In this document: one piece after another, positions 1-64,000 of the stretch | How positions within the stretch are numbered: the stretch's first letter is position 1 | Layout: every line of letters starts with the position of its first letter | IMG/VR virus record: IMGVR_UViG_3300026521_000003 | Location: 225,881 to 289,880 of that record | DNA: 64,000 bases | Reading direction: 5' to 3' (one strand) | Translations under genes and position numbers: made by a program | Notes under the pieces: model-generated | Told to the model about the DNA's origin: nothing | Database searches by the model: none | What the model saw: the letters and a program-made list of their open reading frames with translations, nothing else

Positions 1-1
1 T

Positions 2-220
2 GCAGCACAATCATTAAATGCAGATCAACCCTTGCAAAAAACTACAAAAGGTAAGAAAAAACCATCTGCTAGTGATTTAAAAGGTAATTCGGGTGCAGTA
101 GTAAAATCGGATGATGAAGATGATGATTCTAGCACATCGGGTAAAAAAACCAAAGGTATTATTAAGGGACTTGGTGGTAAAAAGAAAAAAGGACTTAACA
201 GAGAAGTTAAGATGTTATAA
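2..220 (+). CDS. 3' part of a gene entering from the left edge; low-complexity Lys/Gly/Asp-rich tail
   Basis: Frame of track ORF 32..220 is open from base 2 (AAQSLNADQPLQKTT...); the 'start' at 32 is an internal TTG. Confidence 0.7.
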   Translation, partial: AAQSLNADQPLQKTTKGKKKPSASDLKGNSGAVVKSDDEDDDSSTSGKKTKGIIKGLGGKKKKGLNREVKML

Positions 221-222
221 AA

Positions 223-600
223 ATGCGAATAATATTCTATAATTATTTTGTACCTTACAGAAATTTACTTAAAAAAAATAATATTGAGCGATTTAATACT
301 TTTAAAGAATTTCATAATAATTGGATAAGGGATGAAGAATGTATTATAATACTCCCTGTGCAAGTATTTGATTTAGTTGGATTAGATATTCGATTCATAT
401 TACGAAATTATGGAAGAGATGATTCTAAGAGATTTTTATTTATTGGTGATAGAAAACAAATTGAATTTGCATTAAGTCAGAATGATAAATTTTTACAAAA
501 TATTATAGATGAGGTACATTTACCAATATTATCTAATACTCTAGAAGTAACAATATTAGAAAAAATTAAATTATTGGAAAAAAAAGGTAAGAAGGTTTAA
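223..600 (+). CDS. Hypothetical protein, possibly a degenerate CheY-like receiver fold
   Basis: 125 aa, 2 nt after the previous stop; IIILPVQVFDLVGLDIRFILR...FLFIG...DEVHLP loosely follows receiver beta3-alpha3-beta4-beta5 but has no phospho-Asp. Confidence 0.6.
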   Translation: MRIIFYNYFVPYRNLLKKNNIERFNTFKEFHNNWIRDEECIIILPVQVFDLVGLDIRFILRNYGRDDSKRFLFIGDRKQIEFALSQNDKFLQNIIDEVHLPILSNTLEVTILEKIKLLEKKGKKV

Positions 601-601
601 G

Positions 602-1765
602 ATGTATGGTGCAAATACAATAGTTAGAGTTTATATTGGGCCTAATGATAAATACACTTATGAACATTTGAGAAAATTTTATCATTTAGCCAAAAGACGT
701 TGGAAAGTTGCTGATGTATGGGGAGCCGATGAAGTTATGGTTTTAGAAAATAATAGACGACATGCAAATAAATATCAGCGCTCTCTTTCTATTTTAGGTT
801 GGATTACATCTAATAAAAAATATTTAAAAATTGAGAAGTATTATCAGGGCTTAGTAGGTGATCCATACTATGAATATTTTGCTAAATTCTCTAAATATGT
901 TTTGACTTGGTGGGGCTTAGGTTCTAGATTCGTAAAAAAATCATCAAAAAAAGATAGAAATATAAAATCGATACCTAATACACCAATGTTCGACCCATCA
1001 ATTCATTTTGATAAGAATTCCATTATGGAAAAAATCTATATGCAGGGTATGAGTTATGATGATGCTATGAAAACCACCTTTAAAGGTAAAGCTCAACTTG
1101 CAGATATTATTAATGGTTTAACAGATTATAATAAAAAAATTGGTATGTCTGATGAAGAAGCTTATGCTGATGCATTAAGAGTTTCGGAGATTGTGAGTAG
1201 AAACTTGGCATTAGATAAAAATGCTCCTATGGATAATCAGTATTCGTTTTTAATAAATTATTATAATAAATTCATTGATACAACTAGACGAATTATGATG
1301 CCCTTAGATATGAATTTATTTTTTATTAAAGAAGCTCTAAAATACAATCCTAATCTTTCATTATATGTTTTAAGTCCTGACAATAATATGCATAGAATCC
1401 AGGGTATTGTTGGGGAACGTTGTGAAAATATAATGATTGCTATTTCAGCTTTTAAAGATACAAAAAAATATGATTATGAGTTTGTTTATTCGTATGGGTC
1501 TCACACCTTATTTAATCATGCTGAAAATGGTTTTATTAAAGCTAAAGATTTAAAAAAGCTCACTACAAAAACCAATAATCTTATGTATGGTTCCAAAAAA
1601 TGTAAGATTGAACATAGATATGATTCAGAATATATGTTTGACCTTATTTTAGAAGGAACACCCGCGGGAAATTATTTTCCTTGGGTCGATGCATTTCATA
1701 ATGTTCAGTTATCCCCAGATTATTCAAAAATAATAAATCTTGAAGGGAAAGATATTATAGTATAA
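602..1765 (+). CDS. Hypothetical protein (387 aa)
   Basis: Long ORF in tight operon spacing; no recognised motif. Confidence 0.8.
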   Translation: MYGANTIVRVYIGPNDKYTYEHLRKFYHLAKRRWKVADVWGADEVMVLENNRRHANKYQRSLSILGWITSNKKYLKIEKYYQGLVGDPYYEYFAKFSKYVLTWWGLGSRFVKKSSKKDRNIKSIPNTPMFDPSIHFDKNSIMEKIYMQGMSYDDAMKTTFKGKAQLADIINGLTDYNKKIGMSDEEAYADALRVSEIVSRNLALDKNAPMDNQYSFLINYYNKFIDTTRRIMMPLDMNLFFIKEALKYNPNLSLYVLSPDNNMHRIQGIVGERCENIMIAISAFKDTKKYDYEFVYSYGSHTLFNHAENGFIKAKDLKKLTTKTNNLMYGSKKCKIEHRYDSEYMFDLILEGTPAGNYFPWVDAFHNVQLSPDYSKIINLEGKDIIV

Positions 1766-1768
1766 ATA
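1761..1768 (+). promoter_or_regulatory. T4-type late promoter (TATAAATA)
   Basis: TATAAATA followed by AAGGAAAAAAGGA and ATG at 1788; the same layout recurs many times in the window. Confidence 0.65.
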
Positions 1769-1787
1769 AAGGAAAAAAGGATTCTGT

Positions 1788-2189
1788 ATGTTACTTAAAA
1801 ATTTAAAAACCCTTATTGAAGTTGATGAAAATGTAGATACTAAACAACCGGAAAATAATAATGTTCCTGTTAAAACAGATAAACAACGAAAATTGGATAA
1901 AGAAACTACTGATGGTATTGCTAATGAAGAACAAAATACAGCAATTAAAGTAGCAGAATTTTTAGAACCTATTCTTTCTCAATCATATGGTGCAAAAGAT
2001 ATTAAAGCTGAAAAATCTATGGTTATTATTAAAGGTGTAAAAGATAAAGCGACAAACTCAGATTTTATCAATTCTGTTCAACAAGCTACTATTGCAGCTA
2101 TTGGTATGGATGGTAATAAAAAATTCGATATAACTGGTCCATTTCCATTTGGTGATGGAGTAGCTATGACTTTCACTAAAAAAGGTTAA
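1788..2189 (+). CDS. Putative virion/head-associated protein with N-terminal leader MLLKNLKTLIE
   Basis: Late promoter and AAGGA SD upstream; leader ends in Glu like T4 capsid-targeting propeptides. Confidence 0.6.
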   Translation: MLLKNLKTLIEVDENVDTKQPENNNVPVKTDKQRKLDKETTDGIANEEQNTAIKVAEFLEPILSQSYGAKDIKAEKSMVIIKGVKDKATNSDFINSVQQATIAAIGMDGNKKFDITGPFPFGDGVAMTFTKKG

Positions 2190-2204
2190 TTTAAGTTATT
2201 AAAA

Positions 2205-2212
2205 TGTATAAT
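2205..2212 (+). promoter_or_regulatory. Host sigma70-type -10 element (TGTATAAT), early promoter
   Basis: TGTATAAT 24 nt upstream of ATG 2237 with GGAG SD; same 8-mer at 4632, 6979, 49925, 54302, 58714. Confidence 0.6.
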
Positions 2213-2236
2213 TCACTCTAAATATGGAGTTTAATT

Positions 2237-2788
2237 ATGCAGCGTTTATCATCAGAACACAGATCTTTATTACAAACTAATCCACTATTTTCAAAAATGA
2301 TTTTTGAATTTCATGATGGGTGGTTTGAATTAATTTACGACTTGGGTATGAAAATCCTAGGTTATTGTAATGCTAAAAAAATTGAACTTCCTCAAATCCG
2401 CCAAATTAAAGAAAAATTTGGAACTCTCCGTTTTTATTATATTGATAAAACCAATGATGCACAGATTAGAGAGTGGGTTAGAGATGCTGAATCTCGATCA
2501 GAATTTATATGTGAAGAATGTGGTGAACGTGGCGAATTGAGAGTTGATAACGGCAGATGGGGAGTAGTTTGTAGTATTCATAGTTCCCCTACTTCATTAT
2601 CTCTATCAGAATATCAAGAAATGAGAACAAAAGCAGAGCATGAAGCAAGAAAATGTTCTAAATGTGGTATTGGTGGAGCAGAGATTTACTGGGATGGAGC
2701 TCAAACTATAAATTTATGTAATCAGCATAAAGAAAATTATTCTTTATTATCTCAATATTTATCAGAACAAAAGGTTGCGGATCTATGA
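2237..2788 (+). CDS. Conserved phage hypothetical protein (QIKEKFGTLRFY motif, CxxC zinc-binding motifs)
   Basis: GWFELI...QIKEKFGTLRFY...ESRSEFICEECG is a recurrent phage/bacterial motif; second CSKCG. Confidence 0.75.
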   Translation: MQRLSSEHRSLLQTNPLFSKMIFEFHDGWFELIYDLGMKILGYCNAKKIELPQIRQIKEKFGTLRFYYIDKTNDAQIREWVRDAESRSEFICEECGERGELRVDNGRWGVVCSIHSSPTSLSLSEYQEMRTKAEHEARKCSKCGIGGAEIYWDGAQTINLCNQHKENYSLLSQYLSEQKVADL

Positions 2789-3108
2789 CTGAGGCAGAAA
2801 GAAAGTTTTTATATAGTTTTAGTAATAGCATACGGGAAGCTATGTTGGAAGAACATTATATGTTGCATTTTGATGAAGAGAAAGAAGAATTTATATTTGT
2901 TTTAAGAACTGCAACAAATTGTAATACTCGGCATGCACTAACAAAAAAAGAAGTTTTAAGATGGTATTACTCGGAATTAAATAATGATGATTCTAACCTA
3001 CTTAGGAATTTTTCAAATTATTATGATTTAGAATATGATTATTTTTTATTTAAACTTAAAGAAATTATAAAAAAATATTTAAGAATATATCCGGAATATT
3101 TTGTTTAG
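2785..3108 (+). CDS. Hypothetical protein with C-terminal PExxx tag
   Basis: Ends IYPEYFV*; ATGA overlap with the previous gene. Confidence 0.8.
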   Translation: MTEAERKFLYSFSNSIREAMLEEHYMLHFDEEKEEFIFVLRTATNCNTRHALTKKEVLRWYYSELNNDDSNLLRNFSNYYDLEYDYFLFKLKEIIKKYLRIYPEYFV

Positions 3109-3114
3109 GAGTAA

Positions 3115-3453
3115 ATGGTGGAAGAACGGGTTACAGGAACTTTTAAAAATATGGAACAAACATATGGTTCGATTGTTACGGAACGAACTATCAATAATGA
3201 AGTCTTATGGTCTGATACTGATTCCATGAGAGAGTTAAGAGATCGATTAGCTACGATTCATAGTAACCAAATTGATCTTAATTTACTTGAAGAATTAAAA
3301 AGAGTATTGGCAGAACCAATTCAAAAAACAAAAGAAGAGAGAGTTATTGATATTGTTTGTGGTGGTTTTGAAAAACATTTTAATATGTCATTAGACGAAT
3401 TCAATGATATTTATAAAAAAATTTTAGAAAATAATCCAGAAAAATTGATATGA
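3115..3453 (+). CDS. Hypothetical protein with C-terminal PExxx tag
   Basis: Ends NNPEKLI*; AGGAG SD. Confidence 0.8.
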   Translation: MVEERVTGTFKNMEQTYGSIVTERTINNEVLWSDTDSMRELRDRLATIHSNQIDLNLLEELKRVLAEPIQKTKEERVIDIVCGGFEKHFNMSLDEFNDIYKKILENNPEKLI

Positions 3454-3599
3454 ATAGTTTAATAATACCCTTTGCTTTAATATATTTTATTTTTATAGTT
3501 TTAATTTATATTTCTGTTTTATTGAGTATTTTCGTAATTAACAGTTTGACTTATCTAATTTATTACTTTAAGGCACTATTAAGAAAATTAAAACTATAA
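3450..3599 (+). CDS. Small membrane protein (49 aa), not in ORF track
   Basis: ATGA overlap with previous stop; MNSLIIPFALIYFIFIVLIYISVLLSIFVINSLTYLIYYFKALLRKLKL*; fills the intergenic gap exactly. Confidence 0.6.
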   Translation: MNSLIIPFALIYFIFIVLIYISVLLSIFVINSLTYLIYYFKALLRKLKL

Positions 3600-3618
3600 T
3601 ATAATAAAAAGGTTTTTT

Positions 3619-4032
3619 ATGGCTAAATTTAAACGATTTATGTATTCACCATTTATTTTATTTTCTGTATCAATCAGTTTATTCATTATAGGATATTTGA
3701 CTCATCAAATCAATGCTGTAATTCTGTATATGTTAGAATTTACAGTTATTTTTGAACTTGTACGAGGATTTACACATTATTTAAAAGATGGTCAGCTTAA
3801 AGTTCGATATGGTATTGATGCAGCTATTTTTTATTCTATGAAAGAATTATATATAGGATTTGTTGAATTCAAAATTGATAGTGACCCTACACTTATTATG
3901 GTAAGTTTAGTCGTCTTTGTTGTTTTAATATTCGGACGATTTATTAATTCAAAAATGATAGAAGAGAAACGTAAATATTGTAAGTATAATGATGGTACTG
4001 GTAATTGTTCTAAAGATACGTTTAAGGTATAA
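3619..4032 (+). CDS. PsiE-family (phosphate-starvation-inducible) membrane protein
   Basis: Multiple TM segments; ILYMLEFTVIFELVRGFTHYLKDGQLKVRYGIDAAIFYSMKELYI fits the PsiE E..R..ID..RE pattern. Confidence 0.55.
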   Translation: MAKFKRFMYSPFILFSVSISLFIIGYLTHQINAVILYMLEFTVIFELVRGFTHYLKDGQLKVRYGIDAAIFYSMKELYIGFVEFKIDSDPTLIMVSLVVFVVLIFGRFINSKMIEEKRKYCKYNDGTGNCSKDTFKV

Positions 4033-4034
4033 TT

Positions 4035-4628
4035 ATGATTAGAGTTGATATTCAAATGGATAAAGAAGATGCCATCAGAGCTATGCTTGATGGCTATCAT
4101 ATAATTGAATCTACATTACAAAGTAAAAGCGAATATAATGGTGAATATTGTACTTATATAAAAGGTACTTTTAAGCGTATTTCACCAAAAGGTATATCAT
4201 TATTAAATCCGAATGATATGGTTAAAAAATATTGGACAATAGCTAAACCGGTCAAAACAATGTTTCCCAGAAAAATATATAAGACCAATTTAACTACTGG
4301 AGAAATTTTAGAATTAAATTTTGTTGATGTCTATGATAATAGATTAAATGATAAAACTATTGAGAGTATTCTAATTTATAAAACATCTAATAATATTAAT
4401 CCCGAGATTACTATTTGTGCAACAGTAGGAGATTATTTTCAAAATGGAAATAGATTAGTACATTTTAAAACTAAAGGTATTTATTATACTAGGACTAATG
4501 CTGTTTTTGAACTAAAATGTCATATTGATGATATTTTAAGATTGAAGAAACTTAATAAAAAGGTTCCAAAAGCCAAACTATTATTAGTTGAGAATCTTCT
4601 AGAACATTCACCAGAATTGTTTATTTAA
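4035..4628 (+). CDS. Hypothetical protein with C-terminal PExxx tag
   Basis: Ends HSPELFI*. Confidence 0.8.
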   Translation: MIRVDIQMDKEDAIRAMLDGYHIIESTLQSKSEYNGEYCTYIKGTFKRISPKGISLLNPNDMVKKYWTIAKPVKTMFPRKIYKTNLTTGEILELNFVDVYDNRLNDKTIESILIYKTSNNINPEITICATVGDYFQNGNRLVHFKTKGIYYTRTNAVFELKCHIDDILRLKKLNKKVPKAKLLLVENLLEHSPELFI

Positions 4629-4631
4629 AAA

Positions 4632-4639
4632 TGTATAAT
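4632..4639 (+). promoter_or_regulatory. sigma70-type -10 element (TGTATAAT)
   Basis: Immediately after a stop codon and 19 nt before ATG 4659. Confidence 0.55.
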
Positions 4640-4658
4640 TTAAATAAAAAGGGCTTTT

Positions 4659-4946
4659 ATGTATAATATATATGATATAGAAATGGAATTAAATAACCAA
4701 ACATTATATTCCGTTCCTCAATTAGATGGTTCTAAAGTTGAGGCAATTATTAGGATTCTTACTGAAGAGATACGAAATCTTCAGACGTTAAATTCGACTG
4801 TCGAAACATTACAAATGGAATTAAATGCTCTAAAATTTGAACACAAAGAATTAACAAATATTGTAGAAAATATTGGATATGATTACCCTGAAATAATTTT
4901 AAAATATCCCCAATTTTTCACACAAAAGGAAAGTATATGCGAATAG
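4659..4946 (+). CDS. Hypothetical coiled-coil protein
   Basis: 95 aa, heptad-like central region; YPE motif near but not at the C-terminus. Confidence 0.7.
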   Translation: MYNIYDIEMELNNQTLYSVPQLDGSKVEAIIRILTEEIRNLQTLNSTVETLQMELNALKFEHKELTNIVENIGYDYPEIILKYPQFFTQKESICE

Positions 4947-5161
4947 AAAGTAAGATACCATTAGTTGTACAAGGCATACAATGTGATAATCCCCAATGCA
5001 CTTTTAAGGAGGAAAATATTCCATTTGAAGATTATGCAGAGTGGCTAGAACGTCCATGTCCAGAATGTGGTGAAATTTTATTAACAGAAGAAGATTTTAA
5101 TACTCTTAAACTTCTAATGTCGATTTCTGCAATAGCAAATAATATCGATAAAAAAGAATAA
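4937..5161 (+). CDS. Small zinc-ribbon protein
   Basis: CDNPQC and CPECG motifs. Confidence 0.7.
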   Translation: MRIESKIPLVVQGIQCDNPQCTFKEENIPFEDYAEWLERPCPECGEILLTEEDFNTLKLLMSISAIANNIDKKE

Positions 5162-5167
5162 TATGCT

Positions 5168-5620
5168 ATGAAAATTTATACTTCGTATTATGCTAATATT
5201 AGACATATACCCGATGATTATTTTATAGTCGCTACAAGTGGAGCAATTTCTGATGAAATAGCCTCGGTAGTTGATAGTTGGGACAGAAAGTTAGCACCAT
5301 CAAAAGACATCTATTTTGAATATAAAGATAATCCTGATTGGGAAAAATATACCAGAAGATTCAAAGAAGAAAGACTTAAAAAAATCGATTGGTTAGAGTT
5401 GTTAGAAAAATGGGAAGAAATAGCAAATCAGAAGAATAAACCGTTAGAAAATATTGTATTGTGTTGTTATGAAAAACCGACCGAATTTTGCCATAGACAC
5501 ATTTTGAGCGAAGATCTCGAGAAATTATTTAAAACGGAGGTTAAAGAATTTGGATTGGATCGTCATGAGAGAGTAGACTATAAAATGCAACCAATGGCAT
5601 CCACAGATTTTTTATTTTAA
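5168..5620 (+). CDS. DUF488-family protein
   Basis: MKIYTSYY...LAPS...YTRRFKEE...VLCCYEKPTEFCHRHIL is the typical DUF488 signature. Confidence 0.8.
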   Translation: MKIYTSYYANIRHIPDDYFIVATSGAISDEIASVVDSWDRKLAPSKDIYFEYKDNPDWEKYTRRFKEERLKKIDWLELLEKWEEIANQKNKPLENIVLCCYEKPTEFCHRHILSEDLEKLFKTEVKEFGLDRHERVDYKMQPMASTDFLF

Positions 5621-5621
5621 T

Positions 5622-5861
5622 ATGAGTATTTTAGAAAAATCATTAGAAGAATTTATTTTTCCTTTTAGTAAATTGCGATTTGAGTTATTAACTTCACCAT
5701 CAAAAAATAATATAATTCAAGCAGTAGAAACGGTTAAAAGATATTTTTATTCTAATGATTATCCACACGACAAAGATTTATATTTGGATGATTTAATTGC
5801 AATAAAAAATTATATTGAAATTAATTATCCTATTAGTAAATTTCCAGAGTATTACATATGA
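5622..5861 (+). CDS. Hypothetical protein with C-terminal PExxx tag
   Basis: Ends KFPEYYI*. Confidence 0.75.
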   Translation: MSILEKSLEEFIFPFSKLRFELLTSPSKNNIIQAVETVKRYFYSNDYPHDKDLYLDDLIAIKNYIEINYPISKFPEYYI

Positions 5862-6226
5862 AATATTTATGGGTGCAAAAAGGTGGTGGTGATTTTAAAA
5901 TAGGTAAAGATATAACTGAATGCAATCTGAAATTTAATCCTATAAAAATTAATGTGTCGATTGATGAAGATTTTCATAGTAATATAGAATTGCTAAAGTA
6001 TTTACCTGCAGGTACTGATACGGGATCAGGTAACTTTATTATAATGTATGTTGATACTATTGAAAAAGTACGAGTAAAATGGTATAAGTTAATTATATCT
6101 CATTATAATCATTTATTATGTTTAGGAGATTTGATTAATTTATCATCTGACTGGAGTAGTAAGATAAAAGCTATAGAAGAAGAAATAATAAATCATAGAA
6201 AGGGGTATCCAGAATTATGGGTATAA
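5858..6226 (+). CDS. Hypothetical protein with C-terminal PExxx tag
   Basis: Ends GYPELWV*. Confidence 0.8.
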   Translation: MKYLWVQKGGGDFKIGKDITECNLKFNPIKINVSIDEDFHSNIELLKYLPAGTDTGSGNFIIMYVDTIEKVRVKWYKLIISHYNHLLCLGDLINLSSDWSSKIKAIEEEIINHRKGYPELWV

Positions 6227-6462
6227 TATATGATAGATGTAACCTTTTAGCCATGATCGATAGGGTTAAAAATAAAAAATCTATAAGTGAAATAGTTGAT
6301 AGATATGGTTTTTTTAATGTACGCAAAGAGCTATTACTTATGGATGAACTCCGAAAACTACCTAGTTTTAAGGAAGATAGAACATCAAAGCGTAGAAAAG
6401 CCCGTCTTAGTGAACTTACATCTTATTTTTCTAAAGAGGAGTATCCAGAATTATGGGTCTAA
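6217..6462 (+). CDS. Hypothetical protein with C-terminal PExxx tag
   Basis: Ends EYPELWV*; ATG lies inside the previous gene's tag (tta tgg); the start could alternatively be the later MIDRV. Confidence 0.75.
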   Translation: MGIIYDRCNLLAMIDRVKNKKSISEIVDRYGFFNVRKELLLMDELRKLPSFKEDRTSKRRKARLSELTSYFSKEEYPELWV

Positions 6463-6704
6463 ATGATGATTTAGCGAAAGAATTTAAGAATATTAGTTTT
6501 ATAAATCAACTATGTATGGAATGTATATCACCTAAAAGTATTATCGATGAATTTGAGTTGATGTTTGTTCTTCAATTTGTACGTCGTACTCTAGAATATA
6601 AAAATTTTCAATTAAGTGATAATCTTATAAAAAATTCAGAAATTGTTTATACTTATATAGTTCATTTATATCCTGTTGACCAATATCCAGAATTATGGAT
6701 TTGA
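6453..6704 (+). CDS. Hypothetical protein with C-terminal PExxx tag
   Basis: Ends QYPELWI*; ATG lies inside the previous tag. Confidence 0.75.
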   Translation: MGLNDDLAKEFKNISFINQLCMECISPKSIIDEFELMFVLQFVRRTLEYKNFQLSDNLIKNSEIVYTYIVHLYPVDQYPELWI

Positions 6705-6738
6705 TATAAATAATTATAACCCAACTAAGGTGATAATT

Positions 6739-6978
6739 ATGGAAGAATTTTACGCTAGAATATCTCAGATTCATAGTACTTTCCAACCTGATTTAAATTC
6801 TATTGCTAAGAGAGAATTATTTTTATCAACTATTCAATGTTGCTTAATTACAAAATTTCCACTAATAGCTCATTATGATGGATTGACTATAAATTATTAT
6901 GGTGATGATATTGAAATTTTAATCGATGAAGAATTAGAACAAGAGTTAAAGACTAAATACCCAGAATCATTTAAATAA
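6739..6978 (+). CDS. Hypothetical protein with C-terminal PExxx tag
   Basis: Ends KYPESFK*; start moved from track 6676 (TTG) to ATG 6739, which has an AAGGTGA SD. Confidence 0.7.
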   Translation: MEEFYARISQIHSTFQPDLNSIAKRELFLSTIQCCLITKFPLIAHYDGLTINYYGDDIEILIDEELEQELKTKYPESFK

Positions 6979-6986
6979 TGTATAAT
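6979..6986 (+). promoter_or_regulatory. sigma70-type -10 element (TGTATAAT)
   Basis: Directly after stop 6978, upstream of ATG 7016 (AAAGG SD). Confidence 0.55.
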
Positions 6987-7015
6987 TTTATATAAACTAC
7001 TCATAAAGGTTATAT

Positions 7016-9019
7016 ATGAAAACATTAATATCATCGAATGTTATAAACAAATTTAAAGCTACAATTTCTGAAGATGAATATTTAGAAAAATATGAAATAC
7101 TCAAAAATTATCAATCATCTAAAAATCAGATTCTAAAAATGAAAGAGACAGAATTTCAAAGTGAATTTTTATCAAGTATTTTTGGTGATGTATTGGGATA
7201 TATTCCTAGAAATAAATCTATTTCAAATCCAAATTTAATAGTTGAAAAGAAAATCGAGGAAGGGCAAAAGTATATTGACGGAGCTATAATTGATAAAAAT
7301 GGACGTTCGAGAATTGTTATTGAACTCAAAAGTACACATCACAAAGATTTATTAGTACAAAAAAATAGTAAAGGTGGATCTGGTTTGCATGGGTTAGCAC
7401 CTATTCAACAAGCATCAATATATTTGTTTTCTGAACCTCTTGCAGCATTAGCAGTAGTTTCTAATTTTGATTCATTAATAATTTTTGATAAAAAAGAATA
7501 CTTTCGTCAAGAGTTTTCATTGTTTGAAATGGATTATGAAGAATTTAAAGAATTTTATTTAATTTTGTCATCAAATAGTTTTTGGTCTGGACTAACAAAA
7601 CTCATGATTGATCAAACTTCTGAATCTGATAAAAAAATTGATGATGAGTTTTTTATTAAAACGACTGCATTATACAGAATGCTTATGAATCAAATGGATA
7701 AAAAATATGCTGAAGACCTTTTTAATAAATTTTTAGCCTTAGCAATACTAGAAGATAATGGTTCATTACCTACAAATTTAATTAATAGTGTTTATGATAA
7801 AAAAGTAGATTTTACTACAAAAGGTAGCTTTTGGGATTTATGGTCTAATTTTTTAAGAGCCATGAAAAATGATACTACATGGCAAAAATCCCAAGGTATT
7901 AATGAAAATATTGTAAAAATGGATGTGTGGCAAGATATATCATATTTTGGGAAAGTTAAAGTAAGTAAAGCTACTTTAGATTTACTATTAGAAATATCCA
8001 AATACGATTTATGGTCTATACCGTTGGATAGATTATTTTTTGAAATATCTAAAGATATTTTTAATCCTTACAATCTAGTTGGTGGTGAAAATTCATTTGA
8101 TTTATATAAAGATATAATGAATGAAAGTAATCATGTTGCTGGTTTCCAAACACTTTCATTTGTTTGTAAACAAATTATGCCAAATGATTTTTCACTAATT
8201 AAGTTGTTTAACGAAATTTCATCAGAAAAAATAGTTGTTATTGATTCATCTGAGAGCAAAATTATTATGGATCGAGTTTCATCATTACCAAATTATTTTT
8301 TAGTAGTTGATTTAGATACACTTGAAGATATAGACTTTTTAAATAGTATTAAAAATGATGTTTTCACAATATCTATAACTGAAGAATATGATGAAATATT
8401 AGTTTTTATCCAAATGTCAATTAAACCCGGTAATGATATATGTGTTCGCAGTATAGACAATAATGGAAATATCGATTATGAATATGAAATTAAAAGAGAA
8501 GAATTGGATAAATTTAAAGTTATGTCAATTAATGATAAAAAATGGTTAGATAAGTATAATGAAACTTCAACGTATAAGTTAAAAAATTTATTAGATGTAT
8601 CATCAGAAGATAAAGCTACAATTAGATTTAATTTTGACACCCAAATAGTTACATTATTTGACGCTGAATTAGGACTATGGGAACAATCTCTAGATGATTT
8701 TATTGATTCAGATAATTATATTTACTTTACACCTAAAGTTGATCATGCTCATTTAATTTTAAAATCATCGGATTTTAAAAAATATCTTAAATTGACGTAT
8801 GTTGATAAAACAAATATATTAGATATTCTAATCTCTGAAAAATTAATAAGTTCTGAGTTTTTAGAACGTGCTATAAAGCAAGAAGAATTAAGAAAACGAA
8901 TTGATTTATTTGAATTAAAATTAGATAAAATAAAACAAACCGATGATGAACTTAAAATTGTCGAATGCGAGTCTCAACTTGATAGATTGTATGAACTTGA
9001 AAATGAATACCGTGAATAG
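7016..9019 (+). CDS. Type IIG/Eco57I-like restriction enzyme-derived protein: PD-(D/E)xK nuclease N-domain, methyltransferase motifs not recognisable
   Basis: KETEFQSEFLSSIFGDVLGY...NLIVEKK...IDGAII...VIELKS...QQASIY...VVSNF...FSLFEMDYEEFKEFYLIL matches N-termini of Type IIG RM proteins; no DPACGSG or (N/D)PPY motif found. Confidence 0.6.
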   Translation: MKTLISSNVINKFKATISEDEYLEKYEILKNYQSSKNQILKMKETEFQSEFLSSIFGDVLGYIPRNKSISNPNLIVEKKIEEGQKYIDGAIIDKNGRSRIVIELKSTHHKDLLVQKNSKGGSGLHGLAPIQQASIYLFSEPLAALAVVSNFDSLIIFDKKEYFRQEFSLFEMDYEEFKEFYLILSSNSFWSGLTKLMIDQTSESDKKIDDEFFIKTTALYRMLMNQMDKKYAEDLFNKFLALAILEDNGSLPTNLINSVYDKKVDFTTKGSFWDLWSNFLRAMKNDTTWQKSQGINENIVKMDVWQDISYFGKVKVSKATLDLLLEISKYDLWSIPLDRLFFEISKDIFNPYNLVGGENSFDLYKDIMNESNHVAGFQTLSFVCKQIMPNDFSLIKLFNEISSEKIVVIDSSESKIIMDRVSSLPNYFLVVDLDTLEDIDFLNSIKNDVFTISITEEYDEILVFIQMSIKPGNDICVRSIDNNGNIDYEYEIKREELDKFKVMSINDKKWLDKYNETSTYKLKNLLDVSSEDKATIRFNFDTQIVTLFDAELGLWEQSLDDFIDSDNYIYFTPKVDHAHLILKSSDFKKYLKLTYVDKTNILDILISEKLISSEFLERAIKQEELRKRIDLFELKLDKIKQTDDELKIVECESQLDRLYELENEYRE

Positions 9020-9269
9020 TAATGGAAGAATATATTCCGAAGAAGTTATAGGAGATGCTATAACTTCTATGATTATACGTAAGAAAATAGGTGAAGGTAC
9101 TATAACTGTTGATAAACTCTATGAGGAATATTCATTTTTAGATATTGATTCAATAGTTGTTGATTTATTTAAAAAGGGTATTCAGGAAAATTATTCTGAG
9201 CAAACCAAAAAATTATTAGAAGAAATAAAAAATGATATTATTGAGCGGAGACCAGAAATTTGGATTTAG
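8943..9269 (+). CDS. Hypothetical protein with C-terminal PExxx tag
   Basis: Ends RRPEIWI*; true start probably ATG 8991 or 9003; contains NSNGRIYSEEV. Confidence 0.7.
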   Translation: MMNLKLSNASLNLIDCMNLKMNTVNSNGRIYSEEVIGDAITSMIIRKKIGEGTITVDKLYEEYSFLDIDSIVVDLFKKGIQENYSEQTKKLLEEIKNDIIERRPEIWI

Positions 9270-9859
9270 AAGAACAATTTAAAGATTATATTTATATTGA
9301 TGAAGCAGGTAGAGGTTGTGCTGCAGGTGAATTAGTTTTTACAGGGGTTAAAGTGATTGGTGATGTATCATTTGCTAATGATTCTAAAAAGACATCGTTT
9401 AAAGAAAGAGAAGAAATGCTTCAAAAAATACTTAATAATGTTGAACATTGTACAGTTATAACTACTGCTGAAGAAATCGATAAGATAGGCTTGTCATCTG
9501 CTATTAAAAAATCTTTAGAAACGATAATTTTATATTTTCCGAATAGTAATTATCTTTATGATGGTGATAAAACATTCGGTGTTGATGAACCTAATTTAAA
9601 AACCTTAGTTAAAGCTGATGCAAAAATTAAAGGTGTTGGTGCGGCTTCAATTATTGCTAAGTCAACTAAAGATAAGTTGATGTTGGAACATCATGAAGAA
9701 TATCCTCAATATAGTTGGAATACTAATTTTGGATATATTACTAAAAAGCATGTAGAAGCAATATTAGAATATGGATATACTTTGTATCATAGACAATCTT
9801 ATAAAATAAAAGAGATAGAATCTGTAAGAAATAAAGAGACTACTAATATTTTATTTTAG
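9260..9859 (+). CDS. rnhB: Ribonuclease HII
   Basis: IDEAGRG, DSKK, YLYDG, VKAD, AASIIAK, YPQYSWNTNFGY, HRQSY motifs. Confidence 0.93.
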   Translation: MDLEEQFKDYIYIDEAGRGCAAGELVFTGVKVIGDVSFANDSKKTSFKEREEMLQKILNNVEHCTVITTAEEIDKIGLSSAIKKSLETIILYFPNSNYLYDGDKTFGVDEPNLKTLVKADAKIKGVGAASIIAKSTKDKLMLEHHEEYPQYSWNTNFGYITKKHVEAILEYGYTLYHRQSYKIKEIESVRNKETTNILF

Positions 9860-10830
9860 TTTGTTTGATAGATATAATAATCAAAATCTTTTCCATTAAA
9901 TTTAAATGATATTTCCCATTCTTGTCCATCGTAAGAAGCTAATTCATCGCCTCTGTTAGTGTAGCCGTGATCAAACACCCATTTCGCAATTTTATCATTA
10001 TATAGTAAATTATGTCTTTTAACTATATCAGAAAGAGCTTCATCACCAAAGTGCTCTCTATACCATTCTATCGCAGAATCATATTGATTATTTAAAATTT
10101 CAATATAATCATCTTTATTTTGTTCACATTCTTGTAATGTTTCTTCGTATAATTGCATCATTTCTGATTGCCATTCACTCCACTCATCACTATCTTCATC
10201 TTCTGGTTCTTCAGGCCATTCTGGTTCATCCATTAAATTATTTTCAATTAATTCTTCATGTAGTCTATTGATTGGTTCATTAAATTGAGGTTGTTCATTT
10301 ACAGCTTCATTTTCAATCTCTTGTACATAATCATAATTATTATCTTGCATTATTGGTTCAAACCATGATCTATCAATTAGTGAATCTTCTGCTAAAATGC
10401 TTTCAACCATATTATCTGGAAATGCCTCAAATATACCAATATCATCTAATAAACTTTCAATGTGTTCTAATACTTTGGTATCAGCTTCTTCATCGGTTAA
10501 AACTAAAAATGTACCTTCTCCTTCATAATCGAATTCATCAATAGAATTATAAATTGAAGATAGATTATTAACATCTACTTCAGAATTTAGGTTGTCTTTA
10601 ACATGCATTATTACAGCGAATGCTCTGCTACTATTCCAATATTCATCATCAGCTAAAGCCATATATAGTTCAGACATTAATTCATCTGTTAAATCTTCTT
10701 CTTTGATAGTAGTTTCAGAACTAAAAAACATTAGTGCAGCATCAATATGATTTTTAATAAGTTTTCCAATTTCTCCACCAATCTCAATATCGTTCATATT
10801 GATAGTGCCTAAGGGTGTCTTGACAATCAT
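9856..10830 (-). CDS. Highly acidic hypothetical protein (324 aa)
   Basis: Converges on rnhB with overlapping stops; AAGGA SD and late promoter; very D/E-rich, FLVLTDEEAD motif. Confidence 0.85.
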   Translation of the reverse strand: MIVKTPLGTINMNDIEIGGEIGKLIKNHIDAALMFFSSETTIKEEDLTDELMSELYMALADDEYWNSSRAFAVIMHVKDNLNSEVDVNNLSSIYNSIDEFDYEGEGTFLVLTDEEADTKVLEHIESLLDDIGIFEAFPDNMVESILAEDSLIDRSWFEPIMQDNNYDYVQEIENEAVNEQPQFNEPINRLHEELIENNLMDEPEWPEEPEDEDSDEWSEWQSEMMQLYEETLQECEQNKDDYIEILNNQYDSAIEWYREHFGDEALSDIVKRHNLLYNDKIAKWVFDHGYTNRGDELASYDGQEWEISFKFNGKDFDYYIYQTN

Positions 10831-10850
10831 ATTATTTCCTTTTTTTCTTT

Positions 10851-10858
10851 TATTTATT
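10851..10858 (-). promoter_or_regulatory. T4-type late promoter (AATAAATA)
   Basis: Minus strand reads AATAAATAAAAGAAAAAAAGGAAATAAT-ATG(10830). Confidence 0.6.
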
Positions 10859-10872
10859 CTTAAACTTTCTTT

Positions 10873-10881
10873 TGATATAAT
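10873..10881 (+). promoter_or_regulatory. Extended -10 (TGATATAAT)
   Basis: TGn-TATAAT 6 nt before ATG 10888, with no SD, suggesting a leaderless transcript. Confidence 0.45.
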
Positions 10882-10887
10882 AAATCT

Positions 10888-11205
10888 ATGAAAAGAAAAT
10901 GTGATATTTGTAATACTGATTATTATGTTAAAAAATCTGATTTAGCTAGAGGATGGGGATTAACATGTAGTAAATCTTGTGCAGCTAAAAAAAGAGAAAG
11001 ATCTAGGAATAACTATGATGAAACAACAGTTAAAATCAATAACCTTAAAAGAAAATTATGGTTTAACAAATATAGAAGTATTGAATTAGAACTCAGAAAG
11101 AAAAATAAAAATATGACCGATATTGAAATTTGGGTTGAAATGTATAAGATTACAAATGATGAGATATTTTTATTTGATGAAATAAAAGATATTTTCATTT
11201 TTTAA
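10888..11205 (+). CDS. Zinc-binding protein with C-terminal DIFIF tag
   Basis: CDIC...RGWGLTCSKSCA; ends LFDEIKDIFIF*. Confidence 0.8.
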   Translation: MKRKCDICNTDYYVKKSDLARGWGLTCSKSCAAKKRERSRNNYDETTVKINNLKRKLWFNKYRSIELELRKKNKNMTDIEIWVEMYKITNDEIFLFDEIKDIFIF

Positions 11206-11211
11206 AGGATA

Positions 11212-11793
11212 TTGATGCATATAATATTAACAGATCATGTAAAAAATAGAAGAAAGAAAGGTAAGATCCCACCGCAAAGATTAATAGACTTTGCAACATA
11301 TCTTATAAAAGAACACGATTTAAAAAATAAAGAAGATGGCCGATATAAGTTCCGTAGGAAATCAACATCAGCGATTATTTCTAAGAAAAAAGAAAAATTC
11401 ACATTTATCACCTTTTTTGGTGGTACAGGATGGTTGATTGATTCTGATGATTTTTCCGGATTTAATTGCAAAAAACAAACGGCTGAACGAGTTAAACTTT
11501 CCATAAAAAGAAGTAAAGAGAAGAATAAAAATAAAATTATAAAAGAGATTAAACCATTACAAAACCTTAATGCTGAAATAAAAGATAAACTGAAAAGAGA
11601 CACTTTCAAAATTGATAAGTTGCGGGGCACTACAAAAGTAATTCTTAAAGCTATGTTTGGTAATAATCCTGAATTTTTATTTTTATCTAAATTCAAATCA
11701 TACAATTTAGTTTCAATTTTAAGAAGAGATGGTGGAATTATAAAAACGATTCACAAAAATAAACTTATAGAAATAGGAGTACTAGATGGATAG
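11212..11793 (+). CDS. Basic hypothetical protein
   Basis: 193 aa Lys/Arg-rich; AAGGA SD; start TTG 11212 or ATG 11215. Confidence 0.75.
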   Translation: MMHIILTDHVKNRRKKGKIPPQRLIDFATYLIKEHDLKNKEDGRYKFRRKSTSAIISKKKEKFTFITFFGGTGWLIDSDDFSGFNCKKQTAERVKLSIKRSKEKNKNKIIKEIKPLQNLNAEIKDKLKRDTFKIDKLRGTTKVILKAMFGNNPEFLFLSKFKSYNLVSILRRDGGIIKTIHKNKLIEIGVLDG

Positions 11794-12295
11794 TAATGGT
11801 TTTATAAAGATGATAGGTAAAATGCAAAATATGTGGCAACCTACATATATAGATGAAGAATATGTCAAGGTTTATAAAGATATTTGGTTTGTTGATTCTA
11901 GTTATCCTTTTGAAATAACCAGAGATTATGAAATGGTTTTAAAAAATGAAGATGAAATTTTATCTCAAATTGGTTTATTACCAAATGCTCAAAAAATGGT
12001 ACAAATGATGATGAATTCAACGTACGGTAGTTACGGAGTACCATCGTCAAGATTATATGGAAACCCTTCTCATTATTATGCTCGAACGATGTCTACCAAT
12101 AATTTTTTTAAAGAGTACAAATATGAAGAAGCAGCTAAAGTAGCACAAAATGAAAAATTGATTGCTCACTATAATCATAAAATTAAAAAAGCACCAAAGA
12201 AGAAAGAACAAGTTGAACGTCTTACAAAAATTATTGAAATGCTCGAACAAGAAAACGAAGATTTTATCACAGAATATCCAGAAAGGTTTATTTAA
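11786..12295 (+). CDS. Hypothetical protein with C-terminal PExxx tag
   Basis: Ends EYPERFI*; internal QKMVQMMMNSTYGSYG. Confidence 0.8.
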   Translation: MDSNGFIKMIGKMQNMWQPTYIDEEYVKVYKDIWFVDSSYPFEITRDYEMVLKNEDEILSQIGLLPNAQKMVQMMMNSTYGSYGVPSSRLYGNPSHYYARTMSTNNFFKEYKYEEAAKVAQNEKLIAHYNHKIKKAPKKKEQVERLTKIIEMLEQENEDFITEYPERFI

Positions 12296-12762
12296 TGAAT
12301 ACATCAACAAATCATGTACATACGATTAATACGATACCACTTTATCAAGCCCAACATCATCTAACACAAAAACACCAAAGTACTGGAAGAATCAAGCGTT
12401 CTTTTAATCTTGGTTCCTCTTTCCAAACCGGATATAAATATCGGGTATTAACACGATTTCCATTTAGTGTTTCTAGACATGAGGAACTTGATGAAGTAAC
12501 AGTTTTTGATTTTTTTGACCGTATTACTTATCATCTTTGTGAAACGAGATTGGAAGCTGAAAAAATAAGATTGGAAGCTTTAGAAGAACATTATGATGAA
12601 CAATATAAAAAATATTTAGCAGATACTTCTAAATTTAAGCGCAAATCGTATAAATTTAATGGGTATGTTTCAGTTGATGGTTTAAAGGCCAAAAGGTTAC
12701 TTAATAGATACAAAACTGAATTGAATAATTTGGAAAAGGATCATCCAGAATGGCTAATTTGA
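12295..12762 (+). CDS. Hypothetical protein with C-terminal PExxx tag
   Basis: Ends DHPEWLI*; TAATG overlap. Confidence 0.8.
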   Translation: MNTSTNHVHTINTIPLYQAQHHLTQKHQSTGRIKRSFNLGSSFQTGYKYRVLTRFPFSVSRHEELDEVTVFDFFDRITYHLCETRLEAEKIRLEALEEHYDEQYKKYLADTSKFKRKSYKFNGYVSVDGLKAKRLLNRYKTELNNLEKDHPEWLI

Positions 12763-13100
12763 ATCATATCTTATTGCCGGAACACCGAGGTAGAACATGG
12801 CTTAATAAATGGTGGAAAACTACTTCTTCCATTAATGAAGAAGCGTTCGATATTATACTTGAGCGAGTTAATATTTTAATAGAACGTTTTGAAATTCCTG
12901 TACAAAATCCATCAATGCTAACCTCTATAATGGATCGAATAATTAGGAACTACAATGCTATTGTTTATGAAGAAAATGGAGAAATTATGATAGTTGATTT
13001 ATTTAATTATCAAACGGAGGATACCTATGCTTTTGGCCTTGGTAACACACCAATATTCAATAAGTATATTTTCGATAATTACCCAGAGTTATTAGTATGA
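12750..13100 (+). CDS. Hypothetical protein with C-terminal PExxx tag
   Basis: Ends NYPELLV*; ATG inside the previous tag (gaa tgg). Confidence 0.8.
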   Translation: MANLNHILLPEHRGRTWLNKWWKTTSSINEEAFDIILERVNILIERFEIPVQNPSMLTSIMDRIIRNYNAIVYEENGEIMIVDLFNYQTEDTYAFGLGNTPIFNKYIFDNYPELLV

Positions 13101-13462
13101 TTGATGTAGAAGATATAAAACCAGGTACAGTTATTGAAATTCCATTAAACTTTAAATCGCATAATTTTAGTAATTTAGTTCCTGGTTCACTAGTACTTAT
13201 TTACTATGTGAATAAATTTTTGTGTTCTGGGATTGATATGAAACGTTCAAAGATGATGGGAATGGATATATCATGGGATGATTTAAAGCAGGGAGTAATT
13301 GTAGATTTTATCCCTGAACCAGAACCACTTTTTTATCATTGGGTTGGAGAAGGAAGAACTACTTCGAGTACTGATGCAGTAGAAATTATTTTAAAAAAAC
13401 AAGAATATCGAAAAAAATTAGGTTTATTAATAGCCGAATTTTATCCAGAATATACTTTATAA
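13097..13462 (+). CDS. Hypothetical protein with C-terminal PExxx tag
   Basis: Ends FYPEYTL*; ATGA overlap. Confidence 0.8.
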   Translation: MIDVEDIKPGTVIEIPLNFKSHNFSNLVPGSLVLIYYVNKFLCSGIDMKRSKMMGMDISWDDLKQGVIVDFIPEPEPLFYHWVGEGRTTSSTDAVEIILKKQEYRKKLGLLIAEFYPEYTL

Positions 13463-13474
13463 TAAGGTTTAAAT

Positions 13475-13933
13475 ATGAGTTTAAATTCACTTAATTCTAA
13501 AATCGTATCTAGTCTAGGAGTCCCACTTTCAAAGATTAGACCTTTGAATACAACAATCACATCAGCACCACCTACGGCATCATCGATGGTGATGGGAGTA
13601 GATGTAGCATCTATGTATCCAAGTAGTACTAGTTCTTATAATTCTGGTGGAAATTTAAATTTTGGCTCTTTAATAGATGTACCATATTTAGTTTCTAAAG
13701 ATTTTCCATTTAAAATAAAAGTTATTTCAAAATCGGATATTAAAACTATTCAAAATAGTTTTAGTGATATGATTGATCTTATGAGTAAGTATGATGGATA
13801 TGGCTCAAGATTAGAAGCTGAGAAACAGCGTATTAAAAAACTTATAGATGCCACCGTAGATATTAGTATAGTAAAAGAATTAGAAAAATCATTAGAAAAC
13901 ATTGAAGTAGATCATCCAGAGTGGCTAATTTAA
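13475..13933 (+). CDS. Hypothetical protein with C-terminal PExxx tag
   Basis: Ends DHPEWLI*; internal VMGVDVASMYPS. Confidence 0.8.
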   Translation: MSLNSLNSKIVSSLGVPLSKIRPLNTTITSAPPTASSMVMGVDVASMYPSSTSSYNSGGNLNFGSLIDVPYLVSKDFPFKIKVISKSDIKTIQNSFSDMIDLMSKYDGYGSRLEAEKQRIKKLIDATVDISIVKELEKSLENIEVDHPEWLI

Positions 13934-14001
13934 ATTAATTCATAAGTGATTTAAAGTATAAATAAGTTAAAATTCACTATTATAGTGTATTAGGAATTTT
14001 A

Positions 14002-14823
14002 ATGATTGATTTAGATTATATTTTTGATGATGTTAAAAATAAGACAATAACAAAAAAAGAAGCGTATGAGTTAGTAAAAAATATTGGTGATAGTATGACA
14101 TTTACTACGTCTAAACATACTAGTACTGATGTGTATGTTGAAATAGCAAAAAAAATCCCTGATGATGATTTGATTGAGACTATGATAAATTCTCAAATAG
14201 AAAATTATCGTAGTAGTCAAGGGATATATAGATTGTTAGATTTAGCTTCAAAAACTTTTTTTGAAAAAAAGTGGGATGAAGCTATCAATCAACCCGGTGG
14301 TTATTATTTAAACTATTATAAGTCAAAGCATACTGATGGAGAAAAACTGTATTATTTATGGACTCATATTTTAAAGAAAAAACCGGCAGCAAAGAATTGG
14401 AAAGAAAAACTTAAACAGGGTATTTTAAGTCATCCTAATTGTCCACCAAAGATTACAAATAGACAATTAAGGAATTTAGATAATATACATATTATAGCTT
14501 TAAATAAAAATTTAGCATCTAATCCAAAGGCTCTAAAAGCTGTAGGTGATTATGCAGCAGTATTTAGACATGATGGTATATTTGAAAATCTTACAAGAAA
14601 CAAATATGTTCCTTGGGAGAAAATTTCAGAAGTTGTTGATATGAAAAATCAAGTAAAAGCCATGATGACACCTTCTGTACCTGTAACGTTTAGAAGAAAA
14701 GCTGCAATATTAGAATTTTTTAGAAGAGAAGATACTCCTGATAAAGCGAGAGAGGTAATGTATAAAATTACTGGTGATGATGAATTTTTACCTAAAGAGG
14801 TACGAGACCTCTTTATTTTTTAA
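14002..14823 (+). CDS. DIFIF-tagged helical-repeat protein
   Basis: Ends MYKITGDDEFLPKEVRDLFIF*; LSHPNCPPKI and LNKNLASNP LRV/HEAT-like segments. Confidence 0.88.
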   Translation: MIDLDYIFDDVKNKTITKKEAYELVKNIGDSMTFTTSKHTSTDVYVEIAKKIPDDDLIETMINSQIENYRSSQGIYRLLDLASKTFFEKKWDEAINQPGGYYLNYYKSKHTDGEKLYYLWTHILKKKPAAKNWKEKLKQGILSHPNCPPKITNRQLRNLDNIHIIALNKNLASNPKALKAVGDYAAVFRHDGIFENLTRNKYVPWEKISEVVDMKNQVKAMMTPSVPVTFRRKAAILEFFRREDTPDKAREVMYKITGDDEFLPKEVRDLFIF

Positions 14824-14832
14824 GGATATATT

Positions 14833-16374
14833 ATGAGAAAAAATGCAATTCAAACTAAAGAAAATATACGAGAATGGGTAAAGAATCATTTAGATTCATT
14901 CCCTTTTAAAATGAGTATTGAAGAATATGATAATTTAACGGATGGATTAAAATCATTAATTGAAAATAAATTGATTTCTATTCATAATAAGCAATACCCT
15001 AATAAAACAAAAGATTCATGGAGACATGACTATAAATTTACTAAAACAGAATTAAATAAACTTAAAATTCCAGACCCGTTTTTACCTCCAAGTAGTTTAA
15101 AACGTATTGAAAGTGGGTTGATTAAAGCTAGACAAATAGCTGAAGATAATAAACCTATTAAGTGGGTTGATATTAATGAACGTTTAAAAAAGAATTTTAA
15201 AAAATGGGTAGATGAATACGCTGAAACATTTGATGAAGACTTTCTTGGAAGATATTTTGATGATTTACCTGAAGATATAAAATTAGAATGGATTACACTA
15301 ATGGGTAAAAAGTTTGGTTTAAAAACTCCAGGAGCATTAAAAAAAGGTTTTATTTCAGCAAAAGATATGATTGACCAAGTCCAACATATGAGAATTCCTA
15401 ATAATATTCATAATGCTATATTAGATGTATTGCCGGAATCAGCATTTTTACAAACTACTAATAAATCTGATATGAAAAACTGGGATGCAAAAGAACAAGT
15501 TGCTTTTACGAAATCATTATCTCAAGAAGAATTAAAAGCAGCACGAGAAAATAGAAAAATTGATAAAAAGCGAGTAAAACTACTAGCTAAAGCTAGAACT
15601 ATTAAAAGTTTAGAATCTTATCAAGAACTTCTTTCAGATCCTCTATTTGATAGAGATATGCTTGAAACGATTATTAAACGTATGGAGCGAAAAACAGCTT
15701 TTGATAATGGTTGGGGAGATCAAAATAAAAAAGAAATTCTGAAATTGATTGTTACTCATCCTTTCTTATCATATGAAGATTTAAAAAGAATAGAAAAAGT
15801 AAAAGCCCCAAATTATTATGCAGGTTCACAAAAAGAGTATGTTTCAAAAGAATTAAATACTGCTCTAGCATCTAAAAAAGATTTACCTGAAAGTGATCTA
15901 ATGAAGATGGTAAAAAAGCAGCAATTCGATATTAAAGTAATTGCATCTAAAAGAGATTTAAAAGAAGAAAATAGAGAAATCTTGATTACATATACTATAA
16001 AGCATCACTCACATATGCCAGCTCAATTAGAAGAAGTATTTTCTAATTTAAAGATTAAAAAAGATAAGTATAAAAAGGAAATTATAGAAGCATTATATTC
16101 AAAATATATAGAGAAAAATTGGTTAGCTAACGGAATCCGATTCTTAGAGGTTGTAGATAAATATAATTGGCTGTCTGAAATTGATGAAGAATTAAAATCA
16201 AAAATAGCAAGATCATTAGTTAAGAACTATAAAGATAATAGGATTAGTCAAGATAGATTAATAAAAATGCTAAACAAAATATCTGCAGGTGCGGATTATT
16301 TAATGAAACTATATGAAGAAACTGGCGATGACGCTTTCTTACCAACTGATGTTAAAGACATTTTTATATTTTAG
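14833..16374 (+). CDS. DIFIF-tagged protein (513 aa)
   Basis: Ends LYEETGDDAFLPTDVKDIFIF*. Confidence 0.9.
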   Translation: MRKNAIQTKENIREWVKNHLDSFPFKMSIEEYDNLTDGLKSLIENKLISIHNKQYPNKTKDSWRHDYKFTKTELNKLKIPDPFLPPSSLKRIESGLIKARQIAEDNKPIKWVDINERLKKNFKKWVDEYAETFDEDFLGRYFDDLPEDIKLEWITLMGKKFGLKTPGALKKGFISAKDMIDQVQHMRIPNNIHNAILDVLPESAFLQTTNKSDMKNWDAKEQVAFTKSLSQEELKAARENRKIDKKRVKLLAKARTIKSLESYQELLSDPLFDRDMLETIIKRMERKTAFDNGWGDQNKKEILKLIVTHPFLSYEDLKRIEKVKAPNYYAGSQKEYVSKELNTALASKKDLPESDLMKMVKKQQFDIKVIASKRDLKEENREILITYTIKHHSHMPAQLEEVFSNLKIKKDKYKKEIIEALYSKYIEKNWLANGIRFLEVVDKYNWLSEIDEELKSKIARSLVKNYKDNRISQDRLIKMLNKISAGADYLMKLYEETGDDAFLPTDVKDIFIF

Positions 16375-16382
16375 GTGATATT

Positions 16383-16856
16383 GTGGAAAATGATTACAAA
16401 ATTTTATTAAATGATATTAAACAAAGTGCTAAGGGTAAAATGGTTTTTAATTCAAAAGAGATTGTGAGTCAAGAAATGTTAAGTCCTCAATTAGCAAGAA
16501 TAGCTATTGATTTAGTTACATCAAGAAGAGGAAATGAAATCTATGAACTTGCTCCAGCTGTAGCCGTAGAGATCAATGACCCAATGGTTAAAGATCATAT
16601 TTTAGATGAAATTCTTAAAAACTATTTAAATAGGCAATCGGCACCAACAGCAATTATTGAATTTCTTATTAAAAATGCTAATAAATTAGACATTGGTCTA
16701 ATGGAAAAAATTTATGATACATCGGATGAAGATTTTAAACTTTTTTTAAGAAATATAGGACAAAAGTTTAGAGAAGATTTTAATATAAAAGTATATAATG
16801 AAACTGGCGACAAATCATATTTGCCAGAAGAAGTAGCAAGTATATTTATTTTTTAA
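16383..16856 (+). CDS. DIFIF-tagged protein
   Basis: GTG start; ends VYNETGDKSYLPEEVASIFIF*. Confidence 0.85.
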   Translation: MENDYKILLNDIKQSAKGKMVFNSKEIVSQEMLSPQLARIAIDLVTSRRGNEIYELAPAVAVEINDPMVKDHILDEILKNYLNRQSAPTAIIEFLIKNANKLDIGLMEKIYDTSDEDFKLFLRNIGQKFREDFNIKVYNETGDKSYLPEEVASIFIF

Positions 16857-16866
16857 AGGATAAAAA

Positions 16867-17751
16867 ATGTTTGAAATAGATGAAATGGTATATAAATTAA
16901 GAAGTATTATTGATTATGATACAGCGATAAAATATTATAACGATGAAATAAAAATAAAGTTAAATCATGACTTTCAATATGCAGAATTATTACGCAAATA
17001 TTTAGATAAAACAACAGCTTTAAAATATTGGCAAATTGGATTTGATATAGTATCTGATATAGATTCTGAATCACTTTGGTCTGATTTTGTATATCTATTA
17101 AATTCTAAATTAGCTTCTAAAAATAAAAATATCCCTTGGTTAGCATCAATGGTAAGTAATCTATCAAAAAAAATTAAAGTTGGGCATAATCTTGAAACAT
17201 TAATTATGTTATTTATTAATGTTAATTTGTTCCGATTTTATATAAAAGAAGTTCATCCAAAGTTAGACCAAGATGATTCCTATTGGGCAATATCTTCAGC
17301 AAGTAAAAATATGAATTTAAATAATATCGATGAATTAGTTGAAATAGCAGATTATAAGCTTTTTGAACGTATTTTAAACAATGATAAGGTAATGCCTGAA
17401 AATAAATTAAGATTATTAGAGTTGTTTTTAAGAAAAACTCAATTTGGTGTTAAAAATTTTAGTAGTCTGGATTTTTTATTTTTGCTTGAAAATCATCGTC
17501 GATGGTTTAATAATGTAAATGTTATGAATTCAACAACAGCAGCATATAGAAATTTATTACCTGATGAAAGTGTTGCAAAATTATTAACTGAAATTATAAT
17601 GGATGGAGATTTTACAGATGAATCTAAATACTTATGGCTATCAAGTATGTATCAATATAAATTAAATGATACAATGGGAGTAGCATTGTATGGATTAACT
17701 CAAGATGTTAAATATCTAACAGATGAAATTAAAGATATATTTGTATTTTAA
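16867..17751 (+). CDS. DIFIF-tagged protein
   Basis: Ends LYGLTQDVKYLTDEIKDIFVF*. Confidence 0.88.
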   Translation: MFEIDEMVYKLRSIIDYDTAIKYYNDEIKIKLNHDFQYAELLRKYLDKTTALKYWQIGFDIVSDIDSESLWSDFVYLLNSKLASKNKNIPWLASMVSNLSKKIKVGHNLETLIMLFINVNLFRFYIKEVHPKLDQDDSYWAISSASKNMNLNNIDELVEIADYKLFERILNNDKVMPENKLRLLELFLRKTQFGVKNFSSLDFLFLLENHRRWFNNVNVMNSTTAAYRNLLPDESVAKLLTEIIMDGDFTDESKYLWLSSMYQYKLNDTMGVALYGLTQDVKYLTDEIKDIFVF

Positions 17752-17762
17752 GGATGTAAATT

Positions 17763-18278
17763 ATGAGATATAAAATAAGTAGTAAATTATTGTCGGATAT
17801 TGTATCTAGTTATCAAGAGAGTATGAGATTGAGTGTTGGTCCAGAAATTAAATTTGTAGATGCAGAAATTGAACATCTTACATGGGATGTACTTTTAGAA
17901 GAACCTATTTTTCTAATTAATTATTATGGCTTTGATGAAGATATTTATGATTCTGATGGGTTTTTCTTTTGTCGGGATATTATTGGTTTTTCGATGGATG
18001 ATGAAAGTGAAAATGAATTAGAACGTAGATTTGGTGTAGATAATGAAAAAGTTGAAAAACTATTTATTGAACTTTTTAAAGAATTTATATCAAATAATAG
18101 TTTACCAACTATGGACATTATAGAAGAAATTTATTATTACAATTATAATTTAATTAAGATAATGAATGATATTGAATTTTTTAATAAGTTAGAAAATGAA
18201 GAAAAAGAGTACCTTTATAAAGTTACGAATGATACTTTATTTTTACCAAAAGACGTAACTGATATATTTGTATTTTAA
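17763..18278 (+). CDS. DIFIF-tagged acidic protein
   Basis: Ends LYKVTNDTLFLPKDVTDIFVF*. Confidence 0.85.
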   Translation: MRYKISSKLLSDIVSSYQESMRLSVGPEIKFVDAEIEHLTWDVLLEEPIFLINYYGFDEDIYDSDGFFFCRDIIGFSMDDESENELERRFGVDNEKVEKLFIELFKEFISNNSLPTMDIIEEIYYYNYNLIKIMNDIEFFNKLENEEKEYLYKVTNDTLFLPKDVTDIFVF

Positions 18279-18292
18279 TAAGAGGCTTAAAA

Positions 18293-19108
18293 ATGACTAG
18301 AAGAAAACCAAGAAGTTTGCGAGGTAGAGTAGCAAAGAGAGGATTTAGAGAATTATCATATGATGATAAATTAGATTATATAAATAATTCACATCAAGCA
18401 GTAAGTGAATTTAGATCATATCCTGAAGATTTTTATAATTTTCTTGATAAGATTGATTGGCATAATGTAGATTTTTGTAAAGCTTTACGGAGACCAAAGG
18501 AATTAAAACTTCTTTTAGATCAAAAACTTTTAGACCAAAAGGCTATCGATATAATATTTTTAAATACTCATTTCTTCCCTATCTTTAAAAATCTAATTAA
18601 ATTAACTAGTGAATCTAATAGTGTTATTACTAAACGTATGCTGGAATTTTTAAAGCGAGATTTTGAAAGTCAAGAACCAAAGCATAAGTTATTTAAAAAA
18701 TTAGATAAAGAGGGAATAATAGATTGGGATGTTTTGAATATGCATAGTTATTTCCAAAGTTATATGAGTTATATTTTTGGAAACTATGAGTCTTATACAG
18801 ATTTCGCCAATTATTTGCTAGATTCGGATAAAATTAGTTTAAATGGTGAAACTGAACGTAGTATTTGGCATACGTTTGATATTGATTTAATGATTAAATT
18901 ATTAAAAAAAGATAGAAAAATAGCAACTACCCCAAATGTCTTTTTAGATAATGGGAATATTGATGAATTTTTTGATAAATGGCCTAAAGATAAAGTACAG
19001 GAATTTATAAAACTAGTTAATGATAGACCGGAACTTCAAAACTGTATTATTGAAAATGCATACATATCATTATTACCAGAAGAAGTAGCAAATATATTTG
19101 TTTTTTAA
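18293..19108 (+). CDS. DIFIF-tagged protein
   Basis: Ends ISLLPEEVANIFVF*. Confidence 0.88.
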   Translation: MTRRKPRSLRGRVAKRGFRELSYDDKLDYINNSHQAVSEFRSYPEDFYNFLDKIDWHNVDFCKALRRPKELKLLLDQKLLDQKAIDIIFLNTHFFPIFKNLIKLTSESNSVITKRMLEFLKRDFESQEPKHKLFKKLDKEGIIDWDVLNMHSYFQSYMSYIFGNYESYTDFANYLLDSDKISLNGETERSIWHTFDIDLMIKLLKKDRKIATTPNVFLDNGNIDEFFDKWPKDKVQEFIKLVNDRPELQNCIIENAYISLLPEEVANIFVF

Positions 19109-19118
19109 AGGATAAAAA

Positions 19119-19757
19119 ATGTTTAAATGGGATAATTCAAAAGATTATGATGCAAATGTATTTGATTATATAGTCTATTCTGATCCAGAGAAATTGGTAC
19201 AAACTTTTTATAAAGATTTATCTCTAAGAGTTGAGTTTGAAACATCGGATCCAAATAGACATATGCCAATGGTTATTAGTACTAATTCAATAATTGAAAC
19301 TTTATTGCAAGAATTTCATGATGTTTTCACAGAACAAGAATTAATAAAGATGGTTAAATTATTATTTAAATTAGATTATGAAGATAAGTATTTTATTATC
19401 CGTACTTTAAATAGAAATTTTTTGCATAATGAACTAACTATTGATAATTATATGCTTTGTCGTATTATTGAAAAAGTAACACCTAGTAAAAATATATTTA
19501 CATCTGATATTGTTGATTTGATGCATAGGAGTAAGCAATTTATTATACCTTATTTAACAGCATTTAAATATCGATTGTCCAATCATGATAAACATTTTCT
19601 TTATACTGAATTTACTGAAGATTTTTCTGGTATGTTTGATAAAAAAATAACATACTGGATTATGGATAATATTGATGGTATTAGTAAAATGGTTATAGAT
19701 TCTGGAGAAGAACTCATTTATATACCAAAAGAAGTTAGAGAAATTTTTATTTTTTAA
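19119..19757 (+). CDS. DIFIF-tagged protein
   Basis: Ends LIYIPKEVREIFIF*. Confidence 0.85.
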   Translation: MFKWDNSKDYDANVFDYIVYSDPEKLVQTFYKDLSLRVEFETSDPNRHMPMVISTNSIIETLLQEFHDVFTEQELIKMVKLLFKLDYEDKYFIIRTLNRNFLHNELTIDNYMLCRIIEKVTPSKNIFTSDIVDLMHRSKQFIIPYLTAFKYRLSNHDKHFLYTEFTEDFSGMFDKKITYWIMDNIDGISKMVIDSGEELIYIPKEVREIFIF

Positions 19758-19805
19758 GAGAAATTAAGGATATATTTAATATAATTAAAAATAAGAGGAA
19801 TTAAA

Positions 19806-20513
19806 ATGAGAACGGAAATAGAAATACTTGCAGAAATTGAATCAGGTAAGATTACAATAACTGATGCATTAGAAGAAGTTCATGAAACCGGTGCATACTT
19901 ACTAATACAAAAAATTGCTAATATGGAATTGACTAAATCCGAAAGATTATTATTAATATCTCTTATACCACAAGTAGATGATGTCTTGAGTCTTAAAAAT
20001 TTCTTTTTAACTTTAAAAAGTCATGATGAAATAAAATTATTTTTAGAAGAATGTAATAAATCAAATATTAGTACAAGTATATATTATGCTCTTATGATAC
20101 GGAATGATATAGATAAAAAAATCTACTTTCGTCCTATAATTGATGCCCTTGCGGGAAGAAGCCAAGAATTTGTGGGGTTGATAAAGAAACTGATAAAAAA
20201 AATAGATAATATTTTATTATCTGATATTGAATATCTTTATAAAAATGCTGCAAGAAGGGATTTTGCTAATATTATCAACGAACATATATCAATTTTTTCA
20301 GAGGATATCATCAAGTACATTTTTGGAATTGTAAAGGATATGGAAGATAAAAATCCTCCAGTTTCAAGACTATTACTTCATGCTTTAGATGTTCAAATTA
20401 TGGACAATCCAAGAAAATATAGTTTTGAAGATGAATTTAAAATGTATATGTATGAATTTACTGGAAATGATGAATACTTGCCAGACGATATAAAAACGAT
20501 TTTTATATATTAA
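19806..20513 (+). CDS. DIFIF-tagged protein
   Basis: Ends MYEFTGNDEYLPDDIKTIFIY*. Confidence 0.85.
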   Translation: MRTEIEILAEIESGKITITDALEEVHETGAYLLIQKIANMELTKSERLLLISLIPQVDDVLSLKNFFLTLKSHDEIKLFLEECNKSNISTSIYYALMIRNDIDKKIYFRPIIDALAGRSQEFVGLIKKLIKKIDNILLSDIEYLYKNAARRDFANIINEHISIFSEDIIKYIFGIVKDMEDKNPPVSRLLLHALDVQIMDNPRKYSFEDEFKMYMYEFTGNDEYLPDDIKTIFIY

Positions 20514-20523
20514 AGGGGGTTTA

Positions 20524-21195
20524 GTGTTATCTAATAATAAAATTAAATTTTATAATGAAAACATACGTAAACCCCTAGAACTTCTTGGTTTTAACTCTAT
20601 TCCAAGAGGTGAAACTTACAATGAATTTTCTAAAGGTCGTAATTATAAATATAATGCGTTGATGCATATTTCTGTTCAAGTAGATTTTGAAAAATTATTA
20701 TTTAAATATCGTCTTAGCTTTCCGTGGTATAGTAATTTTTCAACTATTCCAATTGCATATAAAATACTACTTTTACCTAAAAGAGAAATAGTTGTAGAAT
20801 TATCAAAAGAGAATTATCAACAAGAATTAGAAAATATTTTTTCCGAAATTGTGGACCAATTAGAAAAAAATAAAAAAGAATTTGATATTATGATTCGAGA
20901 AAAATTAAATGAAGTAGATGAAAATAGTATAGCTAAATTATTTACACCTATCAATACACCAATACTACTAAATTATTTAGATTTAGAATATACAGATTAT
21001 ATCAAAATTATTTTTAGTTTAAGAAAAAGATTAAAGAATTATACTGAAAAAATAACTATTCTTTTTATGCATAACATGTCTAAAAAGGGATTGAGACTTT
21101 CAACTTCTGATTTAGAATTATTAGAAACTATTGAGTATAATAGTTCTATAAAATTTTCTCAACTTGAGGAACTTAAATCTATTTTTATATATTAA
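20524..21195 (+). CDS. DIFIF-tagged protein
   Basis: GTG start; ends QLEELKSIFIY*. Confidence 0.85.
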   Translation: MLSNNKIKFYNENIRKPLELLGFNSIPRGETYNEFSKGRNYKYNALMHISVQVDFEKLLFKYRLSFPWYSNFSTIPIAYKILLLPKREIVVELSKENYQQELENIFSEIVDQLEKNKKEFDIMIREKLNEVDENSIAKLFTPINTPILLNYLDLEYTDYIKIIFSLRKRLKNYTEKITILFMHNMSKKGLRLSTSDLELLETIEYNSSIKFSQLEELKSIFIY

Positions 21196-21204
21196 AGGTA
21201 CATT

Positions 21205-22713
21205 ATGATACTAAAATCAATGAAAGTTTATGATAAAAAATGTTTATTAGAAAATGATCAGTTAGAATCCAGTATTGTAGATAAACTGGCTAATGATAGA
21301 TCAATCACTATTCGATATTGGGCTGTTTCTCATAAAAATATTAGTAGTCAGAGTTTATCTAGAGCATTGTTATCAAAAAAGAATTTTGATAGAGAACAGA
21401 TTTTATCTTCAATTTTATATAATAAAAAATTAGATTTTGAAACAAGATTAACATTCGTAGAAAAATATCTTCATAATATTGAAGTAGTACTAGATTTTTA
21501 TGATATAGTTTATAATACCTCTTTAGAGGAACGAAATCAAATAATAGAAATCTTTGTTAATCGATTATTATTAAAGCAGACTTTAAAATATGAATATTTT
21601 AAATATATTCCAAGTTATATAAATTTAGCGTTAGATGAATATTCTAAGATTTATGAAATATTTTTAAAGCGTGCACCATCAATTTTGTTAGTTACGCAAA
21701 ATGGTTTTGAAAGGGACAATCAAACATTTTCTAAAACTCAAATTAAGCAAATTTTTAAAGCTGTCGTGGATAATAATAAAAATTATGGATGTTTAGTATA
21801 TGATTTAGGACCTACATATTTAAAATCAATCCCATCACATTTTTTAAATTATGTGATAAAGACAAAAAATATAACAAAAAAAGAAATTGAACTTTTTTTA
21901 ATGAATGAAAATTTTAACGAAAAAATGATAATGAAAATCATTAATACTGTTGATTATGATGTACTACTAGAAATTGCTAGATCATCTATTTTAACAGAAG
22001 ATATTGAACAACGGATTTATAATAAAATAAAAACTCATGATATTGACAGTACTTTGTTCTATGCATTATTATCGAATCCAACTCATAATTTTGAAAGGTC
22101 ATATGATTTTATGGTAATGCATCATACTTATTTTACGATATCTTCAATTATGAAGTCTATTATAAGTTCAAATTACCCTGTTACATTAATTGATAAAGTC
22201 ATTAATGAAATCAAAATAGTGCATCCTTTAACAGCACTAGGTTTATATATAGTAGAAAATAATACATCAGAAATATATTTAAATAAAATTTGGGATAAGT
22301 ATTGGGATGGTCAAATCATTAGTTATACACCCAGATATAGAGCTTATAATAGGTTTGATAATAGTATAAAAGATACTTCATATATTATTCAGTTGATGAT
22401 TACAGAATCATCACTAAGTTATAAATTTGCGTATAAATATTATAAAGAGACTAATGAAGTTAGATATTGTAGGAATATATCGGAGTATAATTCTGATGAA
22501 ATAGATAGTATATGGTCAAGTGTTAGAGACACTAATATTTTTGAATATTCTAAGAGTTATTATAATGATGCATATTATATTGAAGATGTAAAAGTTGCGT
22601 TATTAGAATATGCAAAAGAGAATAATTTATCAAAATATATAGTTGATGAATATCAGATGTTTAATAATACAAAATATATTGCTAAGGAAGCATTAGACTT
22701 ATTTGAATTTTAG
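21205..22713 (+). CDS. DIFIF-tagged LRV/HEAT-like repeat protein (502 aa)
   Basis: LANDRSITIRYWAVSHKNIS repeat-like start; ends NTKYIAKEALDLFEF*. Confidence 0.88.
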   Translation: MILKSMKVYDKKCLLENDQLESSIVDKLANDRSITIRYWAVSHKNISSQSLSRALLSKKNFDREQILSSILYNKKLDFETRLTFVEKYLHNIEVVLDFYDIVYNTSLEERNQIIEIFVNRLLLKQTLKYEYFKYIPSYINLALDEYSKIYEIFLKRAPSILLVTQNGFERDNQTFSKTQIKQIFKAVVDNNKNYGCLVYDLGPTYLKSIPSHFLNYVIKTKNITKKEIELFLMNENFNEKMIMKIINTVDYDVLLEIARSSILTEDIEQRIYNKIKTHDIDSTLFYALLSNPTHNFERSYDFMVMHHTYFTISSIMKSIISSNYPVTLIDKVINEIKIVHPLTALGLYIVENNTSEIYLNKIWDKYWDGQIISYTPRYRAYNRFDNSIKDTSYIIQLMITESSLSYKFAYKYYKETNEVRYCRNISEYNSDEIDSIWSSVRDTNIFEYSKSYYNDAYYIEDVKVALLEYAKENNLSKYIVDEYQMFNNTKYIAKEALDLFEF

Positions 22714-22723
22714 TGAGGATTAA

Positions 22724-23116
22724 ATGAAACTACATGAATTAAATGAAAAGGTTAAAATTGTTAATAAAAGTGATTTAGATATGTTTAGCAATTGGGATGC
22801 TAGATTTTGGATTGATATGGACGATTATATAGACACAGTAAAAAAAGAAGGTGTAGAAACGGCAATTACACTTGTATCAAAAACAATCAAGAAAATAGGT
22901 GAAGAAAATTATATCACCTTAAAAAATCTTGCAGATAAAGAGAAATTTGGTGTACCAGAGTTTAATAAAGCGATAGATACCAAACATTTAAAAAGTATTG
23001 ATGCTTCAAAAATAGTCATTCTTATGGATTTAGTTGATCGACGTGCTAAGATACGTAAAAGTAAATTGGAATCTGAACTTAAAAAGATTCAAAAACAAAT
23101 TGATATGCTGGGGTAA
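22724..23116 (+). CDS. Putative head-associated protein with leader MKLHELNE
   Basis: Untagged gene inside the array; CTS-like N-terminus. Confidence 0.75.
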   Translation: MKLHELNEKVKIVNKSDLDMFSNWDARFWIDMDDYIDTVKKEGVETAITLVSKTIKKIGEENYITLKNLADKEKFGVPEFNKAIDTKHLKSIDASKIVILMDLVDRRAKIRKSKLESELKKIQKQIDMLG

Positions 23117-23119
23117 AAA

Positions 23120-23311
23120 ATGAAAATAAAAGATTTAAATGAAATGTTTTTAAGTGGTAATCTAGACGCTGCTCTGGATTGGGATGAAACTCCTTCAGAT
23201 GTTAAGGATATGGATGGTAATCCAAGTAAATTACCTATTCAAATACCTAAAAAATTTAAAGTAAAATATAAGAAAAAACGAAACAAAAAAAATGACACAA
23301 AAGCAGTATGA
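23120..23311 (+). CDS. Small protein with leader MKIKDLNE
   Basis: 63 aa; CTS-like N-terminus, basic C-terminus. Confidence 0.7.
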   Translation: MKIKDLNEMFLSGNLDAALDWDETPSDVKDMDGNPSKLPIQIPKKFKVKYKKKRNKKNDTKAV

Positions 23312-23960
23312 TCGAATAGTTGAACGTTCTAAAAGTTCAAGGTATTCTACAAGACAAAAAGTAGCAAAAGATCCGGATACACCTATTGAAATTGTAAACA
23401 ATTTAATTCTTGATGATGATTCTAGAGTTTCATTAGTTGCCGCATTAAATGGTAACATTGATGAGAGTACATTAGGACTTCTTTTAGAATCATACGATAT
23501 ATCTTCAAATATTTTTATTGAGATATATAAAAATAGAAATTTTAAAGAAAAATGGATCCCAAATTTTATCCGTATTTTGAAATCGCATAATATTTCTCCA
23601 ATGTTTATAATTTATTCTAATCGCTTTTTACAAAATATGGATGATTGGTTGAAAACTTTTGATGAAGTAATTAAAGTTCAAGAGGAAGTTGGTAGTTTAA
23701 TTACTGTTTCTATCTCAAATAAATTTTTTGTTGTATTTGTAAGAAAAGTAGGATATAATAAAAACATTTTTAAGTCTAAGGCTATATTAAAGATTTTAGA
23801 TACGTTCGGCGAATTATTTCATAATGTTTCTGGTGGTATATTTAGTGCTATATTAGAAAATATTGATGATGATGATCAGGAAGTAAGAAAAAAGATTTAT
23901 GAAATTACTAATGATTCAAAATACTTACCACAAATATTACAAGATGTATTTATATTCTAG
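23292..23960 (+). CDS. DIFIF-tagged LRV/HEAT-like protein
   Basis: RQKVAKDPDTPIEIVNNLILDDDSRVSLVAALNGNI repeat; ends IYEITNDSKYLPQILQDVFIF*. Confidence 0.88.
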   Translation: MTQKQYDRIVERSKSSRYSTRQKVAKDPDTPIEIVNNLILDDDSRVSLVAALNGNIDESTLGLLLESYDISSNIFIEIYKNRNFKEKWIPNFIRILKSHNISPMFIIYSNRFLQNMDDWLKTFDEVIKVQEEVGSLITVSISNKFFVVFVRKVGYNKNIFKSKAILKILDTFGELFHNVSGGIFSAILENIDDDDQEVRKKIYEITNDSKYLPQILQDVFIF

Positions 23961-23969
23961 GAATTAATT

Positions 23970-24536
23970 ATGAAAATAAATCAAAAAGCAAAACAAAAAG
24001 AGAGAACGAGACTATTAAAATACATTAAAGATGATAATATTGATAGTGTAAAAGAGTTTTTATTGACCTATACTTATGATGACTTCGATAAGTTATTTAG
24101 GTATGCTTGTGAGAATGGTGAGAACGTTATAAAATATTTATTAGGTGAATTTGATGATTTTTATTCATCAGAAATTGATTCTGGATTAGTATTTTTAGTA
24201 CAAAAATTTCCAAAATTATTTTTAGAAATTCACAAAAAGTTCATAAATCAAAAAGGTTATAAAGATGCAGAAATAAGATTTATGAGAATTGCTGCTAGAT
24301 TTGGAAAAGAAGATTTATTCACTTATTTTATTAATGAACGAGGTATTGATCCGGCTCAACCAAAAAATGAATTATTATATAGTTTAATTAGAAAAACAAA
24401 AATATCTGCTTCAGGTAATAATATTCAAAGAATGATAGAAATACTTAAAAATGACCCTAGAGTTATAGAAGAAGCGGCAAAATGTAACCAAACTGATTTA
24501 TTGCCCGATGACATCAAAGATATGTTTGTATTTTAG
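23970..24536 (+). CDS. DIFIF-tagged ankyrin-like protein
   Basis: LFRYACENG..VIKYLL and MRIAARFGKEDLFTYFINERGID; ends TDLLPDDIKDMFVF*. Confidence 0.82.
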   Translation: MKINQKAKQKERTRLLKYIKDDNIDSVKEFLLTYTYDDFDKLFRYACENGENVIKYLLGEFDDFYSSEIDSGLVFLVQKFPKLFLEIHKKFINQKGYKDAEIRFMRIAARFGKEDLFTYFINERGIDPAQPKNELLYSLIRKTKISASGNNIQRMIEILKNDPRVIEEAAKCNQTDLLPDDIKDMFVF

Positions 24537-24545
24537 GGGATTTTT

Positions 24546-25571
24546 ATGAAGATTTATGATGAATTAATTTATGATGATATTAGTATTTATTTAACCTATG
24601 AGCCTTATGAACATATATATCGTCGTGCTAGAAAAAGATTAAAACAATATTTTTCTGAAGAAATGTCAGCTGAATATTTTAATGAATTAATATATGCAGA
24701 TTATATTGAAGTTCAATCAGATAAAAAAATATCTGAAGCTAAACTTAATAATTTTAAATCATTTATGATTGCTTATTTCTTTGATAATAAAAATATGACG
24801 TCTAAAACTTATTATAAATCATTTGAATATATAAAGACTATGGAAGATCCATTAGAACGATTTGATGATCTTTTAACTAGTTCATTTTGTACAGATGAAG
24901 TTTTCTTATATTGTTTAGATAATGAATATATGGGTAATGATGAAGCTACACCTAGAAACATTCCATATAATAACTTTAAAGATAAAACGATAACAGAATT
25001 TTTAAAAGCAATAGATTGGTCGTGGTTTCATAAAGCTCCGCAATACGTAACAGCTTTATTAGATCAAAGAAAATTGACACAAATTCAATATGAATTGATA
25101 TTTAATCAATTTAGTGACTATACAGATATAGTATTTCTTATTGTAGAAAAAGGTGGACGTATTCCCGATGATAAATTTATTGAGTTACTGGGTAAGTATG
25201 ATACATTTGATATTAGTTATGCTAAAGTTGGAAAGGCTATTAAAGCTAAAATTTTAGAAAATTATGATTTTATAAGAAAGTCAGAATACCTTTCAGTTAT
25301 CATGGACTTTTTAACTATGGATGCAAAAGATTTTGAAAGAGCTCAAATTTATGATGCAATATTGCGCTATAAGCTTTCTAATAATTATCTTCATAGTGAA
25401 TTTCAAAGCGACCTTATAAGACGTATAGCTTTTGATACAAATGCTATAGATATTTTAGCAGAGAAAGCAGATTTTTCTAAATATGAACCATCAACACTTA
25501 TGCTAATTTATGAACTAAATAAAAATGAATTTTTCTTACCATCAGAAATTAAAGAAATTTTTATATTTTAA
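24546..25571 (+). CDS. DIFIF-tagged protein
   Basis: Ends IYELNKNEFFLPSEIKEIFIF*. Confidence 0.88.
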   Translation: MKIYDELIYDDISIYLTYEPYEHIYRRARKRLKQYFSEEMSAEYFNELIYADYIEVQSDKKISEAKLNNFKSFMIAYFFDNKNMTSKTYYKSFEYIKTMEDPLERFDDLLTSSFCTDEVFLYCLDNEYMGNDEATPRNIPYNNFKDKTITEFLKAIDWSWFHKAPQYVTALLDQRKLTQIQYELIFNQFSDYTDIVFLIVEKGGRIPDDKFIELLGKYDTFDISYAKVGKAIKAKILENYDFIRKSEYLSVIMDFLTMDAKDFERAQIYDAILRYKLSNNYLHSEFQSDLIRRIAFDTNAIDILAEKADFSKYEPSTLMLIYELNKNEFFLPSEIKEIFIF

Positions 25572-25572
25572 A

Positions 25573-25580
25573 AATAAATA
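25573..25580 (+). promoter_or_regulatory. T4-type late promoter (AATAAATA)
   Basis: AATAAATAAAGGAAAAATAGGATTTTAT-ATG(25601). Confidence 0.55.
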
Positions 25581-25600
25581 AAGGAAAAATAGGATTTTAT

Positions 25601-26386
25601 ATGACTAGTGAAGAACGACAAGAGAAATTTGCTGAAGAAAATTACGCAGGATTAGATGAAACGGGACAAGCCATGCTTGATAAACTAGAAATTATAAAAG
25701 AATATTGGAATATCTACGCTTCAGAAAAAAATAGAGAATCAGAAAAGGCAGAAAAAGCATATCGACAAATGGAAGAGGTTGGTAAAACCTTAGAAAATGA
25801 TTATACCATTTTAAGTATAAAACTGTCAAATGTAGTAGGTCATGCTTTGAATTCAAGTTCAACTAAAATGATACGTAAAGTTATAAAGTTTTTAGATAAA
25901 CATTCTCTTAATGATAAAATGATTCATTATGGGTTAATGAAAATAGCATCCGCAAGAACTAGTGACGGATCACTTATGGAAATGGCGATGACTGTTGCTG
26001 CAAGAAAGGATGATGTTAAATTTGCATCTGAGCTAATGTCTTTCATTGAAAAAAATAAAGGACGAGAAAATATCTGGGAATTTCCAGGAATACCTTGGGA
26101 TTTAAGAAATGCTGGTGATATGGTTAATTTTACTCGAACTATTAGTAAAGAGCGTATTGCATTGGATGCTTTAGTTAGTGGGTCAAAACATATGTATCAA
26201 TTTTTAGTTGGTAGTGAAGGCTTAAATAAAGATACTATTGTTAATTATATAAAACAGCCATATAGTGCGTTTACTATAAAAGAAGCAAGAAATGTTATTG
26301 CTCTTGAACCGTGGACAGTTGAGAAGTTTTTAGAATATGCTCCAGATAGAGTTCCACCTGAAGTTTCAGATATATTTATATTTTAA
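25601..26386 (+). CDS. DIFIF-tagged protein
   Basis: Ends PDRVPPEVSDIFIF*. Confidence 0.88.
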   Translation: MTSEERQEKFAEENYAGLDETGQAMLDKLEIIKEYWNIYASEKNRESEKAEKAYRQMEEVGKTLENDYTILSIKLSNVVGHALNSSSTKMIRKVIKFLDKHSLNDKMIHYGLMKIASARTSDGSLMEMAMTVAARKDDVKFASELMSFIEKNKGRENIWEFPGIPWDLRNAGDMVNFTRTISKERIALDALVSGSKHMYQFLVGSEGLNKDTIVNYIKQPYSAFTIKEARNVIALEPWTVEKFLEYAPDRVPPEVSDIFIF

Positions 26387-26397
26387 GGATTACGGAT

Positions 26398-27198
26398 ATG
26401 AATATTAGACAAGCTATGAAGATTGAAGCCTCAGGACAAAGAGACGTTAAATTAACTAAAGCAGCAGAACTTATAAAAAATGGTGACCGTAATATTATTG
26501 AAAAGTCATTAAATAATTTAAAATTGAATGATTGGATTGGACTAGCATTAAATCCGAATTTGACGGGTGATGACATTGAATTGATGTATAAACTTTTAAA
26601 AGAAGATTATAATTTAGAACGTGAAAAAAATATTCCCAATTCAACAAAAACAAGAAATGCAGGAACTCGAGCTAAAATTCGTAATCTTCTTGCTGTACAC
26701 CCAAATATAAAATCTGAAACGATTGATAAAATCCTTAAAGGTGCAAGATTATCAATTCCAACGGTTTTGAATAATCCAAAAATTACTAGTACTCAAATAG
26801 ATAATTTTTTTAATACACAAGTATTATTACAACCTGAAAAAAATATGGGGTCGTATAGTTTTGTAGGATTAGATAAATTAATGCAAACATCACAGATAAC
26901 GAAATCATTAGTTCAAAAGTGGTTTGATACTTTGAAAGAATATGCCGATTGGACATATTCTGATAACCAATGGTATTCAGTTATTAAAGCATTTTTAGAA
27001 TTTGATGATTGTCCAGAAGAAATTATAAACCTAGCTGCTTCAGCACCACTTAAATCGGATAATTTTTGGTCTAATACACTTAGGAAAATGGCGGTGAATC
27101 ACAAAAATGCATCAAATGATACGATGGTACAAGCTTATAAAATTACTGAAGATGAGCAATTTTTACCAGATGATGTAAAAGATATTTTTGTCTTTTAA
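26398..27198 (+). CDS. DIFIF-tagged LRV/HEAT-like protein
   Basis: LALNPNL, LAVHPNI, VLNNPKI, NHKNASND repeats; ends AYKITEDEQFLPDDVKDIFVF*. Confidence 0.88.
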   Translation: MNIRQAMKIEASGQRDVKLTKAAELIKNGDRNIIEKSLNNLKLNDWIGLALNPNLTGDDIELMYKLLKEDYNLEREKNIPNSTKTRNAGTRAKIRNLLAVHPNIKSETIDKILKGARLSIPTVLNNPKITSTQIDNFFNTQVLLQPEKNMGSYSFVGLDKLMQTSQITKSLVQKWFDTLKEYADWTYSDNQWYSVIKAFLEFDDCPEEIINLAASAPLKSDNFWSNTLRKMAVNHKNASNDTMVQAYKITEDEQFLPDDVKDIFVF

Positions 27199-27232
27199 TT
27201 TAAATTAAAGCTCAAAAAGGTATAATAATAAT

Positions 27233-28192
27233 ATGAAAGTTTTAAAAAAAGATTTAGAAAAAATTGTTAAAAAAGAAACTATTACTATTGAAGATTTAGA
27301 GATATTTCTAAAAGGCAAAAGTAAAGATGCATTTACAAGCTTGGCTTTTAGAAATCAATTACCATTAAACGATGAAATAATAAGAGGATTTATAAAAAAA
27401 TATCCAGATTCTTATGGTCATTTAAGACGTAAACATGGTGATAAGTTTAGTAAAGAAATATTAGAAGAAATACTTCCTACTTTGAATAAAGCTCAAAGAG
27501 GATTATGGGCTAAAGTTAAAAATTTTCCAGAAGAATTTATAGATGATTTAAAAGATGATTGTTCATTTTGGTCATCAAGATTTGTTACTTATACCGATGC
27601 TAAAGAATTGCTCAAAGATTCTAAAAAGTTTAATAATACTTATAGTGGATTAGATAATAATGCTATGGTATGTCGAATTCAAGAATTAGCAAATAATAGA
27701 TTTTTAGATAAAGAAACTTTAGATTTAGTTTTTGAAACTATAATGGAAACAACTACACCCACTATGATTAAATATAAAGATGCTTTGAGTAGATTATTAT
27801 CAAATCCAAATATAGGGATAATTGAAGATAAGATTGTACCCAATTCACATATTATATCCATACATGCTCCTTTTTCAATGCTTAACGCCAATATAAATAA
27901 TGATACTTTTAAAAGTGCAGCAGTAAAAGGAATACTTAAAACTTTTATGTTTAAAGACACATTTATAAAATTTATTGATGCAGGTTATAAGTTACCTCCT
28001 AAAGCAGCTAGAACATTGTATCTTGGGCTTGTGGATAAATCAACACAATCAACGAATAAATCTTTAGAATCATTAATTGAAAAAGTTGTTAAAACTCAAC
28101 CGGTTGATATTAAAATTAAGGAACGTTATTATAATAAAACTGGTGATGAAACATTTTTACCTGAAGAAGTACGCTCTATTTTTATATTTTAA
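27233..28192 (+). CDS. DIFIF-tagged protein
   Basis: Ends YYNKTGDETFLPEEVRSIFIF*; TATAAT at 27221. Confidence 0.88.
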   Translation: MKVLKKDLEKIVKKETITIEDLEIFLKGKSKDAFTSLAFRNQLPLNDEIIRGFIKKYPDSYGHLRRKHGDKFSKEILEEILPTLNKAQRGLWAKVKNFPEEFIDDLKDDCSFWSSRFVTYTDAKELLKDSKKFNNTYSGLDNNAMVCRIQELANNRFLDKETLDLVFETIMETTTPTMIKYKDALSRLLSNPNIGIIEDKIVPNSHIISIHAPFSMLNANINNDTFKSAAVKGILKTFMFKDTFIKFIDAGYKLPPKAARTLYLGLVDKSTQSTNKSLESLIEKVVKTQPVDIKIKERYYNKTGDETFLPEEVRSIFIF

Positions 28193-28205
28193 TTGAAGGA
28201 ATAAA

Positions 28206-28814
28206 TTGGATTTAATAACGATTTTAGATATTATTGGTACTATAGCATTTGCTTTATCAGGTTATATTTTAGCAGCAAGGGCAAACTTAGATTTTTTAGG
28301 AATTCTTATTTTATCGTATATAAGTGCATTTGGTGGTGGAGTAATAAGAGATTTATTAGTTGATAGAATGCCTTTTATATTTTCTGAAACTTATCCTATT
28401 GCTGTAGTTTTTATTACAATTATAGTATCATTTGTATTCAAATTACATCGACATAAATCATTGAGTAATAATTTAATTTTTAAATTAAGTGATTCAATTG
28501 GTTTGAGTATATTTGCTTATACTGGTGCAAGTATTGCTATACATTATGACTTTAATTTTGGAGGTGTAATATTTATGGCTCTCCTTACATCGATTGGTGG
28601 TGGTATTATTAGTTCTATGATGATAAATAAAACTCCTCATATTCTTAAAAATGAATTTTATGGTGCGGTATCAATCATTATAGGTATTTTAGTATGGGTA
28701 ATATATACTATAAATATAATATCGATATATACCACCTTTTCAATTATTGGTTTAGGTGTAATTTTACGTATGCTTGCTATACAGAATGATTGGAGACTTC
28801 CAAAATTAGTATAA
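28206..28814 (+). CDS. TRIC (trimeric intracellular cation channel)/UPF0126-family membrane protein
   Basis: Internally duplicated membrane protein: IIGTIAFALSG, AFGGGVIRDLL, DSIGLSIF, SIGGGII; TTG start with AAGGA SD. Confidence 0.85.
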   Translation: MDLITILDIIGTIAFALSGYILAARANLDFLGILILSYISAFGGGVIRDLLVDRMPFIFSETYPIAVVFITIIVSFVFKLHRHKSLSNNLIFKLSDSIGLSIFAYTGASIAIHYDFNFGGVIFMALLTSIGGGIISSMMINKTPHILKNEFYGAVSIIIGILVWVIYTINIISIYTTFSIIGLGVILRMLAIQNDWRLPKLV

Positions 28815-28817
28815 ATA
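28810..28817 (+). promoter_or_regulatory. T4-type late promoter (TATAAATA)
   Basis: AGTATAAATAAAAGAAAACAGGATTTATTTC-ATG(28839). Confidence 0.62.
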
Positions 28818-28838
28818 AAAGAAAACAGGATTTATTTC

Positions 28839-29291
28839 ATGAGTGATATATTTGAGGCGTCCATACCCCCAGACTTTTATAACCTTAGTAGAATTATGAA
28901 ATATCTTATGAGTCAAGATAAAGATACTCTTAATAGGTCATATTTCTACAAGTATAAGGATAGTTTGTTAATAGCACTTAAAGATAATATTCATAAAAGT
29001 GAGATATTAGAATATATAATTTTTTTAATAGAAAATGAGTTATTGACTACATATGATATTAATGAATTATTTGTATCTGCTGTTGGACAAGGGATGACGG
29101 ATATAGTTAAATTATTATTAAAACATGGAGCAGATGTTTCATATAATAATCATATGGCTATACAGATTGTTGCTGAAAATAAAGATGTATTTGATATACT
29201 GATAAGTTATCAGAATGTTGTTGAATTTTTAATTAATAATGGGCATTATGATTTATTGCCTAAAAATGTACAAGAAATATTTGTATTTTAA
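28839..29291 (+). CDS. DIFIF-tagged ankyrin-repeat protein
   Basis: LFVSAVGQGMTDIVKLLLKHGADVS; ends YDLLPKNVQEIFVF*. Confidence 0.85.
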   Translation: MSDIFEASIPPDFYNLSRIMKYLMSQDKDTLNRSYFYKYKDSLLIALKDNIHKSEILEYIIFLIENELLTTYDINELFVSAVGQGMTDIVKLLLKHGADVSYNNHMAIQIVAENKDVFDILISYQNVVEFLINNGHYDLLPKNVQEIFVF

Positions 29292-29302
29292 GAGAGAGTA
29301 GA

Positions 29303-30787
29303 ATGAATATATTATTAGATGATGCTTTTACTAATTGGGGAAAAAGTTTTGAACGTAATCCTAATTGGACAACTAAACAGAATAGATTATTGAAAAAGAA
29401 TGATATAACTTATGACGATTTAATAGAACTTTTTATATATTTTGATAAAGAAGGAAAATTTAAAAATGCGGGTGATATAGGGAAAGTACTATATTATTTT
29501 TATAGAACTAAAGAAATAACCGACAAAGTTGAATTTATAGATCGATCGGCAATATTTGTAGATGCTGAATTTGGAGAGGAATTTTACCTAAAGTTATGGA
29601 ACTCTTTATCGGCTGATAGCAAAAAATATCTATTACCTTTTATTCCTGGTTCATATCAAACACCAGAAATGCTTAAAATCTATTTTAATAAAAATTTTGA
29701 AGCTTCATTTGATAATTATAAAGGTGAGCAACCTTCAGAACAGTTACTTTTAGAATTACTAGACGTAGCATTTATTCAGGTTGTACGTACTATGAAAAAA
29801 GAATGGTGGACTAAAAAATTAAAAGATAAAGCATTATCAAAAGATAAGCTTTCAATTATTTTTATGTCTAAAGAAGTAATTACAAAAAACGAGATTATGG
29901 AATTTTTAGATGATTATTCAAAAACGGATTCACTTTATAATATGTTATTTCGATCGAAGAGTGTATTGGATAAAGAATTTAGAGAGGATCAAGAAATAAG
30001 GGCATTATTTGCATCAAAGTTGAGATATTTGACTGATGTAAGTCAAGATTTTTATAATGAATGTAATTGTGATTTTTATAATTATTATTTAGATATTATC
30101 CGACCATCTTTTAATACAAAAGGGTTGTTAAAATTAATTCCGTCTTCTTGTTTATCGGAGGATGTAAAAGATAAAATTTTGGAAAAACTTCCAGCTGAAT
30201 TATTAATAGAAATGGATAAGTTAAGTGATGCTCAGTTATTATTCCTTTATGATAAAGCAAAAGAAATGAGATCGGTAGGACGTAGTAGAATTGTTAGAAT
30301 GCTCTATGAATTATTTAAACGTAAGTTGTTTAAAGTTGAAATGTTAAAAGACTTTGCAGGAGTTACGTTTGAAGATTTAGAGTATTCTATGGATTCTAAA
30401 TCTCTTAAAGAATTTATGACATCAGAAGTTATTGATTATTTTTTTCAAGTAGAAGATAAAGATTTATTTAAGAATCAAAAAAATATGAAATATGCTGGAA
30501 CTTTAGATAAAGAAAAATTTTTCATTCTTATGAAAAATCTGCCATATAATAATTTAAAGGCTAGGCTTAATTTTAGAGTAACAGAAGATGATTTCGCTTA
30601 TTTTTATTTCAAAACTAAACATTTAGAAGATAAAAAATTAGCAGATAAAATTTTTGTATTGTTACTACGATTAGAACAGGACAACTATATACAAATCTCA
30701 GAAGAATTTAAGAAATTATTAAATTCATTGCCTGATGAAGTAACATATGACAACTATAAAGATGTTCAAGATATTTTTATTTTTTAG
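29303..30787 (+). CDS. DIFIF-tagged protein (494 aa)
   Basis: Ends YDNYKDVQDIFIF*. Confidence 0.9.
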   Translation: MNILLDDAFTNWGKSFERNPNWTTKQNRLLKKNDITYDDLIELFIYFDKEGKFKNAGDIGKVLYYFYRTKEITDKVEFIDRSAIFVDAEFGEEFYLKLWNSLSADSKKYLLPFIPGSYQTPEMLKIYFNKNFEASFDNYKGEQPSEQLLLELLDVAFIQVVRTMKKEWWTKKLKDKALSKDKLSIIFMSKEVITKNEIMEFLDDYSKTDSLYNMLFRSKSVLDKEFREDQEIRALFASKLRYLTDVSQDFYNECNCDFYNYYLDIIRPSFNTKGLLKLIPSSCLSEDVKDKILEKLPAELLIEMDKLSDAQLLFLYDKAKEMRSVGRSRIVRMLYELFKRKLFKVEMLKDFAGVTFEDLEYSMDSKSLKEFMTSEVIDYFFQVEDKDLFKNQKNMKYAGTLDKEKFFILMKNLPYNNLKARLNFRVTEDDFAYFYFKTKHLEDKKLADKIFVLLLRLEQDNYIQISEEFKKLLNSLPDEVTYDNYKDVQDIFIF

Positions 30788-30796
30788 GAGAATTTT

Positions 30797-31429
30797 ATGA
30801 GTATATCAAAAGAGGAAGTTATAGCTGATGTTTTTTCAAGTTATAATAATATCGTATCAAAAATACCTTCATTTGAATTTTTAGATGAGACTGTTGAAAG
30901 TAACCACATGTCAGGGTGGGCTGTGTACTATATCCCATCAACTATTATTAGATTTTATATTTATGTTGAATTTTATGAAGAAGAAACATTAACTATGAAT
31001 ATTGAAATAAGTATAGAAATAGATCCGGATTTTTCTGAAGACCAAAAATATAGAAAATATAGAAAAAGTTCATTTATAAGTACAATCGAAGATATTGATG
31101 TTGCAGAATATATTGGTAGTGATGGTGTATTTGATACCTCTTTAGCAATGGAAACGTATAAAAAAATTGAGACTTCAGTTGAAAAGCAAATAGATGATGT
31201 ACAAGTAATGTTACAATCAATTTTTAAAGATATTGAAGAAGAATTAATTGATGGTGAGGATATTAAAAAGACTCATAAATGGATAGCGGAGGATTGGATT
31301 GAAGTTGATAAGATGATTAAATTATCTAGATTGACAGTTGGAGATATTTTACATACTCTTGAATACTTTGATTTACTTTCAGATTCTAGATTCGTGCCAC
31401 CTGAAGTTAAAGATATATTTTTATTCTAG
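30797..31429 (+). CDS. DIFIF-tagged acidic protein
   Basis: Ends SRFVPPEVKDIFLF*. Confidence 0.85.
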   Translation: MSISKEEVIADVFSSYNNIVSKIPSFEFLDETVESNHMSGWAVYYIPSTIIRFYIYVEFYEEETLTMNIEISIEIDPDFSEDQKYRKYRKSSFISTIEDIDVAEYIGSDGVFDTSLAMETYKKIETSVEKQIDDVQVMLQSIFKDIEEELIDGEDIKKTHKWIAEDWIEVDKMIKLSRLTVGDILHTLEYFDLLSDSRFVPPEVKDIFLF

Positions 31430-31438
31430 GAGATACTT

Positions 31439-31882
31439 ATGGTAGAAATTGGATTACATGGCAATTATTGGAAAAATTTAAAAGAATATTATGAAACAGA
31501 GTATGATGGTTTAGCACCAGGAAAGTATGCAACACAGTATGCTCAAGAAATGGAAAGGGGTGAAGCTGATGTATTAAGTACTGATGACTACTACACACCA
31601 GAAGCTATTGAATATTGGATTGAAGATACAATGGATAAAATAGCCGATGATGAAAATCCAGATATTGAATACAATAATGAAACTATTAATGATTTTCCAA
31701 ATATAGAAGAGTATCAAGGGTATGAAGATCAAATTGCAGCATATTTTTTATTAAGAGATTTAGATGATTTTGTACAAGAATTAAAAAAGAATAATAAAGA
31801 CTACGTGGAAGAAGCAATTAGATTAAACTGGATTGATATGTTAGAACAAGTTCCAGAAATAAGCGACCTTTTTATTTTTTAA
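31439..31882 (+). CDS. DIFIF-tagged highly acidic protein
   Basis: Ends LEQVPEISDLFIF*. Confidence 0.85.
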   Translation: MVEIGLHGNYWKNLKEYYETEYDGLAPGKYATQYAQEMERGEADVLSTDDYYTPEAIEYWIEDTMDKIADDENPDIEYNNETINDFPNIEEYQGYEDQIAAYFLLRDLDDFVQELKKNNKDYVEEAIRLNWIDMLEQVPEISDLFIF

Positions 31883-32121
31883 GGTGAATAGCCAAAAAAG
31901 GTCATATAATAGAAATTATAAGAAAAATAAAGGCTTAAAAAAGCAAAGAGCCCACTTATAAGAAACAAGTCATTATCACTTACATAATTATCATCATTTA
32001 ATTTTTTATTTTTATTAATTTCGTGTTTTATTTTTTGATGTTGTGTTATCATGACTGTAGCTAATAAAAAGAAATAAAACATAAAATACAAATTGATAGT
32101 ATTTAAAACTATTATACTCAT
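31879..32121 (-). CDS. Small two-TM membrane protein
   Basis: Fills an intergenic gap, AGGA SD on the minus strand, two hydrophobic segments, stop overlaps the convergent gene. Confidence 0.65.
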   Translation of the reverse strand: MSIIVLNTINLYFMFYFFLLATVMITQHQKIKHEINKNKKLNDDNYVSDNDLFLISGLFAFLSLYFSYNFYYMTFFGYSP

Positions 32122-32149
32122 TTAACTTTCCTAAAAACATATTGAAATG

Positions 32150-32157
32150 TATAAATA
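32150..32157 (+). promoter_or_regulatory. T4-type late promoter (TATAAATA)
   Basis: Upstream of 32186 (MKLKYLLE leader). Confidence 0.55.
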
Positions 32158-32185
32158 CTAATATAATTATACAAAAGGTTTTATT

Positions 32186-32548
32186 ATGAAATTAAAATAT
32201 CTATTAGAAAATAAAAAAATCTCAGAGGATGAAATATTTAATATGTCTGATGATGAAATTATGGCAATAGCTAAAAAAGACGGTCGAAACTACTTCAATA
32301 AAATTAAAAAAGTGATTGTAAATGGTTTAAAAAAAGATAATTATTCACATCCAATTTTTAAATATATTAACTATTCATCAGTAAATGGTATAGATCCAGA
32401 TCATAATATCAATGATGCATTAGAAAGTGTTCTTGATTTAGTTACGGAGAAATATAAGAATGAAAATAAAACCAAATTTAGTAAAATGTCTAGAATGACT
32501 CGATCAATGATTATAGATGTATTACTTGCAAGTAAATTTAAACTTTAA
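32186..32548 (+). CDS. Putative head-associated protein with leader MKLKYLLE
   Basis: CTS-like N-terminus and late promoter. Confidence 0.75.
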   Translation: MKLKYLLENKKISEDEIFNMSDDEIMAIAKKDGRNYFNKIKKVIVNGLKKDNYSHPIFKYINYSSVNGIDPDHNINDALESVLDLVTEKYKNENKTKFSKMSRMTRSMIIDVLLASKFKL

Positions 32549-32559
32549 AGGTTAAAAAG

Positions 32560-32910
32560 ATGGAAAAACATTTGGAAGAATTTTGTAAAGCTATTATAAA
32601 TGATAATAGTGAGAAAGGCTTGGGTTATTACAACCTTCTTGATGAAATATTATCGGATAAACTTGGAGATAGGGATGAAATCCTAAGTTTTATAAAAGAT
32701 AATATAGAAAGCGAACCTAATAATGAACAACTTAATGAGTTAGTCTATATTGTCGGTGGTGATTTTGAAGAAGCTGCAGAATTATTGGGTATTGACACCA
32801 ATTCAATAACAGATATAGAGGATAATCGTAGTAAATGGGAAGAAACTGATTTTGCCGATGAATTTATAGAACGTATAGAAGAATTGACTGATGATGAAGA
32901 TGAATGGTAA
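32560..32910 (+). CDS. Small highly acidic protein
   Basis: 116 aa, ends EELTDDEDEW*; untagged. Confidence 0.8.
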   Translation: MEKHLEEFCKAIINDNSEKGLGYYNLLDEILSDKLGDRDEILSFIKDNIESEPNNEQLNELVYIVGGDFEEAAELLGIDTNSITDIEDNRSKWEETDFADEFIERIEELTDDEDEW

Positions 32911-32920
32911 AGGATGAAAT

Positions 32921-33925
32921 ATGAGTTATACTGATGATTTTTTAAATAGTGTTATAGAAAAGAGAGATTTGCATTCTGTTGAAATGGGTTGGTTTGCAGA
33001 GGTTATGAATGGTGAATATAGTAATGAATCATATCAAGATGCTTTAGATTTTTTAGATGGAAAATTAGATTTACAAGATGTTGAATTTGTATCTGCAATT
33101 TTAACTGAAGTTTTTCCATCTCAAGGCTGGAACTCAAATTGGAGTGCAGATGAAGTACTTTTTAAATTGTTTGATTTTGGTTATGATGATGAGGAAATCT
33201 ATAAAAATGCAAAATTATTAATGCAATATAATGATACGATTGGTCTTCCAGATGATTGGGATGAAAAATTAGAAAAAGCTACGTATTTGGATGATTTTGA
33301 ACATAATTATAAAAAAATAAAGCCTTCGGAAGATGCACGATTACTATCAAATGATAAAGTAGAAGAAATTATAAAGAATATAGAATATGATCCAATGGAT
33401 ACAGATCAAGTTGAGGTATTAGCAAATTTAGTTTATTATATGTTTAATGATGAGCGAACTGGATTGGGTACTGTAGCTAAATATGATGCTACCGAGTTAT
33501 GGAATCAACTAGCCCTTAATGCTGAATTAGATAATGATGTACTTGATGCTATTGAATCAGGAGCAATAGGATGGTATGCTGAAAATGTCGAAGAACAATT
33601 AGATAAGGTAGATATGTATTATAATGTTATGGATCAAAAAAGAGCTATGGCTCAATTCAAAGCTAATAATCGTTTAACTGAAGAAGATGTTGAACGTTGG
33701 AGAAATGAATATAAAGGTGTGCTTGAATTTAGTTTTAGTAAAGGTTTTGTAGGCTTAGAAGATCAAAGAAATGATTCAATTATAATTACATTTAATGGTG
33801 AAGAAATTTATAAAGATGAAGGTTCTGGAAATTCATTTGGTGATACCAGTCTATTAAAAACACCAATAGAAGAATTATTAAAGAAAAATGATTATAAAAC
33901 AGCTGCAAATGTATTTGTTTTTTAG
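32921..33925 (+). CDS. Acidic protein with short DIFIF-type tag
   Basis: Ends DYKTAANVFVF*. Confidence 0.88.
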   Translation: MSYTDDFLNSVIEKRDLHSVEMGWFAEVMNGEYSNESYQDALDFLDGKLDLQDVEFVSAILTEVFPSQGWNSNWSADEVLFKLFDFGYDDEEIYKNAKLLMQYNDTIGLPDDWDEKLEKATYLDDFEHNYKKIKPSEDARLLSNDKVEEIIKNIEYDPMDTDQVEVLANLVYYMFNDERTGLGTVAKYDATELWNQLALNAELDNDVLDAIESGAIGWYAENVEEQLDKVDMYYNVMDQKRAMAQFKANNRLTEEDVERWRNEYKGVLEFSFSKGFVGLEDQRNDSIIITFNGEEIYKDEGSGNSFGDTSLLKTPIEELLKKNDYKTAANVFVF

Positions 33926-33936
33926 GAGAAAATAAT

Positions 33937-34479
33937 ATGATTGACAATCACAAAAAATTTATAGAAGTATTTAATGACCATATAAGTAGAGATAAAAACT
34001 CTATGATTTCTCATGAAAATGCAATAAGTACAGATTATAAAGTCACGGATATAAACTTAATAAATGTAAGTTCATCAGCAGAAGCTTCTCTTGAAACCTT
34101 TTGGGCTACATTTTTACTTGACTTGCAAATGGTAGATGAATATGGTGTGATCGTAAAGTCGATTGATACTAAATATTATTTACGTACTAGGAGTTCCGAT
34201 ATTGAGTTTATCCATTCTAGTATGGATGAACCATACAGTTATGTTTGGAATCTCCCAAAGGAAGTTGAAAAGTCACTAGTTATTGCTATACTAGCTGATA
34301 TGATTGATATGGATGAGTTATGTCTAATGTTTTTAACCCCAGAAATAATTGAATTTATGATTGAAAAAAAATATATACTATTTGATATGTTTAGTGATGA
34401 AGCAAAAATTAAATATTATGAGAAATTTAATGATGTTATATTTCTACCTAAAAATGTCCAAGACATTTTTATTTTTTAA
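33937..34479 (+). CDS. DIFIF-tagged protein
   Basis: Ends VIFLPKNVQDIFIF*. Confidence 0.85.
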   Translation: MIDNHKKFIEVFNDHISRDKNSMISHENAISTDYKVTDINLINVSSSAEASLETFWATFLLDLQMVDEYGVIVKSIDTKYYLRTRSSDIEFIHSSMDEPYSYVWNLPKEVEKSLVIAILADMIDMDELCLMFLTPEIIEFMIEKKYILFDMFSDEAKIKYYEKFNDVIFLPKNVQDIFIF

Positions 34480-34527
34480 ATCTAAATTAAGAGATTCTAG
34501 GTTATAATTTTAAAAAGAGGATATATT

Positions 34528-35508
34528 GTGGATTTAATTAATATTATAAAAGTGGATGATTTAGAAAAATTTAAAAATGAGTATAATACGTATAAACGTA
34601 AAGTTTCATTTATGTCACAAAAACTAAACCCGCAAAAAGATACTCCTCTACATTTGATATGTAACTTCGGATCAGAAAAAATATTTGAATGGTATTTTCC
34701 TCTTTTAACGGATTTAAGAATAAATGCATACAATAAAATAAAAACTACACCTTATCATTATGCAATATTAGGTCCTTCTAAAAATATTTTTGAAATTATG
34801 ACGTTGGATAAACGTGTTAATTTAGTAAGATGGGAAGATAACCAACCTTATGGTCGACTATCCAGACAAAAAGGGTATCCTATTTTTCAATTAATTAATA
34901 AGCCTGAATTAAAAGATAGAGTTATATTTTACTTTAATAAAACTGCTATTAAAGAAACTGGTTGGAGAGAATGGTATCTTTATACTATGTGGCAGAATCA
35001 AGAATGGGGTTTAGATTTAGTATTAGACGGACCTATTACTAAGCTTGATAAATATACTATACAATTAGGACTTGCAGAAGCTATAAGTTTTGGTAATATG
35101 AAATTAGTTAAAAAAGTTTTTGATTATGACGATAATATATTTTTAATATATAATGATTATACACCTCTTACACGTTCACTAAATTATGGCGATCGATTTT
35201 TTCAAATTATAGATTGGATTGATGATTTATCACATAGTGAAGATATGGATACTCTATTTGAAGCTGTAGCAAGATTTAATTATGATGCTGCATTACCAGT
35301 AGCTTTAGAGTTAAATAAGCGAAATGCTCCTATTTCTAATAAATATTTAGAAAGGATATTAACGACTGGGTACGGTAATGAAGCTTTCTTTGATACGGCG
35401 ATACACCGCAAAGATTATAATGATCGCATCTATCCTAAAATTGAAGCAAACCCCGAAGCATTTGAAAGATTTCTTCCTAAAGAAATCAAAGATATTTTCG
35501 TATTTTAA
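34528..35508 (+). CDS. DIFIF-tagged ankyrin-repeat protein
   Basis: DTPLHLICNFG, TTPYHYAILG, YTPLTRSLNYG; GTG start; ends ERFLPKEIKDIFVF*. Confidence 0.87.
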   Translation: MDLINIIKVDDLEKFKNEYNTYKRKVSFMSQKLNPQKDTPLHLICNFGSEKIFEWYFPLLTDLRINAYNKIKTTPYHYAILGPSKNIFEIMTLDKRVNLVRWEDNQPYGRLSRQKGYPIFQLINKPELKDRVIFYFNKTAIKETGWREWYLYTMWQNQEWGLDLVLDGPITKLDKYTIQLGLAEAISFGNMKLVKKVFDYDDNIFLIYNDYTPLTRSLNYGDRFFQIIDWIDDLSHSEDMDTLFEAVARFNYDAALPVALELNKRNAPISNKYLERILTTGYGNEAFFDTAIHRKDYNDRIYPKIEANPEAFERFLPKEIKDIFVF

Positions 35509-35522
35509 AAAAAGGCAGTTAT

Positions 35523-36173
35523 ATGAAATTGACAATTGAACAAAAAAAAGAATTAAATGATATATTTAAAAAAATAGCTAGAGAGAATGATAGTGAAGCT
35601 CGAAAGGAATTATTTTTTGGTAAGAAAAACATAGCTGCAATACGTTTGTGGTTTGAGAATTTTCCACTTGTTGATTTAAGTAAAGATGAAGTAGATGAAA
35701 TCATTAAACGTTATAATGATTGGTTTGTATTTAAAGTTTTAATAAATACTGGAAAAAATATATCAACAGAACAAGCAAAAAAAATGGTCAAAAAATTAAA
35801 AAATATGGCCTCACATCTCTACATACCCATTATTAATTCATTGACTTTAAATAATGATTTTAGAATGGAAATTTTTAAGCGTTTTTTAAAGGAAACTAAA
35901 AACCCAAATTTAATCCCTAATTTATTACAGGTTGTTAATATGGGTAATTCAAATGCTATTGACGATTTTTGGAAGGATGCAACTAGAGAACTTATTGATT
36001 TTATTAATGCTAATCAAATAGGTCAATTATATGCTGATATTTGGGCAGGTGAGGATTTACATGCATTAAGATTTAGGATGAGTGAACTAAGACTATATTC
36101 GGCTAAGATATATGAAGCTACGGAAGATCAGCGATATTTACCGCCGGAAGTTAAAGATATTTTTATATTTTAG
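35523..36173 (+). CDS. DIFIF-tagged protein
   Basis: Ends IYEATEDQRYLPPEVKDIFIF*. Confidence 0.88.
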   Translation: MKLTIEQKKELNDIFKKIARENDSEARKELFFGKKNIAAIRLWFENFPLVDLSKDEVDEIIKRYNDWFVFKVLINTGKNISTEQAKKMVKKLKNMASHLYIPIINSLTLNNDFRMEIFKRFLKETKNPNLIPNLLQVVNMGNSNAIDDFWKDATRELIDFINANQIGQLYADIWAGEDLHALRFRMSELRLYSAKIYEATEDQRYLPPEVKDIFIF

Positions 36174-36182
36174 GGAATAATT

Positions 36183-36800
36183 ATGCAAGAAATAAAAATA
36201 CCAGAAACAGAGTTAAAAAATAGACATGAAATTTATAGTGCTATCAATCAATATCATAAATTCACAGTTGGAGATATAATCGATATAATAAATTATCATC
36301 CTATGATGCATTTTGGTTCTAAAAATATTTCTAGTGAGTTATGTAGTATAATTATGTATGCTTATTCAAAACATTCTATTTTGGGAACATATTTAGCTAA
36401 AGAATATCATGAAGAGATAGATATTTCACAACTAATTTATTTTGGTTTAAAATTTGAGTTAGAGCCAGAATACTTCCTTGATTTTATCGAATTTTATGAT
36501 GATAAAGGGGCTTTTAAGGTAGAAATTATTAAAATTGTAATGCGTAACTATTCTGATAATGATTATTTAGATATGATATTAGAATTAGATAAGTTGATAT
36601 GTTCTATATCTGAGAAGGATATTATTAAACATTTTAATCGATTTAACAGAAAGTTTCTTATTGCTCCTAATTCTAAGAAAGTTATTATGGCAATTAATGA
36701 CAAATATGAGTGTTTTAGAAATCGATTTTTAAAAGTTTTTGAGAACCAGCCAGAAATATTGTCGGAATTATATCCTGACTTAAATATATTTATTTTTTAA
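36183..36800 (+). CDS. DIFIF-tagged protein
   Basis: Ends ELYPDLNIFIF*. Confidence 0.85.
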   Translation: MQEIKIPETELKNRHEIYSAINQYHKFTVGDIIDIINYHPMMHFGSKNISSELCSIIMYAYSKHSILGTYLAKEYHEEIDISQLIYFGLKFELEPEYFLDFIEFYDDKGAFKVEIIKIVMRNYSDNDYLDMILELDKLICSISEKDIIKHFNRFNRKFLIAPNSKKVIMAINDKYECFRNRFLKVFENQPEILSELYPDLNIFIF

Positions 36801-36810
36801 AGGTTATAAA

Positions 36811-37383
36811 TTGAGAGCAGGAAAAATAACATATATAAAAGCATTTGAAAAAAAATTCTTATTGTTGGATAAAGAATATTATAAAAGTGTACCCAAGTCT
36901 AAAAGTGGAATGGCTACAGAACAAACTGCAATAAGAATAAACCCTCTTATAGATATTGTATTCAATTATTACCCATATGATAAACATTTAATTTCTATAA
37001 GTCTTTCTGATAATTTTGATATTGATGTTCCCGATTTTTTAAGATATGCTTTAATAGACTCTGAAGTATTTTATGACGAGTTACATGCATTTCATCCTCA
37101 ACGTAACTTTGATAGTAAAGATGATTTTAATAAAGTTATCGAATCCTCTATAAATAAATTAAATAAGAAGATTAAAAAACGTTTAATTTTTATGGAAGTA
37201 TCTATATTAGAACGTATCCAAACTAGAAATATCAAAGAATTAGAAGAATTCCTCAATGATAAAAAAGCTATAGAGTATGTGAAAACATTAGAATTATCAG
37301 AAAGTGATTATCGATGGTTGTATGAGGTTACTGGTAAATCAGAGTATTTACCACAAATTCTTCAAGATGTATTTATATTTTAA
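36811..37383 (+). CDS. DIFIF-tagged protein
   Basis: TTG start; ends LYEVTGKSEYLPQILQDVFIF*. Confidence 0.85.
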   Translation: MRAGKITYIKAFEKKFLLLDKEYYKSVPKSKSGMATEQTAIRINPLIDIVFNYYPYDKHLISISLSDNFDIDVPDFLRYALIDSEVFYDELHAFHPQRNFDSKDDFNKVIESSINKLNKKIKKRLIFMEVSILERIQTRNIKELEEFLNDKKAIEYVKTLELSESDYRWLYEVTGKSEYLPQILQDVFIF

Positions 37384-37393
37384 AGGACAATAA

Positions 37394-38182
37394 ATGCCAA
37401 AAGTAAAAATGGGACAAATTAAGTATGAGAATGTTAAAAGAGTATTTAGACGTACATTAGATAGCCGTACTGAATCTTGGCTTTCAAAAATTGAATTTAG
37501 TGAATCGGAGATGTTAGAGATACTAGATTTATCTGAAAATGTTGAATATCATAGAGATAAACGATATTTTTACCAGCGTTTAATTCGTTCTCAAAAGAAA
37601 TTTTCAGGAAAAGTGTTTGCGGCATACGTTGATAAACTTTTTGAAGCAGATGCGTTATTAAATTTGGGTGAAAATTCTGAAGGTGTTTCTGAATATAGTA
37701 AGATTAAGTTTATAGATTATACGTTGGTTACATCAGCAAATTGGTTTGTATTTAATTATTATTCAAAAAATAATGGTAATCCCGTTGGGTTAGATGTAAC
37801 TGCTCAACCATATAATGTTACTTATGCAAATGATATAACTAGATATATGGATAAGTCTGGTAGAGGAAATACACCAAAAGAATATTTTGAAGAATTAAAT
37901 CGCATATTCGACACTTTTAGTAAAAATGATTTTGATGTATGGTTTGATGAAACACAAACATTATATCAAAGTAAAGTTGTAGATATTATTATGTCTTATA
38001 ATAAAATGCCGAGGTATTTAATCGATCAATATTTTAACAGAAAGAATAAACCTGATTACGATTTAAGATTAAGATTAGCAACACATCCAAATGCATCAAA
38101 TGATATAAAAATGTGGGCATACGAAGAAACTAAAGATGAGATTTATTTACCATCAGAAGTTAAAGATATATTTGTATTTTGA
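37394..38182 (+). CDS. DIFIF-tagged protein
   Basis: Ends LATHPNASNDIKMWAYEETKDEIYLPSEVKDIFVF*. Confidence 0.88.
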   Translation: MPKVKMGQIKYENVKRVFRRTLDSRTESWLSKIEFSESEMLEILDLSENVEYHRDKRYFYQRLIRSQKKFSGKVFAAYVDKLFEADALLNLGENSEGVSEYSKIKFIDYTLVTSANWFVFNYYSKNNGNPVGLDVTAQPYNVTYANDITRYMDKSGRGNTPKEYFEELNRIFDTFSKNDFDVWFDETQTLYQSKVVDIIMSYNKMPRYLIDQYFNRKNKPDYDLRLRLATHPNASNDIKMWAYEETKDEIYLPSEVKDIFVF

Positions 38183-38194
38183 TAGGAGATTAAT

Positions 38195-38500
38195 TTGAAA
38201 ACTTATACGGGCAATGCTATTATTAAAGAAATTCATGAAATTAATAAAGATTTACCTCAAAATGAACTATATGGTTTTTTGGAAGTAATAAATGGTAATA
38301 GTTTTCATTTTGTTATTTCAAAAGAAAAAGTTAAAAGTGATATAGTATCTGGTTCTATTGTATCATTTAAAGGGGAATTAAATATTGTTGATAAACAGTT
38401 ATGGGATACAATTAGATTTTTTGATAAACAACCACCAACAGTTATTCTATTGACTGAAATGACTCATCTTCCAGAAGTAGAAAATATATTTATTTTTTAG
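38195..38500 (+). CDS. Small DIFIF-tagged protein (possible OB-like beta domain)
   Basis: TTG start after AGGAG; ends THLPEVENIFIF*. Confidence 0.8.
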   Translation: MKTYTGNAIIKEIHEINKDLPQNELYGFLEVINGNSFHFVISKEKVKSDIVSGSIVSFKGELNIVDKQLWDTIRFFDKQPPTVILLTEMTHLPEVENIFIF

Positions 38501-38508
38501 GGAATTTT

Positions 38509-38997
38509 ATGAAATATCGAGAAGAAAAATCTAAAAATTTTGCAGCATATTGTAGAGATGGCAAAATAAAGTTGGTTCAAAGATGGATTGATAATCCGAA
38601 CGTAGATTTAAACTGGAATTATAATGCACCATTAAGAAATGCAGTATATAAAGAGCACTTTGAAATAATAGAATTGCTGTTAAGTAAGCCATCTTTACGG
38701 ACGGATTATGAAAATACTAGAGAGTTAAAAGGTGAATATAATGGTGTTAAAATGGTATTTAATCCTTTTACAGAATCATTTAAATCGGATGGTTTGAAGA
38801 TGGTTAAATATTTGATTGATACTGGGAAATTTAAATTGGATAGAAAAGAAAATTTAGACGCTTTAATAGGGTTAGGGAGACAAGATATTATAAATTTGTT
38901 TTCAGCAAAAAAAGAAGTAGTTGATTTAGCTACAAAATTAGGTAATGAATATAATATTTTTATTCCTAAAGAATTAAGAGATATATTCATATTTTAA
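38509..38997 (+). CDS. DIFIF-tagged ankyrin-like protein
   Basis: YCRDGKIKLVQRWIDNPNVDLNWNYNAPLRNAVYKEHFEIIELLL; ends IFIPKELRDIFIF*. Confidence 0.85.
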   Translation: MKYREEKSKNFAAYCRDGKIKLVQRWIDNPNVDLNWNYNAPLRNAVYKEHFEIIELLLSKPSLRTDYENTRELKGEYNGVKMVFNPFTESFKSDGLKMVKYLIDTGKFKLDRKENLDALIGLGRQDIINLFSAKKEVVDLATKLGNEYNIFIPKELRDIFIF

Positions 38998-39009
38998 AAG
39001 GAGATTGAT

Positions 39010-39639
39010 ATGGCTGAAGAACGATTAGAGTATAATAGTGATTTTACCGATTTAATTGAAGAACTTAATAAGGAATTAAGGATTTCAATTAGAAATGATT
39101 ATAATTGGGTATCAATTATGAATGGCTACACAACTAATAAAAATAATGAGTATTTTAATTCATATCGTAAGAACGGTAAAAGTTTTCCTATGATGTTTAG
39201 AATATCAATATTTAATAATTGGAAATTTCATTCTTGGTCTGGTGATGTTTTTGATGCAAAAGATATAGCTAAAGCTAAAGGTGGTGGTAGAGTAATATTT
39301 GATGATACAATCCGTATCACAATTGCTCCAGAATTAGATAGATTGGATGTTAATGATTTTAATGGATTACACCCCGAAGCACTAGAGTTTGAATCTATAA
39401 AACCTATAAGACTTTCGTATCTTTTAAAACAGAGTACACCAGAAAGAAGAAATATCACAGCAAAAGATAGATCTAATATTATCGGCATGATTTATGATCA
39501 TTTAGATTTATTTTTAAAAGAAATGGAAATAGCAGCATCTAAACAAATATCTAGAAGATTTCAAGAATTTTTATCAGTAGATGAAGAATTTGCATTAAAT
39601 CATGCCCCTGATGATATTAAAGATATATTTATATTTTAA
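39010..39639 (+). CDS. DIFIF-tagged protein
   Basis: Ends NHAPDDIKDIFIF*. Confidence 0.87.
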   Translation: MAEERLEYNSDFTDLIEELNKELRISIRNDYNWVSIMNGYTTNKNNEYFNSYRKNGKSFPMMFRISIFNNWKFHSWSGDVFDAKDIAKAKGGGRVIFDDTIRITIAPELDRLDVNDFNGLHPEALEFESIKPIRLSYLLKQSTPERRNITAKDRSNIIGMIYDHLDLFLKEMEIAASKQISRRFQEFLSVDEEFALNHAPDDIKDIFIF

Positions 39640-39797
39640 ATACCGTACAGTAACTCATCATTAATATGCTTTAATATTTTTTGAAGAGTTTCTTTCTCTT
39701 TTCCTTCTACTTTTTTAATTAATTTCTCTACTATTTCTTTATCTTGTTTTGTGTATGGGTTTTTGTGTTCACTTTCTTTTAAATTTTTAAATTTCAT
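39636..39797 (-). CDS. Small protein (53 aa) with leader MKFKNLKE, not in ORF track
   Basis: MKFKNLKESEHKNPYTKQDKEIVEKLIKKVEGKEKETLQKILKHINDELLYGI*; AAAGGAG SD; CATAAATA late promoter at 39816-39823 (minus). Confidence 0.7.
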   Translation of the reverse strand: MKFKNLKESEHKNPYTKQDKEIVEKLIKKVEGKEKETLQKILKHINDELLYGI

Positions 39798-39814
39798 TTT
39801 AACTCCTTTTAATA

Positions 39815-39990
39815 GTATTTATGATATAATAGTGTGAACTACCCAACCGCTAAAGACGATTGGGCTTCTAAGGGAGTGCCGAGAGGCACTCCAATCATCG
39901 AACTTCAGAATTAACTGACATTCTCGATACAAAGATTCTGATTGATCTGGTCAATCAAGGTTATCTGTTCCAGAGACCATTTTTGATAAT
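39815..39990 (-). ncRNA. Predicted TnpB omegaRNA/reRNA (scaffold in the element right end, guide from flanking phage DNA)
   Basis: Strong hairpin GGAGTGCC-GAGA-GGCACTCC (39873-39892) plus right-end hairpin; position inferred from known TnpB biology; 5' end not determinable. Confidence 0.45.
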
Positions 39991-41221
39991 CTAAAAGATT
40001 ATCACTAGCATTCAAGTCTGCATGAGTAGTGTATCCACAGTTTTCACAATTAAAATCGCTTTGCGATTTTCTATTGTTCTTACTGATATGACCACATTTG
40101 AAGCATCTCTGACTGCTGAAAGCAGGATTTAATTCTCTAATCAATTTGTTCTTTTGTTCTTGTTTGTATTTGATTTTTTGTATCAACGAACCCCAACTGA
40201 CATCGGAAATCAGACGATTGAGTCGATTTGATTTCGATTCTTTCATCTTTTTGATTTCCAATTTTTCGATTGTGATTCTATCATATTGATTAGTCAATTG
40301 ATGACTCAATTTGTGAAAAAAATCCTCTTTTTTATTTTTGATTTTCTTGTACATTCGATTTGATTTCTTTTGGAGTTTCTTCGTATTTTTGGAAAAGTTC
40401 TTTTCTTTGTATCTTTTACTTAACTTCCGTTGGAGTTTCAAAAAGTTCTTTGAATATTTACTTTTTGAAAAATCCTCCAATTTAATCAATCTTCGATTTC
40501 CATTCGAATCTGAAATAGCTATATTTTCTACATTCAAATCAAGAGCACATTCTGTTCCTGTTTTTGGATATTGATTTTTGTCATTAATGATCAAATTAGC
40601 AATAAAATAATAGTTTCCATCTGACTCTCTTTTTACAATACCACCAGTAAATTTAGATTCCAAAGGAATTTCTCGATGGAATTTAGTTCTGATTTTCTTT
40701 TTGAAGATCTTTAATTTCCGTTCATCCCAAGAAGTTGCTTGATTACGAATGATGATTGATTGTTCGATGTTCTTACTTGATTTGAATTTAGGAAAACCTC
40801 CGGTTTTCCTGTGGAATCGGGAGAATGTATCATCTAATTTTCTTAGTTCATCCTGAACTACACCGGAATTGTATTTAATTCCTCGTTCTTTAAGGTGTTC
40901 TTTTGTAAGAGAATAAATATCTTTGAACTTTAAGTATTTCCTATCTGCCTCTGGCAGAGAAGAATTGGCAGAAAGGTCTTTGATTTTTAAACTCAAAGCA
41001 AAGTTCCAGGCTTGATTTGCAGTAAAGAAATAATGATTAAGGAAATCGGATTGTTCATTATTTGGTCGTAATCTGAATTTGTAATTGCGATTTAATTTCA
41101 ACTCAATCCTCCTTAAACTCTATATCCATATACTTATTTTACAATAAATTAATGTAAAATGTCAAATAATTGCTGATTCATCCCAATGGCTAAAGACCAT
41201 TGGGTTTTCTCAGCGACGTGT
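39834..41221 (-). mobile_element. IS200/IS605-family element carrying only tnpB (non-autonomous, IS1341-like)
   Basis: Related subterminal hairpins CCCAA.CG-CTAAAGA-CG.TTGGG (39842-39864) and CCCAATGG-CTAAAGA-CCATTGGG (41182-41204); minus-strand right end ...GGGTAGTTCAC; exact left boundary is +/- a few nt. Confidence 0.8.
39911..41101 (-). CDS. tnpB: RNA-guided endonuclease TnpB
   Basis: N-terminal YKFRLRPNNEQ HTH, GFPKFKS, RuvC-I ALDLN, RuvC-II ITIEKL, zinc finger CFKC/CENC, RuvC-III HADLNAS; GGAG SD. Confidence 0.93.
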   Translation of the reverse strand: MKLNRNYKFRLRPNNEQSDFLNHYFFTANQAWNFALSLKIKDLSANSSLPEADRKYLKFKDIYSLTKEHLKERGIKYNSGVVQDELRKLDDTFSRFHRKTGGFPKFKSSKNIEQSIIIRNQATSWDERKLKIFKKKIRTKFHREIPLESKFTGGIVKRESDGNYYFIANLIINDKNQYPKTGTECALDLNVENIAISDSNGNRRLIKLEDFSKSKYSKNFLKLQRKLSKRYKEKNFSKNTKKLQKKSNRMYKKIKNKKEDFFHKLSHQLTNQYDRITIEKLEIKKMKESKSNRLNRLISDVSWGSLIQKIKYKQEQKNKLIRELNPAFSSQRCFKCGHISKNNRKSQSDFNCENCGYTTHADLNASDNLLDYQKWSLEQITLIDQINQNLCIENVS

Positions 41222-41228
41222 ATAAATA
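41221..41228 (+). promoter_or_regulatory. T4-type late promoter (TATAAATA) at the IS junction
   Basis: TATAAATAAAAGAAAG...GAGG...ATG(41254). Confidence 0.6.
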
Positions 41229-41253
41229 AAAGAAAGTATGAGGTGTAATTTTT

Positions 41254-41979
41254 ATGGCTAGTAAATTATCTAAAAAGGAATTATCAGTACGGGATTTTAT
41301 ATTAAAAATTTTTAGAAAAGAAATAAAGATAACGACTCCAATTTTTAAAAAGTTTGTAAAAATTATGTCTGATGGTGATAATACAAGTATTATTGAAAAA
41401 TATGGTGAACGTTTATATTCATCTTTACTATCAGAATATAAATTTAAGAATCAAGACGATTTTAATGAAAAAATGTTATTATTTAAACAAAATGAATATT
41501 TAGGATCTGGCCTAACACAGTTTGCCTCAGCTTCTTCTATAATTTTAAAAAAATTATTTGATTCTAAATATGTTGAAACTGACTGGATTATTGAAGATTT
41601 AGGTACAACTTCAACGTATGCGACAAGAGCAACTATAAATTATATTTTTACAAAAGAAAAAGATAATTTAGAAACTGTTTTAAATACTGTTCTTCAGATA
41701 ACTCAATATACTAAAAATGAACAATTAGTTGCCACTTTAATTGTTGAAAGACTATGTACAGGGAAAAATACAAAACTTATTGATCTTATGAAAGATATTT
41801 TAGAAAGAGAATTAAAGCCTACTAAAGTAGATAGACCATCTACACAAAGTTTAAAAAATGTATATATGGCTGATAATTGTAATAAGAAATATTTACCGAT
41901 TCTTGGTAAGTGGCTGTATGATATTACAGAGGATGTTCGATATTTGCCCCAAGAAGCAAAAGATATATTTATATTTTAG
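41254..41979 (+). CDS. DIFIF-tagged protein
   Basis: Ends LYDITEDVRYLPQEAKDIFIF*. Confidence 0.88.
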   Translation: MASKLSKKELSVRDFILKIFRKEIKITTPIFKKFVKIMSDGDNTSIIEKYGERLYSSLLSEYKFKNQDDFNEKMLLFKQNEYLGSGLTQFASASSIILKKLFDSKYVETDWIIEDLGTTSTYATRATINYIFTKEKDNLETVLNTVLQITQYTKNEQLVATLIVERLCTGKNTKLIDLMKDILERELKPTKVDRPSTQSLKNVYMADNCNKKYLPILGKWLYDITEDVRYLPQEAKDIFIF

Positions 41980-41991
41980 GAGAATTAGAAA

Positions 41992-42825
41992 TTGAAATTA
42001 GAAGAATTAATAAAAGATATAGCATTAAATTTAAATAGTACAAATTATAATGATTATAAAGAAAAGGCTATGATTCATTTATTGAAATCAAAACCTGATT
42101 TTACTGGAGACGAAGCATCTATAATTTTAAATGCTGGCTATCGTAATTATGAACATATGATGGAAATTATTGGCACTAAAACATTATTAAAAAAATTATT
42201 GAAAAAAATGATGAAAGAAACAGATTATCCATTTTTATTAGTTACTAAAACTATGAAAGAACTCCCAGAAATTTATTCATTTTTAAATGAAAAAACAAAA
42301 AAAGAATTTTTTTCTACATTAACAGATTTTACTAATATAGATAAAAAACAGTTTAAAGATTTTTTAGATAACTATGACCAAATTTGGTTTGAATCTAATA
42401 TGACTAATAGACTCGGCTTGATTATTAGATCGGGTGGAAAACCTTGGATGATAAGTATGGTTGTAAACCATCCAAGATTTAAAAGTTTTCCATCACAATA
42501 TAAAACTCGGGAAGTACTGATTGATTATCCAGAATTGATTGAGAATAGAACTATATTTAAAAAACTATTAAATAGAAATATGGCAATCATTGATGAAAGT
42601 CGTGGATGGAATACTGATTTTAGTGATGAACTAGCCCCTATAATTACTAATAAATATTTTGAAGAAGATGATTTATCTATATTTACGGAAGCGCAACAAA
42701 AGGCGATGTTGAAATATACAAAAGAAAATGCAGGTGTTAATCATCAAGCATTAGTAGCGTTGTATAATAAATTTAATGATTCAACGATATTACCTGATGA
42801 ATTAAAATCAGTATTTATTTTTTAG
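41992..42825 (+). CDS. DIFIF-tagged protein
   Basis: TTG start MKLEELIKD; ends LYNKFNDSTILPDELKSVFIF*. Confidence 0.88.
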   Translation: MKLEELIKDIALNLNSTNYNDYKEKAMIHLLKSKPDFTGDEASIILNAGYRNYEHMMEIIGTKTLLKKLLKKMMKETDYPFLLVTKTMKELPEIYSFLNEKTKKEFFSTLTDFTNIDKKQFKDFLDNYDQIWFESNMTNRLGLIIRSGGKPWMISMVVNHPRFKSFPSQYKTREVLIDYPELIENRTIFKKLLNRNMAIIDESRGWNTDFSDELAPIITNKYFEEDDLSIFTEAQQKAMLKYTKENAGVNHQALVALYNKFNDSTILPDELKSVFIF

Positions 42826-42833
42826 GATATAAA

Positions 42834-43742
42834 ATGAAAATAGCAACTGACCATAGATTTTATGCCCCTGTATGGAATCAATTAGCAGAGATTTTAGATA
42901 AAGATTATGTTATGAATAATGACTCAACTGATAGTGCTTTGGATAATAGTATAACAGTAACTAATAAAAAATACCCATCACACGGATTACACATTAGTAC
43001 TTATTTAGGTGATAATCCTGAATGGTCGATAACCGCTTATTATACTTTACCGGTTGATTTAAATTATTTAAAAAAATATAAATTTATACCTTCACGAGAT
43101 AATGAAAATTTTCCTATATTAATGGATAGTCAACTTAGGAAGATTAAAGAAAAAATTAAAGAGATTGATAATTCAGTTATAGAATCATTAGAAGAAATGA
43201 AAGATGATTTAGAAAATGGTTCAATTGCATTCGGTGGAAGAAATATGGTATTTTTTCTAGAAGGTGGATTGGATTTAAGACCGTTTAAAACATATGGTAT
43301 TAGTATCGATTATAGAAGATTTTTAATAGTCCCAGATAAATCTATGAAAAATAATTATATGAAATTAGTTGCTATTACAAAAGCTAAAGACCCTACTATA
43401 CTTAAACTAACTAATGAATTTATTGATGTGTATTTAGATGAATTAAAATATTTGAATATTGATCAACTATTTAAATGGATGAATAAATTAAATTCAGATA
43501 TAAAGTCGAAATTTAGTAAAGAAAATTTTAATAAATATATCGATTTGATTAAGAGTCAATATAATTTTGCTGATGGATATGAATTCGTTCCTGATTTAGA
43601 TGGGTGGCAAGTAAAACAGCTTATTAATATGTTTGAAGATAATGATGATTATGTATCCACAGAACTTATTAATTATTTTTATGAAAATACAAAAGATGAA
43701 CAATTTTTACCTTCAGAAGTAAAAGATTTATTTTTATTTTAA
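42834..43742 (+). CDS. DIFIF-tagged protein
   Basis: Ends FYENTKDEQFLPSEVKDLFLF*. Confidence 0.88.
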   Translation: MKIATDHRFYAPVWNQLAEILDKDYVMNNDSTDSALDNSITVTNKKYPSHGLHISTYLGDNPEWSITAYYTLPVDLNYLKKYKFIPSRDNENFPILMDSQLRKIKEKIKEIDNSVIESLEEMKDDLENGSIAFGGRNMVFFLEGGLDLRPFKTYGISIDYRRFLIVPDKSMKNNYMKLVAITKAKDPTILKLTNEFIDVYLDELKYLNIDQLFKWMNKLNSDIKSKFSKENFNKYIDLIKSQYNFADGYEFVPDLDGWQVKQLINMFEDNDDYVSTELINYFYENTKDEQFLPSEVKDLFLF

Positions 43743-43748
43743 AAGAGA

Positions 43749-44450
43749 GTGATTATGATACCAAATAATATTGCACGAATACTTAATCTAGATGATGTTG
43801 AAGCGTTTAAAAAAGAGTGGGATAATCTCAAAGATGCTATCTTTTCTATACGAGGTTCACGTACAAATATTCTACATGAAGCGTGTTCACGGGAAGCAGA
43901 ACAAATTACTATTTTTATACTTCGACAGAATCATATAGATATTAATGCTACAACAAATTTTAATAAAACTCCTCTCATGTTATTAATGATAGAATTTAGT
44001 AAGGCTGTTGAAGAAATATTAGAAGAATTATTTAAATATCCAAATTTAGATTGTGATATTGTTGATAATAATGGTGAAACAGCGTTAATGAAAGGGTTAG
44101 ATAGTGGTATTGCAGAAAGATACAATTTGCTATGTTTAGAAAGAATGAAAAATCTTAATTTGAAAAATTCGAGTGGTGAGACTATATTAGATATTTGTCT
44201 TAGACATCATGAAATGTATCGATTACATTCCACCTTAGTTTATGAATTGATTGAAAGAGATGCTTATGTCTCTGATGATAATTTATTATCAATAATGAGA
44301 TTTATTAAAGATAATTTAAATGTAAGCATAACTTGGAAACTAATCCAAACAAAAGATAGATTGAAAAATAAAGTTTATGAAATAGCTGTAAAAGATGATA
44401 CATTTGTTAATTTTTTACCAGATGATGTAAAAGATATGTTTTTATTTTAA
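43749..44450 (+). CDS. DIFIF-tagged ankyrin-repeat protein
   Basis: TNILHEACSRE, KTPLMLLM, NGETALMKGL, SGETILDICL; ends VNFLPDDVKDMFLF*. Confidence 0.88.
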   Translation: MIMIPNNIARILNLDDVEAFKKEWDNLKDAIFSIRGSRTNILHEACSREAEQITIFILRQNHIDINATTNFNKTPLMLLMIEFSKAVEEILEELFKYPNLDCDIVDNNGETALMKGLDSGIAERYNLLCLERMKNLNLKNSSGETILDICLRHHEMYRLHSTLVYELIERDAYVSDDNLLSIMRFIKDNLNVSITWKLIQTKDRLKNKVYEIAVKDDTFVNFLPDDVKDMFLF

Positions 44451-44464
44451 AAAAGGGTTAAAAT

Positions 44465-45220
44465 ATGATATTAAAAGTATATGATGAAGAATATGAACTT
44501 AAAGATAATGATAAAATACTTAGTGTTATTATCGATGCAATTGAAGAATTAAGTATTGAAGTTTATAAATTCAAAGGTATTGAAATTACTAATAATGAGA
44601 TAACTGCAATTATTTTAGGCAAAGAATTTACTCCTATTTCGGGTCCAACAGTTGAAGAAATGGTGTTTTATTTTGATGTAAAGAATCAATATTTTAATAA
44701 TGGTGGAGATGAATTTGATGTGTCATTGATTGATTGGAAATCTCTTAAAGAATTTTATAATCATTATGCTTATAATTATGATCAAATAATTGATGCTATG
44801 GATCAGGGGGATTTAGAAAAACTTAAAAAATTAACCTATGAATATCCTGAAATACCATTAAGTATGAATGATTCATTTTATGCTAGACGTTTGATCAAAC
44901 ATAAAAACATTGAATTATTAGAATGGGCAATACAAGTAGATCCTAATATAGATTTCTCTTCAGATAATTTTCATTCAAATACTTTAAAGTTGGCTATTAA
45001 ATATGATTGGGAAGATGGGGCGATATGGTTACTTGAAAACTTTAAAATTAATTGTATAGAATCTTTTGATGCATTAGGGATTATAAAGTTAATTAATAAA
45101 GGCAATATGTTTAGATTGCTTAAAATTTGTATAAATAATAAAAATGTATTAGATACAATTATTAATAAACAAGAATTTGATTTATTGCCAAAAGAAATTC
45201 GCTCTATGTTTATATTTTAG
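44465..45220 (+). CDS. DIFIF-tagged ankyrin-like protein
   Basis: AMDQGDLEKLKKL, TLKLAIKYDWEDGAIWLLE; ends FDLLPKEIRSMFIF*. Confidence 0.85.
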   Translation: MILKVYDEEYELKDNDKILSVIIDAIEELSIEVYKFKGIEITNNEITAIILGKEFTPISGPTVEEMVFYFDVKNQYFNNGGDEFDVSLIDWKSLKEFYNHYAYNYDQIIDAMDQGDLEKLKKLTYEYPEIPLSMNDSFYARRLIKHKNIELLEWAIQVDPNIDFSSDNFHSNTLKLAIKYDWEDGAIWLLENFKINCIESFDALGIIKLINKGNMFRLLKICINNKNVLDTIINKQEFDLLPKEIRSMFIF

Positions 45221-45234
45221 GAAGGAAAGTTTAA

Positions 45235-46566
45235 ATGCGATTAAGTCAATTAATAAAAAAAATAGATGAATTAAATTTAGAATATCAATTATTGGATGAT
45301 CCCAATTTAATTATTAATGTTTGGACACCATATAATGATCGAGGCATAAAACTAGAAGACGGAAAATATTATTCAAATGATACTTTAACTTCAGATGATA
45401 TAACTTCAATCCGAGGTAAATATTTAGAATTAGCACAACTTGCATTTGATAATGATTTAAAAATTAAAAATATTAACTACATAGAATTTAATTTGATAGC
45501 TAATATGCAGATAGAATTAGGTCGTTATTTAACAACTGACTCTATTAAGAATAATGATATTGAGTTGGAACCGACTGAAGCTCATGGATTAGATATTAAA
45601 GTTGCAGATTTATCATATGATGGATTACATCCTCAGAAAATTTTTAATACTAAATTAAGAAAACATGAAAAAGAAAAAGTTTTAAATAATATTTTAGATT
45701 TATTGAGTTATCATAATGATTATGGTAGAGCGATAATTTTATTAAATTTGGTTGAATATAGTAGTTTCATTGAACCCCTTAAAGTTGCTTTAGATGAACA
45801 GTATATAGATATTTCTTTTATGATAGAAGAAACACATAAAAGAGATGTTGTTTATTATGAAGATTTCAAAAAGCTATTTGCTACTTTGTCAACTTATAAA
45901 TCAACATACCCCATAGACCTATCTTATAACAGAGGTTATCTTTCAGATTCTGCTGTTGAAAGTCCTAAAACAATGAAGCAAATTTGTGAGAATTGGGAAT
46001 TTACTAATGAAACTGCTCATAGAGTTTTAACTTTTTTAATTCAAAACGAACAAACAAAAGCACTAGGTATTTTTTTAAAAAATTATCAACCGTTTGAAAT
46101 AACGGATTATTTAGATATTATTGAACAGGGGTTATTAACTATTGTTGAAAGTAGAATTTTTAAATTATTCCTAGATGATTGGGTTGATCTTAGTAAATTT
46201 AAGGTCGAAATTTTAAATGACTTAGATACGTTTACTATAAGATTGTATGATGAGCCTATAAAATTATTAGTAGAGGGTTTACTTAATATAGGTGTTGAGC
46301 CAAACTATTTATTCAAAAAATTATTAGATAGTTATGCCAATTCAAATTTATATAATCCTTTTGCATCTGGAAAAAAAGCTATGAAACTTTTTATAAATTT
46401 AGATGTGGATTTTACTCATAGAGATGGATATGTTTTGAATTTTTTTATTGATAATCAAAAATTGATTGATAAGATTATTAAAGATCCAAAAGTAGTAGAA
46501 GTGTTAGTAGCTAGTAATAATTTTACGTTTTTACCAGAAGAAATTAAATCTATATTTGTGTTTTGA
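45235..46566 (+). CDS. DIFIF-tagged protein (443 aa)
   Basis: Starts MRLSQLIKKIDE; ends FTFLPEEIKSIFVF*. Confidence 0.88.
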   Translation: MRLSQLIKKIDELNLEYQLLDDPNLIINVWTPYNDRGIKLEDGKYYSNDTLTSDDITSIRGKYLELAQLAFDNDLKIKNINYIEFNLIANMQIELGRYLTTDSIKNNDIELEPTEAHGLDIKVADLSYDGLHPQKIFNTKLRKHEKEKVLNNILDLLSYHNDYGRAIILLNLVEYSSFIEPLKVALDEQYIDISFMIEETHKRDVVYYEDFKKLFATLSTYKSTYPIDLSYNRGYLSDSAVESPKTMKQICENWEFTNETAHRVLTFLIQNEQTKALGIFLKNYQPFEITDYLDIIEQGLLTIVESRIFKLFLDDWVDLSKFKVEILNDLDTFTIRLYDEPIKLLVEGLLNIGVEPNYLFKKLLDSYANSNLYNPFASGKKAMKLFINLDVDFTHRDGYVLNFFIDNQKLIDKIIKDPKVVEVLVASNNFTFLPEEIKSIFVF

Positions 46567-47156
46567 TGATGGATTATAAAACTTTTAAACATATAATCAT
46601 AACTGCTGGGGATGCTAAAAGAGCCGACTTATCTTTTATGTTGGACAGAACTATTTTTAATAGTAAACTTAATAAACAATTATCACTTGACCCTAATTTA
46701 ACCGATGATAATATTATTTCTATTATGGTATTAGCTAATAGTTACTTGGTTTATAATTTATTCGATAATATTATGAAAAATACTATAATGGGGTATGAAG
46801 TACTTGAATTTTGGATCAAACATAGAAATGAATTAAATGGTGATCATATACGTTTAAGTTTTTATAAAGGTATTCTAAGATACCATAAGAAATTAATTAC
46901 AAAAGAATTTGTTGAGTTGGCATTTCAAGTTTATTCAATTTCATTAAAAGTTGATATTTTAACTAATCCCATTGCATGTGGTTTTTTAGATGAAGAAACA
47001 ATTGCTTTTGAACTGCAATTTAATAGAGACGACCCTTATTTTGTTAAAGGTGTTCGAGGCTTTGAACATTTAAATGATGCTTACTTGAAAGTTTATAATG
47101 ATTATGATAATACCATATATTTAGCAGATGAAGTTAAAGCTTTATTTGTTTTTTAG
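46563..47156 (+). CDS. DIFIF-tagged protein
   Basis: Ends VYNDYDNTIYLADEVKALFVF*. Confidence 0.85.
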   Translation: MMMDYKTFKHIIITAGDAKRADLSFMLDRTIFNSKLNKQLSLDPNLTDDNIISIMVLANSYLVYNLFDNIMKNTIMGYEVLEFWIKHRNELNGDHIRLSFYKGILRYHKKLITKEFVELAFQVYSISLKVDILTNPIACGFLDEETIAFELQFNRDDPYFVKGVRGFEHLNDAYLKVYNDYDNTIYLADEVKALFVF

Positions 47157-47164
47157 GAGATTTC

Positions 47165-47920
47165 ATGAGTTTAGTTAATGGCGTTATAACAAATGATTTA
47201 GAAGAAGTTAAAAAATCATTAAAACGTAATAAAAAAAGCTTAAAAGTTATTAGTAAAAGACACCAAAAAACACCATTAGAGTTAGCTGTTGTAAATGATA
47301 ATGTAGAAATAGTAAAATATATGCTTGATTTTTCAAAAGAAAAAAAGTTTGATTATTATATGAAAAGTAATTATGCAAAATCAACACTTAAGCCCTTAAT
47401 GGATTTAACAAAAAGTGTTGAAATGTCTAATTTATTAATAGAATATGGTTTTGAATTAGAAGATGAATTTTCATCATATTTAGATGCTAAAGCATCTAAT
47501 CCTTTACTAGAAAATAGATTTGAACTATTTAAGTGGGGTGTCGATCATGGAGCTGATGTAAATAAAATAATTAATGATTGGCCTCCACTATATGCTACAA
47601 TACTATCCCATAATATACCCAATCAAGAAAAAGATCAGTATATTGAATTATTAGTAAATAATGGTGCCGATATTTATTATGAGTGGAAAGAAACTAATAT
47701 ATTTTTATTACTTTTAAGATATTCATGGGATAAAGAATTAGTTAAAACGATACTTAAATATTTTGATACATTAGATTATAGAACTATTGAAATGTTATAT
47801 AGAACTGATAAAGAATTATTAAGAGGGTATAAAAATATCTCTAAGATTGTAGATATTTTAGTGGATAACAATATGATGGATGTTCTGCCACAAGATGTGA
47901 CAGAAATTTTTGTTTTTTAA
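47165..47920 (+). CDS. DIFIF-tagged ankyrin-repeat protein
   Basis: KTPLELAVVNDNVEIVKYML, GVDHGADVN, WPPLYATI, LVNNGADI; ends MDVLPQDVTEIFVF*. Confidence 0.88.
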   Translation: MSLVNGVITNDLEEVKKSLKRNKKSLKVISKRHQKTPLELAVVNDNVEIVKYMLDFSKEKKFDYYMKSNYAKSTLKPLMDLTKSVEMSNLLIEYGFELEDEFSSYLDAKASNPLLENRFELFKWGVDHGADVNKIINDWPPLYATILSHNIPNQEKDQYIELLVNNGADIYYEWKETNIFLLLLRYSWDKELVKTILKYFDTLDYRTIEMLYRTDKELLRGYKNISKIVDILVDNNMMDVLPQDVTEIFVF

Positions 47921-48423
47921 TCTTTTAAAGCGGCTTGTAATTCTTTCTTTTTAGCTTGTAACTCTTTAATTTTTTCAGCATTTCTTTTCTTTCTAGTAGG
48001 AGTATTATTAGGTTTAGCCTTAATATCTCTAATTTGCTGATTTAGTTTTTTAATTTTTGCTTTTGTTCTTTTTACAAAATCTCTATTAGTATTTTTTGGT
48101 GCAGGTTTATCATCTAAAAGTTGCCCCATAGTTTGTTGTGTTCTAACTTTATAATTGAATTTAGCTTTACCACCATCCATAAGTTTTTTCTTAGTAACAC
48201 CTTTTAATGATGTAACAGCTTTTTTGAATGCTCCCATAATTGCAAAGTAATTAGTACCTTTCCCTTCTGCTGCTTTTTCCCATACGTTATGTAGTTCATC
48301 ATAACTCATATCTAGTTTCTTTGCCCAAGCAGCAACTGTATTATTTTTACCTTCTTTCTTTTCAAATAGTATTTTAGATATTTCTAAAATTTCTACTTCA
48401 AATAATAAATCATCAATAACCAA
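47917..48423 (-). CDS. Basic hypothetical protein, possible virion component
   Basis: TTG start with AAGGA SD; LLFEVEILE N-terminus; Lys-rich coiled-coil tail. Confidence 0.75.
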   Translation of the reverse strand: MVIDDLLFEVEILEISKILFEKKEGKNNTVAAWAKKLDMSYDELHNVWEKAAEGKGTNYFAIMGAFKKAVTSLKGVTKKKLMDGGKAKFNYKVRTQQTMGQLLDDKPAPKNTNRDFVKRTKAKIKKLNQQIRDIKAKPNNTPTRKKRNAEKIKELQAKKKELQAALKD

Positions 48424-48432
48424 TTTTAATCC

Positions 48433-48777
48433 TTAAATTTTAATTTCGATTTCTGATGGTAATTTCTCTTCCCCATCAAACAATTTATCAAGTTCTTTTT
48501 CTACTGCAAGAGCAGCTTTCTTTTCTATTTGTTTCATATCCAAATCACCTAATTCACCTTCATCAATAGTAAATTTTGATAATTTAATATAGTTATTTTT
48601 ATCAAAAGAAATTAATGCTGAAATTATTAAATCATCTGAATTTAAGATAATGAAATTAATTTCTTCTCCATCATTTTCTTCTATAACTTTTTGCATAAAA
48701 GCATTATCCGCTTCCTCTTTTTTATTAAAATCTGCATCAGCCGGTTCCATCTCTAATAAAATATCTTTTAATTTCAT
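48433..48777 (-). CDS. Acidic protein with leader MKLKDILLE, putative head-associated
   Basis: CTS-like leader; late promoter CATAAATA at 48798-48805 (minus). Confidence 0.78.
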   Translation of the reverse strand: MKLKDILLEMEPADADFNKKEEADNAFMQKVIEENDGEEINFIILNSDDLIISALISFDKNNYIKLSKFTIDEGELGDLDMKQIEKKAALAVEKELDKLFDGEEKLPSEIEIKI

Positions 48778-48797
48778 TAATAATCCTTTTTTTCTTT

Positions 48798-48823
48798 TAT
48801 TTATGTTTTTAAATAGATAAATA
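48798..48823. promoter_or_regulatory. Divergent pair of late-type promoters
   Basis: Minus: CATAAATAAAAGAAAAAAAGGA; plus: GATAAATA (48816-48823) upstream of ATG 48843 and the terminase. Confidence 0.5.
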
Positions 48824-48842
48824 AAAATAAAAAGAATAAGAA

Positions 48843-49283
48843 ATGTTTAGAATACCTATTATAGAACCATTATTAATTACATCTATTTGTGGTGATTGGA
48901 TTCATCCTCATATTGAATTATTAACATTAAATTATGATATGGAAGATGATAATACCATTTACGGTAATCTTCTAAAATTGGAAATCGAATTTAAGTCAGG
49001 AAAAAAGTTTCGATTGATAGTTAAGACGGATGCTGAGGGAATGCATGATTTAATGATTGATGCATTAGATGATGAAGAAATACTTCAAGATTATATAGAA
49101 ATGTTATTTGTAGCACTTAAAGAAAATGTATGGAAACCCAATAATTTTGTTCCTTTTTCAGATACAAAATATGGACGTAATTTTAACGACTATTATAATT
49201 TGTATGATGAGCCATATAAAGTATATTTAGAAGGTGATATAGGTTTAAAACAAGATGAAAATGATTGGTGGTGGGTATCATGA
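48843..49283 (+). CDS. Acidic hypothetical protein upstream of terminase
   Basis: 146 aa ORF. Confidence 0.75.
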   Translation: MFRIPIIEPLLITSICGDWIHPHIELLTLNYDMEDDNTIYGNLLKLEIEFKSGKKFRLIVKTDAEGMHDLMIDALDDEEILQDYIEMLFVALKENVWKPNNFVPFSDTKYGRNFNDYYNLYDEPYKVYLEGDIGLKQDENDWWWVS

Positions 49284-49313
49284 AAAATAAAAAATTAGTA
49301 AATAGGAGAACCA

Positions 49314-49922
49314 ATGGCTGATTATATTAGAAAGGCAGACCAAGAAATACCATTAACTCAAGAACAAGTTATGGAGATGGCTAGGTTAATGAAACGACCA
49401 ACAGGTTTAATGAGATTTATCCATTATATCGATATTGATACGGCTGATGGTCCTATAAATTTTGGTAAAGTTATTAAAGATTTTCAGTTTGATATGTTAA
49501 AAACCTTTCAAAATTATGATCGATCAATTATTTTGGCATCTCGTCAGATGTCGAAGACTACACTTGCAGCTGTATATCTTCTTTACGAGGCTACCTTTCC
49601 AAAATCAAAAGGGGATATTCTTATAGTTGCACACAAACAAGGTCACTCTATGGAAGTTCTAAAAAGATTAAGAGATATGTATTTCTCTATGCCAATGTGG
49701 ATGAAAGCTGGAATGGTGAAAAATAACGAAACATCTATAACTTTTGATAATGGTATGAGAGTTATTGCTGAAGCTACGACTGCTAATGCTGCTAGGGGTA
49801 AATCTCTAAAAATTGTATATTGTGTAGATGGAGAAACAAAGATAACAGTTAGAAATAAAATAACAAAAGAAATAAGAGAAATTGATATTCAGGATTTATA
49901 TTTAAATGATGAATACAAGTAA
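49314..49922 (+). CDS. terL: Large terminase (T4 gp17-like) fragment 1: ATPase N-part fused to split-intein IntN-1
   Basis: Q motif (KDFQ), Walker A ILASRQMSKTT, NETSITFDNGMRV, ARGKSLKIVY, then CVDGETKITV... (intein block A) at 49821, 33 aa to stop. Confidence 0.9.
   Translation: MADYIRKADQEIPLTQEQVMEMARLMKRPTGLMRFIHYIDIDTADGPINFGKVIKDFQFDMLKTFQNYDRSIILASRQMSKTTLAAVYLLYEATFPKSKGDILIVAHKQGHSMEVLKRLRDMYFSMPMWMKAGMVKNNETSITFDNGMRVIAEATTANAARGKSLKIVYCVDGETKITVRNKITKEIREIDIQDLYLNDEYK
49821..49922 (+). mobile_element. Split intein N-fragment 1 (33 aa)
   Basis: CVDGETKITVRNKITKEIREIDIQDLY resembles short IntN fragments of atypically split terminase inteins (C-x-x-G-(D/E)-T...I-x-D-L-Y). Confidence 0.85.
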
Positions 49923-49924
49923 TT

Positions 49925-49932
49925 TGTATAAT
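49925..49932 (+). promoter_or_regulatory. sigma70-type -10 element driving the homing endonuclease
   Basis: TGTATAAT 2 nt after the terL-1 stop; AAAGGA SD before ATG 49958. Confidence 0.55.
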
Positions 49933-49957
49933 TATATTTAAAAAAGGATTTATTTGT

Positions 49958-52093
49958 ATGATTGAATTGATAGATTATAAGTCAAATCCTGAAAAAATTA
50001 GAGTAGAACTCTTAAATAAAATCAATAAAAAAATTTCTATACAGACTAAAATATTTTCAAATGATTTAAAAAATCAAATTTGTATTGATTATGATGAAAT
50101 TGAATTTAAAAAAGCTTTAGCTAGATTCATCCACAATGATAAAATTAAACAATGTCCATACAATGAATGTGGATTAGAAAGAAAATTTTTAAGTGTTGCT
50201 AATGGTTTTGCTAAGGGGTGTGGGAAAAATCATTCTACTAAACTCACCAATTTAGAAAAGTACGGTGTTGAAAATCCTCAGCAGAATAAAGAGATTAAAA
50301 ATAAAACTAAAGCAACAAATTTAAAAAAATATGGTGTAGATAATCCTGCTAAATCAGAAATCATTAAAGAAAAAACTAAAGAAACATATTTAGCTAAAAC
50401 GGGCTATAATTCACCTTTAGAAAATCCAGACGTTGTTGAGAAAATTAAAAAAACTAATTTAGAAAAGTACGGTGTTGAAAATCCACTAGAATCTACTAAG
50501 GTAAGAGAAAAATACAAGAGTACTATGCTTGAGAGATATGGTGATTCTATACCTATGCGATCAGAATCTATAAAAGATAAGTACAAGGAAAATATGCAAA
50601 AGAATTTTGGTGTAGATCATTACAACCAAACATCAGAATTTAAGAATGATAAAAAAAGAAAATATTATTATAGAAAATTAATGTCTGATAGCTATCCTGT
50701 AAAACCATTATTTACCGTAGATGATTATATCAATTTAAGTGATAGTTTTGATAAGCTTAAATGGCAATGCAAAACATGTAATAGTGTATTTGATGCACAT
50801 AATCATAATAAAGTTATACCTCGATGTTTAACATGCTATCCCTTAATATTTGATGGTGTATCATTATTAGAAAATGAAGTAGTAACTTTTATTCAGAGTT
50901 TCCAAACTGATATTTTGATGAATGATAGGATATTGATTGCTCCGTATGAACTAGATATTTTAATACCCTCAAAAAATCTAGCTATTGAATTTAATGGTTT
51001 GTACTGGCATTCAGAATTAAATGGTAAAGATAAAAATTATCATATTAAAAAAACAATTAAATGTACAGAAAAAGGTGTGCAACTACTTCATATCTTTGAA
51101 GATGAATGGGTTTTTAAAAAGGAAATAGTAAAATCAATAATTAAAGCTAAATTGGGTTTATTCACTAATAGAATATATGCTAGAAAATGTATTATTGAGG
51201 AAATCGATAATAACACTAAGGATATTTTTTTAGAAGAAAATCATATTCAGGGAACTGATATTTCAAAAGTCAAACTAGGGTTATTTTATAATAATGAGTT
51301 AATCCAAGTTATGACATTTGGTCATAGTAGATATAATAAGAATTTTCAATATGAGATGCATAGATTTGCATCAAAACAAGGTTATCAGATTATAGGTGGT
51401 GCAAGTAAATTATGGAAATATTTTATTAGAAATTATAATCCTGAATCGGTAATTACTTATGCTGATAGAAGATATTCTAATGGGGTCACTTATGAAAAAA
51501 TAGGTTTTAGGAAAGCAAGAGAATCAAACCCTAATTTTTTTATAATTAATAAAGGTGTAAGAGAGTCACGATTGAATTGGCAGAAGCATAAACAGAAAGA
51601 TAAATTAGAAAAATTCAATCCTGAACTAACAGCATGGGAAAATATGCAGATTAATGGGTATGATAGAATTTGGGATTGTGGTAATTATGTTTTTGAATGG
51701 AAAAATCAAAAGGTGATTACAAAAATGAATAAAGAAGAGAAAAAATATTTTGATTTAGTTAGAATAAATTTAACTGATGATTTGATACCTTCACATTATA
51801 AAGATGGGAAACTAGATAATCCTATGTATGGCCATTGTCATCATGCTTCACTAGCATTATATGATTTATTAGGTGGAAAAGAAGCGGGTTATAAATTAAG
51901 AAAAGCAATAGACGATGACAATATCATCCATTATTGGTTAGAAACACAAGATGGTATTATAATAGATCCAACAGTAGAACAATATACTGATTTAGGAAGA
52001 AAGCCACCGTATGATAAGCAAGTTAAGAAAGGGATTAGTTATAGAAGAACAAATTCATCGAAGCTATTAGTCTCTAAAATAAAACAGTTATAA
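49958..52093 (+). CDS. Free-standing Vsr/Hef-like (PD-(D/E)xK) homing endonuclease with 23-aa repeats and a C-terminal transglutaminase/papain-like domain
   Basis: TNLEKYGVENP repeats; CKTC/CLTC zinc motif; YELDILIPSKNLAIEFNGLYWHS and LLHIFEDEW; IYARKC...IWDCGNYVFEW; tail NPMYGHCHHAS...HYWL...IIDPT. Confidence 0.8.
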   Translation: MIELIDYKSNPEKIRVELLNKINKKISIQTKIFSNDLKNQICIDYDEIEFKKALARFIHNDKIKQCPYNECGLERKFLSVANGFAKGCGKNHSTKLTNLEKYGVENPQQNKEIKNKTKATNLKKYGVDNPAKSEIIKEKTKETYLAKTGYNSPLENPDVVEKIKKTNLEKYGVENPLESTKVREKYKSTMLERYGDSIPMRSESIKDKYKENMQKNFGVDHYNQTSEFKNDKKRKYYYRKLMSDSYPVKPLFTVDDYINLSDSFDKLKWQCKTCNSVFDAHNHNKVIPRCLTCYPLIFDGVSLLENEVVTFIQSFQTDILMNDRILIAPYELDILIPSKNLAIEFNGLYWHSELNGKDKNYHIKKTIKCTEKGVQLLHIFEDEWVFKKEIVKSIIKAKLGLFTNRIYARKCIIEEIDNNTKDIFLEENHIQGTDISKVKLGLFYNNELIQVMTFGHSRYNKNFQYEMHRFASKQGYQIIGGASKLWKYFIRNYNPESVITYADRRYSNGVTYEKIGFRKARESNPNFFIINKGVRESRLNWQKHKQKDKLEKFNPELTAWENMQINGYDRIWDCGNYVFEWKNQKVITKMNKEEKKYFDLVRINLTDDLIPSHYKDGKLDNPMYGHCHHASLALYDLLGGKEAGYKLRKAIDDDNIIHYWLETQDGIIIDPTVEQYTDLGRKPPYDKQVKKGISYRRTNSSKLLVSKIKQL
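50246..50650 (+). repeat. About 6 tandem 23-aa repeats (TNLEKYGVENP-type) in the homing endonuclease
   Basis: Near-identical DNA copies a(c)(c/t)aatttagaaaagtacggtgttgaaaatcc at 50246 and 50453. Confidence 0.85.
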
Positions 52094-52109
52094 AGGTTTT
52101 ATAAATTAT

Positions 52110-52117
52110 AATAAATA
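52110..52117 (+). promoter_or_regulatory. T4-type late promoter (AATAAATA)
   Basis: AATAAATAAAAGAAAAAGGATTAAAACT-ATG(52138). Confidence 0.6.
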
Positions 52118-52137
52118 AAAGAAAAAGGATTAAAACT

Positions 52138-53445
52138 ATGAGAATTAAAGATCTTATAAATGAAGTTAATATCGATGATTATGAAGATTTAGCACATTAT
52201 AAAAGTCCATTCGTAGATAATAAGGGAGATTATAGCATTCCATTTCAATGGCACCGCAAAAAAGCAACTCCAGATGAACACGAGATGACAAGACTTAGAA
52301 ACTTAGCTAAACTTGCTTTTAATAATTCATTTAAAAGTAGATTAAATAAACTTAAAAAGGCATTAAAAGAGAAAAATTTCTTAAAAATGCAAGAACAATT
52401 AGAGTACTTATACACATATAAATATGATTTAACGGAGTTGATGATTGATGGAAAATTAACTAGTGAATATAAAAAAGATTTTGATTATATGAAAATGATA
52501 ATCGATAAAAAAATTAATAAAATCAATAAAATACTTGAGTATAATCAAAAATTATTCAATGATGTATTTGGTAAAAAAAGTTATAAGAGAACTGCTAATT
52601 TTTATTCTAAAACGGATACATTTACTATAACAACATATAAAAAGCAGACAGAAAGATTCCATGAAATACTCAAACGTTTAAAACGTATTCCTCATGAGTT
52701 AGCTATATTGGATAAAAAATTTAATTCGGTTGATAATAAAGAAAAATTAGAATTATTAAAAAAAGAAAAAGAAAATCTTGTTAAATGGATTGAAAAATAT
52801 AATGATATACTTAAAGCTATGGTTGTTAGAATTGAAGTTCAAAAGCATAGCAAAGGTAAAACAAAAATATTTAATTATGATGATCCTTATACGTTTTTTA
52901 ATGCAATTGATGAAGAAATGCCATTATTTTATGATTCTGAAAGAAAAAAGAAAATACCATTAAAAAATTTGGATTTAGTTGATGAAGTATTTCATGAATT
53001 AAGATCAATAAAAACTATAGCATTAGGTAAGAAAAGCTTAAAAAGCTTAATCCCTCTTTCAAAAAGACCAAGTAGTTTAGATAGTTTAGATCCTAAAAAA
53101 CGAAAAACACGTACGATGAAAATTAAAGATTTAACGTATGAAAAACAGAAAAAAGAAATGGATTCCAAAAAAGAATCAGAGAAAGATTTAGACGGATTAT
53201 CTAAAATATTCGATAAAGGTACTAAGATTATAGATAAGAAATTAAAAGTAGGTATAGAAAGTTTGGGTGATGGTAAGATAAAATTAATTGATAAGGATGG
53301 TAAGCAACTTAAACCATTTGATCTAAATATTCAATATATTAAATGGCTTACAGAGGATGAAAAAATGTCAGGAATTATCGATATTAAAAACACTACACAA
53401 AAAATAGCATCAATTATAGATGATCTAGAAATTATTAAAAAATAA
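52138..53445 (+). CDS. Basic hypothetical protein with leader MRIKDLINE, putative virion-associated
   Basis: 435 aa Lys-rich; CTS-like leader; own late promoter. Confidence 0.8.
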   Translation: MRIKDLINEVNIDDYEDLAHYKSPFVDNKGDYSIPFQWHRKKATPDEHEMTRLRNLAKLAFNNSFKSRLNKLKKALKEKNFLKMQEQLEYLYTYKYDLTELMIDGKLTSEYKKDFDYMKMIIDKKINKINKILEYNQKLFNDVFGKKSYKRTANFYSKTDTFTITTYKKQTERFHEILKRLKRIPHELAILDKKFNSVDNKEKLELLKKEKENLVKWIEKYNDILKAMVVRIEVQKHSKGKTKIFNYDDPYTFFNAIDEEMPLFYDSERKKKIPLKNLDLVDEVFHELRSIKTIALGKKSLKSLIPLSKRPSSLDSLDPKKRKTRTMKIKDLTYEKQKKEMDSKKESEKDLDGLSKIFDKGTKIIDKKLKVGIESLGDGKIKLIDKDGKQLKPFDLNIQYIKWLTEDEKMSGIIDIKNTTQKIASIIDDLEIIKK

Positions 53446-53473
53446 CTTAGAATCTGTCTAAGGTTTTTTATTT
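53446..53473 (+). terminator. Possible weak intrinsic terminator
   Basis: CTTAGA-ATCTG-TCTAAG hairpin followed by GTTTTTTATTTT right after the stop; AT-rich stem. Confidence 0.35.
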
Positions 53474-53504
53474 TAGATAGGATTAGAGAATAAATAAAAA
53501 TAAA

Positions 53505-53840
53505 ATGGGGTTTTTAATGAAGGAAATTTTAGAGTGGGAAGTACTTACTCCAGATGGATGGAGTGACTTTTCAGGTATTATTGAATTAGAGAAGAAAGTA
53601 TTAACAGTTAAATTTCAATCTGGTAAAGAATTGACTGGAAGTGAGACTCATAGACTTTTATTAAAAAAGAATGAATTTATTGAATTGCAGTATTTAATGC
53701 CTAACGATACAATCATTTCAGAAGATGGAACAGAAATAGTTGAAACGATTGAAGAGGGTTCGATACAAAAAGTTTACGATCTGGTTGAAGTTGAATCTGA
53801 ATATCATAGATACTTCACTAATGGACTTATTTCACACAAC
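53505..53840 (+). mobile_element. Split intein C-fragment 1 (about 108-112 aa)
   Basis: Ends in canonical His-Asn followed by Cys(+1); contains blocks B, F, G. Confidence 0.88.
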
Positions 53841-54290
53841 TGCGATGAAATGGCATTTATACCAAATAGGATTCAAGATGAATTTATGGCTGGTACTGCT
53901 CCTGCTCTTTCAGCAACTCGAGGTAAAATGATTGTTACTTCTACACCAAATGGTTCAAGAGATTTATTTGCAAAGATTTGGCAAAACTCTGGTATGGAAT
54001 GGGATAAGAAGGAAATGACATATCTTAGAAAAAACAAACCAAAAAATGAGTTTGAACCTCTTTTTGTACCTTATTGGATAGACCCAACTAAAAATACCCC
54101 TGAATGGATTGAACGAGAAAAGAAAACATTGGATGATCCAGTTAAATTTAAAGTTGAGTTTGAATGTCTTGACGAAGAAACTAAGGTTGATGTTTATGAT
54201 GAGATAACTAATGAATATAAAACTTTAACCCTGAAAGAAATAAAAGATATTTTAGACAAGGATTTACTAAGTAAAAATCTATTAGTTTAA
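53505..54290 (+). CDS. terL: Large terminase fragment 2: IntC-1 + ATPase C-part (Walker B) + IntN-2
   Basis: WEVLTPDGWSDFSGI...SETH (block B)...VYDLVEV (block F)...YFTNGLISHN|CDEMAF (C at 53841); GKMIVTSTPNG (motif C); KVEFE|CLDEETKV (C at 54165). Start may be ATG 53517. Confidence 0.9.
   Translation: MGFLMKEILEWEVLTPDGWSDFSGIIELEKKVLTVKFQSGKELTGSETHRLLLKKNEFIELQYLMPNDTIISEDGTEIVETIEEGSIQKVYDLVEVESEYHRYFTNGLISHNCDEMAFIPNRIQDEFMAGTAPALSATRGKMIVTSTPNGSRDLFAKIWQNSGMEWDKKEMTYLRKNKPKNEFEPLFVPYWIDPTKNTPEWIEREKKTLDDPVKFKVEFECLDEETKVDVYDEITNEYKTLTLKEIKDILDKDLLSKNLLV
54165..54290 (+). mobile_element. Split intein N-fragment 2 (41 aa)
   Basis: CLDEETKVDVYDEITNEYKTLTLKEI follows EFE, then stop; partner IntC not in window. 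Confidence 0.8.
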
Positions 54291-54301
54291 AAAGGTATTT
54301 T

Positions 54302-54309
54302 TGTATAAT
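54302..54309 (+). promoter_or_regulatory. sigma70-type -10 element (TGTATAAT)
   Basis: 7 nt before ATG 54317, no SD (possible leaderless mRNA). Confidence 0.5.
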
Positions 54310-54316
54310 TTAGTGT

Positions 54317-55180
54317 ATGAAACTTAGTACACACCCTCATTTAATTAATAAACCTACTTTAGAAAAAACAGATAAGCATCTTATAATGATGCAATCTGTT
54401 AAACACTTTGATAGACATAATATTGAAACATTAGAAGAATTATATGAAATAGTTTCTAGAAACGTAGTTTATGCTCCTATTTATTGGAAAAGAAATTATA
54501 GAAAAATTGATAATGCAATACTTTCTAAGATTGATTTATTGATATATGATTCTGATGAAGGTGATACTGCTGATGAAATTATAGACATGCTTGGTGAAGT
54601 TGAAACAATGGTGTTACAAACATCAGGCTGGACAGAAGAAAAAGAGAAATATCGTATTTTTATACCGTTAGAAAAACCAATAACCTTTGAAAGTCCTGAA
54701 GAATATACATATTTTTATAGATGGTTGGGTGATATTATTGGTTTGAATTATGATACTAGTACTACCGAATGTGGGAGAGGTTATATAGGATTAGCTGGAA
54801 AGAGAGGTTTTAAAATAGAAGGTGAGCGTCTGAATCCTTTGCCAGCTTGGAAAAAAGAAAAATACAATTATAAGAAAAAAGCAAAAAGAGAACGTCTTAG
54901 AAACTATATAAGATCTATAACCCAACGAGAAATGTTAGAAGATAGTGGTTATACAGTTCCATCACCCCACGATTTAAGATTTAATGATAGAAAATTTAAT
55001 GAATTGGCATTAGAATGTGGGGCTGGTAAAAACTATAAAGCTGTTTTTAAAATTTTAGGATATTGTAAATTTCGTGGTTTAACAGCCTCCGAAGCCGCAC
55101 AGGCTGTAATGTTGTTAAATTTAGGTAATGAATATAATAATGAAAAAGAACTTATTAGAAGATATGAAAAATTGGGATAA
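54317..55180 (+). CDS. AEP-superfamily primase/prim-pol-like protein
   Basis: LLIYDSD (DxD), LQTSGWTEEKEKYRIFIPL (like YTTxSH...YRxxIPL), YD...GRG; C-terminal PriCT-like helical domain. Confidence 0.5.
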   Translation: MKLSTHPHLINKPTLEKTDKHLIMMQSVKHFDRHNIETLEELYEIVSRNVVYAPIYWKRNYRKIDNAILSKIDLLIYDSDEGDTADEIIDMLGEVETMVLQTSGWTEEKEKYRIFIPLEKPITFESPEEYTYFYRWLGDIIGLNYDTSTTECGRGYIGLAGKRGFKIEGERLNPLPAWKKEKYNYKKKAKRERLRNYIRSITQREMLEDSGYTVPSPHDLRFNDRKFNELALECGAGKNYKAVFKILGYCKFRGLTASEAAQAVMLLNLGNEYNNEKELIRRYEKLG

Positions 55181-55208
55181 ATAAGATAAATTAATTAGGA
55201 GACAATTC

Positions 55209-55769
55209 ATGACATCATTTAAAGATTATTATCATGATCCTTTTAGTATCCCTAGTACGGAAGATAAAAAATTTATTATTGGTCCTATAAAGCCAATGTA
55301 TGCATTACTAATAGATTCAATGGGATATAATAATATTGATGTTGATGAACTGTATGACCCTACTAATTTTAAAAAAGAGTACGAACAAGCTAAAAAAAAT
55401 CTTGAAGTGTATATGAAAGATTTGCTTATTAAATCTCAATTAATGGGTTTTTCAAAAAATGCACTTACAATAATTGTTGCCCAAAATAATGATTCTGTGT
55501 ATGTATTGAAAGGTGAGTTTGTATTACGGGTGATAAATGACTTTAAACTGAATAAAATTAAATTAGCTGATAAAACTTTTAAAGAATTTAAAGACTTTGT
55601 AGAAAATAATACAGATTACTGGTCTAATTCATTAATTGAAATAGATAAAATAACTATTAATATTGGAAATTCGCTTGAGGATTATCTGTTTTTAATGGAT
55701 CGATATGAGATTTATGATGAAACATTTAAGGAACGTTTAAAAACTGCACAGGATATTTTTATATTTTAG
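55209..55769 (+). CDS. DIFIF-tagged protein
   Basis: Ends ERLKTAQDIFIF*. Confidence 0.85.
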   Translation: MTSFKDYYHDPFSIPSTEDKKFIIGPIKPMYALLIDSMGYNNIDVDELYDPTNFKKEYEQAKKNLEVYMKDLLIKSQLMGFSKNALTIIVAQNNDSVYVLKGEFVLRVINDFKLNKIKLADKTFKEFKDFVENNTDYWSNSLIEIDKITINIGNSLEDYLFLMDRYEIYDETFKERLKTAQDIFIF

Positions 55770-55777
55770 GAGATAAA

Positions 55778-55987
55778 ATGAATGAATTGAAAGAGATTAT
55801 ACGAGTTCAAAAAGAGATAGAACGATTGGATGAAACCCGAAAAAAGCTTATTGATTATGCTATAAAAAATAAAGAGAAAGAGCTTATGAAACTATCACAA
55901 AAGAATAAACAATTAGAAGAAGAGAATAGACGACTTAAATCTGATATAGCAAATCTAAATCAAAAAATTAAAAATTTAACACACTAA
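55778..55987 (+). CDS. Small coiled-coil protein
   Basis: 69 aa; AGGAG SD; heptad pattern. Confidence 0.75.
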   Translation: MNELKEIIRVQKEIERLDETRKKLIDYAIKNKEKELMKLSQKNKQLEEENRRLKSDIANLNQKIKNLTH

Positions 55988-56003
55988 TAAATGAGAGGGA
56001 ATT

Positions 56004-56681
56004 ATGAGCGGCTGGTTTGATTCTTATAATAATAAAATTGATAGAACAATCGATAATGACAATATTTCATATACTAGTACTTCATTTGAAACTAAAGGAG
56101 AATATACTACTAGTACCACTATTAAAATGCCCACCGTAGAAGTGTTTTTAAAAGCATTAGATGCTTCTAATAAAAAGCTTACAATTCCTCTTAAACAAAT
56201 TATTGATGACTTAACAACACAAGAATTAAATTCTGTTATAGGGCTTTCATCATACAATGCTACAACTCCATTGGGTCATGCAATCAATGCTATGAATGTA
56301 GAAGCTGTTGAGTATTTATTATCATTGTGTGTTGACACTAACTTACATGGACCTAACCAAAAACATATATTGCAAGAATTATTAAATTCAAATGCAACAG
56401 AAAAAAGAATAAGAATTTTAGAAAAGGTTCTTAAAGAGTTTTCTGGCTTTATACCATTAGAACCAAATTATGATGGTCGTTTTTATAGTACGAAGTATTT
56501 AATTGTATTAATCAATAATCGTGCAGTTATGAGAGATACCATTTTTAATATTTATGATAGTTTTCCTCCAAAGCAACGGAAGGAATTAGTTAAGAATTGT
56601 AAAGCGATGCAAGAAATAGCTATAGAGAAAAAAGATTTTGAAATTCTTCCAGATGAAGTAAAGAATATTTTTCTTTTTTAG
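56004..56681 (+). CDS. DIFIF-tagged ankyrin-like protein
   Basis: TTPLGHAINAMNVEAVEYLLSLCVDTN; ends FEILPDEVKNIFLF*. Confidence 0.85.
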   Translation: MSGWFDSYNNKIDRTIDNDNISYTSTSFETKGEYTTSTTIKMPTVEVFLKALDASNKKLTIPLKQIIDDLTTQELNSVIGLSSYNATTPLGHAINAMNVEAVEYLLSLCVDTNLHGPNQKHILQELLNSNATEKRIRILEKVLKEFSGFIPLEPNYDGRFYSTKYLIVLINNRAVMRDTIFNIYDSFPPKQRKELVKNCKAMQEIAIEKKDFEILPDEVKNIFLF

Positions 56682-57685
56682 AATATAAAAATTTCTCTAA
56701 CTTCAGGAAGTAATTTTAAAACATCTTCATAATATTCCCAATCAGTTTCTTTGGTTAAGACCTCTTTAAATTTATCACTTTTTTCCATTAGTGCAATAAC
56801 TAGATCTTCCCACATACCTAAACCTCGATTATCAACTCTTTTGACTAAGCCTTTAGCTAGTTCTTCCCATTCGTTATCGATAAATGTTATATTATCTAAA
56901 AATATATCTTTTTTATCTGGGAAAAACGATGCCAATTCTCCTATTAAAGAGTCACCGGTTGTATCTTCAGAGAATCCTATATATCTAACTAATTTTTTTA
57001 TGATTTTATCATTATTTTCAGCTATAATCCAAACCGGCGGAATTGTTTGGTGTTCGGCTATGTTTGAAGGCCTTATAATTGCATACTTCATATAAAGATC
57101 CAATATTTCTTCATTAATAATTTTTTCATCTAAATTATCATATAATATCTTTTGTACAATTCTTCCTTTGAATCCTCCGTCTTCAAAAGTATTCCAAGGA
57201 TAATTGTCTGCTCCATATTTTTTTATAAGCCATTCCATTGCGGGTATATTTCTAAACTTTCCAAATTCTTCAAAAATTTTAATATGGTCAAAATTTTCTA
57301 ATTTCCCTTCTTTATCCAGTTGAGTTAATTTACCTACCGTAAATGGACTTGAAAAAGATATTTCATTTAAGTCTTCGTCAATTGCCCACTCTTTAAGTTC
57401 ATCACTAAAATGCTCAGGTTTCACTTTTTTTAATTTTGCTGCTGAAATGGCATATCTTCCTGTTGGAGTTGATGAAATAGATTGTCCAGAATTACGAATC
57501 GCATCTATAATCATTTCGCTAGTTTTATTAAATAATTCTTTTCGAGCAATAGATTTATAATTATTTCCTTGGTCAAAAAACGATATAGCACTTTGTTTGA
57601 TACCAATCCCATCTTCTCTTAATTTTTCCAACCATTTCATAATATTCTTTCTTGCACTTAATGAGAGATTTAATGATAAAGCCAT
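56678..57685 (-). CDS. DIFIF-tagged protein (minus strand)
   Basis: Ends LKLLPEVREIFIF*; late promoter AATAAATA at 57705-57712 and AAGGA SD. Confidence 0.88.
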   Translation of the reverse strand: MALSLNLSLSARKNIMKWLEKLREDGIGIKQSAISFFDQGNNYKSIARKELFNKTSEMIIDAIRNSGQSISSTPTGRYAISAAKLKKVKPEHFSDELKEWAIDEDLNEISFSSPFTVGKLTQLDKEGKLENFDHIKIFEEFGKFRNIPAMEWLIKKYGADNYPWNTFEDGGFKGRIVQKILYDNLDEKIINEEILDLYMKYAIIRPSNIAEHQTIPPVWIIAENNDKIIKKLVRYIGFSEDTTGDSLIGELASFFPDKKDIFLDNITFIDNEWEELAKGLVKRVDNRGLGMWEDLVIALMEKSDKFKEVLTKETDWEYYEDVLKLLPEVREIFIF

Positions 57686-57796
57686 AGATAGTCCTTTTTT
57701 CTTTTATTTATTAAAAAATAATCTTTTAAAATCAAATAAATAATATTGCTGGATATTTTTTAAAATTGAAAGCACTTTTATTTACAGGAGATTCTT

Positions 57797-57934
57797 ATGC
57801 TAGTTGATTTAAAAAAGAAATTCGTTATTGGTATTATTTTAGGGTTGTTTGGGGCGGCTTATATTTTATTTTGTGATCCTATGTTAGGTGAACAAATTAT
57901 TGATTTTGTAACTCAAATAGGAACTACTGTTTAA
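57797..57934 (+). CDS. Small single-TM protein (45 aa), not in ORF track
   Basis: AGGAG SD; MLVDLKKKFVIGIILGLFGAAYILFCDPMLGEQIIDFVTQIGTTV*. Confidence 0.7.
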   Translation: MLVDLKKKFVIGIILGLFGAAYILFCDPMLGEQIIDFVTQIGTTV

Positions 57935-57943
57935 AAAAGGAGG

Positions 57944-57966
57944 AGGGAGTTTAAACTCCCTTTATT
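57944..57966 (+). terminator. Intrinsic terminator-like hairpin
   Basis: AGGGAGTT-TA-AACTCCCT stem followed by TTATT. Confidence 0.55.
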
Positions 57967-57981
57967 TAAAAGGATTTAGAT

Positions 57982-58149
57982 ATGCCAACAGATTCACTCA
58001 AAAAATATGAAAAAAGAACCAAAGAGAAAAAAGAAGTTAAAGTGCCAAAGCCTAAAAAAGATATTATTGGGATTTTGATTAATTTCTTATTTGCTATAAT
58101 TATTATAAGCGGTTTAATCTTCACAATTACTTATTTTTGGAGCAAATGA
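57982..58149 (+). CDS. Small membrane protein (55 aa) with basic N-terminus, not in ORF track
   Basis: AAGGA SD; MPTDSLKKYEKRTKEKKEVKVPKPKKDIIGILINFLFAIIIISGLIFTITYFWSK*. Confidence 0.7.
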   Translation: MPTDSLKKYEKRTKEKKEVKVPKPKKDIIGILINFLFAIIIISGLIFTITYFWSK

Positions 58150-58235
58150 GATACCAAAGAGCATATGAAGCCACAGCCAAAGTAATACAAACAGCTGATG
58201 AAATATTACAAACTACTTTAGATTTAAAAAGATAG
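58146..58235 (+). CDS. Very small protein (29 aa)
   Basis: ATGA overlap; MRYQRAYEATAKVIQTADEILQTTLDLKR*. Confidence 0.45.
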   Translation: MRYQRAYEATAKVIQTADEILQTTLDLKR

Positions 58236-58246
58236 GAGGAAGAATT

Positions 58247-58366
58247 ATGAATGATTTAATAAAATGGCTATTAATAGGATTATTGAGCTTAGGGATTATT
58301 AGTGGTATGGTTTATAAAGCTACACATCCCACACCTTATAAACATCCACTTTATCAGAAAAAATAG
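58247..58366 (+). CDS. Small single-TM protein (39 aa), not in ORF track
   Basis: GGAGGA SD; MNDLIKWLLIGLLSLGIISGMVYKATHPTPYKHPLYQKK*. Confidence 0.7.
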   Translation: MNDLIKWLLIGLLSLGIISGMVYKATHPTPYKHPLYQKK

Positions 58367-58671
58367 TTACCAAGTAAGAGGATTGATTTGTAATTGATTA
58401 AATTCTTGTTGGTATTTTTTTTCAAAATATTCTCGACCTAGCACCGTATCTATAATATTCTTTGCTGTACTTTTAATCTTAGATAATGGGTTCATTAAAA
58501 AAGCTTTTTGATAATCGACAGTTGCATTAGGATGACGAGGTTTAAAAGTTTTTTCTAAGTATTTTTTAAATTTTTGATCACGAATTAAAACCTTAAAAAC
58601 ACTTCCATATCAGTCATAGTAATACGTCCTCTAGCCTCAAGAATAGGTTTATTTAACTCTTTCAATGTCAT
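58367..58671 (-). pseudogene. Frameshifted gene with leader MTLKELNKPILE (about 101 aa if -1 shifted)
   Basis: AAGGAG SD and TATAAATA (58691-58698); frame 0 stops at 58585; the -1 frame stays open to TAA 58367 with no nearby start. Confidence 0.55.
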
Positions 58672-58749
58672 ATTTAACTCCTTATTTTCTTATTTATATT
58701 TATGATTAAATTTTGTATAATGTATAATATAATAAAAAAGGAAAAAAAT

Positions 58750-59076
58750 ATGAGTTTAAGAATTTTACCAATAGCGGCATTAGGTGCTGTAGCATTAGGT
58801 GCATTGACTATCGTTACAAGTCTATTAGAAGAAGATACAACACCTAAAAAAGTTGACAGTCCTGATTATCTTAAAAATAAGATGAAAAGAATTAATGATG
58901 AATTAGCCAGATTATCAGATATTAAAATGTTGAATGACAAAAGAGAATCAACAAAGCAAGTTTCTAAGGTTGATTTAATGATTGATGGGGTTGAAATAAA
59001 TGAATTAATTCAAATGTTGGAAGAAGAATTATCTAAAGTTGTTAAAGAATATAATAGTATGTATAAAAAAGTTTAA
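58750..59076 (+). CDS. Membrane-anchored coiled-coil protein
   Basis: Start moved to ATG 58750 (AAGGA SD, TGTATAAT at 58714); N-terminal hydrophobic ILPIAALGAVALGALTIV. Confidence 0.75.
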   Translation: MSLRILPIAALGAVALGALTIVTSLLEEDTTPKKVDSPDYLKNKMKRINDELARLSDIKMLNDKRESTKQVSKVDLMIDGVEINELIQMLEEELSKVVKEYNSMYKKV

Positions 59077-59086
59077 AAGTGTACAA

Positions 59087-59299
59087 ATGGATGATACCCA
59101 ATTCAATAAACTTATGAGTATATTTGAAAATGAATACCCTGATATTTATTTAAAATTGATTAATTATCCTCGTTCTGTACTTGAAGGAACGTTTATAGAT
59201 TTATTAACTAGTAAAATTAATATATCTGATAATGAGCAGGTCCAGAATTTTTTTAAATTTCGTAGTGCATTAACACCGTACTTAGATAATTTTGTATAA
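59087..59299 (+). CDS. Hypothetical protein
   Basis: Track ORF 59039..59299; ATG 59087 avoids overlap. Confidence 0.65.
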   Translation: MDDTQFNKLMSIFENEYPDIYLKLINYPRSVLEGTFIDLLTSKINISDNEQVQNFFKFRSALTPYLDNFV

Positions 59300-59321
59300 A
59301 AAATAAAAATAAAGTGAAACA

Positions 59322-60200
59322 ATGGAATTTATTTCTTTAAGTCATGTGCATAATAATGTATTAAAACAATATGGGAAGCATAAGCATTTAAAATCAAAAA
59401 TAAACGATTATTTTAATAGTTTTGTAGATCAACACCAAGATTTAAAATATTTGTGGTATGATGGTAAAGCTTATGTACCATCACAGTTTGGTTTTCAACT
59501 TAAAAAAGAGATTGAGAAGAAAATTAATAAATCTATAAGACCAATTCATGCCAAAATTTTTAATAAAACTGATGAATTATTATTAAAAGATAATATTTAT
59601 ATTAAGCAAAAATTAGCTGAAAAAAAGCAACAAGTTAAAGATTTAGCTAGTGCTAAAAGAGAATCAAATATTTTAAAGTTAAAAGATTGTGTGAGAAAGA
59701 TAAAATCTGGAGAAATACAATTTATCGGTTCGTTTGATTTAGAATTTTGGGAACGAGATATGAATCGTATTTTAGAATTCGGTTGGTCTATAATGGATTA
59801 TAATGGCAGTACCACAACTACTCATATTGTAGTCCAAGATAATCTCAATTATGAAAATGGAATTTTTTCTAAAAATAATAGGTATGCAAGAAAAGATTCA
59901 AAAACAAAACCACTTAAACTAGCTATAAAAGAATTTAAAGAAAAATTTATTAATAAAGTTGATCTATTTATTGGACATGGTTTAACAAATGACTTTAAGG
60001 TCTTAAAAGCTAACGGAGTAAATTTAGATATTGAATATTTAGATACTGCAGAAATCGGTGCAGCATTAATGGGTGAAGATGATAATGTTAGTATTGAAAG
60101 ACTATTAAAATTTTTAAATATAGAGAGTTCTAACTTACATAATGCAGCAAATGATGCAGAATACGTCCTAGAAGCATTTAAAGTTATGGGGGAGATATAA
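59322..60200 (+). CDS. DEDDh-family 3'-5' exonuclease
   Basis: FDLEFWE (ExoI), FIGHGLTNDFKVL (ExoII), LDTA, LHNAANDA (ExoIII). Confidence 0.85.
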   Translation: MEFISLSHVHNNVLKQYGKHKHLKSKINDYFNSFVDQHQDLKYLWYDGKAYVPSQFGFQLKKEIEKKINKSIRPIHAKIFNKTDELLLKDNIYIKQKLAEKKQQVKDLASAKRESNILKLKDCVRKIKSGEIQFIGSFDLEFWERDMNRILEFGWSIMDYNGSTTTTHIVVQDNLNYENGIFSKNNRYARKDSKTKPLKLAIKEFKEKFINKVDLFIGHGLTNDFKVLKANGVNLDIEYLDTAEIGAALMGEDDNVSIERLLKFLNIESSNLHNAANDAEYVLEAFKVMGEI

Positions 60201-60670
60201 TGGAAATTACAACTTTAGAACAATTGCAAGTTATTGCTAATGACACACCTTTATTTGTTATACCTCAAATTTCATTTCGTGCAACACCTAATAATTATTG
60301 GACATCAATATCTGCAACATTTAAACGTTATCATCCTGTACAAAGAATAGTAAAAATAGAGCCTGAAGATATTTATGATATAAGTTATGTTAATGAACCA
60401 GGTGAAATTGAAAGAGCATATCACCTAGATCCTGAAGCATTAGCAGAGTATTTTATAGAAAATCGATATGGTGATGATCATGCTATCGGTGACCCTATTT
60501 TAGTATTTACTGAAGAACAAGAAGCATTTAAACGTTTTTATATAGATTTTAAAAAATCCTTAGAAAGTGAAAATAGATTGCATAAAACCTTAGAAAGAAT
60601 GAATGAAGATTTAGAAAATTCTTCATTTTTAAAAGAAGATATGAATAAATACCCTGAGAGATGGGTTTAA
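60200..60670 (+). CDS. Hypothetical protein with C-terminal PExxx tag
   Basis: Ends KYPERWV*. Confidence 0.8.
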   Translation: MEITTLEQLQVIANDTPLFVIPQISFRATPNNYWTSISATFKRYHPVQRIVKIEPEDIYDISYVNEPGEIERAYHLDPEALAEYFIENRYGDDHAIGDPILVFTEEQEAFKRFYIDFKKSLESENRLHKTLERMNEDLENSSFLKEDMNKYPERWV

Positions 60671-60680
60671 AGGAGATTAA

Positions 60681-61361
60681 ATGGATATTAGAGATTATGC
60701 TCAATATTCAATTTCAGATTTCAGGGTAAAATACATACCTGAAAAATTAGAAATTAATTATGAATTAGTAGATGATAAAACAATAAAGCTTAAGGTACCA
60801 AAAGATGCTTTTAATGATGTTGTTATGAATTTGGAGAAAGATAGTTTGGATTTTGAAGTTATACCTTCAGAACGAAAATTAGATATGAAATATCCTAGAC
60901 ATAACGGTAAAAAACAATTAAAAACACAACCATTTAAAATGGTAATTTATTTTGTAGAAAATGCTGCATTGAAAACGGTAGAAAATTTAAAAAATAATGA
61001 AGATATTCATATTAAAAATTGGGGTGAATTTTTTGAAATTATTGATCCAGAATATAGAAATTTATTTAAAAAAATCATAGATAATATTATTATTGCTTTG
61101 CATAAAGATGAATATAATAAAGTAATTTCAAAAAAAACTTATTGGTTAGATCCGAACGACGGGTTATATGAAAAGAAAGAAAAATTTGTAAATGGTGAGT
61201 GGAGAATAAGTTATCAACCAGTTACTAGTAATTTATATCAGGTTTTTAGAATGTTTTTTAAATTTTTTGATCAAGTACCTTTAGAGGAACTAGCAGACTT
61301 TAACAAGTTTAAGGAAATCATCGCCAATACAAAATACAAAATACATTTATATAATAAATAA
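60681..61361 (+). CDS. Hypothetical protein
   Basis: 226 aa; AAGGAG SD. Confidence 0.8.
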   Translation: MDIRDYAQYSISDFRVKYIPEKLEINYELVDDKTIKLKVPKDAFNDVVMNLEKDSLDFEVIPSERKLDMKYPRHNGKKQLKTQPFKMVIYFVENAALKTVENLKNNEDIHIKNWGEFFEIIDPEYRNLFKKIIDNIIIALHKDEYNKVISKKTYWLDPNDGLYEKKEKFVNGEWRISYQPVTSNLYQVFRMFFKFFDQVPLEELADFNKFKEIIANTKYKIHLYNK

Positions 61362-61385
61362 TAGAAAAACAAAGGGTATGAGTTA

Positions 61386-62921
61386 ATGGCATATAATGAA
61401 AAAGATTACAAATACTATGCAAGTAATCCTAAAAAAATTTCTGCTGATTTAGATGAAGAATTATTACTTGCATTAGTTGATATTAATTCTTCATGGCTTG
61501 GGTATATGAAGCCATATGATTTAGATTTTGTTAAAAAAGTTATCGAGGTGGATCCAACAACGTTTGAATTTGTTGATAGAAATATACTAACTATATCATT
61601 TTTAGAAGAAATTATTAGCCAATACCCTTTTTTAATTCAGTATGTTTATGAACCAAATGAAGCATTAATAAAACTAGCTTTATCAACAGATCTAAATACA
61701 ATTCAATATTTTACAAAGTTATCAGACGACTTAAAAATTTGGGTTCTAAATCAAAATGGTATGTTATTAAAGTACATACCACCATCAGAACAAACAGAAA
61801 CAATAGTAGAGGTTGCTATTAAACAAAATATTGAAGCATATGAAAATGCAGCTATTAAAAATTTATATTTGGATAAAATTGTTTTGAATATAGATGCAAG
61901 AAGAGTTGATTTGATTTCTGATTATCATCCAGAGTTAATAGAATATATTGTAGAATATGAACCAAAAATGATAAGTAAATTTATAGATGATCCAGTTCTT
62001 ACTGATGAAATATTATATAGGACAATAGAAAAAAATCCTCAAGTTTTTAGATTTATAAAAAATCCTAGTTATGAATTAATAGAATTTGCTACAAAATTAG
62101 ATATAACTTTATTAGATTATTTACCGTATGATAAAAAGTTGATAGAGTCATTAATACCTACAAATGGACTCGCTTTAGAGTATTTAAGAAAAAAGGACTT
62201 GAGGAATATAAAAATTGCTGTAGAACAAAATATTTTAGCTTTAAAATTTATACCTTATCCTAGAGCATTTTTAATAGACTACGCCTTTAAGGTTGATGGT
62301 ATTGCACTTCAATTTATAGAGAATCCAACAGATGAACAATATTTAGATGCTGTTCAAAGAAATGGGTATGCTATTGAATTTGTTCCTTCTGATAAACAAA
62401 CAAAAACAATACAAACCTCAGCATTATCTTCAATAGGTACTAAAGCCATACCATTTATAACAGAGCCATATGATAATGATATTATTTTGGAGATAATTAC
62501 TCAGGAGCCAGGATATATATTTAAGATTGATGAACCAACAGACGAACAATTTATAACATCATTTACATTATCCGGTCAATTAATGTTATTTTATGACGGA
62601 TGGGAAGAAAAATTTAGTACCGAAGTTAAAGTAGCAGCACTAACTTCAGATGGTTCAATTTTAGAGTATTTTAAAACACTCACAAAAACTTATATTATGG
62701 CTGCTTTGGAATCATTTGCTCCAGCATTACAATGGGTAGAAAGACAAGATATTGAAATGGCTAAAGCGGCAATTGAAACTGATATTAGAGCTATATTCTT
62801 TGTTGATCCAACAATTATGGATGAGGAATTGTTAAATTTAGCATATGAGTTAGACCCAGATTTTTTCACTAGAACGGAAGGTGAATTAACATTTGAACAA
62901 TGGACAGAATTAATAAAGTAA
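61386..62921 (+). CDS. DUF4116-like tandem-repeat protein
   Basis: About 24-aa repeats such as VLNQNGMLLKYIP, AVQRNGYAIEFVP, AVEQNILALKFIP; AATAAATA at 61353. Confidence 0.75.
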   Translation: MAYNEKDYKYYASNPKKISADLDEELLLALVDINSSWLGYMKPYDLDFVKKVIEVDPTTFEFVDRNILTISFLEEIISQYPFLIQYVYEPNEALIKLALSTDLNTIQYFTKLSDDLKIWVLNQNGMLLKYIPPSEQTETIVEVAIKQNIEAYENAAIKNLYLDKIVLNIDARRVDLISDYHPELIEYIVEYEPKMISKFIDDPVLTDEILYRTIEKNPQVFRFIKNPSYELIEFATKLDITLLDYLPYDKKLIESLIPTNGLALEYLRKKDLRNIKIAVEQNILALKFIPYPRAFLIDYAFKVDGIALQFIENPTDEQYLDAVQRNGYAIEFVPSDKQTKTIQTSALSSIGTKAIPFITEPYDNDIILEIITQEPGYIFKIDEPTDEQFITSFTLSGQLMLFYDGWEEKFSTEVKVAALTSDGSILEYFKTLTKTYIMAALESFAPALQWVERQDIEMAKAAIETDIRAIFFVDPTIMDEELLNLAYELDPDFFTRTEGELTFEQWTELIK

Positions 62922-62932
62922 AGAGGTAAATA

Positions 62933-63463
62933 ATGAATTTAAGAAAATTACAAGATAAATTAGTAACTAATAATAGCGGGTTTTTAAGCAAGTATCAGAA
63001 TACAAACTTAAATGAGTGTAAAACAGTAGATGAAGCTATCAATAATGTTAAAAATATTTTAAAAGAAGCTGATGAATATGCTAAAATAAATAAGCTAGAG
63101 TATAAATATTTACAAATGGCAAAAAACCTATTATGGGAAGATATTAAGGTTAAGCCTGAACCATTTATTTATCAAGGTTTTGATGCTCAGGTAGAAGTAG
63201 ATTTATCTGAAAATATAGATGATATTAAATTATTTGTAACAGTTCAGAATAATAATGTTTCTGCTTTAAAAGAAGGGCAACGTATAGAAATTACTGATGA
63301 ATTTGTAAATGGAATGAATGATCTTCAAAAGAGTATTTTTGAAGAAGCATATCAATTAGTTCAACAAAGAACACTAAAAACAATAAATTCTGTTTGGAAG
63401 TATGAACAAGCTAGAATTGATAAATGGGTTAAAACCTGTGGTATTAAATTAAAAGGAAATTAG
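62933..63463 (+). CDS. Hypothetical protein, possible structural
   Basis: 176 aa; GAGG SD; in operon with flanking genes. Confidence 0.8.
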   Translation: MNLRKLQDKLVTNNSGFLSKYQNTNLNECKTVDEAINNVKNILKEADEYAKINKLEYKYLQMAKNLLWEDIKVKPEPFIYQGFDAQVEVDLSENIDDIKLFVTVQNNNVSALKEGQRIEITDEFVNGMNDLQKSIFEEAYQLVQQRTLKTINSVWKYEQARIDKWVKTCGIKLKGN

Positions 63464-63466
63464 ATT

Positions 63467-64000
63467 ATGGCTAAATTAAGAAACATTTTTAGTAAACTTA
63501 ATACGTTTGAAGATAATAAAGCAGAATATTTTGCTGAACAACTAATTAGAAGTACTTCCTTAATGGAAAGTAGTTTTCCAATAGAAATTGTCGAGGATAA
63601 ATTATTTGAAACTGCAATGAGTTATGAAACTAAAAAAGAAGCTTTGCTATTTTTATCAATGGTTGATGAAAAGTTAGAAGAAGGGTTTGTTGATAGTATT
63701 AAAAAAGCAGGAAAAGCTGCATGGGATGGTGCTAAAAAGGTTGTTAAAAAAGTAGTAGATAAAGTTAAAGATTTATGGAATGGTCCCGTTGTTTCGTCTA
63801 TTAAAAAATGGAATATAGCCGTTAATAAAATTGCTGACAAATATGAAGGGTTAGAAGAATCAACAATACCTATGCTAACACAAGAATATTTAATTGAGGC
63901 TGAAGAACCAAAAGAAGAACCAAAAGAAGAACCAAAAGAAGAACCAAAAGAAGAACCAAAAGAAGAACCAAAAGAAGAACCAAAAGAAGAACCAAAAGAA
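63467..64000 (+). CDS. 5' part of a gene running off the right edge (not in ORF track)
   Basis: MAKLRNIFSKLNTFEDNKAEY...LEEGFVDSIKKAGK...LIEA then EEPK repeats; frame open to 64000. Confidence 0.8.
   Translation, partial: MAKLRNIFSKLNTFEDNKAEYFAEQLIRSTSLMESSFPIEIVEDKLFETAMSYETKKEALLFLSMVDEKLEEGFVDSIKKAGKAAWDGAKKVVKKVVDKVKDLWNGPVVSSIKKWNIAVNKIADKYEGLEESTIPMLTQEYLIEAEEPKEEPKEEPKEEPKEEPKEEPKEEPKEEPKE
63902..64000 (+). repeat. Perfect 12-bp tandem repeat (GAAGAACCAAAA; EEPK), at least 8 copies
   Basis: Read directly; continues beyond the window. Confidence 0.95.

What the first reader, a model, noticed from the sequence alone, without database searches (positions are those of the whole stretch)
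23970..56681. At least eight ankyrin-like proteins, all carrying the DIFIF tag
Seen: ankyrin-type TPLH/TALM...GAD(V/I)N segments in ORFs 23970, 28839, 34528, 38509, 43749, 44465, 47165 and 56004, each ending in the tag. Established: ankyrin repeats are protein-binding scaffolds, uncommon in phages. Poxviruses pair ankyrin repeats with a constant C-terminal F-box/PRANC module to deliver substrates to a ligase. Inference: 'variable binder + constant C-terminal dock' here may be a prokaryotic analogue, capturing diverse host (defence) proteins and bringing them to one effector.
Basis: partly seen in the sequence, partly recalled or inferred. Interest (0 to 1): 0.7.

Follow-up and report, generated by a model that had tools for sequence, protein, structure and literature searches.

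The report
Forty-three phage proteins share one tail
A giant T4-like phage from a hydrothermal vent encodes 43 otherwise unrelated, fast-evolving soluble proteins (about eight are ankyrin-repeat proteins) that all end in the same 12-residue peptide, most likely an address label that takes this varied set of binder proteins to one common docking site whose identity is still unknown.

Summary
All eight ORFs exist and end in a variant of the tail. Four are ankyrin by Pfam's cut-offs, two are sub-threshold, and two are ankyrin-like only by language-model or structure look-alikes. A confident AlphaFold model of ORF 38509 matches only ankyrin/DARPin structures.

They are 8 of 43 ORFs in a 289,880-bp uncultured vent phage that end in [FY]-L-P-x-[ED]-[VI]-K-[DNES]-Φ-F-Φ-F-stop. 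Chance predicts 0.24.

- The bodies share no detectable similarity.
- The tag codons vary synonymously, so selection acts on the peptide.
- The proteins have no predicted membrane segment.
- The tail is modelled as a loose end.
- A relative with a 73% identical clamp carries its own tail variant (…LPEKIKNLFF) on at least 17 genes.
- Tagged orthologues are 25-38% identical, against a median of 50%.

The phage has T4-type late promoters (upstream of most sub-arrays), a T4-type head module, a PCNA-like clamp, and its own ClpS-ClpA and ClpP-like genes.

Best reading: a C-terminal docking or targeting peptide on a diversifying binder family (about 0.8). The receptor is unresolved.

The parts
23970..24536 (+). 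Tagged ORF, 188 aa, weak ankyrin signal; tail LLPDDIKDMFVF
   Evidence: Pfam Ank_2 E 0.007 and Ank_3 E 0.009, both below cut-off. An 83%-identical orthologue, P0029, lies on another contig.
28839..29291 (+). Tagged ankyrin-repeat ORF, 150 aa; tail LLPKNVQEIFVF; late-promoter core 29 nt upstream
   Evidence: Pfam Ank_2 36.9 bits and Ank 24.8 bits, above cut-offs. TATAAATA at 28810.
34528..35508 (+). Tagged ORF, 326 aa, N-terminal ankyrin-like repeats (TPLH at residue 39); tail FLPKEIKDIFVF
   Evidence: Pfam Ank_2 E 5e-4, 20.9 bits, below cut-off. phmmer against ORF 43749 gives E 3e-4.
38509..38997 (+). Tagged ankyrin-repeat ORF, 162 aa; tail FIPKELRDIFIF; the one that was modelled
   Evidence: Pfam Ank_4 29.9 bits. 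AF2 pLDDT 87.8, with confidence falling in the tail (mean 77 for residues 151-160, 48 for 161-162). The Foldseek top 50 are almost all ankyrin-repeat proteins or DARPins. Homologues at 37-85% identity keep the tail.
43749..44450 (+). Tagged ankyrin-repeat ORF, 233 aa (231 if started at the ATG); tail FLPDDVKDMFLF
   Evidence: Pfam Ank_2 44.8 bits and Ank_5 32.2 bits. The 84%-identical homologue P0002 ends FLPDDIKDIFIF.
44465..45220 (+). Tagged ORF, 251 aa, ankyrin-like only by language-model features; tail LLPKEIRSMFIF
   Evidence: No Pfam hit. Atlas features score 0.94 with ankyrin clusters among the best hits. This is the weakest of the eight.
47165..47920 (+). Tagged ankyrin-repeat ORF, 251 aa (GADVN at residue 129); tail VLPQDVTEIFVF; last gene of its sub-array
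   Evidence: Pfam Ank_2 28.6, Ank_4 25.9, Ank_3 25.1 and Ank 24.5 bits.
56004..56681 (+). Tagged ORF, 225 aa, ankyrin-like by features and by Atlas model; tail ILPDEVKNIFLF
   Evidence: No Pfam hit. Atlas features 0.97; structure TM 0.42-0.56 to ankyrin clusters. The orthologue P0015 ends ILPDEIKDIFVF.
10888..11205 (+). First tagged ORF of the window, 105 aa, with a small N-terminal Cys-rich domain; tail FLFDEIKDIFIF
   Evidence: PHROG hits to families of unknown function cover residues 7-41.
14002..22713 (+). Ten back-to-back tagged ORFs (14002, 14833, 16383, 16867, 17763, 18293, 19119, 19806, 20524, 21205), 157-513 aa, no known domains
   Evidence: Tails. No body similarity. No Pfam family. 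Late-promoter core at 13957.
23292..23960 (+). Tagged ORF, 222 aa; tail YLPQILQDVFIF
24546..28192 (+). Four tagged ORFs (24546, 25601, 26398, 27233), 261-341 aa
   Evidence: AATAAATA at 25573. ORFs 25601 and 26398 have G007 orthologues at 32% and 38% identity.
29303..31882 (+). Three tagged ORFs (29303, 30797, 31439), 147-494 aa
   Evidence: G007 orthologues at 25-30% identity have variant tails.
32921..34479 (+). Two tagged ORFs (32921 with a degenerate tail ...AANVFVF; 33937)
35523..38500 (+). Five tagged ORFs (35523, 36183, 36811, 37394, 38195), 101-262 aa
39010..39639 (+). Tagged ORF, 209 aa; tail HAPDDIKDIFIF; last before the IS insertion
41254..43742 (+). Three tagged ORFs (41254, 41992, 42834) opening the sub-array that ends at 47920
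   Evidence: TATAAATAAAAG at 41221. The same genes are found on an ENA contig.
45235..47156 (+). Two tagged ORFs (45235, 443 aa; 46563, 197 aa)
55209..55769 (+). Tagged ORF, 186 aa, tail ...KTAQDIFIF (only the last six residues fit)
   Evidence: 12.9 bits.
56678..57685 (-). The only tagged ORF on the minus strand, 335 aa; tail KLLPEVREIFIF; its own late-type promoter
   Evidence: AATAAATAAAAG at 57712 (minus strand). Orthologues in L008 and G007.
13957..13964 (+). T4-type late-promoter core TATAAATA, 45 nt before tagged ORF 14002. Similar cores lie at 25573, 28810, 32150 and 41221 (+) and at 57705-57712 (-)
   Evidence: Genome-wide, 87 of 269 cores lie within 75 nt upstream of a gene start, against 11.3 expected. 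They include the major head protein and prohead-module genes.

Best explanation
The eight ORFs are real but divergent ankyrin-repeat proteins. They are a minority (about 8 of 43) of a much larger family of soluble, rapidly diverging proteins. The family belongs to an uncultured T4-like jumbo phage (289,880 bp, 27% G+C, from a hydrothermal-vent metagenome). The only shared feature is a C-terminal peptide, [FY]-L-P-x-[ED]-[VI]-K-[DNES]-[ILVM]-F-[ILV]-F-COOH. In about half of the members it is preceded by Y-x-x-T-x-D.

The peptide is a short linear docking or targeting signal. It hangs off the folded body as a loose end and is read by one receptor that differs between phage lineages, which suggests a phage-encoded receptor. 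I give this general statement about 0.8.

My preferred specific mechanism, and the confidence given below, is capsid targeting. In this view the tail is the C-terminal counterpart of phage T4's N-terminal capsid-targeting sequence. It binds the prohead scaffolding core, so that a diversified set of binder proteins is made late, packed into the head and injected with the DNA to neutralise host defences at the start of the next infection.

Shown: the family, the motif, peptide-level selection, solubility (no predicted membrane segment), fast body evolution, lineage-specific tail variants, the ankyrin fold, and the T4-type head and late-promoter context.

Inferred: that the tail docks at all, late expression (from promoter motifs only), packaging, injection, and an anti-defence role.
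For: Family and motif:
- 43 ORFs end in the tail against 0.24 expected.
- The tail profile matches all 43, always at the exact C-terminus, and matches no other ORF convincingly.

Peptide-level selection: Ile codons ATT 16 / ATA 15, Pro codons CCA 18 / CCT 10 / CCC 2, stops TAA 26 / TAG 15 / TGA 2.

Bodies:
- Best pairwise BLASTP E-value after removing the tail is 0.002.
- Pfam finds only ankyrin families, in 6 of 42 members.
- No transmembrane-length hydrophobic segment.

Tail conformation: in the AF2 model of ORF 38509, confidence falls along the tail, to a mean pLDDT of 48 for the last two residues, and no secondary structure is assigned after residue 157.

Distribution:
- A profile of the tail found 31 proteins at E <= 1e-3 among 1.84 billion. 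29 of them matched at the extreme C-terminus, and about two dozen are not encoded in this genome.
- On their short contigs, tagged genes again lie in tandem.

Lineage-specific variant: relative G007 has a clamp 73% identical to this phage's. At least 17 of its genes, most in two arrays, end in ...LPEK[IL]KN[LI](F/L)F. These include orthologues of G000 tagged genes.

Fast evolution: tagged orthologues are 25-38% identical. The median is 50%, the major head protein 83% and the prohead protease 79%.

Late class:
- The T4 late-promoter core [AT]ATAAATA is 8-fold enriched upstream of gene starts. It precedes the major head protein, the ORF in scaffold position and a gp2-like gene.
- It also precedes tagged ORFs 14002, 25601, 28839, 41254 and 56678(-), and ORF 32186, which opens another sub-array.

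T4-type head: portal, S77/gp21-type prohead protease (PF03420 E 1e-35; phrog_207 1e-66) and major head protein (phrog_138 8e-75). No family shares an N-terminal CTS-like peptide.

Metatranscriptome contigs at 99% identity or more lie on tagged genes. The run is an RNA library, but DNA carry-over is not excluded.
Against: - No virion proteome exists, so packaging is pure inference.
- T4's signal is N-terminal and is cut off at an L/I-x-E site by gp21. This tail is C-terminal, and I found no conserved cleavage motif next to it.
- Late timing rests on promoter motifs alone. -10-like elements (AGGTATAAT, GGTTATAAT, TGATATAAT) also occur inside the array.
- Forty-three cargo species, many acidic and up to 513 aa, is far more than any known set of internal proteins.
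- The last seven residues resemble the clamp-binding tails of T4-family polymerases: RB69 ...LFDMFDF, T4 ...LDFLFG.
- The phage encodes its own ClpS-ClpA and ClpP-like genes.
- Between orthologues, the tail is not more identical than the body. Only its pattern is kept.
Confidence: 0.37

Rival explanations
1. Sliding-clamp tether. The tail is a clamp-binding motif of the T4/PIP type. It docks the tagged proteins on the phage's own PCNA-like sliding clamp, and so on replicating and late-transcribing phage DNA.
For: - The phage has T4-type machinery: a gp44-like clamp loader, a gp55-like late sigma and T4-type late promoters.
- Just downstream of the sigma gene lies a 243-aa protein missed by Pfam and PHROGs. 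It folds with pLDDT 92 into a clamp: Foldseek against PCNAs gives E about 1e-11 and TM 0.6-0.69.
- Known clamp-binding tails, read here from the records: T4 gp43 ...SLDFLFG, gp55 ...SLDFLYEAND, gp33 ...TLDFLL, RB69 gp43 ...SLFDMFDF.
- Tag A (V-K-D-I-F-I-F) shares D(-5), F(-3), F(-1) and hydrophobic residues at -7 and -4 with the RB69 tail.
- The last piece of the phage's own DNA polymerase ends ...NIAMDSLF, with the same Φ-x-x-Φ-F spacing.
- A phage-encoded receptor would explain the lineage-specific tail variants.
Against: - Forty-three proteins competing with the polymerase and late-transcription factors for three pockets per clamp would seem harmful.
- T4 tails tolerate extra C-terminal residues, whereas this tail is strictly terminal.
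- Conserved L(-11) and P(-10) have no counterpart in the T4 or RB69 tails.
- The gp55-like protein's presumed clamp epitope (DIDxDFESI) is unchanged between G000 and G007 although the tag differs.
- There is no evident reason why fast-evolving binders should ride on a clamp.
Confidence: 0.2
2. Protease tether or degron. Either the tail docks the tagged proteins on an AAA+ protease, so that ankyrin and other binder bodies hand captured host proteins over for destruction, in the way the C-terminal XB peptide of SspB tethers it to ClpX. Or the tail marks the proteins themselves for timed removal, like an ssrA tag. The protease would be the phage's own ClpS-ClpA-ClpP or a host one.
For: - The genome encodes ClpS (PF02617 E 6e-27) directly upstream of a 767-aa ClpA-type double AAA+ protein, which carries a VGF loop of the kind that docks on ClpP. 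It also encodes a 275-aa ClpP-like peptidase with Ser and His in place.
- It also encodes a DnaJ and a MoxR-like AAA+ protein next to a metallopeptidase-like gene.
- Strict C-terminal position and a hydrophobic end are typical of C-terminal degrons and tethering peptides (general knowledge).
- Fast-evolving binders fit an arms race over host targets.
- ClpP, ClpS and ClpA genes are known from some jumbo phages and are thought to act on host proteins (PMC7824862).
Against: - The tail resembles no known Clp signal.
- I know of no adaptor that binds ClpA by a C-terminal peptide.
- Five other viral contigs that encode ClpA-like proteins gave no tail match, and the two I read in full show no enrichment of any C-terminal tail.
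- Late-type promoters argue against 'clear away early proteins'.
- Co-occurrence could not be tested, because the relatives' contigs end just before the ClpS-ClpA locus.
Confidence: 0.15
3. Host-directed signal. The tail is read by a host machine, for example a chaperone, the host beta clamp, or a secretion system that exports proteins by C-terminal signals, as type IV systems do for many ankyrin effectors. The host machine rather than a phage protein sets where the tagged proteins go.
For: - Ankyrin proteins with C-terminal export signals are the hallmark of Dot/Icm-type effectors (general knowledge).
- The samples include an 'epibiont metagenome', so the host may live on an animal.
- Tail variants between G000 and G007 could track different hosts.
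- The motif has Q or K at -6 and ends Φ-F, loosely like bacterial clamp-binding motifs (general knowledge; a lead only).
Against: - The host is unknown. The attempt to find it through the IS element failed.
- Known type IV signals are fuzzy, not a sharply conserved 12-mer.
- There is no signal peptide or membrane segment.
- Nothing in the data points to a particular host machine.
Confidence: 0.1
4. Not a docking signal. The tail is either the last conserved remnant of one hugely diverged paralogous family (a C-terminal cap needed for folding or self-association), or it reflects a constraint at DNA or RNA level at gene ends (recombination site, coupling of translation, slippery T-runs).
For: - Several members show a longer shared stretch (H-x-N-x-[SP]-x-D ... 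Y-x-x-T-x-D) that looks like a helical repeat unit. Many bodies may therefore be one ancient repeat family.
- Genes are packed 8-14 nt apart with a ribosome-binding site right after the stop.
Against: - Synonymous codon variation at every position, and three different stop codons, rule out a nucleotide-level element.
- T-runs are broken in the many Val/Leu variants.
- The tail is also present on isolated genes: genome 24475; 56678 on the opposite strand; and 47165, which is followed by a convergent gene.
- It sits on ankyrin and non-ankyrin bodies alike and is modelled as unpacked.
- All paralogues in one genome share that genome's variant, which a folding cap on different folds would not require.
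Confidence: 0.07

Closest known systems
Internal proteins of T-even phages with the capsid-targeting sequence (IPI, IPII, IPIII, Alt; Repoila et al. 1994; Rao & Black 2010, PMC3012670)
   Same: Both are sets of otherwise unrelated, fast-diverging phage proteins encoded side by side, whose only common element is a short terminal peptide. Both occur in phages with a gp21-type prohead protease and a T4-type head module. The T4 proteins are injected anti-defence proteins.
   Different: The T4 signal is N-terminal, about 10 residues long, and removed at an L/I-x-E site. Here the peptide is C-terminal, 12-22 residues long, has no conserved cleavage site and shows no sequence likeness. T4 has a handful of such proteins; this phage has 43. 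Packaging is unproven here.
Clamp-binding C-terminal tails of T4-family proteins (gp43, gp33, gp55; RB69 gp43 peptide) and PIP boxes of PCNA partners
   Same: Both are short hydrophobic/acidic peptides at or near the C-terminus that let several different proteins share one ring-shaped hub. The spacing Φ-x-x-Φ-F is shared, as are three identical positions with RB69 ...LFDMFDF. The phage has a PCNA-like clamp.
   Different: T4 has three or four clients of known replication or transcription function. Here there are 43 clients of unknown function, with conserved L-P upstream and two extra residues. Binding is untested.
Poxvirus ankyrin/PRANC (F-box-like) proteins
   Same: Both are viral multigene families that join variable ankyrin binders to a constant C-terminal element.
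   Different: PRANC is a folded F-box-like domain that recruits the host SCF ubiquitin ligase. Here the constant element is a 12-residue peptide with no PRANC or F-box match. Bacteria have no ubiquitin ligase, and most family members are not ankyrin proteins.
C-terminal tethering peptides and degrons of AAA+ proteases (SspB XB peptide, ssrA tag)
   Same: Both are strictly C-terminal short peptides on a flexible end that tie an adaptor or a substrate to one protease. The phage has its own ClpS-ClpA-ClpP set.
   Different: There is no sequence likeness to either signal. Those signals sit on one adaptor, or are added by tmRNA, and are not encoded on dozens of genes.
Phage and symbiont ankyrin proteins (e.g. 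sponge-symbiont 'ankyphage' ANKp, Wolbachia WO phage; from my own knowledge)
   Same: Both are ankyrin repeats encoded by phages, thought to bind host or eukaryotic proteins.
   Different: Those carry signal peptides or lie in eukaryote-association modules. None is known to share a C-terminal tag with dozens of non-ankyrin proteins.

Membership tests
Ankyrin-repeat proteins (Pfam clan Ank) | Sequence match to ankyrin repeat models at or above Pfam's gathering score | tested here: met
   Met for 28839, 38509, 43749 and 47165. Sub-threshold for 34528 and 23970. Not met for 44465 and 56004. Six of the 42 tagged ORFs in the window match at E <= 0.01.
Ankyrin-repeat proteins (Pfam clan Ank) | Fold: stacked helix-turn-helix pairs of about 33 residues | tested here: met
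   The AF2 model of ORF 38509 (pLDDT 87.8) has paired helices, and its 50 best listed PDB matches are almost all ankyrin-repeat proteins or DARPins. The Atlas model of 56004 matches ankyrin clusters at TM 0.42-0.56. The other six were not modelled.
Poxvirus Ank/PRANC family | C-terminal PRANC / F-box-like domain | tested here: not met
   No PRANC or F-box family appears in any Pfam scan. The constant part is only 12-22 residues long.
T-even internal proteins (CTS cargo) | Phage has a T4-type prohead core (gp21-type protease, portal, gp23-type head protein) | tested here: met
   PF03420 E 1e-35, phrog_207 1e-66, phrog_213 6.5e-80, phrog_138 8e-75.
T-even internal proteins (CTS cargo) | N-terminal targeting peptide of about 10 residues ending in an L/I-x-E cleavage site | tested here: not met
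   The shared peptide is C-terminal. No family shares an N-terminal peptide. There is no conserved L/I-x-E at a fixed distance from the tail.
T-even internal proteins (CTS cargo) | Presence in the virion and injection with the DNA | not testable with these tools
   The phage is uncultured and no proteome exists.
Clamp-binding (T4 tail / PIP-like) clients | Hydrophobic C-terminal motif with Φ-x-x-Φ-aromatic spacing, in a genome with a matching clamp | tested here: met
   The tag core is V-K-D-I-F. The pol tail is M-D-S-L-F. T4 and RB69 tails were read from their records. The clamp was identified by fold.
Clamp-binding (T4 tail / PIP-like) clients | Physical binding to the clamp's hydrophobic pocket | not testable with these tools
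   It needs a binding assay or a solved complex. The one co-folding attempt is recorded under Tried and rejected.
AAA+ protease tags / adaptors | A cognate protease or unfoldase is present | tested here: met
   ClpS, a ClpA-type ATPase and a ClpP-like peptidase are present in the same genome.
AAA+ protease tags / adaptors | Tail-dependent binding to, or degradation by, that protease | not testable with these tools
   It needs biochemistry. Co-occurrence in relatives could not be judged because their contigs end before the locus.

The most novel reading that the evidence does not exclude
The phage runs its own targeted-proteolysis system. A library of about 40 rapidly diversifying binder proteins (ankyrin and other helical scaffolds) each captures a different host protein. 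Through the common C-terminal tail, each docks on the phage-encoded ClpS-ClpA-ClpP machine, which destroys the captured host defence proteins. This would be a bacterial-virus counterpart of poxvirus Ank/PRANC-SCF, built from prokaryotic parts.
Probability: 0.12. Interest if true: 0.9.

Novelty: new variant of a known kind. Interest (0 to 1): 0.72.

Why it matters
If the tail is an address label, this phage clade offers an unusually clean natural system. It has one short peptide and dozens of different cargo or adaptor proteins. It has a receptor that co-varies between lineages. It also has a second, different tail (…YPELWV) on another 20 small proteins next door.

Finding the receptor would show how a giant phage organises a large arsenal of probable anti-host proteins, whether by packing them into the head, parking them on its DNA, or feeding targets to its own protease.

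It would also give a portable 12-residue tag for loading or tethering foreign proteins.

Finally, it would flag about 40 proteins of unknown function (ankyrin and others) as candidate binders of host proteins, perhaps defence proteins, in vent bacteria (probably Campylobacterota), a group for which little phage biology is known.

Tried and rejected
- **Co-folding.** I folded the clamp trimer with the polymerase tail and the tag tail. Score 0.02 against a mark of 0.32; verdict 'no answer'. This is no evidence either way.
- **DNA-level repeat or cassette boundary.** Rejected because of synonymous codon variation and varied stop codons.
- **Slippage on T-runs or translational coupling.** Rejected. 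The runs are broken in many members, and isolated or opposite-strand genes carry the tail.
- **Membrane anchor or secretion by signal peptide.** No transmembrane-length hydrophobic segment was found.
- **Clamp search by sequence.** PF02916, PF09116 and phrog_223 found nothing, as did BLASTP against T4 gp45 and phmmer against PDB. The clamp was found only by position and fold.
- **Host identification through the IS605-type transposase.** No relative was found in genome contigs.
- **Strict DNA pattern in IMG/VR.** It found only a fragment of a near-identical phage (the clamp is 98% identical) and one chance hit.
- **Link between phage ClpA genes and C-terminal tags.** Five other ClpA-encoding viral contigs had no tail match, and the two read in full show no enrichment of any tail.
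- **PDZ domains as receptors.** None in this genome or its relatives.
- **Apparent likeness of the ClpP-like protein's C-terminal extension (…LYGITTITKLPKIK) to the upstream half of the tag.** The tail profile does not support it.
- **PHROG scans of small tagged and tag-B proteins for a gp33-like co-activator.** Nothing was found.
- **Literature searches for the motif strings and for similar families.** Nothing relevant was found.
- **Tail more conserved than body between orthologues?** No. Mean identity is 48% for the tail and 56% for the body over 16 pairs. The tail's pattern is kept, not its letters.

Full report
**What the window is.** The window is the last 64 kb of a single 289,880-bp contig with 27% G+C. 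The contig is JGI record Ga0256828_1000001. The run that may be its source is labelled a hydrothermal-vent metagenome, and near-identical sequence occurs in vent, epibiont and biofilm samples.

It is a phage. It has a portal, an S77/gp21-type prohead protease and a gp23-type major head protein. It also has tail proteins, terminase pieces and Hef-like homing endonucleases like those of Campylobacter phages.

Its replication and late-transcription apparatus is T4-like:
- a gp44-like clamp loader;
- a family-B DNA polymerase;
- a gp55-like late sigma;
- a promoter motif with the T4 late core TATAAATA. This core is 8-fold enriched just upstream of gene starts and precedes the head genes.

The host is unknown. 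A Campylobacterota host is my inference from the composition, the promoters, the flagellin/FlaG genes and the sample types.

**The observation.** The eight ORFs are there and each ends in a variant of the tail.
- Four pass Pfam's ankyrin cut-offs: 28839, 38509, 43749 and 47165.
- Two are sub-threshold: 34528 and 23970.
- Two have no Pfam match. ORF 56004 looks like ankyrin clusters both by language-model features (0.97) and by its ESM Atlas model (TM 0.42-0.56). ORF 44465 does so only by features (0.94).

I modelled ORF 38509 with six homologues. The model has pLDDT 87.8 and consists of stacked helix pairs. Its 50 best listed PDB matches are almost all ankyrin-repeat proteins or DARPins. So 'ankyrin-like' is right for most of the eight, with 44465 the least certain.

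**The larger picture.** The eight are a minority. Genome-wide, 43 ORFs end in [ILVMF]-F-[ILVE]-[FY]-stop, against 0.24 expected from composition. Forty-two lie in the window between 10888 and 57685, one of them on the minus strand. One lies at genome 24475-25428, just upstream of a DNA-polymerase piece.

A profile of the last 32 residues matches all 43, always at the exact C-terminus. The consensus is [FY]-L-P-x-[ED]-[VI]-K-[DNES]-[ILVM]-F-[ILV]-F. F(-3) is invariant, and about half of the members have Y-x-x-T-x-D further upstream.

With the tail removed, the bodies show no similarity to each other; the best BLASTP E-value is 0.002. Pfam recognises nothing in them except ankyrin repeats. None has a transmembrane-length hydrophobic segment.

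Codons within the tail vary freely at synonymous sites and the stop codon varies. What is conserved is therefore a peptide, not a DNA or RNA element. Two unrelated large phage contigs treated the same way show no such C-terminal enrichment.

**Relatives.** Searching 1.84 billion representative proteins with the tail profile gave 31 hits at E <= 1e-3. Of these, 29 matched at the very C-terminus, and about two dozen are not encoded in this genome. Their short contigs again show two or three tagged genes in tandem.

A more distant relative is G007 (306 kb; clamp 73% identical). At least 17 of its genes, most in two arrays, end in a different but clearly related tail...LPEK[IL]KN-L-F-F, NLLF, NLIFF, KIIFF, NILFL. 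These include orthologues of tagged genes of this genome.

So each phage lineage has its own tail variant, and its paralogues share it. That is what one expects if all tails must fit one receptor that itself differs between lineages.

The tagged proteins are among the fastest-evolving genes. Orthologues are 25-38% identical, against a median of 50%, 83% for the head protein and 79% for the prohead protease. Between orthologues the tail keeps its pattern rather than its letters. In the model of ORF 38509 confidence falls along the tail, to a mean pLDDT of 48 for the last two residues, and the end is not packed against the body.

**What it most likely is.** The data support a short linear docking or targeting peptide on a diversifying family of soluble binder-type proteins (about 0.8). 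The receptor is not identified. I considered three concrete candidates.

[quoted passage not shown] This is the only known case of unrelated phage proteins united by a short terminal peptide.
- This phage has the same type of head module.
- It has no family with a shared N-terminal peptide.
- It places T4-type late-promoter cores in front of most sub-arrays: 14002, 25601, 28839, 32186, 41254 and 56678(-).
- Fast evolution fits injected anti-defence proteins.
- Against: the peptide is at the other end of the protein, there is no cleavage site, there are 43 species of cargo, and there are no proteomic data.

*(b) Sliding clamp.* I found the phage's clamp by position and fold. It is a 243-aa ORF at genome 143739-144470, with pLDDT 92 and PCNA matches at E about 1e-11.
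- The tail's last seven residues resemble verified clamp-binding tails: RB69 gp43 ...LFDMFDF; T4 gp43 ...LDFLFG, gp55 ...LDFLY, gp33 ...LDFLL.
- They also resemble the phage's own polymerase tail ...MDSLF.
- Against: crowding of the clamp, strict terminal position, and the extra conserved L-P.

*(c) Clp protease.* The genome encodes ClpS directly upstream of a ClpA-type ATPase with a VGF loop, and a ClpP-like peptidase.
- Against: no likeness to known Clp signals, no such tags in other ClpA-encoding phage contigs, and late-type promoters.

I rank (a) 0.37, (b) 0.20 and (c) 0.15. A host receptor gets 0.10 and 'not a dock' 0.07.

**Comparison with the known, and novelty.** The proteins are members of the ankyrin superfamily where tested. 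They are not members of the poxvirus Ank/PRANC family, because no PRANC/F-box domain is present. The tail family works like a targeting-peptide system, but it fails the defining features of the T4 CTS (position and cleavage site), so it is not a member of that either.

I found no description of this motif or family in the literature. I therefore call it a new variant of a known kind: a shared terminal address on diversified phage proteins. Its scale (43 genes, about 13% of the roughly 325 genes) is unusual, and a second tail family lies next to it.

**Limits.**
- Timing rests on promoter motifs alone.
- The metatranscriptome evidence shows presence in an RNA library, not proven transcription.
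- Only one of the eight proteins was modelled.
- The genome is estimated to be 87% complete.
- The relatives' contigs end before the Clp locus, so co-occurrence could not be judged.

Noticed in passing
window 2785-13933 and 60200-60670; genome 179031-239813: A second family of about 21 small ORFs (77-293 aa) ends in a different C-terminal tail, [YF]-P-E-[LRY]-[WFL]-[VI]-stop, for example ...YPELWV and ...HPEWLI. Most lie in an array just upstream of the tag-A array, behind TGTATAAT-type promoters. G007 and contig L008 carry the same tail (YPENFI, NPEWLI, NPELLI).
   Followed up: partly
genome 159506-162132 (outside the window); genome 18285-19112: The phage encodes a clpS-clpA operon: ClpS (PF02617 E 6e-27) and a 767-aa double AAA+ protein with a VGF loop. 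It also encodes a 275-aa ClpP-like peptidase with an 80-residue C-terminal extension. A MoxR-like 1055-aa AAA+ protein and a DUF2201 metallopeptidase-like gene lie just upstream.
   Followed up: partly
genome 143739-144470 (outside the window): A 243-aa protein invisible to Pfam, PHROGs and PDB sequence search is a PCNA-type sliding clamp by predicted fold (pLDDT 92; Foldseek E about 1e-11). It is 57-98% identical in 54 metagenomic homologues, on contigs of up to 496 kb, and lies next to the gp55-like late sigma gene.
   Followed up: yes
genome 4449-5252, 13077-13694, 25479-26633, 142544-143050: The family-B DNA polymerase appears to be split into at least four separately encoded pieces. The last piece begins with an intein-C-like ...NNILVHNS motif, which suggests a split intein or trans-splicing.
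   Followed up: no
window 39911-41101 (-), with ends at about 39797-39911 and 41101-41254: An IS200/IS605-type element with a TnpB-like gene (OrfB_IS605, Cas12f1-like_TNB) is inserted in the middle of the tag-A array. Its flanks hold hairpin-forming repeats (CCCAA.GGCTAAAGAC.ATTGGG). The same insertion is present on an independent ENA contig.
   Followed up: partly
whole genome; in the window at 1761, 13957, 25573, 28810, 32150, 41221, 52110, 53489, 60644, 61353 (+) and 10858, 57712 (-): The T4-type late-promoter core [AT]ATAAATA, often followed by AAAG and an A-rich leader to the ribosome-binding site, lies 16-68 nt upstream of 87 genes, against 11 expected. A second class, TGTATAAT, precedes replication-type genes.
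   Followed up: yes
window 49958-54290 and genome 196327-197640: The large terminase subunit seems to be in pieces: a 261-aa ORF at window 53505 and a 437-aa ORF at genome 196327 whose acidic tail ends ...DEYDILPSVF. A 711-aa Hef-like homing endonuclease lies nearby at window 49958-52093.
   Followed up: no
genome 27158-29800 (outside the window): The phage carries a full-length DnaJ, a flagellin (Flagellin_N/C), a FlaG-like gene and, nearby, a CheY-like response regulator and a CCA-adding/poly(A) polymerase-type enzyme.
   Followed up: no
window 28206-28814: A 202-aa ORF without the tail, but with a hydrophobic C-terminal stretch (...SIIGLGVILRMLAI...), sits inside the tag-A array. ORFs 22724, 32186 and 32560 are further untagged genes within the array.
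   Followed up: no
window 26398-27198, 37394-38182; G007 140737-141591, 157270-158088: Several non-ankyrin tagged proteins share a longer C-terminal stretch, H-x-N-[AC]-[SP]-x-D-[IL]-+-x-x-x-Y-x-x-T-x-D. It looks like a unit of a helical (HEAT/LRV-like) repeat, so many 'orphan' bodies may also be solenoid binders.
   Followed up: no

Follow-up and report, generated by a model that had tools for sequence, protein, structure and literature searches.

Two of at least three genes that probably encode one T4-type large terminase, presumably linked by split inteins, in a phage of about 290 kb

How can a large terminase (TerL) be made from a gene that stops at the threshold of its Walker B motif and resumes 3,583 nt downstream? 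The question is raised by the window, a stretch of 64,000 nucleotides from a phage of about 290 kb, at positions 49314–54290. The answer that we consider likely is that the window holds two of at least three genes which jointly encode one T4-type TerL, and that their products are joined by trans-splicing of two split inteins.

Two open reading frames, both on the plus strand and both without a frameshift or internal stop, bound the locus. Fragment 1 (49314–49922, 202 aa) contains the N-terminal 169 residues of TerL (extein 1, 49314–49820), that is, the N-part of the ATPase with its Walker A motif, SRQMSKTT. It runs to …KSLKIVY and is followed directly by C170 and 32 further residues, the 33-aa IntN-1 (C-V-D-G-E-T-K-I…, 49821–49922), and then a stop. 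Fragment 2 (53505–54290, 261 aa) has three parts. Residues 1–112 are a 112-aa IntC-1 ending …GLISHN (53505–53840); residues 113–220 are a 108-aa middle segment of TerL (extein 2, 53841–54164), which opens with the Walker B residues C-D-E-M-A-F, includes TSTPNG and ends …KFKVEFE; and C221 with 40 further residues is the 41-aa IntN-2 (C-L-D-E-E-T-K-V-D-V-Y-D…, 54165–54290, stop included). Relatives use a second methionine of fragment 2 (MK.I.EWEV), and the true start may be 53517, which would leave an IntC-1 of 108 aa. A sequence-only reading of this DNA had drawn exactly these boundaries. It took the frames for pieces of a T4-type TerL whose Walker B motif splicing would rebuild as KIVY-CDEMAF, placed an atypically split intein at that motif and a second IntN at the tail of fragment 2, and saw a homing endonuclease between the fragments and a primase-like gene after them. 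The comparisons that follow bear out each of these points.

Are the fragments pieces of a terminase? Fragment 1 matches Terminase_6N and phrog_5989, ‘terminase large subunit’ (E = 1e-36). On the intact TerL gene of Pseudomonas phage PA5oct the two exteins map to 128885–129385 and 129386–129658, exactly adjacent; extein 1 aligns with residues 14–180 of that protein at 36% identity, and extein 2 aligns from residue 181. On intact jumbo-phage TerLs the exteins abut base for base. The ATPase motifs align with those of the PA5oct, 121Q and RsoM2USA TerLs: Walker A, IVY-CDE across the splice, and TSTPNG. The catalytic Glu and the Walker B motif of a T4-type (gp17-like) TerL are present across the predicted junction. 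In a close relative (P0048) this first site is empty, the sequence reading …KIVYCDEMSF… without interruption and without the IntN-1 tail; a second empty allele within the lineage (P0336) reads …KFVYVDEMAF…. As judged from these alignments, the assignment of fragments 1 and 2 to one T4-type large terminase is supported, well past what chance could give.

What interrupts the Walker B motif? IntN-1 starts with a Cys exactly where intact TerLs continue, and its tail recurs in about eight fragment-1-like clusters of relatives. IntC-1 has blocks B (T-H), F and G, with the splice motifs S-E-T-H49, V-Y-D92-L and S110-H-N112, then C113; among 30 aligned homologues H49, D92, S110, N112 and C113 are invariant. 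A profile of these 30 homologues matches CatC, an atypical TerL intein (PDB 6DSL_B), over residues 4–111 with E = 2.9e-14 and 30% identity. It also matches the gp41-1 intein (1e-9), and 6QAZ and 6VGV are among the matches. In an AlphaFold model of IntC-1 the mean pLDDT of 10-residue blocks is 71–95 over residues 11–110. All 50 matches listed by a fold search with this model are inteins or intein-like HINT domains, with a TM score of 0.76 to 6DSL_B, so that profile and model both point to a HINT fold. By its residues (Cys first, Thr-x-x-His in block B, a His-Asn end and Cys at +1) intein 1 would be of class 1. The break near its N-terminus, 33 aa against 112 aa, fits the atypical pattern of an IntN of about 25–40 aa and an IntC of about 100–115 aa. 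These features support an atypically split intein, complete in both halves, at the Walker B motif. By sequence and predicted fold IntC-1 falls within the family of Cat/AceL-GOS TerL inteins.

In the words of a recent review, split inteins of this atypical kind are ‘rare’ in nature. How does this one compare with AceL-TerL, GOS-TerL and Cat (6DSL)? The host is TerL in each case, the IntNs of 33 and 41 aa compare with 25–37 aa, and the IntC of about 110 aa compares with 104 aa. On the other hand, the lineage described here uses three sites in TerL, at Walker A (GK/T), at Walker B (Y/CDE) and at E/C-x-F (site C), and two of the three are occupied in a single enzyme. The Cat chain continues …SHA/CE, in keeping with the C-E-F site of IntN-2. 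At Walker B, intein 1 lies at a site other than the one implied by the C-extein C-E… of Cat.

We suggest the following course of events. Post-translationally, IntN-1 would dock into IntC-1, whose HINT fold is already nearly complete. Class-1 splicing (Cys1, block B Thr/His, block G His-Asn, Cys+1) would then join KIVY to CDEMAF, restoring Walker B. A second, presumably orthogonal pair would join …KVEFE to the C-x-F of a nuclease piece. The two breaks, fracture 1 between the fragments and fracture 2 beyond IntN-2, would have arisen by the insertion of free-standing homing endonuclease genes into mini-inteins; one Vsr-like endonuclease gene remains in fracture 1, while the halves of fracture 2 would have been parted by a later rearrangement.

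What lies within fracture 1? The first gene (49958–52093, plus strand) encodes a free-standing homing endonuclease of 711 aa, of the Vsr-like/EDxHD type, and starts 35 nt past the stop of IntN-1. It matches phrog_3339, ‘homing endonuclease’ (E = 9e-139), DUF7487 (E = 8e-29), an MTES_1575 REase-like family (E = 1.5e-3) and, weakly, I-Bth0305I (3R3P, E = 0.095); its DNA-binding modules (DUF7487) repeat the motif KYGV.NP, and additional domains at the C-terminus are YunG-like. The family adjoins TerL pieces in other phages too, and in one relative (L444) a DUF7487 endonuclease gene follows fragment 2 on the opposite strand. The second gene (52138–53445, plus strand), a Lys-rich ORF of 435 aa that matched no Pfam or PHROG family, is a passenger lodged behind the endonuclease gene and ahead of fragment 2; it is 84% identical in a relative that is itself 93% identical, and it is absent from between the fragments in more distant relatives. 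The intergenic stretch (53446–53504), as read from its letters, has a weak AT-rich hairpin, CTTAGA-ATCTG-TCTAAG, with a T-run at 53446–53474, which a scan for consensus terminators did not call. Then comes, at 53490, ATAAATAAAA, a putative promoter-like or leader element of fragment 2; the same motif stands upstream of about 10 other genes. Beyond fragment 2, 26 nt past IntN-2, is the primase-like gene (54317–55180; phrog_2135, E = 9e-13).

Fracture 1 resembles the fractured genes described by Dassa, London, Stoddard, Schueler-Furman and Pietrokovski in 2009 (PMC2677866); their set takes in a phage terminase locus as well as homing endonucleases of the Vsr-like kind. Fracture 1 has the N-part with IntN, a free-standing Vsr-like endonuclease gene and IntC with the C-part, in this order and on one strand, and its gap of 35 nt falls among the 27–51 nt reported. 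Their host genes, however, are described as ‘fractured in two’, against at least three pieces here, and the 435-aa ORF within fracture 1 is an addition. Fracture 2 differs further. Neither an endonuclease gene nor an IntC piece occurs within 10 kb of it, so the fractured-gene layout is not seen there, and any partner would lie beyond 39 kb downstream or beyond 69 kb upstream.

Is IntN-2 an intein half at all? Thirty relatives all keep its C221, T226 and D232. It is homologous to the site-C IntNs of Vibrio phage K469 and of PA5oct-like phages and, when the translations are compared by eye, shares about 44% identity with the IntN of the second piece in L347 (IMGVR_UViG_3300034104_002534). Conserved residues and selection thus support a conserved IntN at …E/C-x-F, a site that many other phages use for a similar split intein.

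Where, then, is the third piece? An IntC-2 with a nuclease domain was not found in 92 kb of this phage and a further 29 kb in a relative (about 121 kb in all). Profile HMMs of IntC and of the nuclease domain gave zero matches in the 64-kb window, in 20 kb upstream (L514/L515) and in the contig at 155–163 kb (L152), within 10 kb on either side of fragment 2 in every relative fetched, and as far as 39 kb downstream in the relative of 93% identity. The Terminase_6C RNase-H-like nuclease domain is absent from the 92 kb of this phage that was read, and no intact terL was found there either. We infer that the pieces do splice, that the two pairs are orthogonal, and that IntC-2 with the RNase-H-like nuclease domain exists in another part of this genome of more than 300 kb.

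Might only fracture 1 be spliced? The product would then be an ATPase acting with a separate nuclease that lacks an IntC, and IntN-2 would be a retained tail or adaptor. Nuclease-only proteins of 226–263 aa do occur among the representatives, and the fruitless search through some 121 kb agrees with this. But IntN-2 keeps its Cys1, with a dN/dS of 0.06 against the 93% relative, and dozens of lineages carry IntC-plus-nuclease partners at the same site. We consider this account unlikely. Alternatively, the pieces could assemble non-covalently, the intein fragments serving as docking domains with no peptide bond formed. The fragmented NrdA of Aeromonas phage Aeh1, which is reported to behave in this way (PMC3045599), is a precedent. 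Docking-only remnants, however, would be free to lose Cys1, the block B His, the block G His-Asn and Cys+1, all of which are invariant in 30 relatives, and Cat (6DSL), the closest solved relative, is an active, fast-splicing intein. This leaves docking a slim chance.

Are the fragments instead decaying relics of an invaded terL, with another, intact terminase packaging the DNA? The search did cover only 92 kb of a genome exceeding 300 kb. Yet against the 93%-identical strain the exteins show 0 nonsynonymous and 57 synonymous changes (0 and 33 in extein 1, 0 and 24 in extein 2), and dN/dS is 0.13 for IntC-1 and, likewise, for the endonuclease gene. Exteins and intein fragments are under strong purifying selection. 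The architecture persists down to about 50% identity: some 50 clusters of 250–320 aa, 50–72% identical, cover at least 94% of fragment 2, with N112, C113 and C221 invariant in 30 of 30 aligned members. A collection of 5.8 billion proteins, searched among candidates of 175–556 aa, yielded no intact TerL of the lineage; the nearest intact ones are 35–38% identical. Together with the unbroken reading frames, this makes decay very improbable. That sequencing errors or a chimeric assembly broke up what is really one terL is all but excluded: the source is a metagenomic contig ending in a tandem repeat, but the JGI, Logan and ENA assemblies, which are independent, agree over the locus at 100% identity, the layout recurs at 93% identity in another sample, and the breaks fall at canonical intein boundaries and at a 2.1-kb endonuclease gene.

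How unusual is a TerL that would need two trans-splicing events? The sequence-only reading had thought this need itself unusual, and that part was too strong. Metagenomic data often contain TerLs that need two or three such events, and TerLs with as many as four inteins. L347 has the same order of parts (piece 1 with IntN; IntC, middle extein and IntN; IntC with nuclease), its first two pieces being 40% and 35% identical to the fragments here. It differs in that three pieces and two endonuclease genes all lie within 4.4 kb (piece 1, endonuclease, piece 2, endonuclease, piece 3) and in that its first intein sits two residues later (VVDE/CAF versus VY/CDEMAF). L193/L194 have three adjacent IntC-bearing pieces with the nuclease domain in the last; in K469 and L283 the split is at site C, and an endonuclease separates the two parts; P0059 has a cis mini-intein at site C. 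Among cultured phages, in Vibrio phage K469 and its relatives …QEME/C plus a short IntN is followed in the next ORF by IntC …FHN/CSF and the nuclease, at the site of IntN-2. The TerL of another cultured phage, Delftia phage phiW-14, is split too, one ORF ending …RQMGK/C plus IntN and the annotated TerL opening with IntC …SHN/TTT. Both phages differ in having two adjacent pieces only. The multi-piece, split-intein TerL is thus a variant of a known arrangement. The claims that the nuclease piece is not adjacent, and that so wide a separation is uncommon, do stand; the distance is the uncommon part.

If the pieces splice as we suppose, making this natural enzyme takes two independent protein trans-splicing reactions, or three in relatives. 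SICLOPPS constructs are engineered in the order IntC, target, IntN for protein cyclisation, and fragment 2 has the same topology; its halves, however, belong to different inteins, which must not cross-react if a linear TerL is to be made. Were they to cross-react, fragment 2 would cyclise. If splicing holds, the phage must therefore have solved orthogonality within a single intein family. More speculatively, and against our own expectation, the packaging motor of this lineage of about 300-kb phages might consist obligatorily of three or four polypeptides whose genes lie in different modules, at distances of tens of kilobases, and which mutually orthogonal inteins of one atypical family would join; dispersal could then be a timing or quality gate, terminase being made only when the separately regulated modules are all expressed. 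Were that so, the lineage would be a natural source of orthogonal short-IntN pairs. The IntC-plus-nuclease proteins found here, in about 47 clusters at 50% identity, and the three insertion sites in TerL offer designers of protein-labelling tools a large reserve not yet tapped.

Annotation pipelines mislabel or miss such pieces, which affects terminase-based phage phylogeny and estimates of genome completeness. For K469, the label ‘terminase large subunit’ covers an entire ORF in which a GIY-YIG endonuclease is fused in frame to the IntN; in phiW-14 the IntN-bearing ORF is missing from the feature table of the record.

Where exactly is the large terminase (TerL) of this phage broken? Fragment 1 (49314–49922, 202 aa) carries TerL residues 1–169, including Walker A (SRQMSKTT), and ends ...KSLKIVY, followed by Cys170 and 32 further residues; it matches Terminase_6N and phrog_5989 'terminase large subunit' (E 1e-36). 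Fragment 2 (53505–54290, 261 aa) comprises a 112-aa IntC (...GLISHN), a 108-aa extein reading CDEMAF...TSTPNG...KFKVEFE, and Cys221 with 40 further residues. All the coordinates of the sequence-only reading hold. Since the second Met is the start in relatives, translation of fragment 2 may begin at 53517. The halves of the first intein, at Walker B (site 1), are IntN-1 and IntC-1; IntN-2 belongs to a second intein, at E↓C-x-F (site C; arrows mark junctions).

By tblastn, the two exteins fall on the intact TerL of Pseudomonas phage PA5oct at 128885–129385 and 129386–129658, abutting to the base; the equivalent protein residues are 14–180 and 181–271. A multiple alignment of four intact or near-intact jumbo-phage TerLs places the join KIVY-CDEMAF opposite SLVYLDEMAF. 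The homologue P0048 (96% identity to fragment 1, 83% to the shared part of fragment 2) contains both exteins uninterrupted (...KSLKIVYCDEMSF...) and retains IntN-2 at its end, while a second homologue, P0336, reads ...KFVYVDEMAF... at site 1. Since neither has an intein there, site 1 is a genuine presence/absence polymorphism, its junction exactly as predicted. These two homologues, which belong to the lineage itself, are the strongest evidence for the boundary.

To which inteins are these fragments related? A profile of 30 fragment-2 homologues matched 6DSL chain B, the C-fragment of the Cat intein (E 2.9e-14, residues 4–111). Cat was engineered as a consensus of the AceL-TerL and GOS-TerL inteins. 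After Cat, the profile's best matches were gp41-1 and VidaL. AlphaFold modelled the IntC region confidently (mean pLDDT of 10-residue blocks 71–95 over residues 11–110) and the orphan extein of fragment 2 poorly. The model's top fold matches were VidaL, gp41-1 and Cat (TM 0.76 against 6DSL_B), and every one of the 50 listed is an intein or an intein-like HINT domain. A PDB search with the short IntN queries gave nothing significant. Across the 30 aligned homologues the class-1 splicing residues are invariant: His49 (block B), Asp92 (block F), Ser110-His-Asn112 (block G) and Cys113 (+1), and likewise Cys221, Thr226 and Asp232 of IntN-2. The atypical split family is described in a review as having an IntN of 25–37 aa and an IntC of 104 aa; at 33/112 aa and 41 aa, both inteins are therefore 'atypically' split.

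Are the pieces still under selection? Compared with a 93%-identical strain from a second sample (Ga0256837_1000041), all 57 differences in the exteins are synonymous (0 nonsynonymous), and omega is 0.13 for IntC-1 and 0.06 for IntN-2. About 50 clusters (250–320 aa, 50–72% identity) span at least 94% of fragment 2, and N112, C113 and C221 are invariant in 30 of the 30 aligned. A search with P0048, the allele empty at site 1, covered candidates of 175–556 aa and gave no intact TerL from the lineage; the closest intact proteins are 35–38% identical.

The best-supported model is that two class-1 trans-splicing reactions, sequential or parallel, would restore the ATPase domain and join the nuclease domain to it. 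Piece 2 has IntC at its N-terminus and IntN at its C-terminus, and cross-reaction of the two inteins would cyclise it instead. Orthogonality is plausible, since IntN-1 and IntN-2 are about 33% identical by reading of the translations. Might the intein fragments dock without splicing, or might the ATPase alone be the product? Both proposals are disfavoured by the dN/dS values and by the invariance of the catalytic residues, as is the view that the fragments are relics. The same two lines of evidence disfavour an artefact. We conclude that the sequence-only reading was correct in essentials and that the finding is real.

The window is the terminal 64 kb (225,881–289,880; GC about 27%) of a viral contig of 289,880 bp from a metagenome, IMGVR_UViG_3300026521_000003 or Ga0256828_1000001, and 100% identical sequence occurs in independent Logan and ENA assemblies. 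The contig stops within a 12-nt tandem repeat, where the assembly probably broke off. The perfect repeats, GAAGAACCAAAA (63890–64000), encode EEPK; in the relative the gene that holds them specifies a 454-aa protein and is followed by a 1103-aa ORF. A scan with the repeat, run to see if the window carries on at the contig start, matched at the end only.

What lies between the fragments? A 711-aa homing endonuclease ORF starts 35 nt after the IntN-1 stop (phrog_3339 'homing endonuclease', E 9e-139). It contains DUF7487 repeats (KYGV.NP modules) and a Vsr/REase-like core (MTES_1575), matches I-Bth0305I weakly, and belongs to the Vsr-like endonuclease family of the 'fractured genes' of Dassa et al. 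2009 (PMC2677866), a set that included phage terminase. Its dN/dS of 0.13 suggests that it is still functional. Downstream is a 435-aa ORF with no recognisable family in the searches, then a weak AT-rich hairpin with a T-run, then the motif ATAAATAAAA, also present upstream of about ten other genes. Sigma-70 promoter and terminator scans did no better than on shuffled sequence. A leader, ATAAATAAAAG-(A)5-7-GGA, recurs at 10837, 48784, 52111, 57691 and other sites, on both strands, some 6–8 nt upstream of the start codons of genes that open transcription units. In sequence it is reminiscent of a T4-late-like promoter with a ribosome-binding site, and in IMG/VR its 19–21-mer is often near terL of other AT-rich phages.

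Where, then, is piece 3, the expected IntC-2 with its nuclease domain? No second IntC or Terminase_6C-like domain was found in the window by tblastn with PA5oct and phiW-14 TerL, by regex (H-N-[CST]) on all window ORFs, or by profile HMMs (IntC; nuclease domain, from our alignment A2) run against six-frame ORFs of the window and every lineage locus. Nor was one found in the 20 kb upstream of the window, at contig 155–163 kb, within 10 kb on either side of fragment 2 in any relative fetched, or, in the 93% strain, as far as 39 kb beyond fragment 2 (29 kb past the contig end). In a related-locus search with the nuclease-domain alignment, the 80 loci that were kept are all PA5oct-like. The corresponding protein search gave 1133 matches, the 120 listed being 47–65% identical to the PA5oct nuclease domain. 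An exhaustive profile search of representatives yielded about 47 piece-3-like clusters (50% identity level), whose members are IntC-plus-nuclease proteins of roughly 360 aa; none could be linked to the window's lineage. With paralogues as markers, no second endonuclease copy on the contig was among the best 80, and the contig was absent among the matches listed (at least 120) for two degenerate DNA patterns of ...Y-[YF]-T-N-G-x-x-S-H-N-C-x-F. A promoter-motif scan across the contig gave only 12 kb of further sequence. Three leads were rejected: P0298, a candidate piece 3 whose apparent tie to a lineage contig was coincidental; contig 3300026521_000471 (224 kb, same sample), with no proteins in common with the window; and a 172-kb contig from the relative's sample (L145), with no similarity.

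TerL pieces are dispersed in relatives too: in a 306-kb relative, Ga0334984_0000005 (306,333 bp), an IntC-bearing 250-aa TerL piece sits at about 170 kb and fragment 2 at about 230 kb. That piece 3 exists we infer from the conservation of IntN-2 and from homologous complete systems. The locus L347 (6.2 kb, GC 0.30) encodes a complete three-piece TerL, in the order piece 1 (...VVDE↓C + IntN), endonuclease gene, piece 2 (IntC ...SHN↓CAFIDN...SQE↓C + IntN), second endonuclease gene, piece 3 (IntC ...SHN↓CDADF + nuclease). L193/L194 have three adjoining pieces that each bear an IntC, the nuclease domain being in the third, and L283 and Vibrio phage K469 share the E↓C-x-F split of IntN-2, with an endonuclease in or beside the gap. 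P0059 has a cis intein at site C; P0262 has three cis inteins and one split.

The P0048 search also turned up Walker A (GK↓T) as the site of a third intein, which is in cis in P0336, P0337, P0343 and P0346 and split in others. About 40 clusters of 230–260-aa proteins cover some 28% of P0048, and those examined start with an IntC (L444:3456–4097, ending ...SHN↓TT; the 250-aa and 238-aa pieces of L186 and L188). Some relatives would therefore need three trans-splicing reactions.

How unusual is this arrangement? The sequence-only reading had called two trans-splicing events for one enzyme unusual. That was overstated: given the many complete analogues and the roughly 47 IntC-plus-nuclease clusters, multi-piece TerLs are common in sequence data. 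A review calls natural atypical split inteins rare, and our literature searches found only two-piece descriptions. Fractured genes with atypical TerL split inteins are already known as a kind; this case differs in its three or more pieces, its second fracture with distant halves, and its lineage-wide polymorphism over three insertion sites. The value lies in a natural case for intein orthogonality and in annotation practice, not in a new principle.

Cultured phages hold similar cases. In Delftia phage phiW-14 (NC_013697), a 155-aa ORF missing from the record's feature table (L002:1358–1825) encodes a TerL N-terminus (...RQMGK↓C) plus an IntN of about 42 aa, and the annotated 585-aa TerL starts with a matching IntC (...GVASHN↓TTT); phiW-14 thus encodes its TerL in two pieces, divided at Walker A. 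In K469 (OZ195916, L007:1–3154) the 653-aa 'terminase large subunit' is an ATPase domain plus short IntN, fused to an in-frame GIY-YIG endonuclease, and the 401-aa 'hypothetical protein' after it consists of IntC and the nuclease domain, a layout shared by many near-identical relatives. In two relatives (L093:6522–7438 and L298:1277–2281) a TerL fragment is interrupted by about 310–350 nt, after residue 44 of fragment 1 and within fragment 2, respectively, perhaps by a group I intron or some other insertion. A fragment-2 relative without IntC-1 lies on a 2.5-kb contig (L516, QMNM01000352.1) binned in a Candidatus Cloacimonadota MAG, its isolate and scaffold names containing 'Guay', a weak hint on host or habitat.

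Other genes of the lineage may be fractured. A 201-aa ORF (L514:9014–9619, ending at window 220) begins with a short canonical IntC (...FYCNGILTHN↓SAAGD...), and the remainder, judged from its resemblance to L446:700–1575, seems to be the C-terminal portion of a DnaB/gp41-like helicase; Pfam gave no family for either. If so, this is a second fractured gene of the phage, with a conventional split (long IntN, short IntC). In the 93% relative, some 19 kb past the contig end, recA/uvsX is fractured (L321:10001–13058) into RecA_N plus long IntN, then, on the other strand, a homing endonuclease gene with DUF7487, and a short IntC piece; what follows that IntC is probably the RecA C-part, Pfam detecting only the intein end. 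In the more distant relative L446 recA is intact.

Of the 87 ORFs of 90 aa or longer, 41 (within 10888–47920 and 55209–57685) share a C-terminal tag, approximately (F/Y)-L-P-x-(E/D)-(V/I)-K-D-I-F-(I/V)-F-stop, which also occurs past the contig end in the 93% relative (L321:14337–15410). Conservation extends to the DNA over roughly the final 60 nt, while the protein bodies are mostly unrelated, with ankyrin repeats in two of ten tested. The tag looks like a common sorting, packaging or degradation signal, or perhaps a truncated F-box-like motif, and may be of greater novelty than the inteins. Unusual cargo occurs at L323:13943–15727, L319:6763–7890, L093:9535–15438 and L514:1429–2319: a 594-aa ORF that by eye resembles a TonB-dependent-receptor-like outer-membrane protein, with no Pfam match on record, and, flagged by Pfam, a flagellar hook-associated-like protein, P-II and ABC-transporter genes, and a homologue of Anti-Pycsar Apyc1.

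Follow-up and report, generated by a model that had tools for sequence, protein, structure and literature searches.

A jumbo phage of a hydrothermal vent most likely encodes its DNA-packaging motor in three genes joined by two different split inteins

Overall, we believe that this jumbo phage of a hydrothermal vent most likely encodes its DNA-packaging motor in three genes, the products of which would be joined by two different split inteins. As read from the sequence, a T4-type large terminase (TerL) is, with considerable confidence, divided among three genes and most likely joined post-translationally by two "atypical" split inteins that would not cross-react. Each intein is itself divided into a short N-half (IntN) and a long C-half (IntC). 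In the model that we favor, IntN-1 at the end of piece 1 would dock on IntC-1 at the start of piece 2, and IntN-2 at the end of piece 2 would dock on IntC-2 at the start of piece 3, with each pair completing a HINT fold. Both pairs would then splice by standard Cys1 / Asn / Cys+1 chemistry, and the predicted spliced product is a TerL of about 600 aa. The features that underlie this model are collected in Table 1, where the window is the whole 64-kb stretch of DNA that was analysed.

Table 1. Coordinates of the terminase pieces, the intein halves and the intervening genes; positions are those of the window, except for piece 3.
Feature	Position	Strand	Basis or remark
Piece 1 extein, 169 aa, N-terminal ATPase region	49314..49820	+	gp17 alignment, Pfam Terminase_6N, PHROG
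IntN-1, short N-half of split intein 1, 33 aa (CVDGETKITVRNK...DEYK)	49821..49919	+	direct sequence reading
Free-standing homing endonuclease gene, 711 aa	49958..52093	+	PHROG and Pfam matches
435-aa ORF	52138..53445	+	between the homing endonuclease gene and piece 2
IntC-1, long C-half of split intein 1	53505..53840	+	112 aa from the first ATG, probably 108 from 53517
Piece 2 extein, 108 aa	53841..54164	+	gp17 match, PHROG terminase families, phrog_2 profile
IntN-2, short N-half of split intein 2, 41 aa (CLDEETKVDVYDE...)	54165..54287	+	C221 invariant, CatN match, co-fold
Piece 3 (IntC-2 + nuclease domain)	G000:C1:196327-197640 = L002:6327-7640	-	BLAST of IntC-1 against all ORFs

The three exteins, taken in series, align end to end with T4 gp17 over a combined length of 600 aa (169 + 108 + 323), and together they carry the SRQMSKT, CDEMAF, TSTPNG, IDPSAGGED and GYHDDRVM motifs that mark a T4-type large terminase (gp17, Terminase_6). 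Piece 1, whose whole gene spans 49314-49922, contributes Walker A (SRQMSKT) and an extein ending in ...GKSLKIVY; it aligns with gp17 up to ...AMIY, just N-terminal of Walker B, and is matched by Pfam Terminase_6N (E 1.8e-5) and by PHROG terminase families. The extein of piece 2 begins with the +1 Cys, carries Walker B (CDEMAFIPN) and the TSTPNG motif, and takes in the remainder of the ATPase domain, ending in ...KVEFE. It too matches PHROG terminase families, and a profile built from 26 homologues of piece 2 matches gp17 chain positions 253-301 around Walker B. On the phrog_2 profile, the piece 1 extein covers positions 246-368 and the piece 2 extein follows directly at 369-455, such that the two abut at 368/369. 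Piece 3 was located by a BLAST search of IntC-1 against all ORFs of the genome. It lies outside the window, approximately 82 kb from piece 2 and on the opposite strand, and consists of a 114-aa IntC-2 followed by a nuclease-domain extein (323 aa) that aligns, as a profile, with gp17 from about 352 to 566 (E 4e-26). The Pfam nuclease-domain model Terminase_6C (PF17289) has no match anywhere in the genome, piece 3 included. A single residue separates the insertion point of intein 1 from the Walker B Asp-Glu that follows (approximately gp17 residues 253/254), and intein 2 interrupts the hinge that links the ATPase domain to the nuclease domain (approximately residues 353/354). No other TerL was detectable in the 290-kb record in Pfam and phrog_2 profile searches.

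Piece 2 itself is a plus-strand ORF of 261 aa (53505-54290). Its homologues begin at the second ATG, at 53517 (MKEILEWEV...), which is the likely start of the protein, and IntC-1 is for the same reason probably 108 aa rather than 112. Numbered from the first ATG, IntC-1 occupies residues 1-112 and shows block B (SETHR), block F (VYDLVEV) and block G (ISHN) motifs, in the pattern VYDLVEV...LISHN followed by Cys113. The extein occupies residues 113-220, and IntN-2 opens at residue 221 (CLDEETKVDVYD...), with the junction FE/CLDEETK, and runs for 41 aa to the stop; the ORF that follows is primase-like. Across 26 sequences ranging from 100% to 33% identity, N112, C113, D114, E115, C221 and the block B His49 are invariant, as is D92 of IntC-1, and the first six of these residues are also invariant in a 50-sequence alignment. 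In an AF2 monomer of piece 2, IntC-1 is modeled with high confidence (pLDDT 86-96) and IntN-2 with moderate confidence (66-75), as a hairpin and a helix, while the extein alone falls to pLDDT 41-74. Profile, structure and invariant residues thus agree that the order of IntC-1, a 108-aa extein and IntN-2, which an earlier note had proposed from the letters of the sequence, is real, and the boundaries and the lengths of the two IntN tags (33 and 41 aa) given there are exact.

Both inteins belong, by architecture, homology and catalytic set, to the atypical split class of AceL-TerL, GOS-TerL and Cat, in which TerL inteins have an IntN of 25-37 aa and an IntC of 104-115 aa (PMC11766414; PMC2677866). 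CatC (6dsl_B) matches the piece 2/IntC-1 profile with an E of 3.7e-16 (profile positions 5-111) and the IntC-2 profile with an E of 4.2e-17; against the single sequences the E is ~1e-6 each (1.1e-6 for IntC-1 alone). CatN (6dsl_A) matches the piece 2 profile at positions 215-247, the IntN-2 region, with an E of 0.008. Searched singly against the PDB, the IntN-1 and IntN-2 peptides returned nothing meaningful, CatN being reached only by the IntN-2 family profile; IntN-1 has no PDB match, and its profile misses CatN even at an E of 10. IntN-1, whose class comprises 39 homologues with a mean identity of 71%, is most likely the cognate partner of IntC-1, as judged from sequence. The AF2 model of residues 1-111 matches the HINT-fold structures VidaL, gp41-1 and Cat with Z of 13-15, and in each case the alignment omits the N-terminal 22-35 residues of the solved structure, which is the part expected from an IntN. 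The catalytic sets of both inteins are complete, with C170 of piece 1 and H49, H111, N112 and C113 of piece 2 for intein 1, and C221 of piece 2 and H49, H113, N114 and C115 of piece 3 for intein 2. The His of block B (H49), the Asp of block F and SHN are present in both IntCs, and the class-1 catalytic positions of both inteins are invariant or nearly so (alignments A1-A4). Trans-splicing is most likely the activity of both pairs, as predicted from sequence and models. The very short IntN tags that the earlier note singled out do have the lengths it gave; they are not, however, a novel property, since a short IntN defines a class that is already known and engineered (AceL-TerL 25 aa, GOS-TerL 37 aa, Cat 30 aa; PMC11766414).

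An IntC, an extein and an IntN on one chain, in that order, is the topology used for engineered cyclisation, and it must be asked whether piece 2 reacts with itself. In such a scenario IntC-1 and IntN-2 would cyclise or concatenate the 108-aa Walker B segment, either as a sink for packaging or as a functional cyclic protein. The chain order itself speaks for this, as does the membership of both halves in the same broad atypical family, within which the homologous GOS and AceL TerL IntN pieces are reported to be interchangeable (PMC11766414). The moderate confidence of IntN-2 in the AF2 monomer might be added, although confidence values alone do not show docking on IntC-1. The two inteins, however, are only about 24-25% identical and form separate, insertion-site-specific lineages. 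Identity between IntCs is 50-62% within a class and 23-28% between classes; IntN-1 and IntN-2 share 19%. An intein tree clusters by insertion site, with 5 label changes versus 25 when labels are shuffled, and on it no two inteins of one genome are sisters, on which ground a recent duplication of one intein into the other was rejected.

The charges at the interface point in the same direction. IntN-1 is positive and IntC-1 negative, and the pattern is reversed in the second pair, with a negative IntN-2 and a positive IntC-2. This reversal holds across the family: the net charge of residues 5-16 is positive for 37 of 39 IntN-1 sequences and negative for 54 of 56 IntN-2 sequences, and that of the interface strand is negative for 50 of 53 IntC-1 sequences and positive for 80 of 81 IntC-2 sequences. 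Among the 49 middle pieces of the IntC-1...IntN-2 type that were scored, both interface segments are net negative in 44 and complementary in none. Given these reversed charges, the two halves on piece 2 would be expected to repel one another, and not to cyclise the extein. The pattern is nonetheless suggestive rather than sufficient, because in Npu DnaE a charge swap confined to a single strand pair failed to confer orthogonality (10.1101/546465). The Walker A-site intein class found in relatives also breaks the rule, with 6 of 23 IntC-0...IntN-1 middle pieces nominally complementary.

In a four-chain co-fold, IntN-2 reaches ipSAE values of 0.53, 0.59 and 0.53 with confident contacts to IntC-2 only, the H113-N114-C115 junction among them, a result that the software rates as "weak support", that used alignments supplied by the analyst and that may reflect the model's memory of solved inteins. 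The controls all score 0.00, including one in which IntC-2 was replaced while IntC-1 and IntN-1 were kept; IntC-1 in these runs was probably occupied by its cognate IntN-1, so that they bear only indirectly on piece 2 taken by itself. By class, co-fold and charge alike, then, IntC-1 and IntN-2 are not halves of one intein, and the self-circularising alternative offered in the earlier note finds no support, the two halves on this chain not being a cognate pair. Self-reaction would, moreover, cost the sole detectable terminase its Walker B, yet the layout is kept across at least 50 lineages, and the extein, an incomplete part of the ATPase fold by its low pLDDT, gives no sign of an independent role. 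We consider self-reaction of piece 2 very unlikely. Partial cross-reaction as a means of regulating packaging, also suggested earlier, finds no support in the analysis.

Orthogonal trans-splicing is the best reading of the sequences and models, because the two inteins fall into separate lineages, carry reversed interface charges and, in the co-fold, lead IntN-2 to choose IntC-2. The requirement that the two inteins not cross-react, which the earlier note had put forward on functional grounds, is in this way borne out indirectly but consistently, by divergence, charge reversal, co-fold and the conservation of at least 50 homologues. Specificity would arise from lineage divergence together with the reversed interface electrostatics, and the same electrostatics would disfavor the pairing of IntN-1 with IntC-2, which would skip the middle segment.

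It could also be argued that the intein halves are dead for splicing and serve as tight docking modules only, the terminase being a non-covalent complex of three chains. Split intein halves do bind tightly ahead of any chemistry. The families show no variation, however, at any position that splicing requires, namely Cys1, the His of block B, the Asp of block F, the penultimate His, the terminal Asn and the +1 Cys, and selection for binding alone would not be expected to give this pattern. Docking would also leave Walker B and the domain hinge encumbered with about 150 intein residues. We regard such a complex as highly improbable, and trans-splicing of both pairs remains the predicted activity.

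The organization of the locus and of its relatives places the three-piece terminase in a broader context. A free-standing homing endonuclease gene lies in the interval between piece 1 and piece 2, starting 35 nt after the end of the former, and is recognized by phrog_3339 "homing endonuclease" (E 8.7e-139), phrog_559 (E 1.9e-103) and Pfam DUF7487 (E 8e-29); a further match, to the Vsr-type REase_MTES_1575, is weak. The 435-aa ORF that follows has no significant Pfam match and no PHROG match. A scan for promoters and terminators around the pieces gave no more matches than shuffled sequence in this 27% GC DNA, and is therefore uninformative on transcription units. A look-up of RNA runs for the gene returned none. 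Homology searches of metagenomes returned 84 matches for piece 1, 65 for piece 2 and 90 for piece 3, on contigs of up to 496 kb. At least 50 related middle pieces keep the layout with every catalytic residue intact, and homologues at 55-95% identity retain the same piece boundaries. The pieces are collinear in two three-piece loci (L004 and L005), the first of which also has a homologous homing endonuclease gene between pieces 1 and 2, and a second record, of 306 kb, has the same dispersed layout as ours. Many relatives carry a four-piece terminase with a third intein (IntC-0) in Walker A, among them loci L006 and L007, and in one genome (G001) the four pieces are scattered. The extein at the hinge site of relatives starts CEFL. 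The three- and four-piece layout, as judged from these sequences, is common in related uncultured phages. The earlier note did not include this three- and four-piece family, the homing endonuclease gene or the distant piece 3.

In P0048, which comes from a close relative and is 96% identical to piece 1, the exteins of pieces 1 and 2 are fused without intein 1 (...KIVYCDEMSF...). This fusion and the homing endonuclease gene beside piece 1 probably point to a mobile-element origin, in which hot spots in TerL would have been invaded repeatedly by intein/homing-endonuclease elements, after which the pieces would have been split and scattered. One might instead suppose that mobile elements broke the terminase and left these pieces as decaying remains, or that the assembly is at fault, with a working terminase elsewhere or absent. 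We find this scarcely credible. The record does come from metagenome assembly, with a completeness rated at 87%, and piece 3 is distant, on the other strand and missed by PF17289; but none of the three ORFs is disrupted, their motifs are conserved and their junctions exact, the homologues hold the same boundaries, the dispersed layout recurs in the 306-kb record, a 5.9-kb stretch of the locus is present in three other DNA runs from other samples (0.81-0.92 of sampled words), and the record has no other terminase match.

Regardless of how the pieces came apart, an essential motor enzyme is apparently built from three of them, and from four in many relatives, and nature must therefore have solved the cross-reactivity problem that faces engineers of multi-fragment ligation. 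To our knowledge, known natural split inteins divide a protein into two. The family-wide charge reversal offers a concrete hypothesis for how cross-reaction is avoided, namely a code in which a positive IntN goes with a negative IntC, a negative IntN with a positive IntC, or both are neutral. To the fuller proposition, in which two orthogonal atypical split inteins (three in four-piece relatives, at the Walker A, Walker B and hinge sites) with an IntN of ~30 aa have co-evolved in jumbo phages of vents and the sea, choose partners largely by this charge code and assemble an essential enzyme from scattered pieces, we would give somewhat less than an even chance. If true, this would be the first case in nature of protein trans-splicing from multiple pieces, here tens of kilobases apart on both strands, and would supply a ready-made set of tools for joining three or four fragments in one pot. 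Because short tags can be made as peptides, co-resident IntN tags of ~30 aa would be attractive for semisynthesis, and co-resident atypical inteins may find use in labelling a central segment. In this context, three nucleotide-binding or hinge hot spots in TerL appear to be recurrent targets of intein/homing-endonuclease elements, and the pieces could move away from one another in the genome and still function, a clear case of gene fragmentation driven by selfish elements that would be hard to reverse once the pieces had scattered.

The closest known systems are GOS-TerL, AceL-TerL and their consensus, Cat (PDB 6DSL). They share with the inteins described here the host protein, a T4-type large terminase, the split point right after block A, and Cys1 and Cys+1. 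They have been described, however, as single pairs that cut TerL in two, while here two inteins, and three in relatives, reside in one gene, and one chain therefore bears the IntC of one and the IntN of another. Cat resembles intein 2, at the hinge, and the literature searched holds no account of the Walker B-site class of intein 1. Nor did a search of that literature turn up a natural protein carrying two or more split inteins. VidaL (PDB 6VGV) is the best structural match of the IntC-1 model (Z 14.7), at an identity of just 24%; in sequence it is also the top match to the IntC-0 class at the Walker A site of relatives (E 3.6e-7).

In the fractured genes of Dassa et al. (2009), a split intein interrupts a housekeeping gene of a phage, and a free-standing homing endonuclease gene, Vsr-like or GIY-YIG, separates the two halves, all on the same strand (PMC2677866). 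Fracture 1 mostly fits this layout, with a 35-nt spacer followed by the homing endonuclease ORF, but departs from it in the extra 435-aa ORF before piece 2. Fracture 2 is unlike it, having no adjacent endonuclease and a C-terminal piece ~82 kb off on the minus strand. The loci of that study are broken once, into two pieces, rather than twice as here or three times as in relatives; one gp17-like terminase with an unusually long IntC of 122 aa was already among them (PMC2677866).

Among engineered systems, SICLOPPS has the same chain order as piece 2, with IntC, target and IntN in succession, but its halves come from one intein, whereas those of piece 2 come from two different inteins with partners on other chains. 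Engineered three-fragment ligation (10.1101/546465, PMC7090010, PMC12707363) follows the same logic as piece 2, a middle fragment flanked by the IntC of one intein and the IntN of another; there, as here, cross-reactivity must be suppressed and charge patterns are the lever of design. Those systems are designed in the laboratory and mostly use canonical split sites, whereas the system described here is apparently natural, and both of its pairs, like all three in four-piece relatives, are of the atypical, short-IntN kind.

Overall, the sequences make it quite probable that the three-piece large terminase (TerL) listed in the table is assembled by orthogonal trans-splicing, which we regard as the best explanation of this locus. 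Intein 1 would join piece 1 (IntN-1) to piece 2 (IntC-1) at the Walker B site, and intein 2 would join piece 2 (IntN-2) to piece 3 (IntC-2) at the interdomain hinge. The earlier note had described piece 2 as an IntC-extein-IntN chain, and profile and structure matches show that both the description and its boundaries were right. A profile of 26 piece 2 homologues matches the consensus atypical split intein Cat at both ends (CatC at positions 5-111, E 3.7e-16; CatN at positions 215-247, E 0.008) and, by its middle, T4 gp17 around Walker B. AF2 modelling from 50 homologues gave the IntC part a pLDDT of 86-96, and the IntC-1 model matches HINT-fold structures at Z 13-15 (VidaL 14.7, gp41-1 14.1, Cat 13.6). 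The match leaves out the first 22-35 residues of each solved intein, exactly the part expected from a short IntN. Since the homologues begin at the second ATG (53517), a length of 108 aa is probable for IntC-1.

Coordinates of the terminase pieces and other features (window numbering unless stated; a slash marks an intein/extein junction)
Feature	Position	Strand	Description
Piece 1 ORF	49314-49922		N-terminal TerL part (169 aa; Walker A SRQMSKT; last residues ...KIVY), then 33-aa IntN (CVDGETK...)
Homing endonuclease gene	begins 35 nt after piece 1		711 aa; phrog_3339, E 8.7e-139; Pfam DUF7487; weak Vsr-type nuclease domain match
Piece 2 ORF	53505-54290	+	261 aa
IntC-1	piece 2 residues 1-112		block F + G pattern VYDLVEV...LISHN at end, then Cys113
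Piece 2 extein	piece 2 residues 113-220		CDEMAFIPN at start; TSTPNG inside
IntN-2	piece 2 residue 221 to stop		begins CLDEETKVDVYD...; 41 residues to chain end
ORF after piece 2	54317-55180	+	287 aa; phrog_2135 (713-position phage DNA primase family), positions 456-637 only, E 9e-13
Piece 3	genome 196327-197640	-	outside the window, about 82 kb from piece 2
TnpB / Cas12f-like ORF	39911-41101	-	396 aa; HTH_OrfB_IS605, OrfB_IS605 and Cas12f1-like TNB domains
Intein C-half ORF	genome 225480-226097 (ends at window 217)	+	short, canonical, ...THN/S, then replicative helicase-like sequence
Intein C-half ORF	genome 25461-26630	+	short, canonical, ...VHN/S, then family-B DNA polymerase-like sequence
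Intein C-half ORF	genome 59247-60476	-	short, canonical, ...THN/S, then topoisomerase/GyrB-like sequence
G001 terminase pieces	169361-169729	-	four pieces spread over ~60 kb
	185053-185298	-	
	200204-201172	-	
	about 230007-230780	+	

Piece 3, brought up by a BLAST search of all the genome's ORFs with IntC-1, carries a 114-aa IntC with a KSHN end; after it come CQFLTFEKTLI... and a nuclease domain, the latter aligned to gp17 from about residue 352 to 566 (E 4e-26). Piece 1 aligns to gp17 as far as ...AMIY, one residue short of the Walker B Asp-Glu, and the phrog_2 terminase profile is covered at positions 246-368 by piece 1 and 369-455 by piece 2, so that these two exteins abut exactly. The intein 1 site corresponds to about gp17 residues 253/254, which places the +1 Cys directly before the catalytic Asp-Glu, and the intein 2 site to about residues 353/354, the hinge between the ATPase and nuclease domains. 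The three exteins sum to 600 aa, about the size of gp17 (610 aa in full; 577-592 residues in solved chains), and no other terminase match was found in the record.

The same arrangement of halves would let piece 2 circularise itself if its two inteins cross-reacted, the alternative that the earlier note set beside an orthogonal pair. IntC identity is 50-62% within a site class versus 23-28% between classes; IntN-1 and IntN-2 share 19%, and in this phage IntC-1 shares 24% with IntC-2. A maximum-likelihood tree groups the inteins by insertion site (5 label changes versus 25 with shuffled labels), recovers as monophyletic (100/96) the Walker A class, a third split intein of relatives with a four-piece terminase, and never places inteins of the same genome as sister sequences. 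Charge follows the same division: over the nine IntC residues preceding the conserved TPxGW motif, net charge is negative in 50/53 class-1 (Walker B) and positive in 80/81 class-2 (hinge) inteins, and IntN residues 5-16 are net positive in 37/39 and net negative in 54/56, respectively. Here IntN-1 carries +3 and IntC-1 -2, and IntN-2 carries -3 and IntC-2 +3, so both halves on piece 2 are negative, as they are in 44 of 49 homologues; none of the 49 has complementary halves. The rule holds only weakly in the Walker A class: its halves are close to neutral, and 6/23 IntC-0...IntN-1 chains are nominally complementary in sign. A charge swap in one strand pair alone did not render Npu DnaE orthogonal (10.1101/546465).

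A four-chain co-fold (piece 1 tail, IntC-1, IntC-2 and piece 2 tail) lends weak support to IntN-2/IntC-2 pairing, to which the model's memory of solved inteins may contribute. IntN-2 scored ipSAE 0.53, 0.59 and 0.53, with confident contacts to IntC-2 only (residues 5-13, 23-27, 43-50, 89-94, 104-108 and 112-115), and 0.00 when IntC-2 was replaced though IntC-1 was kept; in these co-folds IntC-1 is probably occupied by its own partner, so the intramolecular case of piece 2 is not isolated. Moreover, a layout found in the only detectable terminase of many lineages would not persist if it destroyed the Walker B segment, which counts for no cross-reaction. Lineage, charge, co-fold and conservation thus agree, if indirectly, that inteins 1 and 2 would not cross-react, the central inference of the earlier note; its reading is partly supported, and self-cyclisation of piece 2 is unlikely. 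Within one class, cross-reaction is real: the IntN of GOS-TerL and that of AceL-TerL can reportedly replace each other (PMC11766414).

Piece 2 has 65 database matches, more than 45 of them of the same length (about 257-275 aa) and 55-72% identical over 98% of the query. From 100% down to 33% identity, the homologues keep N112, C113, D114, E115, C221 and the block B His without exception. Non-covalent assembly of the separately encoded pieces is unlikely, and pseudogene debris is unlikely as well. Piece 3 has 90 matches, and there are 84 for piece 1. Among the relatives of piece 1, most are split once more, into a ~114-aa piece whose end is a third IntN, placed after the Walker A Lys, and a 238-aa piece made of IntC-0, extein and IntN-1. 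A terminase in four pieces, which has two different middle chains, is therefore commoner among the matches than the three-piece form.

Among individual relatives, contigs L004 and L005 have three collinear pieces, L006 and L007 four adjacent pieces with endonuclease genes absent between them, and L008 and L014 two; contiguous inteins occupy site 1 in L010 and site 2 in L011 and P0059. In the distant relative L013, the IntC-1-led chain (L013:9989-12094, +) has a further full-length intein, large and contiguous, at a fourth site (...SPTLS/CVTYDT...GILGSN/TGGS...) immediately ahead of the TSTP motif; its size suggests that it still carries an endonuclease domain. In L004 (9932-10948, +) IntN-2 is followed by a Cys-rich extension of ~100 aa to the stop, and piece 3 begins 4 nt later. 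In G001, the 306-kb record of L003 and a related jumbo phage (59-65% identical), the four pieces are spread over both strands, at about 169, 185, 200 and 230 kb. A close relative, P0048 (96% identity to piece 1), has the exteins of pieces 1 and 2 fused, without intein 1; the Walker B site is therefore polymorphic, in keeping with recent homing.

The window makes up the final 64 kb (225881-289880) of the 289,880-bp virus record (27% GC, completeness rating 87%). The best-matching sequencing run is a hydrothermal-vent metagenome. Of the sampled words of the 5.9-kb stretch around piece 2, 81-92% also occur in three further DNA runs, including an epibiont metagenome, so the stretch is not confined to a single assembly. 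The primase-like ORF after piece 2 may be one part of a further fragmented gene; it showed no intein motif. Further downstream, window 59322-62921 is syntenic with blocks of relatives, L026:8445-12024 and L027. It encodes a DEDDh exonuclease, ORFs of ~150 aa and ~225 aa and, at ~510 aa, a DUF4116 protein; the block starts less than ~2 kb from piece 2 in those contigs, and here ~5 kb of other genes intervene.

Elsewhere, 40 of 425 genome ORFs (at least 90 aa) end in [ILVMF]F[ILVMF]F, 39 of them in tandem at window 10876-57703, nearly all on the + strand, and the fortieth at genome 24469-25425. They share a longer tail, (Y/F)LP.E(V/I)KDIF(I/V)F, and are diverse in their N-terminal parts (ankyrin repeats in 43749-44450; no Pfam match for 45235-46566); the shared tail resembles a C-terminal tag, or a sorting signal, carried by a large array of genes. 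The TnpB / Cas12f-like ORF sits inside this array on the opposite strand. Terminase piece 3 ends in ...DILPSVF. Three more ORFs start with an intein C-half, so the genome holds several other split inteins.

Relatives with hinge-site inteins have an extein start CEFL.., which we take to be the native AceL-TerL extein. Cat looks like the hinge-site class, CatN being reached by the IntN-2 profile only. The polymerase ORF here has the block G NNILVHNS, which is also the one reported for jumbo phage MIJ3 in its split PolB intein (PMC6892783). Dassa et al. 2009 (PMC2677866) described the 'fractured gene' layout, and one gp17-like terminase whose IntC is unusually long was already among its cases; our locus resembles that layout in the homing endonuclease gene after piece 1 (a related one also lies between pieces 1 and 2 in L004) and differs in an additional 435-aa ORF before piece 2, with no function assigned. 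In the literature searched, whose coverage did not extend to the original AceL, GOS and Cat papers, no natural protein with at least two split inteins was found; a natural IntC-extein-IntN chain is likewise without precedent there, and the novelty is provisional. Inteins 1 and 2 both belong to the same atypical split class as GOS-TerL, AceL-TerL and Cat (PMC2677866, PMC11766414), so the short IntN tags, singled out at first as a special feature, are expected and not new. What is predicted, then, is natural, widespread multi-piece splicing by members of a known intein class, under a specificity rule that can be tested.
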